Positions 1 to 64,000 of a stretch of DNA of 64,000 bases are shown one piece after another (within the stretch, counting starts at the first letter, position 1; each line of letters opens with the position of its first letter). Under the pieces are notes generated by a model that did not search any database, was not told the DNA's origin, and saw only the letters and a list, made by a program, of their open reading frames with translations. The DNA lies in assembly GCA_947473125.1 (NCBI GenBank), contig CANJDH010000003.1, forward strand, positions 3,427-67,426. The letters run 5' to 3'. A program made the position numbers and the translations under genes. Source of the DNA: Burkholderiales bacterium. Its GTDB lineage: Bacteria > Pseudomonadota > Gammaproteobacteria > Burkholderiales > JAEUOS01.

Positions 1-1251
1 CAGCGTGGCGCCAACGTTGGTGCCCTTGCTGTCGTCGATGTACTGCACCCAGTTGATGGTGGCGACCGGCTGCACGCGATGCGGTTTACCGGCGTAATCG
101 CGCAGGGCTCTCAACATCGGCGCCAGCGGCAGGCCGATGGCGCGATTGAGGGCGATCGCGGCCAGCGCGTTGGTGGCGTTGTGCAGCCCCTTGATCTTGA
201 GCACTTCAAGCGGCATCAGGCGATTGGGCACGGCATCCTCGGAATACAGGCCGGCGCTGGCGCCGGTCCCGGCACCAGCCCACACGCCCGACCCTTCGGC
301 AAGCCAGGTCAGGCCGGCGCTGCGTGCTTCGCGCACCAGGCCGTAGTCGGTAGGCAATTGCGGCTCGCCGGCACCGAACGTGAGCACCACCGGCGGCACG
401 TCTTTTTTCTTTTTGGAATCGAACGGGCGCCGCATCGCCAGGCTCGCCGGGTCGTCCCGGTTGAGGATCTGGATGCCGCCGTTCATGAAGATGCGCGTCT
501 TGGCTGCGGCATAGGCTTGCATCGAGCCGTGCCGGTCAAGGTGGTCTTCGGACAAATTGAGCATCACCGCAGCAGCGGGCTTGAGGCTGTGCATGGTTTC
601 GAGCTGGTAGCTCGACAGTTCGAGCACCCATATCTCGGGCAAACCCGTCGGCAACTGCGCCGCCGCGGGTTGAGAAGTCGGCTCGGAAGCGGGTTCAAAA
701 ACCGCTTCGGAAGCAGTCGCAGAAGCTGGTCCCGATGAAGCTGCGGCAGCCTTGGCATCGCGCCAGGCATCGAGCGCCGCCGGCCCGATGTTGCCAGCTG
801 CGACCGCCCGTTTGCCGGCCTTTTGTGCCAGCAGTGCGGTCAGTGCAGTCACGGTGGTCTTGCCGTTGGTTCCCGTGACCGCAAGCACCCTGGGGCTGTA
901 TCCGGAGCGTGCGTGTTCCTCGGCCAGCGCCAGTGCGAACAGCTCGATGTCGCCCATGAACGGCAGGCCGCGCGCGATCGCGGCGACCACCAGCGGGTCG
1001 GCCAGCGGTCCCGACACCGGCACGCCGGGTGACACGGCCACGCCATCGATGCCTTCGAAGAGTGGCTCCTGGAGCGGCCCGCAGGCCACCTCTATGCCGG
1101 GAATGGCCTCCACCAAGGCTTTCAGGCCCGGGGGGTGAGCACGGGTGTCGGCTATGCGCAGGATCGCCCCTTGCGAAGCGAGGTGGCGCGCCATCGACAG
1201 CCCGGTTTCGCCGAGGCCCAGGACCAGTATCAGTTTGCCGTTGAAATCCAT
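1..1251 (-). CDS. murD: UDP-N-acetylmuramoyl-L-alanine--D-glutamate ligase (3' end outside the window)
   Basis: Translated by hand because it is absent from the ORF track. ATG at 1251 gives MDFNGKLILVLGLGETG...; motifs GTNGKTT, AGNIG, VLELSSYQL and DDSKGTNVGAT; lies directly downstream of mraY. Confidence 0.97.
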   Translation of the reverse strand, partial: MDFNGKLILVLGLGETGLSMARHLASQGAILRIADTRAHPPGLKALVEAIPGIEVACGPLQEPLFEGIDGVAVSPGVPVSGPLADPLVVAAIARGLPFMGDIELFALALAEEHARSGYSPRVLAVTGTNGKTTVTALTALLAQKAGKRAVAAGNIGPAALDAWRDAKAAAASSGPASATASEAVFEPASEPTSQPAAAQLPTGLPEIWVLELSSYQLETMHSLKPAAAVMLNLSEDHLDRHGSMQAYAAAKTRIFMNGGIQILNRDDPASLAMRRPFDSKKKKDVPPVVLTFGAGEPQLPTDYGLVREARSAGLTWLAEGSGVWAGAGTGASAGLYSEDAVPNRLMPLEVLKIKGLHNATNALAAIALNRAIGLPLAPMLRALRDYAGKPHRVQPVATINWVQYIDDSKGTNVGATL

Positions 1252-1276
1252 ATCGTGTCGGTCAGGTGTGCAGGAG

Positions 1277-2446
1277 TTAGCGCAACTTGAGCGTGGACAG
1301 GCCGAACAGCACCAGCATCATGGTGATGATCCAGAAGCGCACCACGACCTGGGTCTCCTTCCAGCCTTTTTGTTCGTAGTGGTGGTGCAGCGGCGCCATC
1401 AGGAGGACGCGGCGCCCGGCGCCATAGCGGCGTTTGGTGTATTTGAAGTACAGCACCTGCACCGCCACCGAAATTGTTTCGGCCACAAACACACCGCCCA
1501 TGATGGCGAGCACGATCTCCTGGCGCACGATCACCGCGACCACGCCGAGCGCGCCGCCCAGCGCCAGCGCGCCGACGTCGCCCATGAACACCTGCGCCGG
1601 GTAGGCGTTGAACCAGAGGAAACCGAGCCCGGCACCGGCCAGCGCGCCGCAAAACACGATGAGCTCGCCGGCGCCGGGAATGTAGGGAATCAGCAGGTAC
1701 TTGGCGTAGACCGCGTTGCCGGTGACATAGGCGAACAGTCCGAGCGCGCTGCCCACCATCACGGCCGGCATGATCGCCAGGCCATCGAGGCCGTCGGTCA
1801 GGTTGACCGCGTTCGAGGTGCCGACGATCACGAAGTAGCTCAGGGTGATGAAGCCGAACACGCCGAGCGGATAGGAAATCTCCTTGAAGAACGGCACGAT
1901 CAGGTTGGCCTTTTGCGGCAGCTCCATGGTGAAGCCGCTGGCGATCCACTTCATGACGAGCTCGATGATCTTGTCGGTGTTGGGGGCCGATACCGCAAAG
2001 GCGAGGTACACCGCCGCGAGCAGGCCGACCAGGCTTTGCCAGAAGTATTTCTCGCGCGCCGACAGGCCCTTGGGGTTCTTGTGCACCACCTTGCGCCAGT
2101 CGTCAACCCAGCCGATCGCACCAAAACCCAAGGTCACGACCAGCACGATCCAGACGAAGCGGTTGGTGAGATCTGCCCAGAGCAGGGTGGCGATGCCGAT
2201 CGCGATCAGGATCAGCGCGCCGCCCATGGTCGGCGTACCCGCCTTGATCAAATGGGTCTGCGGGCCGTCATCTCGCACCGACTGGCCGATCTTGTAGGCG
2301 GTAAGTTTGCGGATCACCATCGGGCCGGCGATGAGCGCGATGGCCAGTGCGGTGAGGGTGGCCATCACCGCACGCAGCGTGATGTAGGAAAAAACGTTGA
2401 AGGCGCGAATGTCTTTCGCGAGCCACTGGGCCAGTTCGAGCAGCAT
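1277..2446 (-). CDS. mraY: phospho-N-acetylmuramoyl-pentapeptide transferase
   Basis: [27 protein letters not shown] and MAPLHHHYE motifs; multiple TM helices. Confidence 0.99.
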
Positions 2447-3846
2447 CAGTGCGCCCCTCCGCCGGTTTCGCCGGTGAGCGCCGCCACCACGCGCTCCATG
2501 CGCGCCGAGCGCGAGCCCTTCACCAGCAAGGTTGCGCCGGGCACCGCAAACTCGCAGGCCTTGGCGTTGATCGTATCGATGTCGTCGAAGCGCATGCCCC
2601 GGATGCCGAAGCCTTCCACCGCCGGTGCCGTGTCCGGCCCGAAGGTGAGCAACGCATCGATGCCGCGTTCTTTTGCGTAGGCACCGACTTCATGGTGATA
2701 CTTCGGCCCGTCGTCGCCGACCTCGGCCATGCGCCCGAGCACCAGCATGCGGCGCCCGGCAACATTGGCCAGCACATCGATGGCGGCACGCACCGAATCG
2801 GGATTGGCGTTATAGCTGTCGTCGATCACCACGGCGCCGCTTGTCGCAAGCTTCTTTTGCAGGCGCCCGCTGTAGGGCACGAAGGCGTTAAGGCCTGCCT
2901 CGATGGCTTCGATGCGCACGCCCGCAGCCACCGCAGCTGCAGCGGCGGCGCAGGCGTTGAGGATGTTGTGCACGCCGGGGATGCGCAGGGCGATCTCGGC
3001 GTCCCCGACCGGCGTCATCAGTTCGACGTGGCTGCCATACAGGGCCAGCTCGTAATTGGCCGACACCTCGGCGGCGATACGTATACCGAAGTCGATGATC
3101 TCGCGGTTCGGATTGCTGCTTTTCACCAGGGTGCGCCAGAAACTTGCGAACGGGTCGTCGGCGTTGATCACCGCCACGCCCCGCTCGGAGAGAAAATTGA
3201 ACACCGCGCCGTTTTCGGCGGCCACATCGGCCACCGACTTCATGAACTCCTGATGCTCGCGTTGCGCATTGTTGACCAGTGCCACCGTCGGCCGCGCGAT
3301 GTCGGCCAGGGATGCAATTTCGCCCGGATGGTTCATGCCGAGCTCGACCACGCCGATGCGGTGGTGGGCGCGCAGGCGCAGCAGGGTCAAGGGCAGGCCG
3401 ATGTCGTTGTTCAGGTTGCCCTCGGTCGCAAACGCTGCGTCCGGCGCCGCCTGAAACCGGCTGTTCACGTGCGCCGCCAGGATGCTCGCGATCATCTGCT
3501 TGACAGTGGTTTTGCCGTTGCTGCCGGTGACGGCAATCAGCGGCAGGTCAAAGCGGCTGCGCCAGTGCTGCGCCAGCCGCCCCAGGGCGACCTTGGTATC
3601 GGGTACCACGATCTGCCGCGGCAGGCCGAGGTCGCGCGACAGCAAGACGCCGGCAGCGCCCTGCTGCAGGGCGCTGCCGGCAAAGTCATGCCCGTCAAAG
3701 CGCTCGCCGGCCAGGGCGACGAACAAATCACCTGCCTGAATCGAACGGCTGTCGGTGGTCACGCGCTCGAAGCGCGCATCCTCGGCCGGCAACGCCAGGT
3801 GCAGCGCGGTGGCCGCCTCATGCAGTGTCATCATGCTTTCGCTCAT
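2446..3846 (-). CDS. murF: UDP-MurNAc-tripeptide--D-Ala-D-Ala ligase
   Basis: [34 protein letters not shown] and LVKGSR motifs. Confidence 0.98.
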
Positions 3847-5375
3847 CGCTGCTCACCCCGGGTGCGATTGTGCAAGGCGTCGCGGGCCGCATCATGGTCG
3901 GAAAATGGCAACTTTCTGCCGCCGACTTCCTGGTAGCGTTCATGCCCCTTGCCGGCGATCAGAACCACATCGCGCGGGCCGGCCGCGCCGACCGCCCGTG
4001 CAATCGCCTGGGCGCGGTCTGGCACCACCAGCCGCGGCTTGACCATGCCAGCCTCGATCGCGGCGATGATGGCTTCCGGGGCTTCGCTGCGCGGGTTGTC
4101 GCTGGTCAGCATGACGGCATCGGCCCGGCTCTCGGCCACACCGCCCATCAGCGGGCGCTTGCCGTGGTCGCGATCGCCGCCGCAACCGAATACGACGCGC
4201 AAGGCACCCTGGCGCGATTGCGCGATCGGTCGCAGCGTGGCCAGTGCTTTGTCGAGCGCATCGGGCGTGTGAGCGTAATCGATCACCACCAGCGGCGCAG
4301 CGTCACCGCCGATGGCGTTCATGCGCCCGGGCACGGCATGGATGCTTTGCAGCGCGTGTACCGCGGCATCAAACGGCACTCCCGCCGCGATCAGCGTGCC
4401 GATGACGGCGAGCAGGTTGCTGACATTGAACTCGCCCCAGACCGGCGCGGCGATGCTGGCCGCGCCCCAGTTGCTGTTGACGCTGAACCGCACGCCGCGT
4501 TCGTCGAAGTGGATGTCGCTGGCGACCAGGCGCCCCTCATCTTCGACAAACTCGGCCACCGGCGACTTGCCGGCGATGCAGTAAGCGATGCGATCGAGGC
4601 GGTCGGCGGTCAGCGCCATCAGGCGCACGCCCATCGGGTCATCCAGATTGATGACGACGTGCTCAAGGCCCTCATGCTGGAACAAGCGGGTCTTGGCCGC
4701 TTCATACGCGGCCATCGACGTGTGGTAATCGAGGTGGTCACGACTGAAGTTGGTAAACACCGCACAGTCAAAGGCCACGCCAGCCACCCGCGCCTGGTCA
4801 AGCCCGATCGACGATACTTCCATTGCGCAGGCGGCAGCCCCGGCGTCGTGCATCGCCTTGAGGGCACGTTGCAGGAGGATGGCATCGGGGGTCGTATTCG
4901 CGGCGCCGCCTGCAGCAGCAGGCAGCACCTCGGACCCGGCGAAGGTGGAGCCCAGCGTTCCGATCACGCCGCAGGGTTTGCTGCAAGCCTCGAGGGCCTG
5001 CGCGATCCACTGGCTGACCGAGGTCTTGCCATTGGTGCCGGTCACGCCGGCGATGAACAGGGATTCCGAGGGGAAACCATACGCCTCGCTGGAAATGGCT
5101 CCCACCAAGGGTTTTAGGCCATCCACCGCGACGTTCGGGACACGCCATTCGTCGCGCCAGTCGAAGCCCGCACGCTCCCAGAGCACTGCTGCCGCGCCGC
5201 GGGCGAGTGCATCGGCAATGAAGCGGCGACCGTCGGTGCGCCCGTCATGCCCCGGATACGCGACAAACACGTCCCCGGCCTGCACACTGCGGCTGTCGGC
5301 TGTCAGCGCGCTTACCTTGATGCTGCTCAGCATGGCGAGAATCTCATGTGGGTTCACGAGCCTCCTGGCGTGCAT
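3843..5375 (-). CDS. murE: UDP-MurNAc-L-Ala-D-Glu--meso-DAP ligase
   Basis: TGTNGKTS, MEVSS, DHLDYH, DYAHTPDA and DNPR (the DAP-specific motif). Confidence 0.98.
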   Translation of the reverse strand: MHARRLVNPHEILAMLSSIKVSALTADSRSVQAGDVFVAYPGHDGRTDGRRFIADALARGAAAVLWERAGFDWRDEWRVPNVAVDGLKPLVGAISSEAYGFPSESLFIAGVTGTNGKTSVSQWIAQALEACSKPCGVIGTLGSTFAGSEVLPAAAGGAANTTPDAILLQRALKAMHDAGAAACAMEVSSIGLDQARVAGVAFDCAVFTNFSRDHLDYHTSMAAYEAAKTRLFQHEGLEHVVINLDDPMGVRLMALTADRLDRIAYCIAGKSPVAEFVEDEGRLVASDIHFDERGVRFSVNSNWGAASIAAPVWGEFNVSNLLAVIGTLIAAGVPFDAAVHALQSIHAVPGRMNAIGGDAAPLVVIDYAHTPDALDKALATLRPIAQSRQGALRVVFGCGGDRDHGKRPLMGGVAESRADAVMLTSDNPRSEAPEAIIAAIEAGMVKPRLVVPDRAQAIARAVGAAGPRDVVLIAGKGHERYQEVGGRKLPFSDHDAARDALHNRTRGEQR

Positions 5376-5405
5376 GCGACAAACCGGCGCGTGGCTGTGC
5401 GTGCC

Positions 5406-7133
5406 TCATATGCTCTCCTTCACGGTGTCGCCCTCGCTCGGCAGCGCAATCGGCTTCATGGGCGCATCGGGAGCGACCCCGAGCTGGCGCAATGCGCCGC
5501 CAACCACCGAACTGAACACCGGCGCGGCGACATCGCCGCCGAAATACTTGCCGTTGGAGGGCTCGTCGATCATCACCGCGACGACAATGCGCGGGTCGGA
5601 GGCAGGTGCGAAACCGACAAACGAGCCGCGGTATTTCTTCTCGGCGTAGGCTCCGTTTTCGAGCTTGTGCGCCGTGCCGGTCTTGCCGGCCACGCGATAG
5701 CCCATCACCTGTGCACGCGGCGCGGTGCCGCCGGGGCCAGCCGCCATCTCAAGCATCATGCGCACCGCGCGCGCGGTCTCGGACGACACCACCGGCGTGC
5801 CCAATACCGGCCCGCCGGCCTTGATGAAGGTAACTGGTGCGATGTCGCCGTCGCGCGCGAAGATGGTGTAGGCGCGCGCCAGCTGCAGCAGCGACGCCGA
5901 CAGGCCATAGCCGTAGGACATGGTGACCTGCTCGATCGGACGCCAGGTTTTCGCGGGCCGCACCTTGCCGGCCACTGCACCCGGGAACTGCACCTGCGGC
6001 TGGATGCCAAAGCCGGACTTGTTGAAGATATCCCACATGTCCTGGCGATCCATCTGCATGGCCAGCTTGGCGGTACCGACGTTGCTCGATTTCTGGATCA
6101 CCTCGGCCACCGTGAGCGGGCCATGCGGATGCGCGTCGCTGATGGTGGAATTGCCGACGGAGAAGCGCCCCGGTGCCGTCTGGATCACGCTATCGGGCCG
6201 CACTTTGGCGAGGTCCAGCGCCAGGGCGATGGTGAAGGGTTTGATGGTCGAGCCCGGCTCGAAGGTGTCGGTGAGCACGCGATTGCGCAATTGCGCGCCG
6301 GTCAGCAGGCTGCGATTGTTCGGGTTGTAGGCCGGCAGGTTGGCCAACGCGAGCACCTCGCCGGTACGGATGTCGAGCACGACAATGCCGCCGGCCTTGG
6401 CCTTGTGCGCCTCGACCGCATTCTTGAGCTGGCTGAACGCGAGGTACTGGATCTTGCTGTCGATCGACAAGGCCAGATCCTTGCCCTCGCGCGGCGCGGC
6501 CACGCTGGCAACGTCTTCAACGATGTTGCCACGCCGGTCCTTGATGACGCGACGGCTGCCGTTTTTCCCCGCGAGCGAGGCCTGGAACGCGAGCTCGATG
6601 CCTTCCTGCCCGGATTCGTCGACGCCGGTAAAGCCGAGAACATGTGCAGCGACTTCACCGGCCGGGTAGTAGCGGCGGTATTCGCGCTGCTGGTGGATCC
6701 CGGCGATGTTGAGCAACGTGACCCGCTCGGCCTGCTCGGGAGACAGCTGGCGCTTGAGGTAGACGAATTCGCGATCTTCCTCGGCGAGCTTCTTGTCGAG
6801 CTCGTCGAGCGGCATTTGCAGTACCGCCGCCAGCTGGCGCACCTGGTCGCGCGTCGCCTTGACGTCTTCCGGAATCGCCCAGACCGATTTCACCGGCGTC
6901 GACGCCGCCAGAATTTCACCATGGCGGTCGGTGATGTTGCCGCGATTGGCGCTGATCTCGATGACGCGACTGTAGCGGTTCTCGCCCTTTTGCTGCAGGA
7001 AATCGTTGTTCCAGCCCTGCAGGTAGAGGGCGCGCGCAATCAGCGCCATGAAGCCGACGAATACCAGCGCCAGCATCATGCGCGAGCGCCATAGCGGCAA
7101 GCGCAGTTGCAGGACCGGATTGGCGAGGTTCAC
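5406..7133 (-). CDS. ftsI: penicillin-binding protein 3 (septal transpeptidase)
   Basis: SxxK (GSTIK), SxN (SSN) and KTG motifs; N-terminal TM. Start placed at GTG 7133, overlapping the ftsL stop, instead of the track's 7286. Confidence 0.97.
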   Translation of the reverse strand: MNLANPVLQLRLPLWRSRMMLALVFVGFMALIARALYLQGWNNDFLQQKGENRYSRVIEISANRGNITDRHGEILAASTPVKSVWAIPEDVKATRDQVRQLAAVLQMPLDELDKKLAEEDREFVYLKRQLSPEQAERVTLLNIAGIHQQREYRRYYPAGEVAAHVLGFTGVDESGQEGIELAFQASLAGKNGSRRVIKDRRGNIVEDVASVAAPREGKDLALSIDSKIQYLAFSQLKNAVEAHKAKAGGIVVLDIRTGEVLALANLPAYNPNNRSLLTGAQLRNRVLTDTFEPGSTIKPFTIALALDLAKVRPDSVIQTAPGRFSVGNSTISDAHPHGPLTVAEVIQKSSNVGTAKLAMQMDRQDMWDIFNKSGFGIQPQVQFPGAVAGKVRPAKTWRPIEQVTMSYGYGLSASLLQLARAYTIFARDGDIAPVTFIKAGGPVLGTPVVSSETARAVRMMLEMAAGPGGTAPRAQVMGYRVAGKTGTAHKLENGAYAEKKYRGSFVGFAPASDPRIVVAVMIDEPSNGKYFGGDVAAPVFSSVVGGALRQLGVAPDAPMKPIALPSEGDTVKESI

Positions 7134-7423
7134 GGCGCGCCTCCGGCAACAGGCTTCATCGGGCTGGCGGTCACGTACTGGGTACGCGCCGCATCGGGGG
7201 TGCGCATGCCGAGCTGCCTGGTAGCGAGGCCTTCGACCAGGGCATGCTTGGCCCAGGTCGATTGCTCCAGTTGCAGCTGGCCCCACTCGACTTCAATGCG
7301 TTTTTGCTCCGCCTGCCCGTTCTCGAGGGCAATGAACAGCTTGCGCGCGCGATGGGTGGATGCCACCGTGGCGAGCGCACTGGCCAGAAGCAATGCGAGG
7401 AGGATCAGGGTGGCTTTGCTCAT
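7130..7423 (-). CDS. ftsL: cell division protein FtsL
   Basis: 97 aa, TM plus coiled coil with [13 protein letters not shown]; lies between rsmH and ftsI. Confidence 0.95.
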
Positions 7424-8451
7424 CGCGGTGCGGCAAATCGGGAAGTTCGGGCGTCGCTGCGCGGCGCCGTGCGCTCGGAAGTTCTCTCGATGACGCGCAT
7501 CGTGGCGCTGCGCGAACGCGGGTTGCGTGCCACTTCGTCGACGCTCGGACGCAGCGCCTTGCCCACCAGCCGGTACCCCGGCTGCGGCAGCTCGCTGGCG
7601 CGCAAGGGAACGCGTTTTGGCGGTACCGGCGGCTGGGCGCGTGCACGCATCGAATGTTTGACGATGCGATCCTCAAGCGAGTGAAAACTGATCACCGCGA
7701 GCCTGCCGTTGGTAGCCAGTCGGTCCATGGCCTGGTTCAACCCTGTTTGCAGTTCTTCAAGCTCCTGATTGACGTGAATCCGTAAAGCCTGAAAGGTGCG
7801 AGTGGCCGGATCCTGCCCCGGTTCCGGCCTGCGCCGGAGCGCACGGAAGACGTCCGCAACGAGGGCGGCAAGCGCGCCGGTGCTGCGGATGGGTTCAAGC
7901 GCGCGGCGAGCCACAATCGCTTGTGCAATCTGAAAAGCATGCCGTTCTTCCCCATAATTTTTCAGCGCCTCCCGTATTTGTTGTTCCGTTGCACTTTCAA
8001 GCCATTGCGCAGCGGTAAAGCCGCGCGTCGTATCCATGCGCATGTCGAGTGGGCCGTCGCGCCGGAACGAAAAGCCGCGCTCCGCCACATCGACCTGCGG
8101 GGACGACACCCCCAGATCCATCAGCACCCCATCGACCGCATCCACACCACACCCATCGAGCACTGCATCAAGCGAAGCAAACCCGGCGTGCACGCATTCG
8201 AATCTGACGCCAGCCTTAACCTGCTCGATCGACGCAGCCATTACCGCCGCCGCCGCCACCGCATCCGGGTCCTTGTCGAGCGCAATCACGCGCCCCCCGT
8301 TTGGCGACAATTGCGACAGACGCTGTACGATCAGCCGGCTGTGCCCTCCGCGCCCGAAAGTGCAGTCCACATAAGTTCCGTCCGCCCTGAGCTTGAGTGC
8401 ATCGACGGCTTCCTGAAGCAAAACCGTGATGTGTTGTGGCGCGTCATTCAC
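7420..8451 (-). CDS. rsmH: 16S rRNA m4C1402 methyltransferase
   Basis: [30 protein letters not shown] and NPRSRSA motifs. Confidence 0.98.
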
Positions 8452-8457
8452 TCAAGC

Positions 8458-8886
8458 CTAGAAGGAAAAATTCGCGAGCGCGGGCGGCATGCCCGCGGCG
8501 ATGGTGTCGGATTCGTGCTGGCCGAGGGTCGGCGCATCCCAAATTTCGAAGTGGCTACCCATACCCATCATGGTGATGTCTTTGGCGAGCTTCGCTGCAT
8601 CGCGCAACTCGGGGCTGATCAACACGCGCCCGGCACCGTCCATCTCGACATCCATCGCACTGCCAAGAAAAATCCGCTGCCAGCCCTTGGCCGGAAGTGG
8701 CCAGGCTGCAATGTCTTCGCGCTTGGCTTCCCATACCGGACGCGGCAACAGGAGCAAACAGCCGTGCGGGTGCTTCGTCAACGTGAGCCGTCCCTCACAC
8801 TGCAGTTGCAATGCGTCGCGATGCCTTGTGGGGATGGTCATTCTCCCCTTGGCGTCCAGGCTTAAATTTGCAGCGCCTTGGAACAT
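8458..8886 (-). CDS. mraZ: division/cell wall cluster transcriptional repressor
   Basis: LDAKGR and DGAGRVLI repeats; first gene of the dcw cluster. Confidence 0.98.
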
Positions 8887-8975
8887 GCTCTTGTTTGCCT
8901 CGTCTCACCCGGTCAACACGGAAGTGGAAAAAAAAAGCCGAAATCGGGCTATTTCAAACATGCGATTTAGGGCCT

Positions 8976-9005
8976 TTTTTACCACTTTTTCCTACATTCT
9001 CCCAC
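8976..9005 (-). promoter_or_regulatory. MraZ operator: three 10-bp-period GTGGG-like boxes
   Basis: Minus strand reads GTGGGAGAAT-GTAGGAAAAA-GTGGTAAAAA, matching the known MraZ direct-repeat box and overlapping the mraZ -10. Confidence 0.8.
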
Positions 9006-9032
9006 TGTAGAGCATGGTGATAGCAAATGCAA
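9004..9032 (-). promoter_or_regulatory. sigma70-type promoter of the dcw cluster
   Basis: Minus strand TTGCAT-N17-TACAGT, directly abutting the MraZ boxes. Confidence 0.7.
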
Positions 9033-9219
9033 GGGCAAATCCGTTTTTTTCAATCAAGACAATGACTTACGGGCAATTTTTAAGAATTGTCTTGCAAATA
9101 AAATTCAATTGAATCAATATGATTCAAAGATTGATTAAAGTGAATTCTTGAATTTATCTGGGCGCGCGGTGCGCCAGCGCACTGCAACGCGCATCAGAGG
9201 CATGCAACTATTTCTGTGA

Positions 9220-9246
9220 TTAGCACTCTTATGCTTGGAGTGCTAA
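9220..9246 (+). promoter_or_regulatory. CIRCE element (HrcA operator) upstream of rpoH
   Basis: Perfect consensus TTAGCACTC-ttatgcttg(N9)-GAGTGCTAA. Confidence 0.95.
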
Positions 9247-9312
9247 ACTAGCCCACATTCACCGGCCCGACGCCCACGAAGCGTTACCCGCCCGCTAGAA
9301 GGAGAGCAATAC

Positions 9313-10197
9313 ATGACTACCGCAATCGCCCTGTCGAACCCAAACCCCTGGAACCTGCCGGTCCCGTCTACCGTTGGCACGATCGATGGTTATATCCAGG
9401 CGGTTAACCGGTTCCCGATCCTGTCGCCAGAAGACGAATTGCGTTTCGCGCGCGACTATCGCGACAAGGAAGACCTCAACGCCGCTGGTCGACTGGTGAT
9501 GTCGCACCTGCGCCTTGTGGTGTCGGTAGCACGCGGCTACCTTGGCTATGGCCTGCCTCATGCCGACCTGATCCAGGAAGGCAATATTGGCCTGATGAAG
9601 GCAGTAAAGCGCTTCGACCCGGAACGCGGCGTGCGTCTGGTGTCATTCGCATTGCACTGGATCCGCGCGGAAATTCACGAGTACGTGTTGCGCAACTGGC
9701 GCATGGTGAAAATCGCCACGACCAAGGCGCAACGCAAACTATTTTTCAACCTGCGTAGCCACAAGAAAGGGCTGTCGACCTTCACACCCGACCAGGTCGA
9801 TGCGCTGGCGGCAGAACTGAACGTCAAACGCGAGGAAGTATTGGAAATGGAAACGCGCATCTCGGGCGGAGACGTCGCCCTGGAAGCACCGCACGACCAG
9901 GAAGACGACAACAACTTTGCGCCGATCTCCTACCTCGTCGATACCGCCGACGAACCCTCGCGCGTACTTGAAACCAAGCAGCTTGAGAGCCGGCACACCG
10001 AAGGTCTGCAGCAAGCGCTGGCATCGCTCGACGAGCGCAGCCGCCGCATCATCGAGGCACGCTGGCTCAAGGCAGAGCAGGACCAGCTAACGCTGCACGA
10101 CCTCGCCGCAGAATTCAAGGTCTCCGCCGAGCGGATTCGCCAGATCGAAGTCAAGGCAATGAAGAAGATGAAATCCGCACTCGCGGAATACGCCTGA
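9313..10197 (+). CDS. rpoH: heat-shock sigma factor sigma32
   Basis: ADLIQEGNIGLMKAVKRFDP, RpoH box QRKLFFNLR and region 4 VSAERIRQIE. Confidence 0.98.
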   Translation: MTTAIALSNPNPWNLPVPSTVGTIDGYIQAVNRFPILSPEDELRFARDYRDKEDLNAAGRLVMSHLRLVVSVARGYLGYGLPHADLIQEGNIGLMKAVKRFDPERGVRLVSFALHWIRAEIHEYVLRNWRMVKIATTKAQRKLFFNLRSHKKGLSTFTPDQVDALAAELNVKREEVLEMETRISGGDVALEAPHDQEDDNNFAPISYLVDTADEPSRVLETKQLESRHTEGLQQALASLDERSRRIIEARWLKAEQDQLTLHDLAAEFKVSAERIRQIEVKAMKKMKSALAEYA

Positions 10198-10224
10198 GCA
10201 CCTGGCGGCGCAGCCGCAAATGCA

Positions 10225-10262
10225 AGAGCCCGTTTTACGCGAGTAAACGGGCTCTATTTTTT

Positions 10263-10263
<1 letters not shown>
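10225..10263. terminator. intrinsic terminator between the convergent rpoH and tRNA-Thr genes
   Basis: AGAGCCCGTTT-tac-gcga-gt-AAACGGGCTCT hairpin followed by a T run. Confidence 0.8.
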
Positions 10264-10338
<75 letters not shown>

Positions 10339-10379
10339 TGGTGCCTCTCGTGTGCGGCTATTCTACGACGCGCCCAGCC

Positions 10380-10835
10380 CTATTTGACCACGGTGAACTT
10401 GGGCCTTCCGCCGCGCGGTGGGTGCTGCGGGCCATCTGCGGCTTGGGAATCAATGGCTGCCGCTTCTGGTGTCGGTTCGCGGCGCAGTTCTGTCACCTCA
10501 AACCCCATGCCGTGCCCATTTTCACGGGCGTAGATTGCGGCAACCCGTTCGATGGGCACCGAAATCTCGCGTGCCACGCCGCCAAATCGCGCAGCAAAGG
10601 TCAATACATCGTTGCCGATCTTGAGGCCGCTGGTCGCATCGAACGACACATTCAGGACAATCTGGCCATCCTTTACATATTCGTTCGGTACGCGCGTTGA
10701 AGCATCCACGGTGACCGTGATGTAGGGCGTGAAACCATTGTCAGTACACCACTCGTAGAGCGCACGCAGAAAATACGGTTTGGTCGACGCCGCATGGGCG
10801 GCGGGAGGAAGGATCTCGTTGCCTGACTCAGCCAT
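10380..10835 (-). CDS. sspB: ClpXP adaptor, stringent starvation protein B
   Basis: STKPYFLRALYEWCTDNGFTPY, IYARENGHGM and a C-terminal ClpX-binding tail (FTVVK); start placed at ATG 10835. Confidence 0.96.
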   Translation of the reverse strand: MAESGNEILPPAAHAASTKPYFLRALYEWCTDNGFTPYITVTVDASTRVPNEYVKDGQIVLNVSFDATSGLKIGNDVLTFAARFGGVAREISVPIERVAAIYARENGHGMGFEVTELRREPTPEAAAIDSQAADGPQHPPRGGRPKFTVVK

Positions 10836-10882
10836 GCGCTCGACGACTCTCGGAATCGATTCGGGTTGACGCGTGCGCAAGG

Positions 10883-11479
10883 TTACTTGCGCATCACCTT
10901 CTCGGACGGCGTCAACGCTTCGAAGAACGCCGGACGGCTGAAAATCCGCTCCGCATATTTTTGCACCGGTGCCGCCTGGCGAGGCAAATCAATGCCGTAG
11001 TGGTCAAGACGCCACAGCAACGGCGCGATCGCCACATCCAACATCGAAAACTCTTCGCCTAGCATCCACTTCTGTTTCGCCAGGGCCGGCGCCAGTTGCG
11101 TCAACACTTCAGCCGAGCGCTCACGCGCCTTGTCCTGCTGCTTCTGGTTGCCCTTCTCCAGCGTTTCGATGTGGATGAACAGTTCCTTCTCGAAATTGTG
11201 CAGAAACAGGCGCGTCCGGCCGCGCATGACCGGGTCAGCCGGCATCAGCTGCGGATGCGGGAAACGCTCGTCGATGTATTCGTTGATGATGTTCGACTCG
11301 TACAGGATCAGGTCGCGCTCGGCGAGAATCGGCACTTGGCCGTACGGGTTCATTACCGAGATGTCTTCCGGCTTGTTGAACAGGTCAATGTCCTTGATCT
11401 CGAAATCCATGCCCTTTTCATAGAGGACAAATCGGCAGCGGTGCGAAAACGGACAGGTCGTACCCGAATAGAGAATCAT
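10883..11479 (-). CDS. sspA: stringent starvation protein A (GST fold)
   Basis: LYSGTTCPFSHRCR and LYESNIINEYIDERFPHP; adjacent to sspB and petC. Confidence 0.96.
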   Translation of the reverse strand: MILYSGTTCPFSHRCRFVLYEKGMDFEIKDIDLFNKPEDISVMNPYGQVPILAERDLILYESNIINEYIDERFPHPQLMPADPVMRGRTRLFLHNFEKELFIHIETLEKGNQKQQDKARERSAEVLTQLAPALAKQKWMLGEEFSMLDVAIAPLLWRLDHYGIDLPRQAAPVQKYAERIFSRPAFFEALTPSEKVMRK

Positions 11480-11557
11480 GTGTGCAGCCTTTGAATTACC
11501 GGGTGCGGGCGGACGCCCGCACCGGAGTGCTAAACGACAAACGCAGCCGGGCCGCGC

Positions 11558-12346
11558 TTAGTGAAGATCTTTCCAGTAGGAGCGATTGAGCCACCACGCG
11601 CACGGCAACAGGAACAGGCCGAGGAAAATCATGACCAGAACGCCCAGCTGCTTGCGATAAGCCGCATCCGGCTCGCCCATCCAGACCAGAAAACCAACCA
11701 GATCGCCTACCGTTCGGTCGTAGTCGAGCTTGTTGAGCTTGCCCGGCTTGGCGACCTCAAAACCCTCGAACACCTCGACCATTTTGGTCTTGTCATGCGC
11801 ATCGGGCACTTTGGCGAATTTGGCGCGCTGCTCTCCCTGCAAGTCCCACAACACATGGGGCATGCCGACGTTCGGGAAAATCATGTTGTTCCACCCGGTC
11901 GGGCGTGAAGAGTCTCGATAAAACGTACGCAAATAGGTGTAGAGCCAATCGGCGCCACTGCCAGCCTCTGATCCACGAGACCGCGCAATCACCGACAGGT
12001 CCGGCGGGGCCGCGCCGAACCATTCCTTGGCGTCCTTGCGCGGCATCGACACCGTCATCAGTTCGCCCACTTTCTCTGCCGTGAAAAGAAGGTTGCCCTT
12101 GATCTGCTCGTCTGTAAGGCCGATGTCCTTGAGGCGGTTGTAGCGCATCGACTGCGCGCCGTGGCAACTGAGGCAATAGTTGACAAACAGTTTGGCGCCG
12201 CGCTGCAGCGCCTGAATGTCGGTGGCCTTCTCGATCGGTGCGCGATCCAGTGCCGGGCCGCCTTCGTTGGCATGCGCCGGCGCCATCAAACCGATTGCGC
12301 ATATGGCAGCCAAGCCGGAAAGTCGTACAAAAGAAAGTTTTTTCAT
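11558..12346 (-). CDS. petC: cytochrome c1
   Basis: Signal peptide, CLSCH heme motif, PPDLS and C-terminal TM. Confidence 0.97.
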   Translation of the reverse strand: MKKLSFVRLSGLAAICAIGLMAPAHANEGGPALDRAPIEKATDIQALQRGAKLFVNYCLSCHGAQSMRYNRLKDIGLTDEQIKGNLLFTAEKVGELMTVSMPRKDAKEWFGAAPPDLSVIARSRGSEAGSGADWLYTYLRTFYRDSSRPTGWNNMIFPNVGMPHVLWDLQGEQRAKFAKVPDAHDKTKMVEVFEGFEVAKPGKLNKLDYDRTVGDLVGFLVWMGEPDAAYRKQLGVLVMIFLGLFLLPCAWWLNRSYWKDLH

Positions 12347-12358
12347 GTTTTAGATCCC

Positions 12359-13648
12359 TTACATCGTCACGCGTGCAGGCACGGGCTTGAATTGGCCCAT
12401 GCGGCTCCACCACGGCATGCCGAGGAAGAAGGCAAAGTAAAGCAGCGTGCAGATCTGCGACACCAGGGTGCGCCCATCGGTCGGCGGCAAGGTGCCGAGG
12501 TAACCGAGGATCAGGAAACACACCACAAACAAGGCGTAGATGTATTTGTGCAGCGCCGGGCGATAGCGAATCGACTTCACCGGCGAACGGTCCAGCCACG
12601 GCAGGAAGAAGAAGATGAGGGTAGACGCGCCCATCGCCGCCACGCCCCACACCTTGGCGTCGATCCAGAAGAACGGCCAGACCATGGCGCGCAGGATCGA
12701 GTAATACGGCGTGAAGTACCAGACCGGCGCGATGTGCAGCGGGGTCTTGAGCGGGTCAGCCGGGATGAAATTGTTGTACTCGAGGAAATAACCGCCCATT
12801 TCCGGCGCGAAGAACACGATCAGCGAGAACACCATCAGGAAGATCACCACCACGAATATGTCGTGCACCGTGTAGAACGGATGGAACGGAATGCCGTCGC
12901 GCGGAATGCCCTTTTCGTCCTTGTTTTCCTTGATTTCAATGCCGTCCGGATTGTTGGAACCCACTTCATGCAACGCCAGGATATGCGCGGACACCAGGCC
13001 CAGGATCACCAGCGGCAGCGCGATCACGTGAAACGAGAAGAAACGGTTCAGCGTGGCATCCGACACCACATAATCACCGCGAATCCATACCGAGAGATCG
13101 GGCCCGATGATCGGGATCGCAGCGAACAGGTTCACGATGACCTGTGCGCCCCAGTAGGACATCTGGCCCCATGGGAGCAGGTAGCCAAAAAACGCCTCGC
13201 CCATCAGCGTCAGGAAAATGAGCACGCCGAAAATCCAGATCAGCTCGCGCGGCTTGCGGTACGAGCCGTAGAGCAGCCCGCGGAACATGTGCAGGTAAAT
13301 GACGACGAAGAACATCGAGGCACCTGTGGAATGCATGTAGCGCACCAACCAGCCCCACGGTACTTCGCGCATGATGTACTCGACCGACTCGAACGCCTTG
13401 GCGGCATCGGGCTTGTAGTGCATCACCAGGAAAATACCTGTGACGATCTGGATCACCAGCACCAGCATCGCCAACGAGCCGAAGATGTACCAGAAGTTGA
13501 AATTTTTCGGCGCGTAGTACTCGGACAGGTGCGCCTTCCAGTTTTCCATCAGCGGGAAACGTTGATCCACCCAGGTGATCAAGTCACCAGCGGGTTTGTC
13601 GAGCGCGCCCAGGCCGGTTACGACAACGGGTTCTTTTTTGCTTGCCAT
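12359..13648 (-). CDS. petB: cytochrome b of the bc1 complex
   Basis: YMHSTGAS, GYLLPWGQMSYWGA and PVWY (PEWY variant). Confidence 0.98.
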   Translation of the reverse strand: MASKKEPVVVTGLGALDKPAGDLITWVDQRFPLMENWKAHLSEYYAPKNFNFWYIFGSLAMLVLVIQIVTGIFLVMHYKPDAAKAFESVEYIMREVPWGWLVRYMHSTGASMFFVVIYLHMFRGLLYGSYRKPRELIWIFGVLIFLTLMGEAFFGYLLPWGQMSYWGAQVIVNLFAAIPIIGPDLSVWIRGDYVVSDATLNRFFSFHVIALPLVILGLVSAHILALHEVGSNNPDGIEIKENKDEKGIPRDGIPFHPFYTVHDIFVVVIFLMVFSLIVFFAPEMGGYFLEYNNFIPADPLKTPLHIAPVWYFTPYYSILRAMVWPFFWIDAKVWGVAAMGASTLIFFFLPWLDRSPVKSIRYRPALHKYIYALFVVCFLILGYLGTLPPTDGRTLVSQICTLLYFAFFLGMPWWSRMGQFKPVPARVTM

Positions 13649-13651
13649 GTG

Positions 13652-14254
13652 TCAGGCCCCCTTCTTGTCTTCGCCGACAATCACTCTAGTGTCCGACAAA
13701 TACATATGCGGCGGCACCTCAAGGTTGTCCGGCGCTGGTTTGGCCTTGTAGACACGGCCGGCCAGGTCAAAGGTTGAGCCGTGGCACGGGCACACGAAAC
13801 CCCAGTCGGCGCCCGGCAGCGCCACATTCACGCCTGGGGAAAATGGCCCCGAGGGTGAGCAGCCGAGGTGCGAACAGATGCCGACCGCGACCAGTACTTC
13901 AGGTTTGATCGAGCGATGCTGGTTGCGACAATACTCCGGCGTCAGTTCCGAGGGCTTGCGCTCGGATTTCGGGTCTGCCAGTTGCGGCTCGGCCTTCGCC
14001 AGCGAGTCGAGCATTTCCTTGGTACGGCGCACGATCCAGACCGGCTTGCCGCGCCATTCAACGACCTTGACTTCACCCTCCTTGATGTCGCCGATGTCGA
14101 CTTCAACAGGTGCGCCGGCGGCCTTGGCCTTTTCCGACGGCTGAAAGGTTAGGGCGAAGGGTAGGGCGGTACACAGACCGCCAATACCGCCCACGACGGA
14201 CGTTGCGACTATCGCGCCACGCCGACCGCTATCCACGGATTGCTCGTTACTCAT
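13652..14254 (-). CDS. petA: Rieske iron-sulfur subunit of bc1
   Basis: Tat-type RR; CSHLGC and CPCHGS motifs. Confidence 0.98.
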   Translation of the reverse strand: MSNEQSVDSGRRGAIVATSVVGGIGGLCTALPFALTFQPSEKAKAAGAPVEVDIGDIKEGEVKVVEWRGKPVWIVRRTKEMLDSLAKAEPQLADPKSERKPSELTPEYCRNQHRSIKPEVLVAVGICSHLGCSPSGPFSPGVNVALPGADWGFVCPCHGSTFDLAGRVYKAKPAPDNLEVPPHMYLSDTRVIVGEDKKGA

Positions 14255-14488
14255 GAAAGCCTCAGACTGGGAAATTCAGTTGGAGATTGACTGGAAAACT
14301 GCCCCGAAAGCACAAATGGACAAATCAACTGCGGTAAACGCTAAATTATATCGCAGTGCAATGCGCGAATAAAGCATTTTCGTGTTTTCTCTTTTTGATT
14401 CATGGAGTTAGAAGAAAATCCTGAGCCTTGCAAAATTGAATCGAAGCGGTTACGCTCGCGACCACCCGAACTTCACAGGAACTTTGCC

Positions 14489-14899
14489 ATGAGCGTCATG
14501 CAGGAATTCAAAGATTTTGCCGTCAAAGGGAACGTGATCGACCTGGCCGTCGGGGTGATTATCGGCGGTGCCTTCGGCAAGATCGTTGACTCGGTGGTGG
14601 GCGACATCATCATGCCCGTGGTCAGCAAGATCTTCGGCGGGCTCGACTTTTCAAACTACTTCATTCCGCTTGCCGGGCAAACCAGCGCGGTGCTGGCCGA
14701 TGCCAAAAAAGCCGGGGCAGTACTTGCCTACGGCAACTTCATGACCATCGCGCTCAATTTCATCATTCTCGCTTTCATCATATTCATGATGGTGAAGCAG
14801 ATCAACCGGCTCAAAAAAGATGCGCCGGCGGCACCGCCGCCAGCCACGCCGGAAGATGTAGTGCTGCTGCGCGAGATCCGCGATTCACTCAAAAAGTAA
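14489..14899 (+). CDS. mscL: large-conductance mechanosensitive channel
   Basis: [24 protein letters not shown]...LLREIRD; start ATG 14489 with an AGGA RBS. Confidence 0.98.
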
Positions 14900-14959
14900 G
14901 AACCCGCCGGATCCAGTGTCACAGGGGCGGTGCCATGAGCCCCCCTCGTGACGCCGTGT

Positions 14960-15709
14960 TCATGCCGGATTATCATCATCCACGAATTGATGTTCAAGGC
15001 CGTACACGGAGTAGATCCAGGCTCCTAGCGCCTGCACCCCGTAGCGTTCCGTCGCATGATGCCCCGCCGCGATGAAGGGCACGCCGGACTCCCTTGCAAG
15101 GTGGGTGGTCTGTTCCGAAATTTCGCCTGAGACAAAAGCGTCGCATCCTGCAGCGATCGCCGCCTCGAAATATCCCTGCGCACCGCCCGTGCACCACGCA
15201 ACGCGCTTGATCATCGTCTCTAGAGGGCCGACCATCAAGGCTTTCCGGCCCAGTGCCTTGGAAATGCTTGACTGCAGTGCATTTCCGAGCATCGGCTGTT
15301 TCAGTTTCCCGAGAAAACCGATGTCCTGCTCCGCGAAGTGCCCGGTGATTGTGAAGCCCAGCAGCTTCGCCAGTTGCGCGTTGTTGCCGACCTTCGCATG
15401 TGCATCGAGCGGCAGGTGGTAGGCGAACAGGTTGATCCGGTGTTTCAGCAATAGTTCAATGCGCCTCTTTTTCGGCCCCGTGATGCGCATATCGTCGCCC
15501 TTCCAGAACAATCCATGGTGCACCAGGATCGCATCAGCACCGGCCTCGGCGGCGCGCTCGATCAAGGCCAGGCTCGCCGTGACGCCAGTCACCACGCGCC
15601 GGATTTCCTGCCTCCCTTCCACCTGAAGCCCGTTTGGGCAATAATCCCGGAAGCTGGCCGCATCGAGCAGGGTGTCGAGTGTGTCACGCAGTATGTCCCG
15701 ATGCATCAT
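14960..15709 (-). CDS. Nif3-like dinuclear metal center protein (YbgI family)
   Basis: DYCPNGLQVEG, HHG, YHLPLDAH and AGHHATE motifs; start uncertain (15706-15742). Confidence 0.93.
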   Translation of the reverse strand: MMHRDILRDTLDTLLDAASFRDYCPNGLQVEGRQEIRRVVTGVTASLALIERAAEAGADAILVHHGLFWKGDDMRITGPKKRRIELLLKHRINLFAYHLPLDAHAKVGNNAQLAKLLGFTITGHFAEQDIGFLGKLKQPMLGNALQSSISKALGRKALMVGPLETMIKRVAWCTGGAQGYFEAAIAAGCDAFVSGEISEQTTHLARESGVPFIAAGHHATERYGVQALGAWIYSVYGLEHQFVDDDNPA

Positions 15710-15757
15710 TTTTCGTTTCGCCATTCTTGACCACCCTCTCATAACTCACCCGGCCCC

Positions 15758-17002
15758 ATGTTGCGTCATTTTTGGTTGATTTTCGCTCAAGCCGTGACCG
15801 TCTGCGTCGCAGGCTGGTTCGTGGTAACGACGCTGAAGCCGGAATGGCTGGCGCAACGGCCGCCACTACCCGCCTCCGCGCCATCTTCGCGCCCGGCTCC
15901 TGTACCCGCGCCGGCGGCGGCCACCGTCATGCAGTCTGCGCCGGCCCTCGGCGGGGATTCAGCCAAATCCGGCTTTGCGGACGCTGCAAAAAAAGCCATG
16001 CCGGCGGTGGTCAACATCTTCACCTCCAAGGAAATCAAGTCGCCGCGCCACCCGTTTCTGGACGATCCGCTGTTCCGTCATTTTTTCGGACGCGAATTCG
16101 ACGGCAAGGACAACGGCAAGGGCGGCGGCAACACGCGACGCTCCTCGAGCCTTGGTAGCGGCGTCATTGTCGGGCCCGAAGGCTATGTACTGACCAATTT
16201 CCACGTCATCGAATCTGCCGATGAAATCGAGATACTGCTGTCCGACGGGCGTCGCGCGGCGGCAAAAATCGTGGGCGGCGACCCGGACACCGATCTTGCG
16301 GTAGTCAAGATCGACCTGCCCAACGTGCCGAGCATCGTCTTTGGCCGCCCCGAGGCGTCGCGCGTCGGCGACGTGGTATTGGCCATCGGCAACCCGTTCG
16401 GCGTCGGGCAGACAGTGACCATGGGCATCGTGTCGGCACTGGGACGTTCGCAACTGGGCATCAATACGTTTGAAAATTTCATCCAGACCGACGCCGCGAT
16501 CAACCCGGGCAACTCGGGTGGCGCACTGGTCGATACCCAGGGCAACCTGATCGGCATCAACACGGCGATCTATTCGCGCTCCGGCGGGTCGCTCGGCATC
16601 GGATTTGCCATACCGGCAAACATGGCCAAGACCATCATGGAGCAGATCATCGCCACCGGCAGCGTGACGCGTGGCTGGATCGGGGTGGAGATCCAGGAGA
16701 TCACCCCGGAACTGGCGGAATCGTTCAAGCTGCCCAAGGGTCAGGGCGCGATCATCGCAGGCGTCATGCGTGGCGGCCCCGCCGACAAAGCCGGCGTCAA
16801 ACCCGGCGACGTACTGATGGAAATCGAAGGCAAAGCGGTCAATGATTCTTCCGGCATGCTCAACCTGATCTCGCAATTGAAGCCGGGCGAAAAAGCCAAC
16901 CTCAAGCTGTTGCGCGCCGGCAAGCACGTCCATTTTGCGGTGGTCATCGGCAAGCGGCCCAAACCGCAGCGACGTCCGAATCGCGAAGACGGAGACGGCT
17001 AG
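15758..17002 (+). CDS. HtrA-family serine protease with one PDZ domain (DegS/DegQ-like)
   Basis: LGSGVI, TNFHV, DLAV and TDAAINPGNSGG catalytic motifs; N-terminal anchor; C-terminal PDZ. Confidence 0.95.
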   Translation: MLRHFWLIFAQAVTVCVAGWFVVTTLKPEWLAQRPPLPASAPSSRPAPVPAPAAATVMQSAPALGGDSAKSGFADAAKKAMPAVVNIFTSKEIKSPRHPFLDDPLFRHFFGREFDGKDNGKGGGNTRRSSSLGSGVIVGPEGYVLTNFHVIESADEIEILLSDGRRAAAKIVGGDPDTDLAVVKIDLPNVPSIVFGRPEASRVGDVVLAIGNPFGVGQTVTMGIVSALGRSQLGINTFENFIQTDAAINPGNSGGALVDTQGNLIGINTAIYSRSGGSLGIGFAIPANMAKTIMEQIIATGSVTRGWIGVEIQEITPELAESFKLPKGQGAIIAGVMRGGPADKAGVKPGDVLMEIEGKAVNDSSGMLNLISQLKPGEKANLKLLRAGKHVHFAVVIGKRPKPQRRPNREDGDG

Positions 17003-17781
17003 GCTGCTGGCTTGTTTGCCTCGTTGGCCGCGTCCGCATCAGCTTCGGCGCGCGTCTGCGGCTTGGCCACAAAACGTGCGCACAGCAAGCCGATTTCGTA
17101 AAGGATGCACATCGGGATGGCCAGCAGTAGTTGGGACAGCACATCCGGCGGCGTCACCACGGCGGCGATGACGAAGGCGCCGACAATCACGTAACTGCGC
17201 CACGCCTTGAGTTTCTCCAGCGGCACGATGTTGAATGCGACGAGCACGATGACCACGATCGGAACTTCAAACGTGACGCCAAACGCGACAAACATGGTCA
17301 AAACGAAGTTCAGATATGCCTCGATATCAGGAGCCGGCGTGATGCTCTTGGGCGAAAAATCGTTGATGAAGGTAAATACCTTCCCGAACACAAAGTAATA
17401 GCAAAACGCCATTCCCAGGATGAACAGGATGGAGCTGGCGATCACCAGCGGCAGCGCAAATTTCTTTTCGTGCTGGTACAGTCCGGGGGCCACAAAAGCC
17501 CACGCCTGGAACAGGATCACCGGCAGCGAAATCACGAACGCAACCATGGCGCCGACCTTGAGCGGCACCATGAAGGGCGTAATCACGCCGGTAGCGATCA
17601 TCTTGGTGCCTTCCGGCAACGCCCGCGTCAGAGGCTGGGCGAGGAAGTCATAAATCGCGCCGGCACCAGGCCAGACCATCAGGATTGCGAACACCACGGC
17701 GAACGCAATCAGGGCTTTGATCAGGCGGTCTCTCAGCTCGATCAGGTGCGAAACAAAGGTTTCCTGGATGGCGTCGCTCAT
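16999..17781 (-). CDS. tatC: twin-arginine translocase TatC
   Basis: SHLIELRDRL, FVAPGLY and TPPD motifs. Confidence 0.98.
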   Translation of the reverse strand: MSDAIQETFVSHLIELRDRLIKALIAFAVVFAILMVWPGAGAIYDFLAQPLTRALPEGTKMIATGVITPFMVPLKVGAMVAFVISLPVILFQAWAFVAPGLYQHEKKFALPLVIASSILFILGMAFCYYFVFGKVFTFINDFSPKSITPAPDIEAYLNFVLTMFVAFGVTFEVPIVVIVLVAFNIVPLEKLKAWRSYVIVGAFVIAAVVTPPDVLSQLLLAIPMCILYEIGLLCARFVAKPQTRAEADADAANEANKPAA

Positions 17782-17788
17782 ATTGGCT

Positions 17789-18307
17789 TCAACCCACCTG
17801 TTTTGCCGCAGGTGCCGCGTTTATGGTGGGTGCGGCCGGCATGTCGCCCAGAGGAAGGCTGGCCTGAACGCTCTGGTGCGCGCCGCCGTCCAGGGGATTT
17901 GCCTCCGTCTGTGACGCCGTGCTTACCAACGTCGCGGGAGGGTCGAGTACCGGATCGGCAGCTGCCGGTGAGGTTGGCGGCGGCTCCGTCAATCCGGATG
18001 TATCGGCCACCGGCTCTCCCGATGCAATTTTGTTCAGTTCGTCCGCCTGAGACTGGAAACCCGACATGGTTTCAGTCATCGATGTTTCGATCGACTTGGC
18101 CGCATCCTGCACGGTGGTCTGCAATTTCTTGAGTTCATCAAGTTCAATCTCGCGATTGATGTCAGCTTTCACGTCATTGACGTAGCGCTGCATCCGGCCG
18201 AGCAACGCACCGACGGTACGCGCCACGCTGGGCAGCTTTTCGGGCCCGATTACCAGCAATGCAACGATGCCGATGACGAGCAGTTCGGAGAATCCGACGT
18301 CAAACAT
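17789..18307 (-). CDS. tatB: twin-arginine translocase TatB
   Basis: MFDVGFSELLVIGIVALLVIGPEKLP. Confidence 0.97.
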   Translation of the reverse strand: MFDVGFSELLVIGIVALLVIGPEKLPSVARTVGALLGRMQRYVNDVKADINREIELDELKKLQTTVQDAAKSIETSMTETMSGFQSQADELNKIASGEPVADTSGLTEPPPTSPAAADPVLDPPATLVSTASQTEANPLDGGAHQSVQASLPLGDMPAAPTINAAPAAKQVG

Positions 18308-18376
18308 GGGGGCGCAGGTCCTTCAACGAAACGCGGGGCGCTACGACGGCGCCGCCCCGCATGGCTCGAGGGTGCC

Positions 18377-18616
18377 TCAGACCTTGCTCTTTTCTTCGGC
18401 TTTGACGTCGATGGTCTGTCCGACCTTGGCGGTCTCGCCGTCTTCGACCTTCTTGTCCGCATTGGAACCCGAGGCGGCACCTTCTTTCATGCCGTCCTTG
18501 AAACCCTTGACCGCGCCGCCGAGATCACCGCCCATGTTGCGCAGCTTTTTGGTACCAAATACAAGCATGACGATGACCAGAACGATCAGCCAGTGCCAGA
18601 TGGAAAATGAACCCAT
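18377..18616 (-). CDS. tatA: twin-arginine translocase TatA
   Basis: [25 protein letters not shown]. Confidence 0.97.
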
Positions 18617-18686
18617 AATGAACTCCTAAAACGTGGTTTCGACGATTGGGTAGTACGTTTACGTGAGCGTCGGTTGGATTTATTTC

Positions 18687-19067
18687 TTAGCCACGTTTCC
18701 AGGGCCGGGGACCACCCATCACATGAATGTGAAGGTGAAAGACCTCCTGCCCGCCTTCCTTGCCGCTGTTGATGACGATCCGAAAACCACCATCGCCTTC
18801 CATCCTGAGGCCTTCCTGCGCCGCCAGTTTGGGAGCCAGCACCAGCATTTTACCAAGCAATACGGAATGCTGCTCTTGCACGAAGACAAGCGACTCGATG
18901 TGCTCCTTGGGCACCATCAGGAAATGCACCGGTGCCCACGGGTTGATGTCGTGAAAGACAAACACATCGTCGTCTTCGTATATTTTTTTGGATGGAATCT
19001 TCCCCGTTGCGATTTTGCAAAACAGGCAACCTGCCGAATCGTTCGATGCGTGCGTCACAACGCTCAC
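18687..19067 (-). CDS. histidine triad (HIT) nucleotide-binding protein
   Basis: CLFCKI and [11 protein letters not shown]. Confidence 0.95.
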
Positions 19068-19429
19068 CCTTGTTTAAATTTCGCGGTCAAGCCTTCGGCG
19101 TCGCTGCGCTCGCCGTCCTTGCGTGCGGCTTTTTCATCAAGGCCGGAAAGACCTTCACGCCGCGCCAGTTCGTCGAGAACATCCCCGGGCTTGAGCCCGT
19201 AGGCTTCCAGCGCCAGTAGGCAGTGGAACCACAGGTCCGCCATCTCGCCTACGATCTTGGCGCGGTCGCCATCCTTGCCGGCCATCACGGTCTCGGTGGC
19301 TTCCTCACCGATCTTCTTGAGGATCGCGTCCTCACCTTTGGCGAGCAGGCGCGCCACATAGGACTTTTCCGGATCGGCGCCGCGGCGCGACGCGATCACT
19401 TCGGCCAGCCGCTTCAGGACATCGCTCAT
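19064..19429 (-). CDS. hisE: phosphoribosyl-ATP pyrophosphatase
   Basis: KKIGEEATE and EMADLWFH; start placed at ATG 19429, overlapping the hisI stop. Confidence 0.96.
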
Positions 19430-19848
19430 TTGTAGATCTCGTCCGGCGCCTTGACCACCGGATCGGTGATCACCCAGGCGCCGTTCTCGTATTTCTGGAA
19501 GAAGCAATTATGCCGCCCCGTGTGGCAGGCAATGCCGCCAACCTGCTCGACCCGGATCAGCACCACGTCTTCGTCGCAATCGAGGCGCACTTCGCGCACT
19601 TTTTGCATGTGCCCCGATTCCTCGCCCTTGTGCCACAGTTTATTGCGCGAGCGCGACCAATACACGGCTTCGCCGGTTTCGATCGTCAGCTTGAGCGCCT
19701 CGCGATTCATCCACGCGAACATCAGCACGCGATTGGTGAACGTCTCCTGCGCAATCACCGGCACCAGGCCGCGCTCGTCCCAGCGAACCTGGTCGAGCCA
19801 ATCGCCCGCTGCGACACCCCCCACCGCCGACGTTCCCGCGGCGCTCAC
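19426..19848 (-). CDS. hisI: phosphoribosyl-AMP cyclohydrolase
   Basis: [20 protein letters not shown] and ACHTG motifs. Confidence 0.97.
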
Positions 19849-20606
19849 AGGCGCACCTCGATGCCACGCGCGGCCATGCGTTCCTTGGCCTGGCGCACCG
19901 TAAACTCGCCGTAGTGGAAAATGCTTGCCGCCAGCACCGCATCGGCATGGCCTTGGAGGACGCCGTCAGCCAGATGATCGAGCGAGCCGACGCCGCCGGA
20001 TGCGATCACCGGGATGGAAACCGCATCGGCGACCGCCCGGGTCAGGCCAATGTCAAAGCCGTTCTTGGTGCCATCGCGGTCCATGCTGGTGAGAAGAATT
20101 TCGCCGGCGCCGAGTGCGGCAACCCGCCTGGCCCATTCGACCGCATCCATCCCGGTATTGTTGCGCCCTCCGTGGGTGAACACATCCCATTTTCCCGGTC
20201 CGGTCTGCTTGGCATCAATCGCGACCACAATGCACTGGGCGCCGTAGCGCCCCGAAGCTTCGGCCACCAGTTGCGGGTTCTGCACCGCCGACGTATTGAT
20301 GCTGATCTTGTCGGCCCCGGCATTGAGCAAGCGGCGCACGTCCTCGACCTTGCGCACACCTCCGCCCACAGTCAGCGGAATGAACACCTGGTCGGCAACG
20401 CGCTCGATGATGTGGAGGATGATGTCGCGCGCATCAGACGACGCAGTGATATCGAGAAAAGTGAGCTCGTCGGCGCCCTGGTCGTCATACTTTTTTGCGA
20501 TCTCCACCGGGTCACCGGCGTCACGCAGTCCGACGAAATTGACACCCTTGACGACTCGACCATTGGTGACGTCAAGGCAGGGAATGATGCGTTTGGCAAG
20601 GCTCAT
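19845..20606 (-). CDS. hisF: imidazole glycerol phosphate synthase cyclase subunit
   Basis: [13 protein letters not shown] and TSMDRDGT. Confidence 0.98.
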
Positions 20607-20741
20607 GGAAACAGTTGGGCAAAATCAAACAGGCGATGCATCGAAAAGGCTTGGGGCACAAGGGCCGCAGCACATAGGCCCTGGAAACCCTTGGTGGGAG
20701 CGGGTTTTGGTCAGGTAACCGACCGGACCTCAATCAAGCCG

Positions 20742-21473
20742 CTACTTCAGCGCTTCCGCCACGGCTTTTTTGAAATCGAGCTTGCCTTCGTAAATCGCTC
20801 GGCCGGCAATGGCGCCGATCACGCCGTCCGCCTCCATCGCCTTGAGCGCCTTGATGTCCTTGAGGCTGGACAGGCCGCCGGATGCGATCACGGGGATGCG
20901 GATCGCCTGCGCCAGCTTGAGCGTGGCCTCGAGGTTCACGCCAGTGAGCATGCCGTCGCGGCCAATGTCGGTGTAGATGATGGCCTCGGCACCCATGTCT
21001 TCATACTTCATCGCAAGGTCGATCACGTCGTGGCCGGTAAGTTTGCTCCAGCCATCGGTCGCCACCTTGCCGTCGCGCGCATCCAGCCCGACCATGATAT
21101 GGCCTGGGAACGCGCCACAGGCATCATGCACAAAACCGGGGTTCTTGACCGCTGCGGTGCCGATGATCACGTAACTGATGCCGTCATCCAGACAGCGCTC
21201 GACCGTGTCAAGATCGCGAATGCCGCCGCCGAGTTGGACCGGGACGTCGTCACCCATGGCTTCGAGAATCTTCTTGATGACGCTTTCGTTCTTGGGCTTG
21301 CCCGCAACTGCGCCGTTGAGGTCGACCAGATGGAGACGCTTGCAGCCTTGCGCCTTCCAGTGCAGCGCCATTGCCGCCGGATCTTCGGAGAAGATGGTGG
21401 CATCGGACATGTCGCCTTGCTTCAAGCGGACACAATGTCCGTCCTTGATGTCAATCGCGGGAATGATCAACAT
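20742..21473 (-). CDS. hisA: ProFAR isomerase
   Basis: [23 protein letters not shown] and YTDIGRDG. Confidence 0.98.
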
Positions 21474-21580
21474 GATCGGGTCAGGTGCGTTGTTTGAATG
21501 GGGTGCTGGGGAAGGAGCGGAGCCAAAACGCCGCCCGCATCAGTGGCGCGCATCCGTCGGGTGCATGCGCGAAGGCATTT

Positions 21581-22216
21581 TCAGGGGTTCCAGGAAGCGA
21601 AATTGGTAAACATGTTGAGGCCAGCCTGATGACTCTTTTCCGGGTGAAACTGTACGCCGAAAATATTATCGCGCGCAACTGCACAGACAAAGTGTAACCC
21701 ATAGTCCGATTCACCAACCGACACCGTCGCCGCTTTCGGCACCGGGTAGAAACTGTGGACAAAGTAGAAGCGGCTGGCATCCGCGATACCCTGCCACAGA
21801 GGGTGCGCGCGCGCCTGGTACACCTCGTTCCAGCCCATGTGGGGCACCTTGAGGATGAGGCCGTCGGCCCCCACTTTTCCAGTCGGAAAGCGCACCACCG
21901 AGCCGGCGAACAGGCCCAATCCCGGCGTATCGCCCTCCTCACTCACCTCGAACAGCATCTGCATGCCGACGCAAATGCCAAGAAACGGCTTGCTGGCCGC
22001 GGCCTCAAGAACGGCGTCTCTCAAGCCCGACGCGGTCATCTCGCGCATGCAGTCTGGCATCGCGCCCTGCCCTGGAAAGACGACACGGTCTGCGCTGCGG
22101 ATTGCCGCCGGATCGTGCGTGATGATCACGCGCGCCCCGGGCGCAACGTGTTCAATCGCCTTCGCCACAGAGCGCAGGTTGCCCATACCGTAATCAATGA
22201 CTGCAATGGTCTGCAT
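21581..22216 (-). CDS. hisH: IGP synthase glutaminase subunit
   Basis: DYGMGNL, GICVG and QFHPEKS. Confidence 0.98.
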   Translation of the reverse strand: MQTIAVIDYGMGNLRSVAKAIEHVAPGARVIITHDPAAIRSADRVVFPGQGAMPDCMREMTASGLRDAVLEAAASKPFLGICVGMQMLFEVSEEGDTPGLGLFAGSVVRFPTGKVGADGLILKVPHMGWNEVYQARAHPLWQGIADASRFYFVHSFYPVPKAATVSVGESDYGLHFVCAVARDNIFGVQFHPEKSHQAGLNMFTNFASWNP

Positions 22217-22263
22217 CTTGAACCGACGCCACGCGCTGCGATGAGCGCATCAGGCCGAAAAAG

Positions 22264-22851
22264 TCAGAGTGACCCCTTGGTCGAGGGAATGCTGCCCGCG
22301 GCACGCGCATCGAGTTCCGCAGCCATGCGCAATGCGCGACCGAATGCCTTGAAGACCGTTTCACACTGGTGGTGCGCATTCTCGCCGCGCAGATTGTCGA
22401 TATGCAGGGTTACCAGGGCGTGGTTGACAAAACCCTGAAAGAATTCATGGGTCAGGTCAACGTCGTACTCCCCGATCATGCCGCGCTTGAACGCAACGTG
22501 AAATTCAAGGCCGGGGCGCCCCGAGAAATCAAGGACAACGCGCGACAGGGCTTCGTCAAGCGGTACGTAGGCGTGCCCGTAGCGACAGATGCCCTTCTTG
22601 TCGCCGATTGCCTTGGAAAGCGCCTGGCCGATCGTGATGCCGATGTCCTCAACGGTGTGGTGCGCGTCGATATGCAGGTCGCCCTTGGCCTCCACCTCAA
22701 GATCGATCAGACCATGGCGTGCGATCTGGTCCATCATGTGGTCCAGGAACGGTACGCCGGTCTTGAACGAAGACTGGCCGGAACCATCGAGGTTGAGCTT
22801 GACGCGAATCTGCGTCTCGTTGGTGCTGCGGGTGACTTCGGCGGTGCGCAT
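22264..22851 (-). CDS. hisB: imidazoleglycerol-phosphate dehydratase
   Basis: [13 protein letters not shown] and NAHHQCE. Confidence 0.98.
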
Positions 22852-22890
22852 GGCGGGTCCGGCGGCGGAGGAGTTGAATCGCTGGGGTGA

Positions 22891-23970
22891 TTAGCTTAGC
22901 GCAGATTTGAGCGCAGCGAGCATGGCTCGATTTTCGTCCGGCGTGCCGATGGTGAGGCGCAGGCAATTGTCGAGCATCGGGTGCCCGCCCGAGAAATTTT
23001 TCACCAGCACGCCCTGCCGCTTCATGGCATCGAACACGCGCGTGCCGGCGCCAGCTGGGCCTTCGACGCGCACCAGCACAAAATTGGCGGCGCTGGGAAA
23101 CTGGGTCAGTCCATCCAGGCCGGCGAGGTGCGCCACCATGTCATCGCGTTCAGCGCAAACAATGGCGGCCTGTGCATCGAGTACCGCCTTGTTCTCCAGC
23201 AACTTGATCGCCACCGCCTCGGACAGCACGCTGACATTGAATGGCGAGCGCGTCTTGTCGAATTCATTGATCCACTCCGGATGACCGGACACATAACCCA
23301 GACGCACGCCGGCCATGCCAATTTTCGACACTGTGCGCAACACCACTAGGTTGTCGAATTCCGTAATGCGCGGCATGAACGTGGTGCCGGCGAAGGGCTG
23401 ATAGGCTTCGTCAATTACCACCAGGCCGGGTGCCGCGCGGATGATGCGCTCGACGTCGGCCACCGGAAAAGGGTTGCCGGTCGGGTTGTTCGGAAATGCA
23501 ATCCAGACCAGTGACGGACGATGCTCAACCATGGCGGCCAGAAATCGTTCGGTGTCGAGCGTGAAATCGGCGTTCAATGGCACGCCGATGAAGGGCAGCC
23601 GGTAGAACTGTGCGTACAGCTGGAACATGGCGAACGATGGGGCCGGCGCCATCACGACAGCGCCCTCACGCGCCACGGCGGCGGTAATGTATTGAATGCA
23701 CTCGTCCGAACCGGTGCCTAGTAGCACCTCGCACCCGGCTGGCACGTGCATCACGTCCTTGATCAATTCGCGCAACTTGTGCGCAGTCGGCACCGGGTAG
23801 CGATTGAACTCCAGGTTCGCCACCACATCGCCCACCTCTTTGGCAAGCCAGGCTGGCAACCGGTAAGGACTTTCCATCACGTCAAGCTTGATGAAGCCGC
23901 TCGCGTCCGACACGTGATACGCAGTCATGCCCTGCACGTCGGCCCGGATCACCTGTTTGGCGCGCGTCAT
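22891..23970 (-). CDS. hisC: histidinol-phosphate aminotransferase
   Basis: PNNPTG, DEAY and [14 protein letters not shown] (PLP lysine); start placed at ATG 23970, overlapping the hisD stop. Confidence 0.96.
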
Positions 23971-25259
23971 AGGCGGAACTCCGCAGATTTGGCGTGGGCC
24001 GGCAGCCCTTCGCCATGCGCCAGGGTAGAGGCTATTTTCCCAAGGGTGCGCGCGCCTTCGCGAGACACCTTGATGATCGAGGAGCGCTTCTGAAAATCGT
24101 ATACGCCCAATGGCGAGGAAAAGCGTGCGGTGCGCGCGGTCGGCAACACGTGGTTCGGACCCGCGCAATAGTCGCCGAGCGCCTCGCTCGAATAGACCCC
24201 CATGAAAATAGCCCCCGCGTGGCGAATCAGGGGCAAGAGTGCGTCCGGGTCCGCCACCGACAACTCGAGGTGCTCGGGCGCAATATGGTTGGCGATTTCG
24301 CATGCATGGGCAAGGTCCCGCGTCTTGATCAGGGCTCCGCGCGCGGTGATTGATTTCTCGATGATCGCCGCGCGTGGCATGGTCGAAATTTGTCGCTCGA
24401 TGCTCCTGGCGACCCGATCAATAAATACCGCATCGGGGCAAAGCAAGATGGCCTGCGCAATCTCGTCATGCTCTGCCTGGCTGAACAAATCCATCGCCAC
24501 CCAATCAGGGTCGGCACTGCCGTCACTGATCACAAGAATTTCCGAAGGGCCGGCAATCATGTCGATCCCGACCGTGCCAAACACGCGCCGCTTCGCTGCT
24601 GCGACAAATGCATTGCCGGGCCCGACGATCTTGTCGACCTGCGGAATGGTCTCGGTGCCGTAGGCCAGTGCACCAACTGCCTGGGCGCCGCCAATGCGGT
24701 AAATCGTGTCAACCCCGGCGATCGCAGCAGCAGCCAGTACTAGCGGGTTGGTGTCACCGCCAGGAGCCGGTGACACCATGATGAGTTCGCTCACGCCCGC
24801 CACCCTTGCCGGGATGGCGTTCATGAGAACAGAGCTCGGATACGCCGCCTTGCCGCCCGGCACGTAGAGGCCAGCACGATCGAGTGGCGTGACTTGCTGG
24901 CCGAGTACGGTGCCGTCAGGTTCCGCGTAAGTCCAGGAAGCGGCCTTCTGCCGCTCGTGATAGCTGCGTACGCGCAGCGCCGCAGCCTCAAGCGCAGTGC
25001 GGCGCGCTGCAGGTATGGCATTCAACGCTGCATCTATCTCGTCAGCAGTCACCTTCAGAGCGTGCATCGATACGGCTTTGAGCCCGTCAAACCGGGACGT
25101 GTACTCCAAGACCGCCGCATCGCCACGTGCTTTGACATCGGCGAGGATGCTTTGCGCCGACCGCTCGACGGCTTCATCGACGTCATCCGCGTAGGCGAGC
25201 AACTTGCCTAGCCGTGCCGAAAAATCGGCCGCCGCAGCGTCAAGGCGCGTGATATTCAT
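23967..25259 (-). CDS. hisD: histidinol dehydrogenase
   Basis: [27 protein letters not shown] and GPNHVLPT. Confidence 0.98.
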
Positions 25260-25912
25260 GGCACCGCTTTGACCGCCAACTCGAACGCATCGAGAAGGGC
25301 CTGCACTTCAGTGCGCTTGACCTTCAAGGCCGCCTGATTGACCACCAGCCGCGCCGACACCGGGCAAACTTCCTCGACAGCGATCAGGCGGTTGGCCTTC
25401 AGGGTACCGCCCGTCGAGACAACATCAACGATGGCATCCGCCAACCCCACAAGGGGTGCCAACTCCATCGAGCCATAGAGCTTGATGAGGTCTACGTGCA
25501 TCCCTTTGGCTGCAAAGTGCTCGCGTGCGGTATCAACGTACTTGGTGGCCACCCGGATGCGCGCGCCCGAGCGCACCGCCGCCTCATAGTCAAATCCTTC
25601 GTGCACTGCCACCATCATCCGGCAGCGCGCGATGTTGAGATCTATCGGCCGATACATGCCGGCGCTGCCGTGCCGCGCGTCGTGCTCGAGCAGCACGTCG
25701 GAACCGGCAACGCCGACGTCCGCCGCACCGTAGAGCACGTAAGTGGGAACGTCAGAAGCGCGCACAATGATGATCCGTACGTCGGGCCGGTTGGTCGAGA
25801 GGATCAGCTTGCGCGATGTGTCCGGATCGTCGGCCACACGAATGCCGGCAGACGCAAGCAACGGCAGCGTGTCATCGAAAATGCGGCCCTTTGAGAGGGC
25901 GAGGGTAAGCAC
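25256..25912 (-). CDS. hisG: ATP phosphoribosyltransferase, short form (needs HisZ)
   Basis: [12 protein letters not shown] and [25 protein letters not shown]; 218 aa with no C-terminal regulatory domain. Confidence 0.97.
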
Positions 25913-26107
25913 GGCGGGAAGGGTATTGGTAAAGCGATGATTTTACCCGAGTTGACACAAGGCTCCGGTGAAAATGCAGCAAGGTGCGGCCCGGAGAAGA
26001 CCAATCCATGCGCCTTTCACCAGGTTCAGCCGGGAAACCTGTGCTCGAAGCGAATCCCGGGCCCGGGCCTGGCAACCTGCGCCAGCAACGTGAGCGGGGG
26101 AACGCCA

Positions 26108-28450
26108 TCACGTCGCCGCTGCGCGCAGTTCCTCAGTGGTGGTGCGCAGCCTGTCCGCCAACAAGCGGCTCATATTGAGCAACACCTTGCTGGCCAACGC
26201 CGGATTCGCCACGCGCAATGATTCAAGCGAACTGCGCGACAGGCCGAAAACCACCGAATACTCCTCGACAATCGCGTCCGCAGATCGCGGGCGATCCTCC
26301 ACCAGCACCATTTCGCCGAACATGACCCCGGGGCTGAGTGTCACGAGGCGACGCGATTCGGTGCCGCTGTGCCGCGGCAATTTGATGCTGATGATGCCGC
26401 GGGCCGCGACATACAGGGTATCTCCGGCATCACCTTCGCGAAACAGGTACTCGCCCTGATTGAAAACCCGTCGCTCAAGGTGTTGTTCCAGAACGCGCAC
26501 CTCCTCGGCCGTACATTCGTAGGCAATGCCCAATTGGGCAATCGACAATTCATGTTCGGTTTCATCCTCAGGAAACGCGCGCGCGAGCATGCTTGCCTCG
26601 CACCATTCAAGCGCGTAGTCGGCATCGACGAACCAGCGTTCCGGCGGGATTGCGGCTGCGACACCCATGCCGGCCAGAAACTGTCCATTGACATCGCGTG
26701 GCGTGATGTTGCCCAAGACGGCGGTCTTGCCCTGTTTGGTCAGGCGAGCGCCAATCTGCTCGATGATATGCGCCCCGGTAGCGTCAATTTCTGTTACTCG
26801 CCGGAAGTCAAATGCAATGTAATCGGCACTGGGGGCGAGTTGCTCAACCATCAAGGACAAGTGGTCGGCTGTGCCAAAAAACAGCGTGCCTTCCAGCTCT
26901 ACGACCGCAATGCGTCCGCCGTGCTTGCGCAGGTAGGCGGTTTTCTCGGGGTTGCGCAGCTTCAACGAGTGTCGCTTGTCGCCACGATGCACCACATGCA
27001 CTACCGATTGGCTGCTTTTGCCGATGAACACCACGACAGTCGCAATGACGCCCGCAAGAACGCCAGCTACAAGGTTGAATGCCACCGTGGCCACCGTCAC
27101 AAGCACGACGATGGCAAAGTTGACATAGACCTCGCGATGGACATCGCGATGACGCATGCGTTTGACAATCTGACGGGTCCAGCCGTCAAACATGGTGATG
27201 GCAATGTAGGTCAATACGGCGGACAACACCACGTGGGGCAGGTAAGCCACCCAGTACTGGGCCGTCATGAGTGCCAGCAGCATGACGCAGGCATGTGCCA
27301 CGCCCGAAAGGCGGGTGCGCCCGCCAGCCCCGTAGTTGAGCAGGGTCCGCGACGCGGTGGAACCGCCGAACACCGCGCCAAATACACCGCCAACCATGTT
27401 TGACGCGCCCTGGGCCAGCAGCTCGCGGTTGGCTTCGGGCCTGCGTCCGCTGACTTGCCCGACGGCTACGGCACACATAAGCGATTCGAGCGCCCCCAAA
27501 ATCGCCAACACCGCGATCGATGGCGCCACCATCCAGAGGGCGCGCCAGGTGTCGACGTCAAACGCACTGGACGCGATTTGCTTGAGATATACCGGAGCGG
27601 GCCACGTTGGAGGGATCGACCCGACTACAGGGCCCAGATCAAGCGCGCCCAGATCAATCGCCGGCCAGAAGCGGGTAAGCAGATAATAAAATCCTGTGCC
27701 GAGCAGGACGGCGACTATCGGTGCGGGAATGCGCGGCCAACGCCGGCTCACAGACCCCATCACCAGTAGCGTAAAAAGGGCTACCGCCGTCGTTTCGGGC
27801 TGCAGCTGATCATAAATGGTCGCAAAATCCCACCACGCGGTACTGCGCTTTAAGGCAAATAGGGTTGGCAACTGCGACGCCAGGATCAGGAATGCCAGAC
27901 CGTTCATGAACCCGGCAACAACGGGGTGCGGAATGAACTTGATGTAGCCACCGATCCCGATGGTGCCAAAAACCATCTGCAACAGCCCCGCCAGGGTAAC
28001 GGCGAAAAAACTTAACACCAGCACCCGGGTTGCGCCGGCGCCCTCCAATGCCATGCTGGCCCCGACCAGGTCAGCTTCACGTGCGACAAGTGCGCCGATG
28101 ATCAGCGCCATCACCAGTGAAAATGAAGAGCGCGGGCCGCCTATGCCAAAACGGGTACCGCCTAACAGGGCAACAATCAGCCCGGAAACAATCGAGCAAT
28201 AGAAACCGGCAAGAATACCGAACGTCAGATACTCGGCACCGAGCGGCGCAAAGGCCAACGCCCCGATGGTGATGGTTTGCGGTAGCGCCACCACGCCTGA
28301 GGTAATTCCACCAATCAAGTCCCCCTTGAAATGGCGCCGGCGGCCCGCTGATCGTGCGCCTCCGTCAACGTTTCCGGCGTCATGCCGAAGGTCCGTGGCC
28401 ACGCTCGCAGCGCCCGCGCTTTTTTGATTCGGGTCGGCCTTCTGACTCAC
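26108..28450 (-). CDS. SulP/SLC26 anion transporter with STAS and cyclic-nucleotide-binding domains
   Basis: GDLIGGITSGVVALPQ, GFMNG and NRELLAQG; STAS region (LEGTLFFGTA, DATGA); cNMP region (LFREGDAGD, FGEMVL, PRSAD). Confidence 0.9.
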   Translation of the reverse strand: MSQKADPNQKSAGAASVATDLRHDAGNVDGGARSAGRRRHFKGDLIGGITSGVVALPQTITIGALAFAPLGAEYLTFGILAGFYCSIVSGLIVALLGGTRFGIGGPRSSFSLVMALIIGALVAREADLVGASMALEGAGATRVLVLSFFAVTLAGLLQMVFGTIGIGGYIKFIPHPVVAGFMNGLAFLILASQLPTLFALKRSTAWWDFATIYDQLQPETTAVALFTLLVMGSVSRRWPRIPAPIVAVLLGTGFYYLLTRFWPAIDLGALDLGPVVGSIPPTWPAPVYLKQIASSAFDVDTWRALWMVAPSIAVLAILGALESLMCAVAVGQVSGRRPEANRELLAQGASNMVGGVFGAVFGGSTASRTLLNYGAGGRTRLSGVAHACVMLLALMTAQYWVAYLPHVVLSAVLTYIAITMFDGWTRQIVKRMRHRDVHREVYVNFAIVVLVTVATVAFNLVAGVLAGVIATVVVFIGKSSQSVVHVVHRGDKRHSLKLRNPEKTAYLRKHGGRIAVVELEGTLFFGTADHLSLMVEQLAPSADYIAFDFRRVTEIDATGAHIIEQIGARLTKQGKTAVLGNITPRDVNGQFLAGMGVAAAIPPERWFVDADYALEWCEASMLARAFPEDETEHELSIAQLGIAYECTAEEVRVLEQHLERRVFNQGEYLFREGDAGDTLYVAARGIISIKLPRHSGTESRRLVTLSPGVMFGEMVLVEDRPRSADAIVEEYSVVFGLSRSSLESLRVANPALASKVLLNMSRLLADRLRTTTEELRAAAT

Positions 28451-28470
28451 ACCCTCGCCCTCCGCGCGCG

Positions 28471-29968
<1,498 letters not shown>

Positions 29969-30088
29969 TTCCGTTTCTCCTTCACCTTCATTTTGATGCC
30001 GTCAATTTGGGCCAAGCTCGGACTGACCAAGAATGGCACGGCAACCAGCTCTCATCGCATTCGCCATCCACAAAAGTCCCAGCTCTAG

Positions 30089-30883
30089 CTAGTGCCTCAG
30101 CTTGTACCCCGTTTTGAGCATCCACAGAATCAACCCGGCGATGGCGCCCAGACAGGTAGCAACGATGAGCAGCGACAACCACGGCGAAACGTCACTCTGC
30201 CCGAAGAACCCCCTGCGAAAACCATCAATCATGTAAAAAAACGGGTTGAAATGCGACACGGTCTGCCAGAACGGCGGCAGCGAATGGATTGAGTAAAACA
30301 CACCGGAAAGAAACGTGGCCGGCAGGATGAAGAAGTTCTGAAACGCCGCGATGTGGTCAAATTTATCGGCCTGAATGCCGGCCAGCAAGCCCATCGAACC
30401 GAGGAACGCACTGCCCATCACCGCAAACACGACGATCCACACAGGCTCCCTGAGGGGCGGCATGCCGAACAAGAGCGTTACCGCAAACACGCCAAGGCCA
30501 ACGCACAGTCCGCGCACCACCGACGCGATCACGTAGGCCGAAAAAAACTCGAAATAGGAGATTGGCGGGAGCAAGACAAACACCAGGTTGCCGGTGATCT
30601 TGGATTGGATCAAGGATGATGAGGTATTGGCGAAGGCATTCTGCAGCACCGACATCATGATCAGCCCCGGGATCAGGAAGGCCGTGTACTGAACCCCGGG
30701 ATACACCTGCACCCGGTCTTGCAGAACATGTGAAAAGATCAACAGGTAAAGCATCGCCGTCAAAACCGGAGCGGTAACGGTCTGGGCGCTGACTTTCCAG
30801 AATCGCAATAATTCCTTGTACAGAAGCGTGCGAAACCCGCTTTGCGGTAGCGCCTCGTTTGCCACGGTTGAGGGGCGGGTCAC
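30089..30883 (-). CDS. ABC-2 permease (YadH-like)
   Basis: KELLRFWKV...QT, FLIPGLIMM, FLSGVFYS and NPFFYMIDGFR. Confidence 0.9.
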   Translation of the reverse strand: MTRPSTVANEALPQSGFRTLLYKELLRFWKVSAQTVTAPVLTAMLYLLIFSHVLQDRVQVYPGVQYTAFLIPGLIMMSVLQNAFANTSSSLIQSKITGNLVFVLLPPISYFEFFSAYVIASVVRGLCVGLGVFAVTLLFGMPPLREPVWIVVFAVMGSAFLGSMGLLAGIQADKFDHIAAFQNFFILPATFLSGVFYSIHSLPPFWQTVSHFNPFFYMIDGFRRGFFGQSDVSPWLSLLIVATCLGAIAGLILWMLKTGYKLRH

Positions 30884-31794
30884 TGCATTGGCTCCTTGCC
30901 TTGATTCATGACCTGCATGAATACATCTTCCAGATCCGGCGCCATAACTTCCATCTCGTCGATATGCAGAACAGCGGCGCGCAACGGAGCCAGCACCATG
31001 GCGACTTCGTCGTAATCCTTGAGCCGGAAGCGGAACGAACCGCCGGCCTCTACCGGCTTGCGCGCGGCCAACTCAGCGGGCAACGGCCCGCGGATCTTGA
31101 CACGCAGAAAAGCGCCTGCGTGGCGCCGCAACAGTTCCGCTGTTGTATCCAGCGCCACCACGCGGCCCGCCTGCAGCATGGCGATGCGTCCGCACAGGCT
31201 TTCGGCCTCTTCAAGGTAGTGCGTGGTCAACACGATCGTGTGTCCGGCGCGATTGAGCTGTGCAATGAATTTCCAGAGCGTCTGGCGCAACTCCACATCG
31301 ACCCCGGCCGTCGGCTCGTCAAGCACGATAACCGGGGGCCGATGCACCAGCGCCTGGGCCACCAGGACGCGGCGCTTCATGCCTCCCGACAGGGCGCGCA
31401 TGTTGGCGTCGGCCTTGCCAGTCAGGTCAAGATGCCCCATCACCTCATCAATCCACGCATCGTTATTGCGCAGACCGAAGTACCCGGACTGTATCCGCAG
31501 GGTTTCGCGCACCGAGAAAAACGGATCAAACACGAGCTCCTGCGGCACCACACCCAGACTTCGGCGACTCTCCCGATAGGCGCCGACGACGTCGTGCCCC
31601 ATGACCAACACCGACCCGCTATCGCCTCTGGTGAGACCGGCAATCGTGCTGATCAAGGTGGTCTTGCCGGCACCATTCGGGCCGAGCAACCCGAAAAACT
31701 CTCCCTGCTCGATGCACAGACTGACACCGTCAAGAGCCTGCAGCGCTCCAAAACGCTTCTTGAGGTCGCGAACTTTGATGGCGGCGGTCGTCAT
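30880..31794 (-). CDS. ABC transporter ATP-binding protein (YadG-like)
   Basis: [17 protein letters not shown] and LDEPT; start placed at ATG 31794. Confidence 0.92.
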   Translation of the reverse strand: MTTAAIKVRDLKKRFGALQALDGVSLCIEQGEFFGLLGPNGAGKTTLISTIAGLTRGDSGSVLVMGHDVVGAYRESRRSLGVVPQELVFDPFFSVRETLRIQSGYFGLRNNDAWIDEVMGHLDLTGKADANMRALSGGMKRRVLVAQALVHRPPVIVLDEPTAGVDVELRQTLWKFIAQLNRAGHTIVLTTHYLEEAESLCGRIAMLQAGRVVALDTTAELLRRHAGAFLRVKIRGPLPAELAARKPVEAGGSFRFRLKDYDEVAMVLAPLRAAVLHIDEMEVMAPDLEDVFMQVMNQGKEPMQ

Positions 31795-31857
31795 GAACTG
31801 AAAAAAATCGGGCAGCTCAAGATGGCTGCCCACGCATCCGACAACGGCTGGAAGTTG

Positions 31858-32118
31858 TTAGCCCAGAGCAATCTGCTCGACACCATAAAGGTCGGCGAGG
31901 CCGCGCACGCGTTCGGATGGGTTCAACACAGCCAAGGAATTCCCGCCGCGCTGCGCCTCCCTGCGCCACGCCAGCAGGCAGGCGATCAGACTTGAGTCGG
32001 AAAGTTCAACCCCGGCCAAATCGAACTCCAGCTCGCCGGCGGCAATCGCCGCATGGCCTTGATGCAAAAGCAACACTGCGTCGTCAAGCAACACTCGGCC
32101 CGGAAGACGATAGGTCAT
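31858..32118 (-). CDS. mlaB: STAS-domain Mla accessory protein
   Basis: Short STAS fold (DLAGVELSDSS...LADLYGV) following mlaC; start ATG 32118. Confidence 0.82.
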   Translation of the reverse strand: MTYRLPGRVLLDDAVLLLHQGHAAIAAGELEFDLAGVELSDSSLIACLLAWRREAQRGGNSLAVLNPSERVRGLADLYGVEQIALG

Positions 32119-32128
32119 GGAAATGTAT

Positions 32129-32758
32129 TCACGAGGACTTGTTCTTCGCCTCGATCGTCTTGTTCTTGGCAACGAGGCTCTTGATGAGCCCGTCAACGCC
32201 GTTGTTCGTTATCTCGGCATTGAACGTGTTTTTGTAGTTCTCCACCAGACGCGCGCCAAGCACGCTGAGGTCCACCACTTTCCAGCCGCCGTCGCCCTTC
32301 TCAAGGTAGTAGTCCAGTTGAATCGGGTCACGCGAGCCGCTACGTATGAGTGACCGTACCACCGCATCCGTTTCACCCGCCTGCAATCGAAACGGGCGAT
32401 ATTCGATAACGGTATCCTGCTTGTATTCGGAAAACGCGTAAGAGTAGGTATTTGTCAGCAGCACCCTGAATTCACGCGTCAACGCCGCCTGCTGGTCAGC
32501 CGTGGCGCGCAGCCAGTGCCGTCCAACCGCCGACTGCGTCATGCGCTGAAAATTGATCACCGGGGCCACCTTGCCGTCGATCAACGCATTGATCTTGACC
32601 CGATTTCCGGATTGGAGATCCTTGTCAACCTTGATGGCGGAAGTGACCTCATCAACGACGCGTTTGACGAGCGCGTCCGGCGCCTCCTGCGCGAAAACGC
32701 TACCCGCCACACCAAGGGTCAAGCCAACAAATACCGCAGCAACCAAATGCCTGAACAT
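32129..32758 (-). CDS. mlaC: periplasmic phospholipid shuttle
   Basis: Signal peptide; AVGRHW, LLTNTYS and WKVVDL. Confidence 0.92.
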   Translation of the reverse strand: MFRHLVAAVFVGLTLGVAGSVFAQEAPDALVKRVVDEVTSAIKVDKDLQSGNRVKINALIDGKVAPVINFQRMTQSAVGRHWLRATADQQAALTREFRVLLTNTYSYAFSEYKQDTVIEYRPFRLQAGETDAVVRSLIRSGSRDPIQLDYYLEKGDGGWKVVDLSVLGARLVENYKNTFNAEITNNGVDGLIKSLVAKNKTIEAKNKSS

Positions 32759-32778
32759 GAGACGGGGCCTTCGAAGTG

Positions 32779-33678
32779 TCAGTTTGAGGGCTTGGCGATT
32801 GGAAGGCGCGCACTGGTCACAATTCGAGCCTGCATCCCCGCGCCCACTCGCGTACCGCCACGCTGGTTGGCTTCATCAAACCAAACGGTAGGCGGCAGTT
32901 GCGCTTTGGCCAAGGCTGGGTTGCCTACGCCCTCGGACAGGCCGGAGGTCGGCGGCACGGTCCCTTCAAGATCCGAGCGCGGACGCGATTTGTTGTCTTC
33001 TTCGTCAACCAGGCTCTGGCGCCGCTGTACGTAGGCGTCGCGCACGAACGCGTACTTGTCCAGTGCCGCATCCTCAACCGCGCTGGACGCATTGAGGAGC
33101 TCTGCACGCCGATTGACGGTCCGCAGGCTGAAGGCAACATTGCGTGTGGGAATGTGATTTGCCCAAACGGGATCCAGATTTGAATAAATTATCGTCCCGA
33201 CACCATCGCGAAAATTGGACGGCCCGAGAAAAGGCAACACCAGATAGGGTCCCGTGGCAATGCCCCATTTTCCGAAAGTCTGCCCAAAATCGCGATTATG
33301 CTTTTCCAGCCCCATCTTGGACGCAACGTCAAAGCAGCCCAACACGCCCACAGTCGAGTTGATCAATACGCGACATGCATCCGATACGGCATCTCCCACC
33401 TTCCCCTGCAACAAGCTGTTGACGGCGACGAACACATCATTGATGTTCGAAAAAACATTGCCGACGCATTCGCGTGCCGGTTCGGGCGTGACATTTCGGT
33501 ATCCGGTTGCAATCGGCTTGAGCAAGGCGTTGTCCACTGCATCATTGAAGCTGAAGACGGCCCGGTTAAAGCCCTCAAGCGGGTCCCCCGGGGTATTCGA
33601 CGTCGCACAACCAGCCGATACCAGCGAGAAGACGATTGCAAACACCACCGACCCGAAGTTCCCCATGGGCGCTTTCAT
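32779..33678 (-). CDS. mlaA: MlaA/VacJ outer-membrane lipoprotein
   Basis: Lipobox SAGC; DPLEGFNR, DFGQTFGKWG and GPYLVLPFLGPS. Confidence 0.95.
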   Translation of the reverse strand: MKAPMGNFGSVVFAIVFSLVSAGCATSNTPGDPLEGFNRAVFSFNDAVDNALLKPIATGYRNVTPEPARECVGNVFSNINDVFVAVNSLLQGKVGDAVSDACRVLINSTVGVLGCFDVASKMGLEKHNRDFGQTFGKWGIATGPYLVLPFLGPSNFRDGVGTIIYSNLDPVWANHIPTRNVAFSLRTVNRRAELLNASSAVEDAALDKYAFVRDAYVQRRQSLVDEEDNKSRPRSDLEGTVPPTSGLSEGVGNPALAKAQLPPTVWFDEANQRGGTRVGAGMQARIVTSARLPIAKPSN

Positions 33679-34196
33679 TTGTTGTCCTTTGCTCCACTGT
33701 CGGCGCCGCTCTTGGCGCCGCTTTCAGCGGGTTTACCTTCCGAGGTCTTGCTATACAAGAACTGGCTGATCATGTCTTCTAGCACAATTGCGGACTGCGT
33801 GTTGCGATCCTTGATTCTGCTTCCCTGCTCCAGCTTCGCACTATCGCCACCGGCGGTCAGGCCGATGTATTGCTCCCCAAGCAGGCCCGACGTCAAAATC
33901 TTTGCCGACGTGTCTTTGGGAAAGCCATAGCGCTTGTCCATGGCCAACCGAACGACCGCCTGAAACGTCTGATCATCGAACTCAATGGATGCCACACGCC
34001 CGACCACCACCCCAGCACTTTTGACCGGGGCGCGCGGCTTCAAACCGCCAATGTTATCAAACTTTGCAAGCACTTGATAAGTCTCGGAAAAATTAAATGA
34101 TGCCAGATTCCCGGCTTTTAGAGCGAGCACCAGAATTGCAACGAATCCAAGGATAACAAACAGTCCCACCCACACATCGACGAGTTTGCGGTTCAT
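33675..34196 (-). CDS. mlaD: MCE-domain protein MlaD
   Basis: FDNIGGLK, AGVVVGRV and TSGLLGEQY. Confidence 0.97.
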   Translation of the reverse strand: MNRKLVDVWVGLFVILGFVAILVLALKAGNLASFNFSETYQVLAKFDNIGGLKPRAPVKSAGVVVGRVASIEFDDQTFQAVVRLAMDKRYGFPKDTSAKILTSGLLGEQYIGLTAGGDSAKLEQGSRIKDRNTQSAIVLEDMISQFLYSKTSEGKPAESGAKSGADSGAKDNK

Positions 34197-34220
34197 ACCA
34201 CTGCCTTTTTAGCGAACATA

Positions 34221-34997
34221 TCAGGAAAACATCAGCGCCGTGAGGATAAAGTCCAGGGCCAGCACCGTCAATGACGAGGAAACAACAGTGCGCGTGGTGG
34301 CGTGTGAAACGCCTTCCGGGGTTGGCTGACAAGCATACCCCTCAAACACCGCGATAAACGTGACGGCGATCCCAAAAACAACGCTTTTGATCACGCCGTT
34401 CCCGACGTCTTCAAGCCAATCCACGCCATTTTGCATTTGGCTCCAGAACGCGCCGTCATCGACGCCAATCAACATGACGCCGACAATGTAGCCCCCGAAT
34501 ACGCCTACCGCAGAGAACATGGCCGCCAGCATCGGCATCGACACCACGCCAGCCCAGAAGCGCGGTGCCAACACGCGGGCGATCGGTGAAACCGCCATCA
34601 TGTCCATCGCCGCGAGTTGTTCGCCTGCCTTCATCAGCCCGATCTCGGCCGTGATCGACGTGCCGGCGCGTCCGGCGAAGAGCAGCGCAGTAATCACGGG
34701 CCCGAGCTCGCGCACCAGCGACAGGGCCACCAGCAAGCCCAAGGCCTGTTCTGACCCATACCGTTGCAGAGTGTTGTACCCCTGCAAGCCAAGTACAAAA
34801 CCGACAAAGAGCCCGGAGATGACAATGATGACCAGTGAATAGTTGCCGATGAAATGAATCTGTGCAATCGTCAACTGCAAACGACGAAATGCTATGCCGG
34901 AATGCACCAACAGCTGGCCGAACAAGCGGGCACCGAAACCAAGTTTTGCCACGCCATCAACAATCCATCGGCCCAAGGCCTGCAGGATCCCCGTCAT
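34221..34997 (-). CDS. mlaE: Mla ABC permease
   Basis: LVRELGPV, AEIGLMK and ATTRTVV. Confidence 0.97.
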   Translation of the reverse strand: MTGILQALGRWIVDGVAKLGFGARLFGQLLVHSGIAFRRLQLTIAQIHFIGNYSLVIIVISGLFVGFVLGLQGYNTLQRYGSEQALGLLVALSLVRELGPVITALLFAGRAGTSITAEIGLMKAGEQLAAMDMMAVSPIARVLAPRFWAGVVSMPMLAAMFSAVGVFGGYIVGVMLIGVDDGAFWSQMQNGVDWLEDVGNGVIKSVVFGIAVTFIAVFEGYACQPTPEGVSHATTRTVVSSSLTVLALDFILTALMFS

Positions 34998-35830
34998 GGC
35001 GAGGTCACCTGTCCCAACCCGAGGTCCCTGGCGTAATCGGGCGCCGGGTAGTGAAAGCGGACCGGGCCGTCTGGTGCTCCCGAAATAAATTGACGCACGT
35101 AAGGCAAATCGGAGGCACGGATCTCATCGGGGGTACCCTGAGCGACGATTTTTCCTTCCGCAAGGAAATAGACGTAATCCACGATCGACAGGGACTCCTC
35201 CACATCGTGGGTAACGATGATGGAGGTCGCTCCCAAGGCAGCATTCAGTCGCCGAATCAGGTTCGCGGTGACACCAAGGGAAATCGGATCCAGCCCTGCA
35301 AAAGGCTCGTCATACATGATCAGTTCCGGATCAAGGGCAATGGCGCGCGCCAGTGCCACGCGGCGCGCCATTCCGCCGGAAATCTCTGACGGCATCAGTG
35401 CCGCCGCACCGCGCAAACCGACAGCGTTCAGCTTGAGTAGCACAAGGTCGCGTATTGAGGCCTCTGCAAGCCGGGTATGTTCGCGCAGCGGGAACGCGAC
35501 ATTGTCAAACACTGACATGTCGGTAAACAGCGCGCCGAACTGAAACAGCATCCCCATGCGGCGGCGCAATGCGAACAACTCACTGTGTCCCAATGTCGGC
35601 ACTTCGAGGCCACCAACCTGGACCGAGCCCGATTGCGGCCGGATTTGGCCGCCCAAGAGCCGCAAAATGGTGGTTTTGCCACTACCCGACCCGCCCATCA
35701 ATGCGACCAGTGACCCCTTTGGAAGCTTCAAGTCGACCCCGTCCAGAATGAGGCGGCCCACGGTTCCCGACAGGGTCGGGTAGCCGAAAGATACGGATTG
35801 AAGCGCAACAAATTCTTGGTCGACTGGCAC
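34994..35830 (-). CDS. mlaF: Mla ABC ATP-binding protein
   Basis: GGSGSGKT, MLFQFGALF, ISGGMARR and YDEPFAG; start tentatively GTG 35830. Confidence 0.95.
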   Translation of the reverse strand: MPVDQEFVALQSVSFGYPTLSGTVGRLILDGVDLKLPKGSLVALMGGSGSGKTTILRLLGGQIRPQSGSVQVGGLEVPTLGHSELFALRRRMGMLFQFGALFTDMSVFDNVAFPLREHTRLAEASIRDLVLLKLNAVGLRGAAALMPSEISGGMARRVALARAIALDPELIMYDEPFAGLDPISLGVTANLIRRLNAALGATSIIVTHDVEESLSIVDYVYFLAEGKIVAQGTPDEIRASDLPYVRQFISGAPDGPVRFHYPAPDYARDLGLGQVTSP

Positions 35831-35974
35831 GGTTGCTGTGGCTTTGCCCAATATTGTGCCGTAGGTCCGGCAATTGATAATTTTATCAGCATGTGCCGTG
35901 CGCCTCCGGCTCCCGTGAAGCGCTAACTGACCGCAACTCTCACAAAGAGGTACCTGCGGTATAGTCCGGCCATT

Positions 35975-36715
35975 ATGCACTCCTTTGCCCTTCATTTTGA
36001 CCAGGTGTCCAAGCGCTATGGGCATGGGCCGATGATTCTTGACCGCGTATCGTTTGACGTGAAACCCGGCGAATTCTTTGGTTTGGCTGGGGTTAATGGT
36101 GCCGGCAAGACCTCGCTCATCAAGTGCATGCTGGACCTTGCCGATTTTCCGTTCGGTCAGATTTCGATCTTCGGCACCTCAAGCCGTCGCTTCGAGGCGC
36201 GTCGGCGGCTTGCATTTCTACCCGAGCGTTTCATGCCCCCGCACTACCTCACGGGCCGCGATTTTTTGCGCATGACTGCAGAACTGCATCAGCGCGCATA
36301 CGACGAAACCGCCTCATTGGGCATGTGCGAGCGACTTGACTTGACGCACGACGCCATGAATCGACCTGTGCGTGCCTTCTCCAAAGGCATGACCCAAAAA
36401 TTGGGCTTGGCTGCTGCGTTTCTTGCGGGGTCAGAATTACTGGTGCTCGATGAACCGATGAGCGGCCTTGACCCCAAGGCGCGAGCACTCGTCAAGGATC
36501 AATTGTTTGCGCTGCGTGATGCCGGTCGAACGCTTTTTTTTACATCGCATCAGCTCGCGGATGTGGAGGAAATATGCGACCGGATTGCCGTATTGCACGA
36601 AGGGCGCGTCGCGTTCGCAGGAGCTCCCAAAGCATTGCTCGACAGCACGGGGGTGGCCACCCTTGAGCGCGCCTTCTTGCACGCCATTGAGTCGACGTCG
36701 CGCAATCCCACATGA
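35975..36715 (+). CDS. ABC transporter ATP-binding protein (PilH-like in the Myxococcus sense), first gene of the filament locus
   Basis: GVNGAGKTS, FSKGMTQK, LDEPMSGLDP and TSH motifs; no adjacent permease. Confidence 0.88.
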   Translation: MHSFALHFDQVSKRYGHGPMILDRVSFDVKPGEFFGLAGVNGAGKTSLIKCMLDLADFPFGQISIFGTSSRRFEARRRLAFLPERFMPPHYLTGRDFLRMTAELHQRAYDETASLGMCERLDLTHDAMNRPVRAFSKGMTQKLGLAAAFLAGSELLVLDEPMSGLDPKARALVKDQLFALRDAGRTLFFTSHQLADVEEICDRIAVLHEGRVAFAGAPKALLDSTGVATLERAFLHAIESTSRNPT

Positions 36716-38163
36716 GTGCGCCCCCCCCCTCACAGGCGAGCCTGCCAGTATTGCTTTTGGTCGATGATGATCAATTGATCGTTGACACCCTGTCGATCGT
36801 CTTGGGCCGCGACTTCGAAGTGGTCTCGGCATCAACGAGACTGGCCGCCATCGAGTGCATGCGCGCGCTCCCAGCTCCGCCTCCCCTGGCGTTGATCGAC
36901 CTCGGGTTGCCACCGGCGCAGCACGAGCCGGACGAAGGTTACGCACTCATCAGCGCCCTGTTGTCCCATTCGCCGACGACCAAGATCATCGTACTATCGG
37001 GCCAAGCGGAGGCTGCGGCGGGTCGCCACGCCCGCGCATTGGGCGCCACTGAATTCGTGCCCAAGCCAGCCAATCCGCAGCGCCTTAAGCAATTGCTGCT
37101 GGACGCCCTCAAGGCACGCGAGGCGGAGTCCAATGATCACGTGCAACACTCCAGCCCGAGGTTTGACCCGCTTGACGTTCTCATCGGCACATCAGCGCCC
37201 ATGGTAGCGCTCAAGACACAGATCTCGCTTTACGCGGATTCGCCCTTCCCCGTATTGATAGAGGGTGAATCGGGAAGCGGCAAGGAAGTGGCGGCTTCTT
37301 GCGTGCACGCCAAAGGCGGGCGAAGCCTGAAACCATATTTCGCACTCAACTGTGCGGCCATCTCGCCCACGCTGATGGAGCCAACGCTATTTGGCTATTC
37401 CAAAGGAGCGTTCACCGGCGCCCAGTCCAACAAGGCGGGCTACTTCGAAGATGCCGGCGACGGCACATTGTTCCTTGACGAAATCGGTGAACTGCCGCTG
37501 GCACTTCAGGCAAAATTGCTGCGCGTGCTCGAGAACGGCGAGTTCAACCGGGTTGGCGAAACCCAGGTTCGCAAATCGCAAGCTCGCATTGTGGCCGCCA
37601 CCAACCGCGATTTGCGAGCGGAATGCAAGAACGGGACATTCCGAACCGACCTCTATCATCGGCTCTCGGTCTTCACGATGCGCGTGCCTGCCTTGCGCGA
37701 CCTGGGGTCGGATCGGCTGTTCTTGCTGGACCATTTCAGGCGGTTCTATTCGGAATCCACCGGTGCGGCGCCATTCAGGCTTACCGCAGCCGCCGAGGCC
37801 TTGTGGCTGGAATATCCCTTCTTCGGCAACGTCCGCGAATTGCGCAACGTCACCATCAGACTCGTGACAAAATTCGCGGGACGTGACGTAGACGCCGTTG
37901 AACTTGAGCTTGAATTCGACCCGAGCGCAATGCCCGAACCCGACAAAGTCCCGGTCAATGACGCCATGGACGACATTGCCATGCGCGAACTGGCGCGAGG
38001 TAACGGATTTTTCCTTGGCAGCACTCTCGAGGCTTGGGAGCGCGCCTACATTCACGCGGCCATGAAGCTTGCAAACGGAAATGTCAGTCAGGCCGCACGC
38101 GCCCTCGGCCTCAATCGAACGACACTATATTCGCGCATGAGTGTTCTGGAAAAACTGCGCTAA
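36712..38163 (+). CDS. sigma54-dependent response regulator (REC-AAA+-Fis HTH), PrsR/PilR-like
   Basis: LLVDDD, IDLGLPP, GESGSGKE, GAFTGA, FLDEIGE and C-terminal NVSQAARALGLNRTTLY. Confidence 0.93.
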   Translation: MSAPPPSQASLPVLLLVDDDQLIVDTLSIVLGRDFEVVSASTRLAAIECMRALPAPPPLALIDLGLPPAQHEPDEGYALISALLSHSPTTKIIVLSGQAEAAAGRHARALGATEFVPKPANPQRLKQLLLDALKAREAESNDHVQHSSPRFDPLDVLIGTSAPMVALKTQISLYADSPFPVLIEGESGSGKEVAASCVHAKGGRSLKPYFALNCAAISPTLMEPTLFGYSKGAFTGAQSNKAGYFEDAGDGTLFLDEIGELPLALQAKLLRVLENGEFNRVGETQVRKSQARIVAATNRDLRAECKNGTFRTDLYHRLSVFTMRVPALRDLGSDRLFLLDHFRRFYSESTGAAPFRLTAAAEALWLEYPFFGNVRELRNVTIRLVTKFAGRDVDAVELELEFDPSAMPEPDKVPVNDAMDDIAMRELARGNGFFLGSTLEAWERAYIHAAMKLANGNVSQAARALGLNRTTLYSRMSVLEKLR

Positions 38164-38173
38164 GGCCATCGAC

Positions 38174-39715
38174 ATGTATCTTGATCACTTCGGCCTGCTC
38201 GAGCCGCCATTCCGAATTACGCCCCACACCGACTTCTTTTTTTCGGGTGCAAATCGCGGCGCGACGCTGGAGGCCTTGCTTTACGCGATCACACACGATG
38301 AAGGCATCGTCAAGGTTACCGGCGAAGTCGGTTCCGGAAAGACCATGCTGTGCCGGGTTCTGATCGAGCGTTTGCCCGCTGAAGTCGAGACGGTGTACCT
38401 GGCGAACCCGTCCCTCGAGCGCGAAGAGATCCTGCAAGCGGTTCTCGACGACCTCAAGTTTACGGCACCCGCGGAGCAGAGGGCCAACCAATTGCTGCGC
38501 ACGTTGCAGGAACACCTGATTGGCCTGTATGGCGCCGGAAAGCGCGTGGTGCTGCTGATTGACGAAGCGCACGCGATGCCGCCGGAGACTCTGGAGCAGA
38601 TCAGACTCTTGTCAAACCTCGAATCAAACCGGCACAAGCTGTTGCAAATCGCTTTGTTCGGCCAACAGGAGCTCGATGATCACCTCGGTACAACGCTGCT
38701 TCGCCCGTTGCGCGAACGCGTGACCCATAGCTTTCGACTCGAGCCCTTGGTGCACGCCGACGTCGGTCAGTATCTGATGTTCCGCATGCGCCAAGCCGGA
38801 TACAAGGGCCCGGACCTGTTCGATCAAGGGGCGCTAAAGCTGATCGCCAAGTCTTCGGAAGGGCTGACCCGCAGACTCAATATCCTGGCCGACAAATGTC
38901 TCCTTGCGGCATTTGCCGAGGGCGAGCACGGCATCACGCGAAAGCATGCGCTGGCCGCAATCAGTGATTCTGGTTTTGCGCCGCTTGGTCCGCGCGGTGC
39001 CGGATTCCTACCATCCTTGCGCAAGCAGTGGGCCCTGATGTTGGCAGCTGTCGTCATCATGGCCGGTGGGATCGGAATGATGTTGTATGCCCTCGCCTTG
39101 ATCCGGGGCGATGTGGTTGCAGGGACAAAATCTCCCTCTGCGGGTTACGTCGCAGCGTCTGGTCCGCTCCAGCCGTCGGACGCGCGACCCAAGGCCCCGC
39201 CGGCAGTAGCGGACTCCTCCGCCACATCAACGGGAGCGGCAGTGGTCGCGCAGGCAATCGGGCCCGGCACGCAGTTGCCACAGGTTTCCACGACAGTCGC
39301 ATCGTCTAACTCAACCCTCGCCGAACAATCGCCGAAGCCAGCCGCCCCCTCCCCCCAGCCGACTCCACGTGTAAGCGCTCCTTTCCCGTCTGCCACGACA
39401 GCGAACGAACAGTTGAGCAATGACGGGGTTAGAGTCGCCACTGCCAAAACGCCCCTGGCCGCGGGCAGGCAGGAAAAATCGAGGGCCATACCCCTCCCCG
39501 AACCGTTGTTTTCTGCCAACATTGCTTCAAAGGGCCAACGCCCCGTGCCGCGGCCCAAACCAAGGTATTCGGCCGCGACGCGGGCCGCCCCGGCCCGGCC
39601 CGTTCTGCAAGTGGCGGCGCCTCTCACAAGAACCTCGTCTCGCCCGGCCGAGCCAGCATCGCCCGCCCTCCCCGAGTTGCCTTTGGACGGCCGCACTCCG
39701 TCGCGCGACGATTAA
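38174..39715 (+). CDS. ExeA/GspA/MshM-like AAA ATPase with TM helix and Pro/Ala/Ser-rich tail
   Basis: MYLDHFGL..PF.ITP, GEVGSGKT, LIDEAH and LFGQQEL; TM near residue 290; start ATG 38174. Confidence 0.88.
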   Translation: MYLDHFGLLEPPFRITPHTDFFFSGANRGATLEALLYAITHDEGIVKVTGEVGSGKTMLCRVLIERLPAEVETVYLANPSLEREEILQAVLDDLKFTAPAEQRANQLLRTLQEHLIGLYGAGKRVVLLIDEAHAMPPETLEQIRLLSNLESNRHKLLQIALFGQQELDDHLGTTLLRPLRERVTHSFRLEPLVHADVGQYLMFRMRQAGYKGPDLFDQGALKLIAKSSEGLTRRLNILADKCLLAAFAEGEHGITRKHALAAISDSGFAPLGPRGAGFLPSLRKQWALMLAAVVIMAGGIGMMLYALALIRGDVVAGTKSPSAGYVAASGPLQPSDARPKAPPAVADSSATSTGAAVVAQAIGPGTQLPQVSTTVASSNSTLAEQSPKPAAPSPQPTPRVSAPFPSATTANEQLSNDGVRVATAKTPLAAGRQEKSRAIPLPEPLFSANIASKGQRPVPRPKPRYSAATRAAPARPVLQVAAPLTRTSSRPAEPASPALPELPLDGRTPSRDD

Positions 39716-39832
39716 CATTCCATAACCCAACCAGAAAATTGTTCATTTCTGTTAGTTATCAAGCACTCCGTCGTGCGACGATTAACACTCCATAACCCAA
39801 CCAGAAAATTGTTAATTTCTGTTAGTTATCAA
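39693..39832. repeat. 70-bp tandem duplication (2 copies, 3 mismatches)
   Basis: 39693-39762 vs 39763-39832: GCACTCCGTCG(C/T)GCGACGATTAACA(T/C)TCCATAACCCAACCAGAAAATTGTT(C/A)ATTTCTGTTAGTTATCAA. Confidence 0.97.
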
Positions 39833-39898
39833 TAATATGCCTCGGCATTTGCATGTCGATACCGGCATTATGCTTCCTGTGCTATTCTCAGACACTAA

Positions 39899-41938
39899 AT
39901 GCGCCCTGAATTGACACCCATCGGCCCCAATCCTGCGGCCCCGGCACGACTGCATAGCGAAGGTGGCGGCAGATGGGTACTGCTCGCCACCTTGTTTGCA
40001 TTGTGCGTTCAGGGTTGTGCGCCTGCGCCGATCAAGCCGTCAGTACAGCATGTGGCGCGAGAGAATGCGCCGGTGCAGACCCCGGGCGACATTCCCCCGC
40101 CCGTGCTTTCGTTACCCCTCCCGCCACCGCCGCAAGCAACACCTCGCCAGGAAACCTACAGCGTAGTGGTCAACGAGGTTCCGGTTCGCGACCTCCTGTT
40201 TGCGCTTGCCAGGGATGCCAAGATCAATGTAGACGTCCACCCCTCGATTTCAGGAAATGTGACGCTGAATGCCATCAACCAGACGCTCCCACAACTGCTT
40301 TCGCGGATGTCGAAGCAAATAGAGTTGCGCTGGGAAATGAACGGCGCAAACCTTTCGATTTTGCCTGACTCGCCGTTCATGGCCTCGTACACGGTTGATT
40401 ACGTCAACATGACGCGCTCTGCGGCAACCAACGTCAACGTTGCGACCCAAATCAGCACCACGGGTGCCGGCGGCGGCGGCGGTTCAGGCAACAACAACTC
40501 GTCGACCGCCCTTACCAGCAATAGCGCCAATTTCTTCTGGGAATCACTGGCGCAAAATATTTGCAACATTGTGGTCACGACGCGATCCATCTCGCGCCAG
40601 GAACGTGCCGATCAGCAACAGGCACGAGATCGCGATTTCGACAACCGCCTCAATATCGCGCGTCAACTCGCTTCAGCAGGCTCCGGCGCCCCGCAATTGA
40701 TGCAGCAAGTCACCGGGGCGGCAGGCGCGGCAGGCGGCTCCACTGCGGCGCCAAGCGTGAACTGTGCCCAAACCGGCTACAACCTTGCGCAGAGCGCGAC
40801 CGGCACTGCCGCTGCCGCTGCAGCCGGCGCCGCAAACCCGGTGATCAGCAATCGGGAAGCCGGCATCATCATGGTGTTTGCGACGCAACGGCAGCATGAA
40901 CGCGTGCGCGAATTCATTGATCGCGTCGTCTCAAGCGCGCGACGCCAGGTGTTGATCGAGGTTACCGTCGTGGAAGTCCAGCTGTCCAGCCAGTATCAAC
41001 AGGGTATCAACTGGCAGCGTCTGAGAACCACCAACAATGGATTCTCGATTACCCAGCAACCATCAGGCGCGCTTCCAGGCGGTGCCGCCGCTGCCGGCAC
41101 CGGATTTACCGGTGCCCAGCCTAATCCGATCACGCCATTGCTCGGAAGCGTCGGCAGCACGGGCCTGTTTCAGGTTTCTTACGTCAACTCGGGGTCTGCA
41201 CTGGGCAACATTGCGGCTGCGCTTTCCCTGCTCGAGTCGTACGGCAACATCAAAGTACTCTCGAGCCCGAAGATGTCAGTGCTGAACAATCAAACCGCAA
41301 TGCTGAAGGTAGTGGACAACCTGGTGTATTTCACCGTAAGTGGCACCTCCACTCCCGCGACCGCTACCACCGCAGCCACCAATTCGTTTACGACAACTGC
41401 ACAGTCGGTGGCGGTCGGGTTTGTCATGTCCGTGACGCCACAAATCGACGACACCGATCAAGTCACGATCAACGTACGTCCTTCGCTGTCGCGCGTGGTC
41501 AGTACGGTGCAGGATCCCAATCCGTCCCTGGTCCGTGCGAACGGCACCACCATCGTCAATGCAGTGCCGCAGATTCAGACCCGTGAAATGGAGTCGATCC
41601 TCAAGATTCCCAACAATCAGGTCGCGATCATGGGTGGATTGATGCAGGACAACTCCAACCGGGGGGTCGACGGTGTTCCCGGCTTATCGCGCATCCCTGT
41701 GGCAGGCGAGTTGTTCAATTACCGCAATGAAGTGTCGAGCAAGTCCGAATTGGTGATCTTCCTGCGCCCGATCGTCATCAAGGACCCTTCGCTTGAAGGC
41801 GACTTCCAGAAGTTTCGTGATTTTCTGCCCAGCCAGGATTTTTTCAGCAAGCCCAATCCGATGCAACCAGCCCCGTTTGACCTGGGACGCAACACCAGCA
41901 ACGCGGACTCGGATCAGGGTTCCGCGAAAAGGCAATGA
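39899..41938 (+). CDS. secretin, MshL-like lipoprotein
   Basis: Lipobox VQGC; YSVVVNEVPVRDLLFALARDA, RQVLIEVTVVEV, LSSPK..VLNNQ, VPGLSRIP and KSELVIFLRP. Confidence 0.9.
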   Translation: MRPELTPIGPNPAAPARLHSEGGGRWVLLATLFALCVQGCAPAPIKPSVQHVARENAPVQTPGDIPPPVLSLPLPPPPQATPRQETYSVVVNEVPVRDLLFALARDAKINVDVHPSISGNVTLNAINQTLPQLLSRMSKQIELRWEMNGANLSILPDSPFMASYTVDYVNMTRSAATNVNVATQISTTGAGGGGGSGNNNSSTALTSNSANFFWESLAQNICNIVVTTRSISRQERADQQQARDRDFDNRLNIARQLASAGSGAPQLMQQVTGAAGAAGGSTAAPSVNCAQTGYNLAQSATGTAAAAAAGAANPVISNREAGIIMVFATQRQHERVREFIDRVVSSARRQVLIEVTVVEVQLSSQYQQGINWQRLRTTNNGFSITQQPSGALPGGAAAAGTGFTGAQPNPITPLLGSVGSTGLFQVSYVNSGSALGNIAAALSLLESYGNIKVLSSPKMSVLNNQTAMLKVVDNLVYFTVSGTSTPATATTAATNSFTTTAQSVAVGFVMSVTPQIDDTDQVTINVRPSLSRVVSTVQDPNPSLVRANGTTIVNAVPQIQTREMESILKIPNNQVAIMGGLMQDNSNRGVDGVPGLSRIPVAGELFNYRNEVSSKSELVIFLRPIVIKDPSLEGDFQKFRDFLPSQDFFSKPNPMQPAPFDLGRNTSNADSDQGSAKRQ

Positions 41939-41954
41939 CTGAAGGAGCACCCGC

Positions 41955-43382
41955 ATGAGTCTCCTGATGAATGCGCTGAAGAAGGCGGAAAAGGCCAAAC
42001 AGTCCGGCCAACCCGGAGCGGAGACGGCTGCAGGAACGGAGTCGAATCGCAACTTAGCCCAGGAGTTGGGGTTGGATCCGCCGTCGGGTCACGGCACTGC
42101 CTCCGGGGTCGCGGCGTCGCCAGCATTGGCAAGCGCTAGCGAGCCATCCTTGGTTCCGTTGAAGGAAATGGAACTTGCGCTTGCGCCAGAACTTGACTCG
42201 CCGGCGCCACCTCTCGCTGAAGCCGCAGTTCGCGCCCCTGGACGGGCAGCATCGCGCCCAACTGGCAGCACGGATCGGGGCAGCGCGCGTGCCGTCTTTT
42301 CCGCAAAAAATGCGCCCAAGGTCAATTCGAAGAAGCCGTTTTACACGCTCGTCGGCGTTTCGCTGGTTGCCACTGTCGGCTATGGTGTCTACCTGTGGAT
42401 GCAGGTGTCCCTTCCGGCGCGGCCGATCACCGCAGCGGCAGCACCCGTCCCAGCGTCACCCGCCAGCCCGCCGCCGAGCGGAAAAAGTACTGCCGGTACT
42501 GAACCGCTCTCACCAGCACCACTCGGGACCGGATCGGGAATCGCCTTTTCCGAACCTTCGGCCGCCGCCCCCCCCCCCCAGCTACCGAAAGGCAGTGATG
42601 GGGATGGCCCAGCGCCTGCTCAGAACGGTACCACCGCACGCGGCGGAGAACAGAATGCGGAGCGTCCTGCATCGGTTGCGGTACGGCGTGCGCCCAGAGG
42701 GCAGCGCGACGCGGCCAGCGCCGTCGGGGGCGCGGGTATCGAGAGTCCCGCCAGTCTGCGTATTGCGCGCAACACGAGCGTCGCCACGGTGAACCCGGAT
42801 GTCCTTGCGGGCTACACGGCGCTTCAGGCTGGTGATCTCGATCGCGCCGGGCAGGCATATGATCGCGCGCTGCGCAGCGAACCCTCCAATCGCGACGCGA
42901 TGCTCGGTGCTGCAACCGTGCTTTTGCGGCTGGAGCGCACCGATGCTGCAGAAGCCTATTTCCGCCAATTGCTGCGCCTTCATCCGAATGACACCTACGC
43001 GACGGCGCAGCTCGCCGCGTTGACGGCGCGGGGCGATCCGATCGGCGCTTTAAGCCAGGTCAATTCGCTGATTGCGCGCGAGACGGAACGCTCGGAGAGT
43101 GCGTCCGGCAGTGGCGCCCTTGCCTTCGTGCAGGGCAACCAGCTTGCGGCGCAGAGCCGATGGCCCGAAGCCCAGCAGGCCTATTTCAACGCACATCGGG
43201 CCGATCCCGGCAACGCTGACTATTGCTACAACCTCGCGATCAGCCTTGATCGCATCCGCGAACCCCGGCTTGCCCGGGATTTCTATCGGAAAGCGATTGA
43301 GTTGTCTCGGGGTCGGGTGGCCGGATTCGACTTGGCGCGAGCGCAACTGCGCCTCAACCAAATCGAAGGTTCTCTAAAATGA
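41955..43382 (+). CDS. membrane-anchored TPR protein (GspB/MshN-like architecture)
   Basis: N-terminal MSLLMNALKKAE, TM near residue 130, Pro-rich linker and C-terminal TPRs (AYDRAL, YCYNLAISLD). Confidence 0.75.
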   Translation: MSLLMNALKKAEKAKQSGQPGAETAAGTESNRNLAQELGLDPPSGHGTASGVAASPALASASEPSLVPLKEMELALAPELDSPAPPLAEAAVRAPGRAASRPTGSTDRGSARAVFSAKNAPKVNSKKPFYTLVGVSLVATVGYGVYLWMQVSLPARPITAAAAPVPASPASPPPSGKSTAGTEPLSPAPLGTGSGIAFSEPSAAAPPPQLPKGSDGDGPAPAQNGTTARGGEQNAERPASVAVRRAPRGQRDAASAVGGAGIESPASLRIARNTSVATVNPDVLAGYTALQAGDLDRAGQAYDRALRSEPSNRDAMLGAATVLLRLERTDAAEAYFRQLLRLHPNDTYATAQLAALTARGDPIGALSQVNSLIARETERSESASGSGALAFVQGNQLAAQSRWPEAQQAYFNAHRADPGNADYCYNLAISLDRIREPRLARDFYRKAIELSRGRVAGFDLARAQLRLNQIEGSLK

Positions 43383-43404
43383 GCTGGAACGCAATCGACC
43401 GCGC

Positions 43405-45138
43405 ATGAACGCTCCCGAAGTCAAGCCGCCAGCTCGCAAGCCCATCGGCAGGATCCTTGTCGAGCGCGGCCTTATCTCGGAGGATCAGCTCCTCATCGCC
43501 CTCAAGGAACAGGGGCGCAGCAATCTGTCTCTCGGCAAGCAGCTCATCGCCCTTGGTTTCGTTACCGAAGCGACCCTGCGCGATGCGCTTTCCGAGAACC
43601 TTGGCACGAAAGGCATTGACCTAACTCACATCATTATTGACCCGGCAGCGATCCGTGCCGTCCCGCGAGAGTTCGCCAAGCGGCATTTCCTGTTTCCGCT
43701 GCACATCGAAAGCAACCCTCAGAGGTTTTCGATTGCGATTGCCAATCCGAGCAACGTGGTGGCGCTTGATCAGCTGCGGGCATTGCTTGCGACCAAGCTG
43801 CGCGGCACTTATGAAATCATCACTCTTCTCGCGGGCGAGTCGGAAATTACCCGCGCGATCGACCAGTATTTTGGCCATGAGCTTTCGATCGATGGCATCC
43901 TCCACGAAATCGAGACGGGCGAGATCGATTACCAGAGCCTGACTACCGGAGCAGACACCTATAGTCAGCCGGTTGTACGCTTGGTGGACGCACTACTTGC
44001 CGACGGCGTGCAGCGCGGCGCTTCCGACATCCACTTTGAGCCGGAGCAAAATTTTCTGCGCATCCGTTACCGGATAGACGGCGTGCTGCGGCAAATTCGT
44101 TCATTGCACAAGCAGTACTGGCCAGCTATGGTCGTGCGCATGAAGGTCATGTCAGGGATGAACATTGCGGAAGTTCGCGCACCACAGGATGGCCGTATCT
44201 CGCTTTCGCTGACCGGACGACAAGTTGATTTTCGCGTCGCCGCGCAACCTACGACGCACGGCGAAAACATCGTATTGCGCATCCTTGACCGCCAGCGCGG
44301 ATTGGTACCGCTCGATGAACTGGGCTTGCAGGAAGAGCAACTCGATTTGCTCAAGATCATGATCGCGCGCCCGGAGGGCATCATCCTCGTCACGGGTCCG
44401 ACCGGCTCGGGCAAAACGACGACCTTGTATTCAATACTTTCGCATATCAACCAGGAGGGCATCAACATCATGACCCTCGAAGATCCGGTGGAATATCCTC
44501 TAAGCATGGTGCGCCAGACCTCGGTCAACGAGGCCGTCAAGCTCGACTTCGCCAGCGGCATTCGCTCCCTGATGCGCCAGGACCCCGATGTCATCCTGGT
44601 CGGCGAGATTCGCGACAGTGACACCGCGGACATGGCCTTTCGCGCCGCCATGACCGGGCATCAGGTCTATTCGACATTGCATACCAATTCGGCAGTGGGT
44701 TCAATACCACGCCTGCTTGACATCGGCATCATGTCCGACATCATGTCCGGCAACATCATCGGCATCATTGCGCAACGACTGGTGCGACGTGTTTGCACCC
44801 ATTGCCGTGAGGCGCATGCGGCGGATGAGATCGAATGCCGATTCATGGGCCTGCCCGCAGAAAATCCGCCAGTCATCTACCGCGCTGTAGGGTGTGACGA
44901 GTGCGAGAACCAGGGTTATCGCGGCAGACTCACCATCATGGAAATTCTCAAGATGGATTTTGAACTTGATGAATTGCTTGCGCGGCGCGCCACCGTTCGA
45001 GAGATTCTGGAACTCGCCCACGCCAAGGGATTCATTTCCCTGGCCGAAGACGGCGTGCGCCGCGTGCTCGACGGCTCGACGACGCTCGACGAAGTCGCTC
45101 GCGTCGTCGATTTCACCGCGCGCGCGCGCGCGGCGTAG
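43405..45138 (+). CDS. GspE/PilB/MshE-family extension ATPase
   Basis: ASDIHFEP, PQDGRI, GPTGSGKT, EDPVE, RQDPD..LVGEIRD, STLHTN and tetracysteine CTHC/CDEC. Confidence 0.95.
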   Translation: MNAPEVKPPARKPIGRILVERGLISEDQLLIALKEQGRSNLSLGKQLIALGFVTEATLRDALSENLGTKGIDLTHIIIDPAAIRAVPREFAKRHFLFPLHIESNPQRFSIAIANPSNVVALDQLRALLATKLRGTYEIITLLAGESEITRAIDQYFGHELSIDGILHEIETGEIDYQSLTTGADTYSQPVVRLVDALLADGVQRGASDIHFEPEQNFLRIRYRIDGVLRQIRSLHKQYWPAMVVRMKVMSGMNIAEVRAPQDGRISLSLTGRQVDFRVAAQPTTHGENIVLRILDRQRGLVPLDELGLQEEQLDLLKIMIARPEGIILVTGPTGSGKTTTLYSILSHINQEGINIMTLEDPVEYPLSMVRQTSVNEAVKLDFASGIRSLMRQDPDVILVGEIRDSDTADMAFRAAMTGHQVYSTLHTNSAVGSIPRLLDIGIMSDIMSGNIIGIIAQRLVRRVCTHCREAHAADEIECRFMGLPAENPPVIYRAVGCDECENQGYRGRLTIMEILKMDFELDELLARRATVREILELAHAKGFISLAEDGVRRVLDGSTTLDEVARVVDFTARARAA

Positions 45139-45151
45139 AAAAGAACCAGCA

Positions 45152-46357
45152 ATGGCGATATTCGCCTACAAATCGATTGATAGCGACGGCAAGCGCGTCA
45201 GCGGCCGCCTTGAGGCGGTCAATATTGTCGACTTGGAGCAGCGACTCTCTCGCATCGGGCTCGATTTGCTCACCGCCGAATCGGCCTCATCAGGTGCGGG
45301 CGGGATATTTCGGGGCCAGGTCACGCGCGGCGATCTGATTACGTTTTGTTTCCAGCTTGAACAACTTGCGGGAGCCGGCGTACCACTGCTGGACGGCATC
45401 ATTGAATTGCGTGACAGTACCGAGTCGGCGCGGTTTCGTGAAGTCCTTGGCACCATCACGGAGGCCATCGAAGGCGGCCAGACCCTGTCGCAGGCACTTG
45501 CCGCCCAGCCTGCAGTCTTCAATCAGGTATTCGTCAGCCTGGTCGGGGCCGGCGAGAAGACCGGCCAGATCGTCGAGGTGCTGCGGCGTCTGTCCGACAC
45601 GCTCAAATGGCAGGATGAGCTCGCAGCGTACGCACAGAAAATCGTCATTTATCCTGCGTTTGTCGGCACCATTGTTGTGGCCGTGATCATTCTTTTGATG
45701 ATGTTTCTGGTTCCCGAAATGGCCAAGTTCCTGAAAAACATGAATCAGGAGCTGCCCTTGCAGACCCGCATCCTGATTGCCACATCTGATTTCACTCGAA
45801 AGTATTGGTATGTGGTCTTCGGATTGCCGGTGCTGCTGTTGCTCGGGTTTTTCGCCGTCCTGCGTATTTCCGACCGCCTTGCGTTTCAGGTGGATCGCCT
45901 CAAGCTCCAACTGCCCTATCTGGGACCGATCTTGCGCAAGATCATCCTGTCTCGCTTTGCCAGTACATTTGCACTGATGTACTCCTCCGGGATTACCGTA
46001 CTCGAAGCGATGCAGGTATCCGAAACCGTGGCCGTCAACAGGGCGATAACCGATGGTTTGTCGCGTGCCGGGCAACAGATCCGTGACGGCCAGGGAATCA
46101 GTGCTGCGTTTGAGTCGGTCAACATGTTCCCGCCGCTAGTACTGCGCATGCTCCGCATCGGCGAAACCACAGGTGGACTGGACCGCGCGCTGCTCAATGT
46201 CAGCTATTTCTACAATCGCGAGGTCAAGGAGGGCATTGATCGCGTACAGGCCATGATCGGCCCGGCCATGGTGATGGTCCTGGGCGGCATATTGGGTTGG
46301 GTGCTGCTGTCCATCTTCGGCCCGCTTTATGACACCATCAGCAGGCTCAAGCTATGA
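45152..46357 (+). CDS. GspF/PilC/MshG-family inner-membrane platform protein
   Basis: AGVPL, GEKTG, YPAF and GETTG; duplicated T2SSF domains; start ATG 45152. Confidence 0.93.
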   Translation: MAIFAYKSIDSDGKRVSGRLEAVNIVDLEQRLSRIGLDLLTAESASSGAGGIFRGQVTRGDLITFCFQLEQLAGAGVPLLDGIIELRDSTESARFREVLGTITEAIEGGQTLSQALAAQPAVFNQVFVSLVGAGEKTGQIVEVLRRLSDTLKWQDELAAYAQKIVIYPAFVGTIVVAVIILLMMFLVPEMAKFLKNMNQELPLQTRILIATSDFTRKYWYVVFGLPVLLLLGFFAVLRISDRLAFQVDRLKLQLPYLGPILRKIILSRFASTFALMYSSGITVLEAMQVSETVAVNRAITDGLSRAGQQIRDGQGISAAFESVNMFPPLVLRMLRIGETTGGLDRALLNVSYFYNREVKEGIDRVQAMIGPAMVMVLGGILGWVLLSIFGPLYDTISRLKL

Positions 46358-47976
46358 AGTTCCACTGGCCCGGCATTCAACATCGCGTCCTGCTGATTCG
46401 TGCGAACGGTGCAGATGCCTATGCCGCGCGGTTGGGTGGGGTTGTCAAGGAAGCCGCGTTCCGCATTGACGACATGGAATTGTTCAAAGGCTATTGCCAA
46501 AGCCGCGCGCGCAGCAAGTTCACCGTTCTGGTCGACCTGGTGGAAGAGGATTTCAGGATTGAGACAATCCCGTTCGTGATGGGCCCGGCACGTACCCAAC
46601 TGCTGGAGCGCAAATACGACCAGGCGTACCGGACCACCCAGTTTCGTGCCAGCGTGTCGTTGGGGCGCGAAGACGCCAGCGCGCGATCTCCCGATTCGAC
46701 GCGGCGCGACGAGATGGTTCTACTGATGGCATTGACGAACCAGCAGGCGATCACTCCCTGGCTGGAGGTCATGCACGAGGAGCGTGCCCAGATCCGCGGT
46801 GTCCATTCAATCCCTACGGTTACCGGTTGGATCAACGACCACCTTGGTTCCGCCAACCAGAGTGCAATGTTCGTCACGTTGAATCGCTCCGGCCTGCGCC
46901 AGCTTTACATTGAAGGAGGGCGTCCGCGCTTCTCGCGTCTTGCATCGTTTGACGATGCGGAAGCAGGCAGCGCTGGGGAGCGCATCGCGAGCGAGATCGC
47001 GCGTACCGAGCAATACCTCGCGACATTGCGCTGGCTCCCTCGCGATGGCGGCCCGCTCCGAGTGGTGCTGGTTTGCCCTGCCGAAGTGCGTGCAAACTGG
47101 CAAATCGCATGCGTGAACACCGACAGGCTCGCTTACGAGCTACCTGACTTGGGCGTACTGACGCGCTCGTTCGGAATCCGCACTGAACGCGAAGATGCCG
47201 ATAGCGTCGTGATGCACTCCGATGCGCTTTGGGCGGCAGGCGCTTTGCGTTTCTTGCCCACGATCAATTTTGCCCCGAGCTGGGCGCGCGAACACTACAC
47301 CCACTGGCTCTGGCGCACCGGCATCATCGGCGCAGGCGCGGCATTGTGTGCCGTGGGTACGGCAACCGGCGCGGTGTTGCTGGGCCAGGCCAAGACGATC
47401 GATTTTGATGCTGATCGCCAAGCGGCAAATTCGGCGCGTGCCAATGCCGATTATCAGGTGCTAGCCCAGACTTTTCCGAAAACCGGCGTCACCCCGGAAT
47501 ACCTGAAAGGTGCGGTGCTGGCCCTGGATCCTTATGCGTTGCGACCATTGACACCGGAACCATTACTGATCCAAATCAGCCAGGCGCTTCTCGCCGCCCC
47601 GGCGTTCGCGCTCACTAAAATTGACTGGCAGGTATCCGCCGTAGCCGACGCCGCTCCCAGTTCGACGCCGTTTCTGCGTCCCCGGCCCGCAGGTCCCGCC
47701 GGGGCCAAGGGGGCTGGGGCAAGTGACCGATTCGAAATCGTGATATTGACCGGCGCGCTTGTGGGGGAGAAGGCTGCCACGCCGCGCCGCAAGATCGCCG
47801 CAGCCCGCACTGCAATCGACGCACTGAAGCGAATTCCCGGCGCGGACGTAACGCCGATCCGACTTCCCCTGGATGTTTCCCCGGTAGGCAATCTCAAGGG
47901 TGGTGACGTGGAAGAAGCCCTTGCCAAGGACGCCGATCCCGTGGTCATACGGATTGTCCGGAAGGTCGCCTCGTGA
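46354..47976 (+). CDS. GspL-like (PilM+PilN-type fused) assembly protein, putative
   Basis: ~320-aa cytoplasmic domain, single TM (GIIGAGAALCAVGTATGAVLLG), then a periplasmic domain; follows the platform gene with an overlapping start. Confidence 0.55.
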   Translation: MKFHWPGIQHRVLLIRANGADAYAARLGGVVKEAAFRIDDMELFKGYCQSRARSKFTVLVDLVEEDFRIETIPFVMGPARTQLLERKYDQAYRTTQFRASVSLGREDASARSPDSTRRDEMVLLMALTNQQAITPWLEVMHEERAQIRGVHSIPTVTGWINDHLGSANQSAMFVTLNRSGLRQLYIEGGRPRFSRLASFDDAEAGSAGERIASEIARTEQYLATLRWLPRDGGPLRVVLVCPAEVRANWQIACVNTDRLAYELPDLGVLTRSFGIRTEREDADSVVMHSDALWAAGALRFLPTINFAPSWAREHYTHWLWRTGIIGAGAALCAVGTATGAVLLGQAKTIDFDADRQAANSARANADYQVLAQTFPKTGVTPEYLKGAVLALDPYALRPLTPEPLLIQISQALLAAPAFALTKIDWQVSAVADAAPSSTPFLRPRPAGPAGAKGAGASDRFEIVILTGALVGEKAATPRRKIAAARTAIDALKRIPGADVTPIRLPLDVSPVGNLKGGDVEEALAKDADPVVIRIVRKVAS

Positions 47977-48692
47977 CGCCTGCCCAAACCCGCGATCTGG
48001 CCGTGGCGGCGGTGCTCTGCGCCGCACTGATAGCCGCTGGCGGAGTCGCGGCATTTGGCGGTGAGTGGTTCAAAAACGAAGCGGTCAAGCGCGAGCAGGC
48101 CATGCGCAGGCAGGCCCTGGAAGCCAGTAGTCGTTTGGCGCGAGCCAACGAAGAGCGCGAGCAAATCGGTGCTTATATGCAGCGCTATCAGACCTACCTG
48201 CGCATCAAGGCCATCAGGCCCGGCGTTGGGGCCAGATCCGATCAGGACCCCGAGCAGGGTGAACGGCTCGACTGGATAGAGCGGATCGTCGAAGCTCGCG
48301 AGGCCCGGGCATTGCCGCGCATCGTCTATTCGATTGCGGCACGCAAACCCTACGACGGCCTGGTGGCGCCGGGGCCGGGCCTAAGTTTTTACGCCAGCCG
48401 CATGAAGCTGGAGCTCGGCTTGATGCACGAAGGTGATTTCATTGACTACTTGCGCCGCGTCGCCAACCCGCCGGCCGGCATCTTCCAGATCGAGCACTGC
48501 GCGCTGGAGAATCTCGGATCCGACAAACGGGCCAAAGGCAACCCGGGCACATTGGCAAAGCTTGGCCTTGCCAATGGCGGGAAGGCGCCGCAAGTTCCGC
48601 AAGAAGCCAATCTTTCTGCCATTTGCGAGATCGACTGGATTACCCTGGTTGAAGATACGGCAACCGGAACTCCCGGAGGTACGGCCAAATGA
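47973..48692 (+). CDS. GspM/PilO-like assembly protein, putative
   Basis: N-terminal TM, coiled coil and a ferredoxin-like C-terminus (MKLELGLMHEGD); operon position. Confidence 0.5.
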   Translation: MTPAQTRDLAVAAVLCAALIAAGGVAAFGGEWFKNEAVKREQAMRRQALEASSRLARANEEREQIGAYMQRYQTYLRIKAIRPGVGARSDQDPEQGERLDWIERIVEAREARALPRIVYSIAARKPYDGLVAPGPGLSFYASRMKLELGLMHEGDFIDYLRRVANPPAGIFQIEHCALENLGSDKRAKGNPGTLAKLGLANGGKAPQVPQEANLSAICEIDWITLVEDTATGTPGGTAK

Positions 48693-49207
48693 CCCCCCGC
48701 ATGGCCCTCTGGTCAGCCGTCGTGACAATCGTCGGCTTGAGCAATGTCGCGGCGGCGCTCGCCCAGGAGGCACGCCTGGGGCGCCTCTTCTTTACTCCCG
48801 AAGAACGCCAGAAAATCAATGAAAAGCGCGGGGTCGTCAGCAACGTCAGTGCGGCACCACAGACCGTCATTGTCAATGGCATGGTGGTCCGGTCGGGGCA
48901 ACCGCCGGTGTTGTTTATCGACGGCAAGGAATCGATCGGCGCGGCCAGCAACGCCAGCGCGGCGCGGCAGTTGGCGCGAGGGGTGCCGCTGAAAACCGAG
49001 AGCGGGCGCACGATTGACGCAAGACCCGGTCAAGTGATTGATCTGGCCAGCGGACGGGCGATCGAAAACTATCAATTGGTCCCGGGCGTCGCCGAATCCG
49101 CGCCCAGGGAATCCTTACCCGGCGCGGGTACGGGTGTAGTGCCGCCAGCCCCTTCCGCAAGCGATCAAAGAAACGCCAGCAACCGGCAGCAGGCGCCCAT
49201 CAGGTAG
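48689..49207 (+). CDS. GspC/PilP/MshK-like periplasmic protein, putative
   Basis: Signal peptide followed by LGRLFFTPEER and a small beta domain (VIVNGMVVRS); operon position. Confidence 0.5.
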   Translation: MTPRMALWSAVVTIVGLSNVAAALAQEARLGRLFFTPEERQKINEKRGVVSNVSAAPQTVIVNGMVVRSGQPPVLFIDGKESIGAASNASAARQLARGVPLKTESGRTIDARPGQVIDLASGRAIENYQLVPGVAESAPRESLPGAGTGVVPPAPSASDQRNASNRQQAPIR

Positions 49208-49239
49208 GCGCACGGCCCTGACGAATTGACTTTGCACGT

Positions 49240-50517
49240 ATGAGTCGAGACCTCAACTTGTGTCGCTCTTCCCCACCCGCCCGACGACAGCGCGGCGTCG
49301 TGCTGCTTGTGATCCTGCTGGTCACGATGGCATTCGGTGGATATTTTGGCGTGCGCGCGCTCAATGCGGCCGTGGCTCGTAGCGGCATCCATGAAATGGA
49401 GTCGGAGAAGATCCTCTCCCAAGCGCGGCAAGCGTTGCTTGCCTGGTCGGTCACCACCGACGACAGTTTGCCCTCGGCTACAGTCAGCGGCCTGTTCGGC
49501 ATCCGCGCGTTTCGTCCTGGCAACCTGCCCTACCCCGACCTCGCGACCGGGCTCACCAGTACCACGCCTTCTGATGGCGTTCGCGATATCGGATGCGCCA
49601 GAACCACCTGGGCCGGTAGCGGCACACTGCGCCCGATTACTGCCACCCTGACAAACACCCAGAAGACCGGGATCCGCTGTTTTGGCCGACTACCGGTGGC
49701 AACACTGGGCCTTGACGCCGTCGCTGGCAGCTCCGCTGACGTTTCCGGCAGGTGGCCGTGGTATATCGTGTCGGCCAACCTGGTCAACATCAACCAGGAT
49801 TGCCCTGCCCGCCTCGATGGCACACTAACCAACACCGCACTTGCGACCGGCACCAACGCGTGTGGAAACATCAACACGCCTACCGCGCCGTTTCAGTGGA
49901 TCACGGTACTGGATGAGTACGGGGCCGTCATCTCCACGCGGGTAGCCGCGGTCGTGATTCTCCCCGGCCAAGTCACGACCCGCCAACCCGGCAACGTGCG
50001 CCAGACGCGCTCGGCAACGGCGCTTCCCAGCGCCTTTCTCGACACCGTCGACAATGCCGCGTGCGTTGGAGGTCGGTGCGACAACGGCCGGCTCAACGCC
50101 ACGCCTCTGACCTTCATCCAGTGCGTCAAACCCGCATCAACCGCCGGTGATGCGCGCTTCAGCGCCAACTACGCGTGCACCGACCGTCTCACCTACATCA
50201 CCGTGGATGAGTTGTTTGCCTACGCCGCAAAGCGCATAGAACGTGAATTTACGGCCTGCCTGGCGGAGTTTGCCCAAAACAATGCGAACAAGTACCCATG
50301 GGCGGCGCTGGCCGGTAGCCCGTCGTCAGTCACGGTCGGGAACACCAGTGGCAGCTTTCCCTCCAACGACGCCAGCGCCAACCCGACTTGTGCGAATCAG
50401 CAGGTTTACTGGGGGGGTTGGCAGCGTGCCGCCACCTACACCGTTGCGCCAGACCAGAGCGCGGCGCAATTTTCATTTGCATCCCTCGCCGGCAGACCTG
50501 CCGTTTCGGTGCCCTGA
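49240..50517 (+). CDS. large PilX/GspK-type minor pilin
   Basis: Prepilin site RRQRG|VVLLVILLV lacking Glu5 (typical of PilX/GspK); 10 Cys in the mature part. Confidence 0.7.
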   Translation: MSRDLNLCRSSPPARRQRGVVLLVILLVTMAFGGYFGVRALNAAVARSGIHEMESEKILSQARQALLAWSVTTDDSLPSATVSGLFGIRAFRPGNLPYPDLATGLTSTTPSDGVRDIGCARTTWAGSGTLRPITATLTNTQKTGIRCFGRLPVATLGLDAVAGSSADVSGRWPWYIVSANLVNINQDCPARLDGTLTNTALATGTNACGNINTPTAPFQWITVLDEYGAVISTRVAAVVILPGQVTTRQPGNVRQTRSATALPSAFLDTVDNAACVGGRCDNGRLNATPLTFIQCVKPASTAGDARFSANYACTDRLTYITVDELFAYAAKRIEREFTACLAEFAQNNANKYPWAALAGSPSSVTVGNTSGSFPSNDASANPTCANQQVYWGGWQRAATYTVAPDQSAAQFSFASLAGRPAVSVP

Positions 50518-51407
50518 TGAGAACCAAAACCCACTTCCTTCGTACTGGCCAGCACGGATTCACCCTCGCGGAAATCGCCATTGTCACCATGATTTTGGGA
50601 TTGCTGGTCGTCGGCGTCCTTGGCTCGCTCTCCAATCAGGTCACCCAGGGGCGCATCACCCGCACCGAGCGGCAGCTGGAGGAAATCCGCGAATCGCTGC
50701 TCGGCTTCGCCGCCCGCACCGGATACTTGCCATGCCCCGACACCGATGGCGACGGCATCGAAAATGCGCCGAACCGGGCAGTCGCGACGCCACTCGCCTG
50801 CGCCTCCATTGAAGGTTTTCTGCCCTGGGTCACCCTCGGCGTTTCCCAGACCGATGCCTGGGGCATTCGATTTCGCTATCGCATCAAGGATGAATTTGCG
50901 CGTGCCAGCGCCGCCAACTCTCCCGCCGTCGGTGGCCTCACACCAATCGCAGGATGTGTGGCGACGGCTGGCACTACCGATCCCGCATCGACGGCCGACC
51001 CGAACAATTGCACCTTGGACATTCAGGACACCGGCGACATCCAGATCAATACGCGCGGCGGCGCTACCGGAAAGACATTGATCACACAAGCCGGCGGCGA
51101 CCGCGTTTCAGGCATCGGCGTCCCAGTGGTAATCATGTCGTTCGGGCCCAACGGCTTTGGTGGTGTCGACGCATTCGGCAATGTGCGTCCGTTGCCGCCA
51201 GTATCGAATGTCGACGAGAACACCAATGTGACCACCCCAAAACCGGCATTCGTCCCGGTGTTCGTCGCACGAACCAGCAAAGGCATTGACGCCGGCTGCA
51301 GCGAAACCGCGGCAACAGGAGCACTATGCGAATTCGATGACATCGTCACCTGGATTCCGACACCACTGCTCGTCAGCAAGTTGCTTCAGGCGAATCGCTT
51401 GCCCTGA
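50517..51407 (+). CDS. type IV minor pilin / pseudopilin
   Basis: QHG|FTLAEIAIV class III signal with Glu5; LPCPDTDGDG; start ATG 50517 overlaps the preceding TGA. Confidence 0.85.
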   Translation: MRTKTHFLRTGQHGFTLAEIAIVTMILGLLVVGVLGSLSNQVTQGRITRTERQLEEIRESLLGFAARTGYLPCPDTDGDGIENAPNRAVATPLACASIEGFLPWVTLGVSQTDAWGIRFRYRIKDEFARASAANSPAVGGLTPIAGCVATAGTTDPASTADPNNCTLDIQDTGDIQINTRGGATGKTLITQAGGDRVSGIGVPVVIMSFGPNGFGGVDAFGNVRPLPPVSNVDENTNVTTPKPAFVPVFVARTSKGIDAGCSETAATGALCEFDDIVTWIPTPLLVSKLLQANRLP

Positions 51408-51426
51408 CCTGCACACGCCACGAACT

Positions 51427-51473
51427 GACGTCCTTCGAAAACCGTTGGTAGCCAACGGTTTTCGAAGGACGTC
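51427..51473. repeat. perfect 22-bp inverted repeat with a 3-nt loop
   Basis: GACGTCCTTCGAAAACCGTTGG-TAG-CCAACGGTTTTCGAAGGACGTC, between convergent genes. Confidence 0.95.
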
Positions 51474-51585
51474 CACGAAGAGGCGCATGGATGGCCTCTT
51501 ACAGGTTGCTACCTTGACCAGATTTTGCAGGCGTGACGCGCGCGGCGCGCGCCCAAACTCGGCGGCGACGATCGCCGGAGTCGCT

Positions 51586-53355
51586 TCAATCGGCGAGGGG
51601 CGCGTTGGTCAACACAATGCGCACTCCGCCAGGACGATTCTCGGCGATGGACAAGCGATAACCCAACTCAATGGCTTTGCTCGCAAGCTGGTAAAGGCCT
51701 ATGCCCAACCCGTCGCGTGAAGCAACCGGCGCAATAAAAAGGCGCGCGGCCACCGAGGGCTCGATCTCCGCCCCATCATCCTCAACCGCCAATTCGATCG
51801 AGCTCGCCTCGCATGTCAGGGAGACGCGTATCTGCAGGTCGACCTTGTTCGAGCGTTTGCGCAGCGCGTTGCTAATCAGATTGTCTGCTGCGCTGTCGAA
51901 TAAGGACTCAGCGATCGGCAAGTTGGTTTCGATGCCCGCAGAGTGAAACCGTATATCGTCGCGCTGATGCCTTTTGCGCATCGATATCCACCATGTTTGC
52001 AGGCGCAGCATACGCTGGCTGTCCGTGGAAGGTGCCTGCAGTTTGGTGATGGTGGCTCCAAGGCGCTGCGCTATCGCAGGCAGCTGGCGCCCAATCAATT
52101 TGCGTACTTCGCCCTCACCTTCGACATAGTTGACCGCTTCGATGAGCCCGTTGAGTGATTGCAGCAGGTTCTTGACATCATGCGTCAGGCGCGCGCCGGT
52201 TTCGTGCACCGCACGCAGGTAATTTTGTTGGACCAGTTTGGCTTCGCGCGCCTTGGCCCAATGAAACTCGGCAGCAAGACCGATCAGCAGCCGGAAATGC
52301 CATAAGAAGGCAGGCGACAACACCTCGCGGGTACGCAGCAGCACCTCGATTTCCCGGGACGAGTCATTGCCCTGCTCCTGGATCGCTATGCGCACCGCAT
52401 CGCCCCCTTCGGTCGCGCCGAATCGCCCGTCCATTCCTGCGCCGCGCCACTCGGCTCCGGCAACAATCGCCAACGCGCCCAGGGCACGCATTGCACCATT
52501 GAAAAAATCCGCAGGGTCCGTCTCTTCGCGGTGCAGAGCCGTCAGCTTGTCCAGCCACACTTCGTAAGGCAAACCAAACGAAAGCAGGTAGCGTGACAGC
52601 AGCGCGGGCAACACGCCCGCGCCCGCGCCGCCCGCGCCGTCGCCCTGGTCAAAACGTGCCGAAAGCCACGAAAAGGCCAGCAGCAGGGAGCTGATGAATA
52701 TCAGCGTGATCGCCATGCTTTCGAGGTAGCCGAGCTGACTTAACGCCATCAGGGAGATGCCAAAAAAAGTAACCAGCAGCAACAGACCAACGACCCAGGC
52801 GGTGTAAACCAGGTCGTAAGGAGCGCCCACGCCGGTCTCTGCAGTCTCTGCATCCCTTTTACCCCCGGCAGCCTGATCACCACGCCATGCCATTGCGCCC
52901 AGAACCAGAAGGGCCGCAGCCAGGCCCCGCGTCAGCCATTCACGCGCGATGGCTCCGGGCAAACCATTGCGCAGGTGCGCTGGCAATAGCGCCGGCACCA
53001 CCAGCAGGAACAGCAACACCACCAAAAACCCCAGCGCAGCGAGGTAGAAGCGCCGCTCTGCGCGGGGGGCCAGCATGGTGATGCGGCCGGCCGTCAGGCC
53101 TGTCAACAGTACGCTCCAGCCCAGCAGCACCCATGCGCTGAGCAATGCAGAGAGCAGTGCGCCGGAGATCGCGATGCTGGCAATTTGCACAGTGGAAAGC
53201 TTGAGGCGCTGCGGGATCACCGGCTGCCACAGCAACACCGCGCCGATATGAGCAAAGAAGAACATGGGCCGCCAAACCGCATTGTCGTAGGCAGCCGGCG
53301 CAAACAGCAGCGCCAGAGCGAGCACCAGCGCACGATTGCGATAGCGATCAATCAT
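51586..53355 (-). CDS. multi-TM sensor histidine kinase (PrsK-like H-box)
   Basis: About 7-8 hydrophobic segments; H-box ARLTHDVKNLL, N-box NLISNA, G1 EDDG and G2 GLGIGLYQ; start uncertain (53355 or 53391). Confidence 0.9.
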   Translation of the reverse strand: MIDRYRNRALVLALALLFAPAAYDNAVWRPMFFFAHIGAVLLWQPVIPQRLKLSTVQIASIAISGALLSALLSAWVLLGWSVLLTGLTAGRITMLAPRAERRFYLAALGFLVVLLFLLVVPALLPAHLRNGLPGAIAREWLTRGLAAALLVLGAMAWRGDQAAGGKRDAETAETGVGAPYDLVYTAWVVGLLLLVTFFGISLMALSQLGYLESMAITLIFISSLLLAFSWLSARFDQGDGAGGAGAGVLPALLSRYLLSFGLPYEVWLDKLTALHREETDPADFFNGAMRALGALAIVAGAEWRGAGMDGRFGATEGGDAVRIAIQEQGNDSSREIEVLLRTREVLSPAFLWHFRLLIGLAAEFHWAKAREAKLVQQNYLRAVHETGARLTHDVKNLLQSLNGLIEAVNYVEGEGEVRKLIGRQLPAIAQRLGATITKLQAPSTDSQRMLRLQTWWISMRKRHQRDDIRFHSAGIETNLPIAESLFDSAADNLISNALRKRSNKVDLQIRVSLTCEASSIELAVEDDGAEIEPSVAARLFIAPVASRDGLGIGLYQLASKAIELGYRLSIAENRPGGVRIVLTNAPLAD

Positions 53356-53503
53356 GGGCGCGCCCAGAAGTGTGACGTTATTGAGTTGCATGACGGTGCC
53401 AAGCATACCGCGCTGCGCGAATTCACGCGTCGCTCGCACCGAAAAGAGCAGGCTGCCGTTAAAATCCATCTGCACGCTCACCGTCAACCGGAATCTTCAA
53501 CCC

Positions 53504-54280
53504 ATGTCGTATTTGCCAGGCACATCGACCATCGCACGGTTTGCGCTCGTTGAGGCCCTCCGCGGCAAACTGGCGCTGGCGGTGGTTGCAGTGGCGGTGC
53601 TCGGGCTTGGGGTCGCGCTGTTTCTGGGGGAAATGGCGATTACCGAAGCGGCGCGCATCCAGGGCACGGCGCTGGCGGCATTCAACCGGATGGCGGCGGC
53701 CCTCCTGGTTGTCAGTTTTGTCATTTCGGGGATCAGCCGTGAGCAAGCCGACAAGGGCCTTGAGATGCTCCTTGCGCAGGCCATCCCGCGCGCCAGCTAT
53801 GTGATCGGCAAATTGATCGGTTACACCTTGCTGGCATGGCTTGCGGCATTGGTGTTTTGCGCGCCCCTGCTGATATTCGCCCCAGCATTGAACGTCGCAG
53901 CGTGGGGCATATCGCTGGCGCTGGAACTTACTCTGGTGGCAGCGGCGGCACTGGCCTGCTCGCTGGTCATCGGACAAAGCGCTCTGAGTATGCTGATGGT
54001 GGCCGCGTTCTATACGCTGAGCCGGGTAATGGCGAGCATTCTGGCCATCACATCAAGCCCGGTTGGATCGATCGGTTCGCCAAGCTTCAAGACCATGGGT
54101 TGGTTCATGGGCGGGTTGGCGGCGTTGCTACCGGGATTTGACCGTTTTGCCTCCGCAGCCTGGCTCTGGGAAGGCAGCGCCGTGTGGTCGCATCTACCTG
54201 CGCTCCTGATTCAGTTCGTGATCTACCTGCCGCTGCTCGCTGGGGTGGCGCTGTTCGACTTCTACCGAAAAGACCTGTGA
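53504..54280 (+). CDS. ABC-2-type permease (PilI-like in the Myxococcus sense)
   Basis: IARFALVEALRGK and SREQADKGLEMLLAQAIPRASYVIGKLIG signature; 6 TM; start ATG 53504. Confidence 0.82.
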   Translation: MSYLPGTSTIARFALVEALRGKLALAVVAVAVLGLGVALFLGEMAITEAARIQGTALAAFNRMAAALLVVSFVISGISREQADKGLEMLLAQAIPRASYVIGKLIGYTLLAWLAALVFCAPLLIFAPALNVAAWGISLALELTLVAAAALACSLVIGQSALSMLMVAAFYTLSRVMASILAITSSPVGSIGSPSFKTMGWFMGGLAALLPGFDRFASAAWLWEGSAVWSHLPALLIQFVIYLPLLAGVALFDFYRKDL

Positions 54281-55023
54281 GTCGATTGTTACCGACTTGG
54301 CTGCGTCGGGACCAACGACGCCTTTCACTGGTGCCGATTCCGGTAGTGTTAATCCTGGCCTGCGCCCTGCTGTGGCAGACCATCTGGTCTGCGATGTATC
54401 CGCGCACGCACCCAGGCGCGGAAGACCTTACCGAGCCACCATCGGCAGCATCGATCCGCGTATCGAGCCTCGACGAGTCGGTAGCCTATGCCAAGCTGAT
54501 GAACCTGACCCTTCAGGCCCATGACAACCAGCCCGGGATCAGCCTGCCTTTTCGTCACCTCGATTACGTGCGCATCGAAGCGTGGCTGGGACGCATACTC
54601 GAGCTGGACCCGACGGGGCAGTACCCGCTGCTCGCGGCCAGCCGCCTTTACGGAACCGTGGACGATCCGGTCCGCCAGCGGCGCATGCTCGATTTTGTGC
54701 AGCGCCAGTTTCTGGCCGATCCCAACCAGCGCTGGCAGTGGATGGCTCATGCCGCTTACGTGGCCCGTCACCAGTTGCGCGATCTGCCTCTGGCTGCGCG
54801 TTTCGCGGAATCGTTGCGCTTGCATGCCACCAGTCGGCAGGTGCCGGCCTGGGCGCGCCAAATGGAAATCTTCCTGCGTGCCGACATGAACGAATTTGAC
54901 ACCGCAAGGGTGCTGCTTGGCGCTCTTTTGGCGAGTGGGCAGGTAACCGACCCGTCGGAATACCGGTTCCTGGCCGGGCGCTTGACGGAGTTGGAGACTC
55001 GGAGAGGCCCCGCCGGAAAGTGA
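54277..55023 (+). CDS. membrane-anchored alpha-helical (TPR-like) hypothetical protein
   Basis: GTG 54277 overlaps the permease stop; one N-terminal TM; helical repeats (WLGRILELDP). Confidence 0.7.
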   Translation: MSRLLPTWLRRDQRRLSLVPIPVVLILACALLWQTIWSAMYPRTHPGAEDLTEPPSAASIRVSSLDESVAYAKLMNLTLQAHDNQPGISLPFRHLDYVRIEAWLGRILELDPTGQYPLLAASRLYGTVDDPVRQRRMLDFVQRQFLADPNQRWQWMAHAAYVARHQLRDLPLAARFAESLRLHATSRQVPAWARQMEIFLRADMNEFDTARVLLGALLASGQVTDPSEYRFLAGRLTELETRRGPAGK

Positions 55024-55037
55024 CGGAGTTTCGTCAC
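55020..55037 (+). promoter_or_regulatory. candidate enhancer (bEBP upstream activating sequence)
   Basis: Inverted repeat GTGACG-gagttt-CGTCAC about 100 bp upstream of the sigma54 site; a degenerate copy TGACG-N6-CGACA follows at 55041-55056. Confidence 0.55.
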
Positions 55038-55116
55038 CTTTGACGCCGTTACGACATCGTACCTCCAGCTTAACCTGGAATTTCGCGAAAAACTGGCCGT
55101 TTGGCGTTAAAATAGA

Positions 55117-55129
55117 TATCAATGGTTTG
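55117..55129 (+). promoter_or_regulatory. IHF site
   Basis: TATCAATGGTTTG matches WATCAANNNNTTR and lies between the enhancer and the -24 element. Confidence 0.65.
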
Positions 55130-55143
55130 GCACGCCGCTTGCA
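55128..55143 (+). promoter_or_regulatory. sigma54 (-24/-12) promoter of the major pilin
   Basis: TGGCAC-GCCGC-TTGCA, consensus GG-N10-GC, 70 bp upstream of the pilin ATG. Confidence 0.9.
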
Positions 55144-55212
55144 ATAGCAGTCTTAGAACACGTTTTATTCCTTTAGCCCATAGATAAGTATCACAGCCCA
55201 AGGGGGGTTAGC

Positions 55213-55914
55213 ATGCGCAAACAGCACGGATTTACACTGGTTGAAATTGCCATCGTTCTGGTCATCATCGGCCTGCTGCTTGGCGGCATCCTGCGCGGCC
55301 AGGAGCTGATCCAGAACGCTCGCGTACGCAACATCATCGATCAGCAAAATGGCATCAAGGCGGCATTTTTCGGTTTTCAGGATCGCTTTCGTATGATTCC
55401 CGGTGATTTGACCGCCGCGCAGATTGCGCAAGTGGGTTCCGGCGTGATTGTCGCCAGTGCGGCAGGAAACGGCCAGATTGACGCTGCTGACGCCGCTGCC
55501 GCCTTCCAGAACATCACCATCACCGGCTTTATCAGTTGTCAGACCTGCAATGCCGCAGCGGCGGCGGCGTCTTCCGCGGTCAACAGCCCGGTCAACGTGT
55601 ATGGCGGCGTGTTGCAGTTGGTCACCGATACCGTCTATTCCACTCCGACGCAGATTTTGCCCGGCGACGGCCAGATCCGCCACAATATCAAGACCGGCAA
55701 TCTGATTCCCTCCAACGTGTTGTACGAAGCCGACGTCAAGGTTGATGACGGTGTTCCGAACGGCGGGCAGTTCCGCTTCAGCAACTGGATGGCTGCGGGC
55801 GGTGTGGCGCCCACGGTGGCCTGCGAGAACGGCGCGGTCAGCGCAACCACGCCGTGGCAGACCACGGCAAACAACTTCGAACTCAACTGCGGGGCGGCGA
55901 CACTGATCAATTGA
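55213..55914 (+). CDS. large type IV prepilin, probable major pilin
   Basis: MRKQHG|FTLVEIAIVLVIIGLLLGG; strong RBS, own sigma54 promoter and terminator. Confidence 0.9.
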   Translation: MRKQHGFTLVEIAIVLVIIGLLLGGILRGQELIQNARVRNIIDQQNGIKAAFFGFQDRFRMIPGDLTAAQIAQVGSGVIVASAAGNGQIDAADAAAAFQNITITGFISCQTCNAAAAAASSAVNSPVNVYGGVLQLVTDTVYSTPTQILPGDGQIRHNIKTGNLIPSNVLYEADVKVDDGVPNGGQFRFSNWMAAGGVAPTVACENGAVSATTPWQTTANNFELNCGAATLIN

Positions 55915-55941
55915 TTTCCGCCTGACTGTTCTTCGCAGTGC

Positions 55942-55971
55942 AAAAAGCCCGCCCCCGTAGCGGGCTTTTTT
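55942..55971. terminator. bidirectional intrinsic terminator
   Basis: AAAAAGCCCGC-ccccgta-GCGGGCTTTTTT between the pilin and kef genes. Confidence 0.88.
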
Positions 55972-57946
55972 ATGCCGCACCTCCGAGCAGGCGGTTTTCA
56001 GCACGTGCAATCGGCTCCGGCAAGCCCTTGAGAACCACCACGTCGCCGGACTCCAGGACCAGTGCTGCGTGGGCATCGGTGTTTTGCGCGGCGCGCCGGC
56101 GTATCGATACGACTTCCACGGCGTCCTGGTACAAACCGACCTGGTCAAACGTCTTGCCCACCGCAAAAGCGCCGGCTGGCAGCGGCACCGAATGCAGGCG
56201 CAAGTGCTCACGCTCGGTGAGGTCCTCGGCATCATCGCTGGCGCCGTGGAAAAACCCGCGCAGAAGGCCATAGCGCGAATCGCGCACCGCCCTGACGCGC
56301 TTTACGACCCGGCCAAGCGGGACGCCTGCCAGCAGCAGCGCGTGCGATGCCAGCATCAGGCTCGACTCGAGCGCCTCAGCCACCACTTCGGCGGCGCCAG
56401 CCGCGCGAAGCTTGTCCATCTCGCCGTCATCCTTGACGCGCACCACCACCGGAAGGCCCGGCCGCACCTCGTTCACATGGTGCAGGATGCGCATCGCCGA
56501 GGTGGTGTCGGCATAGGAAATCACCACGGCCTGGGCGCGCATCAGTCCTGCGGCGATCAGCGATTCGCGCCGGCTGGCGTCAGCGTATACCACCGCATCC
56601 CCCGCCGCCGCCGCATCTCGGATGCGTTCCGGGTCGAGGTCAAGCGCCATGTACTCAACCCCTTCGGCAGACAGCAGCTTGGCAAGCGCCTGCCCATTTC
56701 GGCCATAGCCGCAAATAAGAACATGCCGGCTCGACTTCAGGGTGCGGGTGGCCAGTTGCGTCAGCTCCAGGGATTTCATCATCCATTCGTCGCGTGCAAA
56801 ACGCAGGGCAATGCTGTCGCTCATGGCGATCAAAAAGGGAGCCGCCAACATGGACAGGAGCATGGCGGCAAGAATCGCATCCATCAACTGCGCATCCACC
56901 AATTTGAGGCCGCCCGCCTGTGCGAGCAGCACGAAGCCGAATTCGCCGGCCTGTGCCAGAGCCAAAGCGGTACGGATTGCCGTTCCCTGCGGCCGTTTGA
57001 AGGCGCGCCCGAGGAGGGCCACGATCACAAATTTGGCTCCTACCGGAATCAATGTGAGGAATAACACCAGGCCGAATTGCGCCGCCACGGAACGCACGTC
57101 GAGCAGCATCCCGATGGTGACAAAAAACAATCCCAACAGCACATCGCGAAACGGCTTGATGTCCTCTTCCACCTGGTGCCTGAATTCGGTCTCGGAAATG
57201 AGCATGCCAGCCACAAAGGCCCCCAGAGCCAGCGACAACCCGGCCAGCTCCGTGATGTAGGCAAGGCCAAGGGTCAGCAGCAGCAGGTTCAGGGTAAACA
57301 GCTCGGTAGAGCGGCGCCGCGCCACTACCATGAGCCAGGCGCGAATCGCACGGCGCCCGGCAAACAGCAAAATGGCCAGCACCAGGGCGGCCTTGGCCAA
57401 GGCCACGGCAAGCGTCGCCGCCAGATTCTCCGGAGCCTGCGCCAGGGCCGGCACCACCACCAGAAAAGGTACCACGGCCAGGTCCTGGAATAGCAAAATG
57501 CCCATCACGTCGCGCCCGTGCGCCGACTCAAGCTCGACCCGCTCTGACAACAACTTGACAACGATGGCCGTCGACGACATGGCCAGCGCACCACCCAATG
57601 CAACGCCAGCTTGCCAACCCAGCCCCATCGCCAGCGCAGCGCCAACCCCTACAAGCGTCGTCACCAGAACCTGCGCAAAACCGAATCCGAACACGGTCGC
57701 GCGCATCGCCATCAGTCGCGGCAGGTTGAATTCTAGCCCGATCGAAAACATCAGGAACACAACCCCAAACTCGGCCAGATAGCGCGTCTCCTGCACATCG
57801 GGCACGAGGCCGATGGCGTGGGGCCCGATCAGGATGCCGGCCAGCAGGTACCCCAGCAGTGGCGGCAACTGCAGCTTTCGCGCCAGGGCCACCACGGCCA
57901 CAGATGCGGCCAGAAAAATCAGGACAATTTCGAGGGTGTTGGGCAT
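55970..57946 (-). CDS. CPA2/Kef-family cation:proton antiporter with TrkA-N and TrkA-C domains
   Basis: AEFGVVFLMFSIGLE, GILLFQD, KPFRDVLLGLFF, GEFGFV and GYGRNG. Confidence 0.93.
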   Translation of the reverse strand: MPNTLEIVLIFLAASVAVVALARKLQLPPLLGYLLAGILIGPHAIGLVPDVQETRYLAEFGVVFLMFSIGLEFNLPRLMAMRATVFGFGFAQVLVTTLVGVGAALAMGLGWQAGVALGGALAMSSTAIVVKLLSERVELESAHGRDVMGILLFQDLAVVPFLVVVPALAQAPENLAATLAVALAKAALVLAILLFAGRRAIRAWLMVVARRRSTELFTLNLLLLTLGLAYITELAGLSLALGAFVAGMLISETEFRHQVEEDIKPFRDVLLGLFFVTIGMLLDVRSVAAQFGLVLFLTLIPVGAKFVIVALLGRAFKRPQGTAIRTALALAQAGEFGFVLLAQAGGLKLVDAQLMDAILAAMLLSMLAAPFLIAMSDSIALRFARDEWMMKSLELTQLATRTLKSSRHVLICGYGRNGQALAKLLSAEGVEYMALDLDPERIRDAAAAGDAVVYADASRRESLIAAGLMRAQAVVISYADTTSAMRILHHVNEVRPGLPVVVRVKDDGEMDKLRAAGAAEVVAEALESSLMLASHALLLAGVPLGRVVKRVRAVRDSRYGLLRGFFHGASDDAEDLTEREHLRLHSVPLPAGAFAVGKTFDQVGLYQDAVEVVSIRRRAAQNTDAHAALVLESGDVVVLKGLPEPIARAENRLLGGAA

Positions 57947-58017
57947 CAGGGGCCGCCTCTCTGCAATCTTGATGCCAACTACGGATTGCGGCGAGCGCGT
58001 TTGCTATACTCGGGCAG

Positions 58018-59028
58018 ATGATAGCGGCACCCAAGACAATCGGCCAAGCTAGGGATCGAGCCGGCGCAGAAACGCTGGAGCTCGCCCGCGAAGTACTGCG
58101 TATCGAGGCGGCAGCCGTGAGCCAGATGGAGCATCGTATCGACGGGGCCTTCGCCCACGCGGTGGATATGCTTCTGGCCTGTAGTGGCCGCGTGGTTGTA
58201 TCGGGAATCGGCAAGTCGGGGCATATCGCGCGCAAGGTGGCCGCGACGTTCGCCTCCACCGGGACCGCCGCATTCTTTGTTCACCCGGCCGAGGCAGGTC
58301 ATGGCGATCTGGGAATGATCACTGGGCAGGACGTGATGGTGGCTTTCTCGAATTCCGGTGAAACTGCCGAACTCATGGCCATCCTGCCGGCGGTAAAGCG
58401 CCTCGGAGCCGGCTTGATCGCGCTGACCGGAAACCCGGGCTCGACCCTCGCAAAGCTGGCAAACGCACATATCCATACCGGTGTCGACAAGGAAGCCTGC
58501 CCCCTCAACCTGGCGCCGACCGCAAGCACCACGGCACAACTTGCCATGGGAGACGCCTTGGCGGTCGCTGTTCTGGACGCCCGGGGATTCAGCGCCGAGG
58601 ATTTCGCCCGCTCCCACCCGGGCGGCACGCTTGGTCGCCGCCTGCTTACCCGAGTGAGAGACGTCATGCGTGGCGGCACGGCAATGCCGATCGTTTCAAG
58701 CGACGCGACCCTTGCCCAAGCGGTTCTCGAGGTGAGCGCAAAGCGCATCGGCATGACGGCCGTTCTCAACGACGACGGCAGCATCGCCGGCGTGTTTACC
58801 GACGGCGACCTGCGCCGCGCCCTGGTGCACGGCGCAGACTTCAAATCTGCCCGAATCAAGGAATTGATGACCACTGCTCCAGCGGTGATTGACGCCGACG
58901 CCCTTGCTGCCGAGGCGGTACACCTGATGGAAACACGCAAAGTGAACCAGCTGCTGGTGATCGACGCGAACGGCGATCTTGTAGGCGCATTGAACATGCA
59001 CGACCTGTTTCACGCCAAAGCCATATGA
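58018..59028 (+). CDS. kdsD: arabinose-5-phosphate isomerase (SIS + CBS)
   Basis: GIGKSGH, HPAEAGHGDLG, EACPLNLAPT and HPGG. Confidence 0.95.
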   Translation: MIAAPKTIGQARDRAGAETLELAREVLRIEAAAVSQMEHRIDGAFAHAVDMLLACSGRVVVSGIGKSGHIARKVAATFASTGTAAFFVHPAEAGHGDLGMITGQDVMVAFSNSGETAELMAILPAVKRLGAGLIALTGNPGSTLAKLANAHIHTGVDKEACPLNLAPTASTTAQLAMGDALAVAVLDARGFSAEDFARSHPGGTLGRRLLTRVRDVMRGGTAMPIVSSDATLAQAVLEVSAKRIGMTAVLNDDGSIAGVFTDGDLRRALVHGADFKSARIKELMTTAPAVIDADALAAEAVHLMETRKVNQLLVIDANGDLVGALNMHDLFHAKAI

Positions 59029-59576
59029 TGCAAAGCGCCAGCCCCCCCATCACGCCGGCTTTGCTTGCGCGAATCAAGCCGCTGAAATTGATGGCGTTTG
59101 ATGTCGATGGCATTCTCACCGACGGGCGACTCTACTATGCAAATGATGGCGCTGAATCCAAAAGCTTCCATACGCACGACGGTCAAGGGGTGCGCCTGCT
59201 GCGCGACGCAGGGTTGAAGATTGCACTGATTACCGCGCGGCGGTCCGAATTGGTGGAGCGCCGCGGACGCGAATTGGGCGTTCACTTTTGCCTGCAAGGC
59301 ATTGAAGCCAAGCAGCAGGCCTTTGAGGATGTGCTGGACGAACTGAAGCTCAAGCCCGGGCAGGCTGGTTACATGGGCGACGACTTGCTCGATTTGCCGG
59401 TGCTGACCCGCGCCGGTTTCGCCGCGACGGTGCCGGCGGCACCTGCGGAAGTGCAATTGCACTCCCATTACGTTACCCGCCGAAGTGGCGGGGACGGCGC
59501 CGTGCGCGAAATATGCGAACTGATCTTGCGCGGGCAAGGCGCGTACGACAAACTGGTCGCGGAGTACTTCAAATGA
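59025..59576 (+). CDS. kdsC: KDO-8-phosphate phosphatase
   Basis: FDVDGILTDG, MGDDLLD and GAVRE. Confidence 0.95.
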   Translation: MMQSASPPITPALLARIKPLKLMAFDVDGILTDGRLYYANDGAESKSFHTHDGQGVRLLRDAGLKIALITARRSELVERRGRELGVHFCLQGIEAKQQAFEDVLDELKLKPGQAGYMGDDLLDLPVLTRAGFAATVPAAPAEVQLHSHYVTRRSGGDGAVREICELILRGQGAYDKLVAEYFK

Positions 59577-60169
59577 ATCTGCTGCAACGCAGGTCGATTG
59601 GCGCAGTGCTGCCGCTGGCGATTCTGCTGTTGCTGGCCATGCTCACATTTTGGCTCGATCGCACAGTTGAACTCAATTCGACCAAGACCGCCAGCCCGCT
59701 TACGCACGAACCGGATTACATCGTCGACAATTTCGTGATCAAGCGCCTCAGCGATGCGGGTGAGCCGCGTTACCTGCTCTCGTCAAAGCGCATGTTGCAC
59801 TTTCCCGACGACGACTCTTCGCACCTTGAAGCGCCGAAACTGGTGCAGGGGCAACCGGGCAGCACGGAAACGCGCGTCTCTGCAAAGCGCGGAGTCGTGT
59901 CGGCGGATGGCAAAGAGGTCAAGTTGTACGAAAGCGTTGAGCTCTTTAAAGCCGGGGAAAGGACGCCGCAGGGACAGACCAGCGACATGCGCGTACGCAC
60001 CGAGTACCTGCGCGTGGTACCCGACGATGACAAGGCTGACACGCCTCAGCGGGTGCTCATCGAGCAGGGCAAGACGCTGCTCTCGGGAACCGGGATGGCT
60101 TTCGACAACCGCTATCGAAAAATCGAGCTCCAGTCCGCTGTGAACGGAACGTTCGAACGTAAAAAATGA
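59573..60169 (+). CDS. lptC: LPS export protein LptC
   Basis: N-terminal TM, HEPDY and a beta-jellyroll; position between kdsC and lptA; start ATG 59573. Confidence 0.88.
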   Translation: MNLLQRRSIGAVLPLAILLLLAMLTFWLDRTVELNSTKTASPLTHEPDYIVDNFVIKRLSDAGEPRYLLSSKRMLHFPDDDSSHLEAPKLVQGQPGSTETRVSAKRGVVSADGKEVKLYESVELFKAGERTPQGQTSDMRVRTEYLRVVPDDDKADTPQRVLIEQGKTLLSGTGMAFDNRYRKIELQSAVNGTFERKK

Positions 60170-60801
60170 TCAGGCCGCACCTCGCAACTCTGATTTTCGC
60201 CGCCTGCCTTGCGTGTGCCACGGGCGCCCCCGTCTGGGCCGAAAAGGCCGATCGTGACAAGCCGGTCAATATCGAAGCCCAGCGCATGACTTATGACGAC
60301 TTGCGACAGGTCAACGTGTTCGAGGGGCGCGTGGTGCTTACGCAAGGCTCTTTGACCATCCTCGCTGACCGCATCACGGTACGGCAGGATCCGGAGGGAT
60401 TCCAGCACGGCACGGCTGAAAAAGGGCCCGATGGTTTTGCCTATTTCAGGCAAAAGCGCGAAGGCGTGGACGAGATCGTCCAAGGATGGGGGGATCGGAT
60501 CGAATATGACGCCAAAGGCGAAAAAGCCGACATGATCGGTCGCGCGCGCTTCTTGCGAGGCGCCGACGAAGTGCGCGGCAACACGATTCGCTACGACGGG
60601 CGAACCGAGTTCTATAGCGTGGTCGGCGGCAACCCGGACTCCGCAACGCCGAACAATGCGGACGGCAGGGTGCGCGCCACGATCCAGCCGCGCTCAACGG
60701 CACCCGCCGTTCCGGCGGCCCGGTCCGGAGACTTGACGCTGAAACCAACCGGAGGCATCGCCGCGCCGCGACTGTCCTATCCGGAACCGGAAAAAAAATG
60801 A
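60166..60801 (+). CDS. lptA: LPS export periplasmic protein LptA
   Basis: Signal peptide; [19 protein letters not shown] and GRVRATIQP. Confidence 0.94.
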
Positions 60802-61520
60802 GCTCGCTGGTAACCCACGGCCTCAAGAAGCGCTACAAGTCGCGAGAGGTCGTGAAGGACGTCTCGTTCGAGGTGGCGAACGGCGAGGTGGTGGGCTTGC
60901 TCGGACCTAATGGCGCCGGCAAAACCACCTGTTTTTACATGGTAGTGGGATTGACCGGCGCGGACGCCGGAAGTATCAGCATTGCGGGGGAGGATGCCAC
61001 CCGCCTGCCGATTCACCAGCGTGCACGACTCGGCCTGTCATACCTGCCGCAGGAAGCCTCGGTCTTTCGAAAATTGAGCGTCGCGGAAAATATCCGCGCC
61101 GTGCTCGAATTGCAGGCGCTGACGCGCACCCAGATTGACGCGCGTCTCGAAGAGCTTCTCGGCGAGCTCGGCATTGCCGGGTTGGCGCGCAATCCGGCAA
61201 TGTCGCTCTCGGGTGGCGAGCGACGCCGAGTCGAAATCGCGCGCGCGCTGGCGACCAAGCCGCGTTTTGTGCTCCTCGATGAGCCGTTTGCGGGCGTCGA
61301 CCCGATTGCGGTACTCGATATCCAGAAAATCATCCGATTCCTCAAGGACCGCGGCATCGGCGTGCTGATTACCGATCACAACGTTCGCGAGACCCTTGGC
61401 ATTTGCGATCGCGCCTACATCATCAATGACGGCCGCGTGCTTGCCTCAGGCACGCCCGATACCATCGTCGCCGACGAGAGCGTGCGCAGGGTATACCTGG
61501 GCGAACATTTCCGGCTTTGA
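60798..61520 (+). CDS. lptB: LPS export ABC ATPase
   Basis: [35 protein letters not shown] and VYLG. Confidence 0.98.
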
Positions 61521-61532
61521 GCCGGCGTCCCC

Positions 61533-62945
61533 ATGAAGCAGGCGCTCCACCTCAAGCTGTCGCAGCATCTGACGTTGACCCCGCAGCTGCAGCAGTCGAT
61601 TCGCCTGTTGCAGCTCTCGACGCTGGAACTGGAGCAGGAAATCGAGCAGATGCTGTCCGACAACCCTCTGCTGGAGAGGGAGGACGAGCCCAACTCGTAT
61701 GCCGGCGCCGAACAACCAGTAACCGAATCGCTGCCCGATGCCTTCGGGCCACAGGGCGGTGATGCGCCGCCAGACTGGGCGGAGCGCGAGTCAGCGCCGG
61801 GTCCTTCGGCACCGCGAGAGAGCGATGACGATAATCCTACCGAGAGGCAACCCGCAACCGCGACGACATTGCGCGCGCACTTGGTCGAACAACTCGCAGT
61901 CATGCGGCTCTCCCCTCGCGATCACGCCTTGGCGAGCACCCTCGCCGAAGCGCTTGACGAAGACGGCTACCTGCGCCAACCGCTTGACGAGATCCACCAG
62001 ATACTCGGCGAGGAAATCGAAATCGGGGAGCTTCAGGTCGCACTTGCGCTATTGCAGTCCTGCGACCCCGCCGGCGTTGGTGCGCGCGACCTTGGCGAGT
62101 GCATGCACCTGCAACTGCGCACGCTGCCGCAGACGCCGGCCCGTGAGCTGGCCGACCGAATTGCCAGGGGGCACCTTGATGTGCTGGCCGCACGCGACTT
62201 CACCGCGCTCAAACGCGCCTGCAAATGCGACGATGCAGAACTCAAGGCAGCGCGCGACCTGTTGCTCTCCCTCGATCCGCGCCCCGGCGCACCGTTTGGG
62301 GATCGCGACGTTCGCTATGTGACGCCCGACGTGATTCTGCGGAAAATCCGCAACGTCTGGCGCGTCCATGTCAATCCTGCCGCTGTGCCGCGCTTGAAGA
62401 TCAACCGCATGTACGCCGACATCCTGTCGCGCGAGCGCGGACGCGGCGCCCATGCCGGTGAAGGCGGACTGTTGAGCCAATTGCAGGAAGCGCGCTGGCT
62501 GCTCAAGAACGTGCAACAACGATTTGAAACCATCGAACGCGTGGCGCAAGCCATCGTTGAGCGGCAACGCCATTTCTTCGACCATGGTGAAGTCGCCATG
62601 CGTCCCCTGGTATTGCGCGAAATTGCCGACGAGCTCGGTCTGCACGAGTCAACGATTTCCCGTGTCACCACCAATAAGTATCTGCTCACTCCGCGCGGGA
62701 TCTTTGAATTGAAGTACTTTTTCGGTAGTCATGTGGCAACCGATACCGGAGGGGCTTGCTCTTCTACCGCAATCCGCGCTTTAATAAAGCAACTGGTCAC
62801 CTCGGAGGATCTCAAAAGACCCCTTTCAGACTCGAAAATTGCCGATATCCTTGGCCAGCAAGGCATCGTCGTCGCGCGACGCACCATTGCAAAGTACCGC
62901 GACGTTCTCAAGATTCCGCCAGCCAATCTCCGTAAGTCGCTTTAA
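61533..62945 (+). CDS. rpoN: RNA polymerase sigma54
   Basis: LTPQLQQSIRLLQL, HESTISR and RpoN box ARRTIAKYR. Confidence 0.99.
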   Translation: MKQALHLKLSQHLTLTPQLQQSIRLLQLSTLELEQEIEQMLSDNPLLEREDEPNSYAGAEQPVTESLPDAFGPQGGDAPPDWAERESAPGPSAPRESDDDNPTERQPATATTLRAHLVEQLAVMRLSPRDHALASTLAEALDEDGYLRQPLDEIHQILGEEIEIGELQVALALLQSCDPAGVGARDLGECMHLQLRTLPQTPARELADRIARGHLDVLAARDFTALKRACKCDDAELKAARDLLLSLDPRPGAPFGDRDVRYVTPDVILRKIRNVWRVHVNPAAVPRLKINRMYADILSRERGRGAHAGEGGLLSQLQEARWLLKNVQQRFETIERVAQAIVERQRHFFDHGEVAMRPLVLREIADELGLHESTISRVTTNKYLLTPRGIFELKYFFGSHVATDTGGACSSTAIRALIKQLVTSEDLKRPLSDSKIADILGQQGIVVARRTIAKYRDVLKIPPANLRKSL

Positions 62946-62965
62946 GTACTAACCAGGAGGCAAGT

Positions 62966-63286
62966 ATGAACTTCACCGTGAGCGGCCATCATGTATCCGT
63001 GACTCCCGCCATCCGCGACTACGTTCTCTCCAAGCTCGATCGGGTCGGACGGCACTTCGACCACGTGATTGACGTCAGCGTGATCCTTTCCGTCGAGAAG
63101 CTGGTGCACAAGGCAGAAGTCAACGTGCATGTCCGCGGCAAGGACATTTTTGTTGAAACGATCGACGAAAATATGTACGCTGCCATCGATACGCTGGCTG
63201 ACAAGCTTGACCGCCAGGTACAAAAATACAAGGAGCGCGCCTACAACCACGCGCATGAACCGCTCAAGCGTCAGGCAGTCAACTGA
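62966..63286 (+). CDS. hpf: ribosome hibernation promoting factor
   Basis: VTPAIRDYV..KL and MYAAID; downstream of rpoN. Confidence 0.96.
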   Translation: MNFTVSGHHVSVTPAIRDYVLSKLDRVGRHFDHVIDVSVILSVEKLVHKAEVNVHVRGKDIFVETIDENMYAAIDTLADKLDRQVQKYKERAYNHAHEPLKRQAVN

Positions 63287-63324
63287 TCTACCGTTGTTAC
63301 CCCCTGCCAATTGAGCAGCTCCCG

Positions 63325-63354
63325 CGCCCCACCTCCGGTGGGGCGTATAATTTT
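63325..63354 (+). terminator. hairpin after hpf (terminator-like, abuts a TATAAT)
   Basis: CGCCCCACC-tcc-GGTGGGGCG followed by TATAATTTT. Confidence 0.45.
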
Positions 63355-63464
63355 CAGTTCCCGAATGGTCATGCGCCTTGTGGTCCGGCTTGGTGCGGCG
63401 CCATGACTTACCCGGCGACCCGGTCAACCAGCCGCAACCGTCAGCGCCCACTACCTTGTCAAAG

Positions 63465-63977
63465 ATGAAATCGAGCGGCAGCCCCTCTCCCGCACAAGTA
63501 ATCGCACGGCTGCTGCCGTCCGCCAATGTAGTGTTGGACCTTGATCTGGCCAGCAAGCGCCGGGTGTTTGACGAAGCGGGCCTGCTGTTCCAGAACAACC
63601 AGGGGATCGCGCGCGCCACGGTGTTCGACAGCCTGTTTGCGCGAGAACGGCTAGGGTCGACCGGCCTGGGCCAAGGGGTTGCCATCCCGCACGGGCGCAT
63701 CGCCAAATTGACGGCGCCAGTCGGCGCTTTTTTGCGCCTGAAGGAGGCCATTCCGTTCGAAGCACCCGATGCCAAGCCGGTGAACCTGCTGTTCTTCGTA
63801 TTGGTTCCGGAGAAGGCCACGGATACCCACTTGCAAATCCTTGCCTCTCTGGCCGAAATGTTCGCAGATGCCTCTATGCGCAACGCCCTCGCATCCCTGG
63901 CAAATGCGGCAGAGGTGCACCACGCCCTAACCAACTTCAACGCTGATGCAACTCCTTACGCTCAAAGCGCTGTTTGA
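63465..63977 (+). CDS. ptsN: PTS EIIA(Ntr)
   Basis: SKRRVF, RERLGSTGLGQGVAIPHGR and HLQILA; start uncertain. Confidence 0.95.
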   Translation: MKSSGSPSPAQVIARLLPSANVVLDLDLASKRRVFDEAGLLFQNNQGIARATVFDSLFARERLGSTGLGQGVAIPHGRIAKLTAPVGAFLRLKEAIPFEAPDAKPVNLLFFVLVPEKATDTHLQILASLAEMFADASMRNALASLANAAEVHHALTNFNADATPYAQSAV

Positions 63978-64000
63978 CGAAGTAGCCGACGAACTCGATC
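63946..64000 (+). CDS. probable N-terminus of HPr kinase/phosphorylase (truncated by the window edge)
   Basis: ATG 63946 gives MQLLTLKALFDEVADELD, open to the edge. hprK commonly follows ptsN in betaproteobacteria; only 18 codons are visible. Confidence 0.45.
   Translation, partial: MQLLTLKALFDEVADELD

Follow-up and report, generated by a model that had tools for sequence, protein, structure and literature searches.

Schemes of type IV filament assembly do not usually include an ABC transporter. The MSH class of these filaments, defined by Denise et al. 2019 (PMC6668835), comprises the MSHA pili of Vibrio, Aeromonas and Shewanella; its loci are without a prepilin peptidase, and the available text of PMC7096442 describes retraction of the Vibrio MSHA pilus by PilT. 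In Myxococcus xanthus an ABC module, PilG-PilH-PilI (TCDB 3.A.1.144.5; PMC3924187), is described as needed for pilus assembly and PilA export, the accessible parts of the two sources giving no mechanism (PMC3924187, PMC3724824).

The window, a stretch of 64,000 nucleotides of a Burkholderiales genome, carries a locus of 16 genes (Table 1) which are real, intact and co-inherited. All 16 reading frames are open between 35975 and 55914, in the order given by an earlier sequence-only reading. Most neighbouring genes overlap or sit less than 35 nt from each other; wider gaps flank the kinase and otherwise precede just two genes, the secretin (183 nt) and the pilin (189 nt). Likely starts were revised for the ExeA/MshM ATPase (38174), the platform (45152), minor pilin 2 (50517) and the kinase (about 53355). 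Nine core genes recur in 31/31 loci with full flanks in a gene-neighbourhood comparison, and the recurrence of the core gene order, M-L-N-E-G-I-J-K in MSH-type letters, is more than chance. The ABC and regulatory genes co-occur with the core in other genomes, as had been expected. A recent mosaic or island was ruled out: the GC content (57-63%) is that of the flanks, the locus falls in one clade in three trees, and mla genes adjoin it in 15 of the 19 relatives fetched. A 70-nt tandem duplication is absent from two congeners.

Table 1. Genes and sites of the locus (coordinates of the window).
Feature	Position	Strand	Basis
ABC-2-type ATPase, 246 aa, energiser of three-part ABC module	35975..36715	+	PF00005
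sigma54 response regulator: receiver, AAA+ with GAFTGA, Fis HTH (HTH_8)	36712..38163	+	family matches
MshM/ExeA-type ATPase, one TM helix	38174..39715	+	AAA_22; HHalign probability to MshM 100% over 273 columns
70-nt tandem duplication, 96% identical, spanning end of ExeA/MshM ATPase gene	39693..39832	+	sequence
MshL-like lipoprotein secretin	39899..41938	+	TIGR02519, lipobox-like VQGC, tree
MshN-like TPR protein	41955..43382	+	Pfam TPR; HHalign probability to MshN 99%
assembly ATPase with MshEN and T2SSE domains	43405..45138	+	NF053729 62.6 vs cut-off 38; trees
inner-membrane platform, GspF/PilC/MshG family	45152..46357	+	T2SSF match; tree
M1, probable PilM-PilN/MshI-like alignment protein (weak support)	46354..47976	+	HHalign probability to MshI 52%
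M2, probable PilO/GspM/MshJ-like protein (weak)	47973..48692	+	position and topology
M3, probable PilP/MshK-like periplasmic protein	48689..49207	+	HHalign probability to MshK 80% over 49 columns
minor pilin 1, class III-like leader without Glu5, PilX/GspK-like position	49240..50517	+	sequence
minor pilin 2, G|FTLAE	50517..51407	+	N_methyl
membrane histidine kinase, HDVKN H-box, at least five hydrophobic segments	51586..53355	-	HATPase_c
ABC-2-type permease, 6 predicted TM helices	53504..54280	+	weak ABC-2 matches
membrane-anchored TPR-like protein, no named family	54277..55023	+	AF2 TPR-like fold, pLDDT 91.5
tandem enhancer dyads TGWCR-N6-YGWCA, predicted activator sites	55021..55056	+	motif
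sigma54 -24/-12 promoter of pilin gene	55128..55143	+	11/11 consensus positions
large major pilin, 227 aa mature, 4 Cys	55213..55914	+	sequence; AF2 model
hairpin with A- and T-tracts between pilin and convergent kefC-like gene	55942..55970	.	sequence

PilT/PilU, a prepilin peptidase, PilY1 and a GspG-K set are all missing within the locus, as noted before, but the prepilin peptidase and PilT/U are encoded elsewhere in the genome, as is a second minor-pilin pair, and the description of the system as self-contained was an overstatement. The same genome carries a separate canonical MSH locus (contig C26), a separate T2SS (C125) and a separate T4aP with its own PilQ and PilC. Five of its ATPases score above the cut-off for the PilT/U family. 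The PilTs of this genome could all serve its other pili, none being linked to the betaproteobacterial locus.

A mixture of four filament designs had been proposed for the locus; the core proved instead to be one clade built of MSH-type parts, the helpers and alignment proteins giving the graded matches to MshM, MshN, MshK and MshI listed in Table 1. The secretin scores 249.7 bits against the MshL model TIGR02519 (cut-off 250.2; 250.5 with neighbours), 170.7 against GspD (cut-off 351) and 114 against PilQ (cut-off 284). The assembly ATPase scores alike with GspE (516 bits) and PilB (510 bits; cut-off 676), below cut-off in both cases, and its MshEN domain has Pro in place of the first Arg of the c-di-GMP motif. 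The MshM/ExeA-type ATPase lacks, as in two congeners, the C-terminal SPOR-like domain of most relatives (SPOR match E 0.002 in one of them); a frameshift was ruled out, the congeners sharing the same end and no SPOR remnant being found in the other frames. M1 had no match in Pfam or in PDB sequence searches, its ESM Atlas neighbour cluster carrying PilM_2 on 26% of members. HHalign gives M2 less than 50% to MshJ, and one relative of M2 matches GspM (E 8e-5), as one of M3 matches PilP (E 0.03). Three pilin-like genes are present in the whole locus, two of their products having a detectable N_methyl domain, and the GspG model reaches 31 (cut-off 89). Minor pilin 1 was found in 30/31 loci, minor pilin 2 in 31/31.

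The locus clade is supported by 98-100 SH-aLRT in the ATPase tree (made by a quick tree method) and in the platform and secretin trees, apart from MSH. In the ATPase and platform trees MSH is monophyletic without the window locus (support 100). Joining the window's locus to MSH apart from its own clade was rejected (p-AU 2e-4 and 1e-17), a sister position to MSH was not (p-AU 0.71 and 0.32). The secretin lies beside, not inside, the MSH clade, with which it forms one larger group (96 SH-aLRT). In their trees the secretin and the platform stand clear of the Xcp/Gsp references, and by model scores and the ATPase and platform trees the locus proteins are not orthologues of PilQ, PilB and PilC. 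The earlier view of a coherent type IV filament system, nesting in neither MSH nor T2SS, agrees with these trees and topology tests. On sequence grounds the locus is part of a single clade of type IV filament systems, canonical MSH being the closest known relative. This clade, spread across the phylum (Burkholderiales, other genomes of the same class, other classes), apparently represents an old and widespread branch among the relatives of the Vibrio MSHA pilus, as yet unstudied; no published study of it was found in the accessible parts of the literature searched. With all its parts of known kinds, the machine does not amount to a new class; its novelty lies in function and not in taxonomy, as already suspected.

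The locus shares with MSH the MshM and MshN proteins, an MshEN-type ATPase, the platform and the single locus free of peptidase and PilT; its lipoprotein secretin is MshL-like, at the margin of the model cut-off, and its matches to MshI and MshK are weak. It differs from MSH in forming a separate clade in three trees, in its gene order, in having its own sigma54 pair and ABC module, and in carrying two large minor pilins in place of MshB/C/D/O/P/Q. The 227-aa pilin is unrelated to MshA past the first 24 N-terminal columns (HHalign); its AF2 model has pLDDT 71, the nearest folds being the pilins PilA1, CofA and TcpA (Z 7.3-7.7, middling matches). T2SS (Gsp/Xcp, ExeAB) resemble the locus in the GspE/F-family core, the ExeA-like ATPase and the weak GspM match of one relative, and differ in having a GspG-H-I-J-K set, where here a large pilin is regulated separately.

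Like the PrsK/PrsR pair of the PEP-CTERM system, with which kinase and activator were compared (PMC1569441), and like PilS/PilR, the locus couples a membrane kinase to an NtrC-type activator, predicted to act at an enhancer upstream of a sigma54 promoter. As for PilSR of T4aP, the target here would be the pilin gene. The best NCBIfam models are PrsR (TIGR02915) for the activator (315.7 bits, cut-off 502.6) and PrsK (TIGR02916) for the kinase (41.8, cut-off 300), both below the Prs cut-offs, and the enhancer differs from the TTTACA-ending motif of that system. The PilSR-type switch announced by the sequence-only reading would hold for the way of working, but not for these best, sub-cut-off scores or for the enhancer, which is the locus's own. 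The activator is 32-36% identical to the three other sigma54 activators of the genome. Kinase and activator are gained or lost as one block among loci; the cultured environmental strain Duganella sp. SG902 has the ABC module and lacks this pair. A sigma54 box precedes the pilin in 39/41 kinase-bearing cases vs. 0/13 without kinase, and enhancer dyads, by a motif derived from a promoter set that includes the window's own promoter, in 35/41 vs. 1/13 (6% in shuffles). Among the 1577 boxes scored genome-wide, that of the pilin promoter takes first place (31.1 vs. 18.6). A scan for sigma70 promoters and terminators stayed at chance level. The hairpin beyond the pilin is, from its sequence, a probable bidirectional terminator.

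The ABC ATPase has Walker A, signature, Walker B and H-loop. Matches of the permease to ABC-2 families are weak (E 2e-4). For the TPR-like protein, Foldseek gave no fold match at E 0.001, the best VIA hit (Z 11.2) was a generic TPR, and no match was found in PLSDB plasmids; an ESM Atlas lead (0.89) points to TPR clusters rich in Bdellovibrionota. Profile searches had close relatives alone among the matches listed. The three genes of the ABC module, though 17 kb apart, are all-or-none: they reside in the same 15/31 loci and are absent from the other 16/31. In five genomes checked, the TPR-like gene was absent from four, the fifth giving a short weak match. Since the module is missing from many loci and genomes, it is not generally needed for assembly. 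All 34 genomes with the TPR-like gene, in 401 searched, carry the platform of this clade. In gene make-up the module resembles PilGHI, both having an ABC ATPase, a permease and an accessory protein in association with a large pilin gene. It departs from PilGHI in that its genes stand apart within the locus, the machine it serves is not a T4aP, and losses are frequent.

Complex prediction seats the alpha1-C helix of the pilin in the TPR groove with a score of 0.81 (median of three runs), contact agreement of at least 91% and partner pLDDT of at least 81; the score mark is met by 116/157 solved and 2/215 mismatched pairs. The predicted interface involves pilin G47, A50, F53 and G54, and TPR R123, L124, H158, Y161, H165 and W192. 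On the predicted contact face, position 47 holds G/A/S in 42/42 ABC-linked vs. 7/12 ABC-less pilins, position 50 in 39/42 vs. 5/12, and T or L occupies position 50 in three of four additional ABC-less genomes. The seven relaxed ABC-less pilins belong to one lineage, the other five keeping the small face, and in small alphaproteobacteria-like genomes, where the TPR-like gene is present, the majority of the pilin paralogues examined are large at 47 and 50. Conservation of the interface on the TPR protein is marginal (p 0.046). Pilin length, Cys, Ser/Thr, sequons and charge do not separate ABC-plus from ABC-less loci. The modelled seating suggests that the ABC module handles the pilin, a role also proposed for PilGHI in Myxococcus, the TPR-like protein being its predicted pilin-binding subunit.

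We favour, at a probability of about 0.6, the reading in which the product of the locus is a surface pilus, belonging to an undescribed, MSH-related type IV filament family, with a sigma54 pair gating the pilin and an ABC module handling it. Its genes make up a complete set for spanning the envelope, with a secretin, helpers of MshM/MshN type, an ATPase and a platform, three probable alignment proteins, and three pilins, two minor and one large. The machine genes would form one operon, and the kinase/activator pair would turn on, via tandem enhancer and sigma54 promoter, the pilin gene only, so that filament growth would be gated by subunit supply. Pilins would be matured by the housekeeping prepilin peptidase encoded elsewhere, and the ATPase would polymerise the large pilin onto a tip of the two minor pilins. 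By analogy with Vibrio MSHA, PilT from elsewhere in the genome may retract the filament, the likely job of which is attachment. ABC ATPase, permease and TPR-like protein would form one complex, optional in some lineages, in which the modelled TPR groove binds the periplasmic half of the first pilin helix and ATP hydrolysis is predicted to serve in holding, extracting or handing over the pilin at the inner membrane. A more far-reaching version is tentative: the clade would be an old and distinct family of type IV pili able to retract, serving some Alphaproteobacteria as their main PilT-driven pilus, with the ABC module as an ATP-driven handler, TPR capturing alpha1-C and the transporter extracting, loading or exchanging subunits at the inner membrane.

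The module could also move a glycan, lipid or matrix component, as is reportedly proposed for Geobacter Xap, the TPR-pilin contact being a modelling artefact; we hold this doubtful. It would suit the dispensability of the module in several lineages, the peptide exporter PmtD as nearest solved relative of the permease (E 8e-4), the ease with which TPR grooves accept helices, and six small alphaproteobacteria-like genomes where the genes for the permease and the TPR-like protein come after that of the secretin and no pilin gene is adjacent. Yet three control complexes scored 0.00, the window's locus has no glycosyltransferase or synthase gene, and in most lineages the TPR-like gene lies immediately upstream of the pilin. 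That the betaproteobacterial filament is a static or motor-independent adhesive fibre, PilT being no longer used, is unlikely: a large pilin with a fold most like T4bP/Clostridium pilins, and the absence of pilT from all 31 full-flank loci, are set against retraction of MSHA by PilT, in the available text of its source (PMC7096442), the presence of PilT in 41/41 platform-positive genomes (as in 232/401 overall), and the alphaproteobacteria-like members. In six of eight such genomes the locus ATPase is the only PilB/GspE-type one, with PilT and PilU present, and in two (G068 and G187) PilT lies 5.5-7 kb from it. Since a sole machine of this type coexists there with PilT/PilU, the earlier suggestion of a non-retractile or single-motor filament, which the absence of PilT and peptidase from the locus had prompted, is unsupported.

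The same pairing with PilT/U weighs against a protein secretion system of T2SS type, its short endopilus confined to the periplasm, which we consider improbable, and for which the near-equal GspE and PilB scores, the ExeA-like ATPase and an ATPase grouping with T2SS that was not rejected (p-AU 0.52) may be cited. Missing GspG-K genes, a dedicated sigma54 promoter and terminator on one large pilin, and the separate T2SS of the genome argue otherwise, and a box scan of the genome found no secreted-substrate gene under the enhancer. Pilins are moreover duplicated in three genomes (G001, G031, G161), and 17-21 paralogues occur in each of three small alphaproteobacteria-like ones. Such large repertoires fit surface or host recognition better than DNA uptake, and a competence pilus in place of an adhesin is scarcely more probable than secretion. 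Where the machine is the only one of PilB/PilT type it would be the sole candidate for pilus-driven uptake, and the Cts system for DNA uptake in Campylobacter comprises an MshL/MshM-like set of genes; but comEA, comEC and dprA-like genes are absent from the window's locus, and the genome has a separate T4aP.

The favoured pilus reading, with its compact one-target sigma54 switch and defined enhancer, makes the clade a candidate identity for PilT-type pili in Alphaproteobacteria. The modelled ABC module suggests a testable job for the PilGHI-type pilus transporter, of long-obscure role: the named pilin/TPR interface opens the question to point mutation and pull-down, natural loci with and without the module serving as controls. 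If the module does handle the pilin, it would add to type IV filament biogenesis a step without a described mechanism and account for PilGHI-type modules, and it could allow a cell that has one machine and about 20 pilin paralogues to choose or swap subunits.

All 16 genes of the locus are present and open in the window, and the order, content and family labels assigned to them in the sequence-only reading were borne out by the ORF check and family scans. The secretin scores 249.7 bits against the MshL model (cut-off 250.2), the assembly ATPase features an MshEN domain and lies below the GspE and PilB cut-offs alike, and the ABC permease weakly matches ABC-2 families. No family was matched in these scans by the putative alignment proteins M1 (PilM-PilN/MshI-like), M2 (PilO/GspM/MshJ-like) and M3 (PilP/MshK-like), by minor pilin 1, or by the helical protein, the TPR-like membrane component of the ABC module. 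GC content is normal, and the locus is flanked by mla genes on one side and kefC-kdsD-lpt-rpoN genes on the other. A 70-nt tandem duplication, 96% identical and absent from two congeners, spans the 3' end of the MshM-like gene; in the window and in stretches L016, L037 and L038 the MshM-like ATPase has lost a C-terminal SPOR-like domain which most relatives keep.

Features of the pilus locus, in window coordinates
Feature	Position	Strand	Remark
MshM-like ATPase gene	38174-39715		
Tandem duplication	39693-39832		
Minor pilins 1 and 2	49240-51407		
Helical protein gene	54277-55023	+	
Sigma54 box of pilin gene	55128-55143		upstream of pilin
Terminator of pilin gene	55942-55970		

Trees were quick IQ-TREE runs with SH-aLRT support only, and the references comprised PLSDB records together with genomes picked for their MshL score and the order of their msh genes, V. 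cholerae being outside the set. The window falls in a 34-row ATPase clade (support 100) separate from the 17-row MSH clade (100), in an 18-row secretin clade (98) beside MSH (99), both joined with a third clade in an MshL-like group (96), and in a 19-row platform clade (100) separate from MSH (100). Topologies that place the window with MSH and apart from its own clade are rejected for platform, secretin and ATPase (p-AU 1e-17, 2e-7 and 2e-4, respectively); those that make it sister to MSH are not (0.32, 0.44 and 0.71), and neither, for the ATPase, is a sister position to T2SS (0.52). The sequence-only reading had proposed such phylogenies, and its claim that the locus fits none of the known designs holds as regards MSH. 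Profile comparison with MSH parts gave 100% for MshM, 99% for MshN, 80% for MshK, 52% for MshI and less than 50% for MshJ; the locus pilin and MshA align over 24 columns only. Judged from these comparisons, the locus works like an MSH system and is not an MSH member. In three trees, a third MshL-type clade (L149, L150, L154, L156; order secretin-TPR-ExeA-ATPase-platform) separates from MSH as well as from this clade. In several genomes of other classes (G042-G189) the MshL-type secretins number three to five, and some of them are 800-1000 aa long.

The literature searched yielded no study of this clade; the full systems table of Denise et al. may classify members of it. The rearranged MSH clusters mentioned in Sideroxydans and Gallionella (PMC3770913) may belong to this clade or to canonical MSH. 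T4P are reported in environmental Rickettsiales, without detail (PMC9352585), and large pilins are defined as those of at least 166 aa (PMC11046646).

Regions round the best secretin match were fetched for 19 of 40 relatives searched (11 families); as far as each contig extends, the core order is seen again, and in 15 of the 19 the locus borders on mla genes. A scan of species genomes covered at least 594 relatives and at least 80 loci, 31 with full flanks being counted and 49 partial ones dropped. All 31 loci contain nine core genes; 30 have minor pilin 1 and 29 the activator. The counts for the kinase (18 loci) and the pilin (13 loci) are in part truncated by the end of the flank. The genes for ABC ATPase, permease and helical protein share an identical set of 15 loci, despite a separation of ~17 kb. 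The co-occurrence of ABC and regulatory genes with the core, for which a neighbourhood survey had been suggested, is thus found in these proportions. In a phylum sample of 401 genomes, the platform profile at E 1e-105 was found in 41 (two borderline) and the helical profile in 34, all within the 41. Of five ABC-less genomes searched for the helical gene, four gave no match and the fifth a short weak one only. In three Oxalobacteraceae-type genomes (L042:2449-20000, L133, L152) the locus and a canonical MSH locus stand back to back, and the former has lost the two-component pair; in G289 (L040:13492-16884) minor pilin 1 is lengthened to 1130 aa, with no Pfam match.

Among pilins from kinase-bearing loci, 39/41 are preceded by a sigma54 box (no more than 110 nt away, matching 9 or more of 11 positions), against 0/13 from loci without kinase in the fetched stretch. 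The dyad TGWCR-N6-YGWCA, one mismatch allowed, occurs in 35/41 and 1/13, respectively; the genomes in both counts include relatives, and hence are not independent. The box score is reached by 89 of 3000 random 315-nt windows, the dyad by 6% of shuffles. Genome-wide, the pilin promoter, itself part of the motif training, ranks first among 1577 boxes (31.1, next 18.6). For the kinase/activator pair the best-scoring models are PrsK and PrsR, both below cut-off, and the enhancer motif differs from the PEP-CTERM motif as given in PMC1569441. Near-identical pilin genes lie in tandem in L010:3410-4990 (G001); all have their own sigma54 box, and the enhancer match is weaker for the second.

The helical protein is predicted to consist of a single TM helix and a TPR-like solenoid (pLDDT 91.5); fold searches of solved structures gave no specific relative, and a profile search 780 clusters at 50% identity. 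Its predicted complex with mature pilin scores 0.81, the best control 0.00, with at least 91% of contacts shared between runs and partner pLDDT of at least 81; the complex-score mark is reached by 116/157 solved and 2/215 mismatched pairs, counts approximate for the alignments used here. The pilin alpha1-C helix (prepilin 31-59) would lie in the TPR groove, lined by R123, L124, H158, Y161, H165 and W192. Pilin position 47 is G, A or S in 42/42 ABC-linked and 7/12 ABC-less pilins, position 50 in 39/42 and 5/12, and T or L occupies position 50 in three of four further ABC-less genomes; this bias is counted as support for the contact. Against it, the seven relaxed pilins all belong to a single lineage, the small face is retained by five ABC-less pilins, small alphaproteobacteria-like genomes have the TPR gene yet large residues there in most pilin paralogues, interface conservation is marginal (p 0.046), and the ABC module is dispensable. 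Myxococcus PilGHI, a possible counterpart of the module, is described as necessary both to assemble pili and to export PilA (PMC3924187, PMC3724824, PMC6060248). It is unlikely, given the predicted complex, that the module carries a cargo other than pilin.

Elsewhere, this genome contains a canonical MSH locus (contig C26), a T2SS (C125) and T4aP genes, PilQ and PilC among them. It also has two prepilin-peptidase matches, along with five ATPases of the PilT/U family that score above cut-off. The lack of PilT/PilU and peptidase claimed earlier is therefore a trait of the locus only, and does not extend to the genome; according to Denise et al. (PMC6668835), all MSH loci are without a peptidase. 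Also found in this genome were an unlinked second minor-pilin pair matching the system's profiles, possibly an alternative tip (C69:2306-4210; L002), four short T4aP-type pilin genes in tandem with identical N-terminal sequence (C32:28888-31751), and three more GspE/PilB-family ATPases outside pilus operons (C28, C70, C77), that of C28 passing the TfpB model.

Eight genomes of the sample, belonging to three families, appear alphaproteobacterial by genes in the flanks (NDUFA12, DUF2155 and others), the range of which we take to warrant this call. PilT, PilU and this clade occur together in all eight; in six, the clade's ATPase is the sole full-length PilB/GspE-type match, and in three of these, with secretins listed, the remaining secretins adjoin TadA-like ATPases. 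In G068, TPR-PilT-PilU faces ABC-M3-M2-M1-platform-ATPase, in G187 PilT is 7 kb from the ATPase, and in G175 and G247 peptidase genes lie ahead of the secretin. G044, G068 and G147 (L208-L221; ~2 Mb genomes) have 17-21 scattered pilin paralogues for a single assembly ATPase, a combination that points to a variable repertoire of pilins.

We infer from these arrangements that the alphaproteobacteria-like members would have their pilus retracted by PilT. The non-retractile or single-motor filament once suggested is not supported by the pairing of machine with PilT and PilU, nor by MSHA, which itself requires PilT for retraction (PMC7096442; 10.1101/2022.05.31.494186); a static betaproteobacterial filament is accordingly improbable. 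A role in DNA uptake is less probable still, and one in protein secretion the least probable; these alternatives and the main reading address different steps, and overlap. The window's pilus, too, would probably be retracted, through a shared PilT. We favour, with a probability of about 0.6, a retractile adhesive pilus, the growth of which would be gated by sigma54-dependent supply of pilin, with an optional ABC/TPR complex that may handle pilin at the inner membrane.
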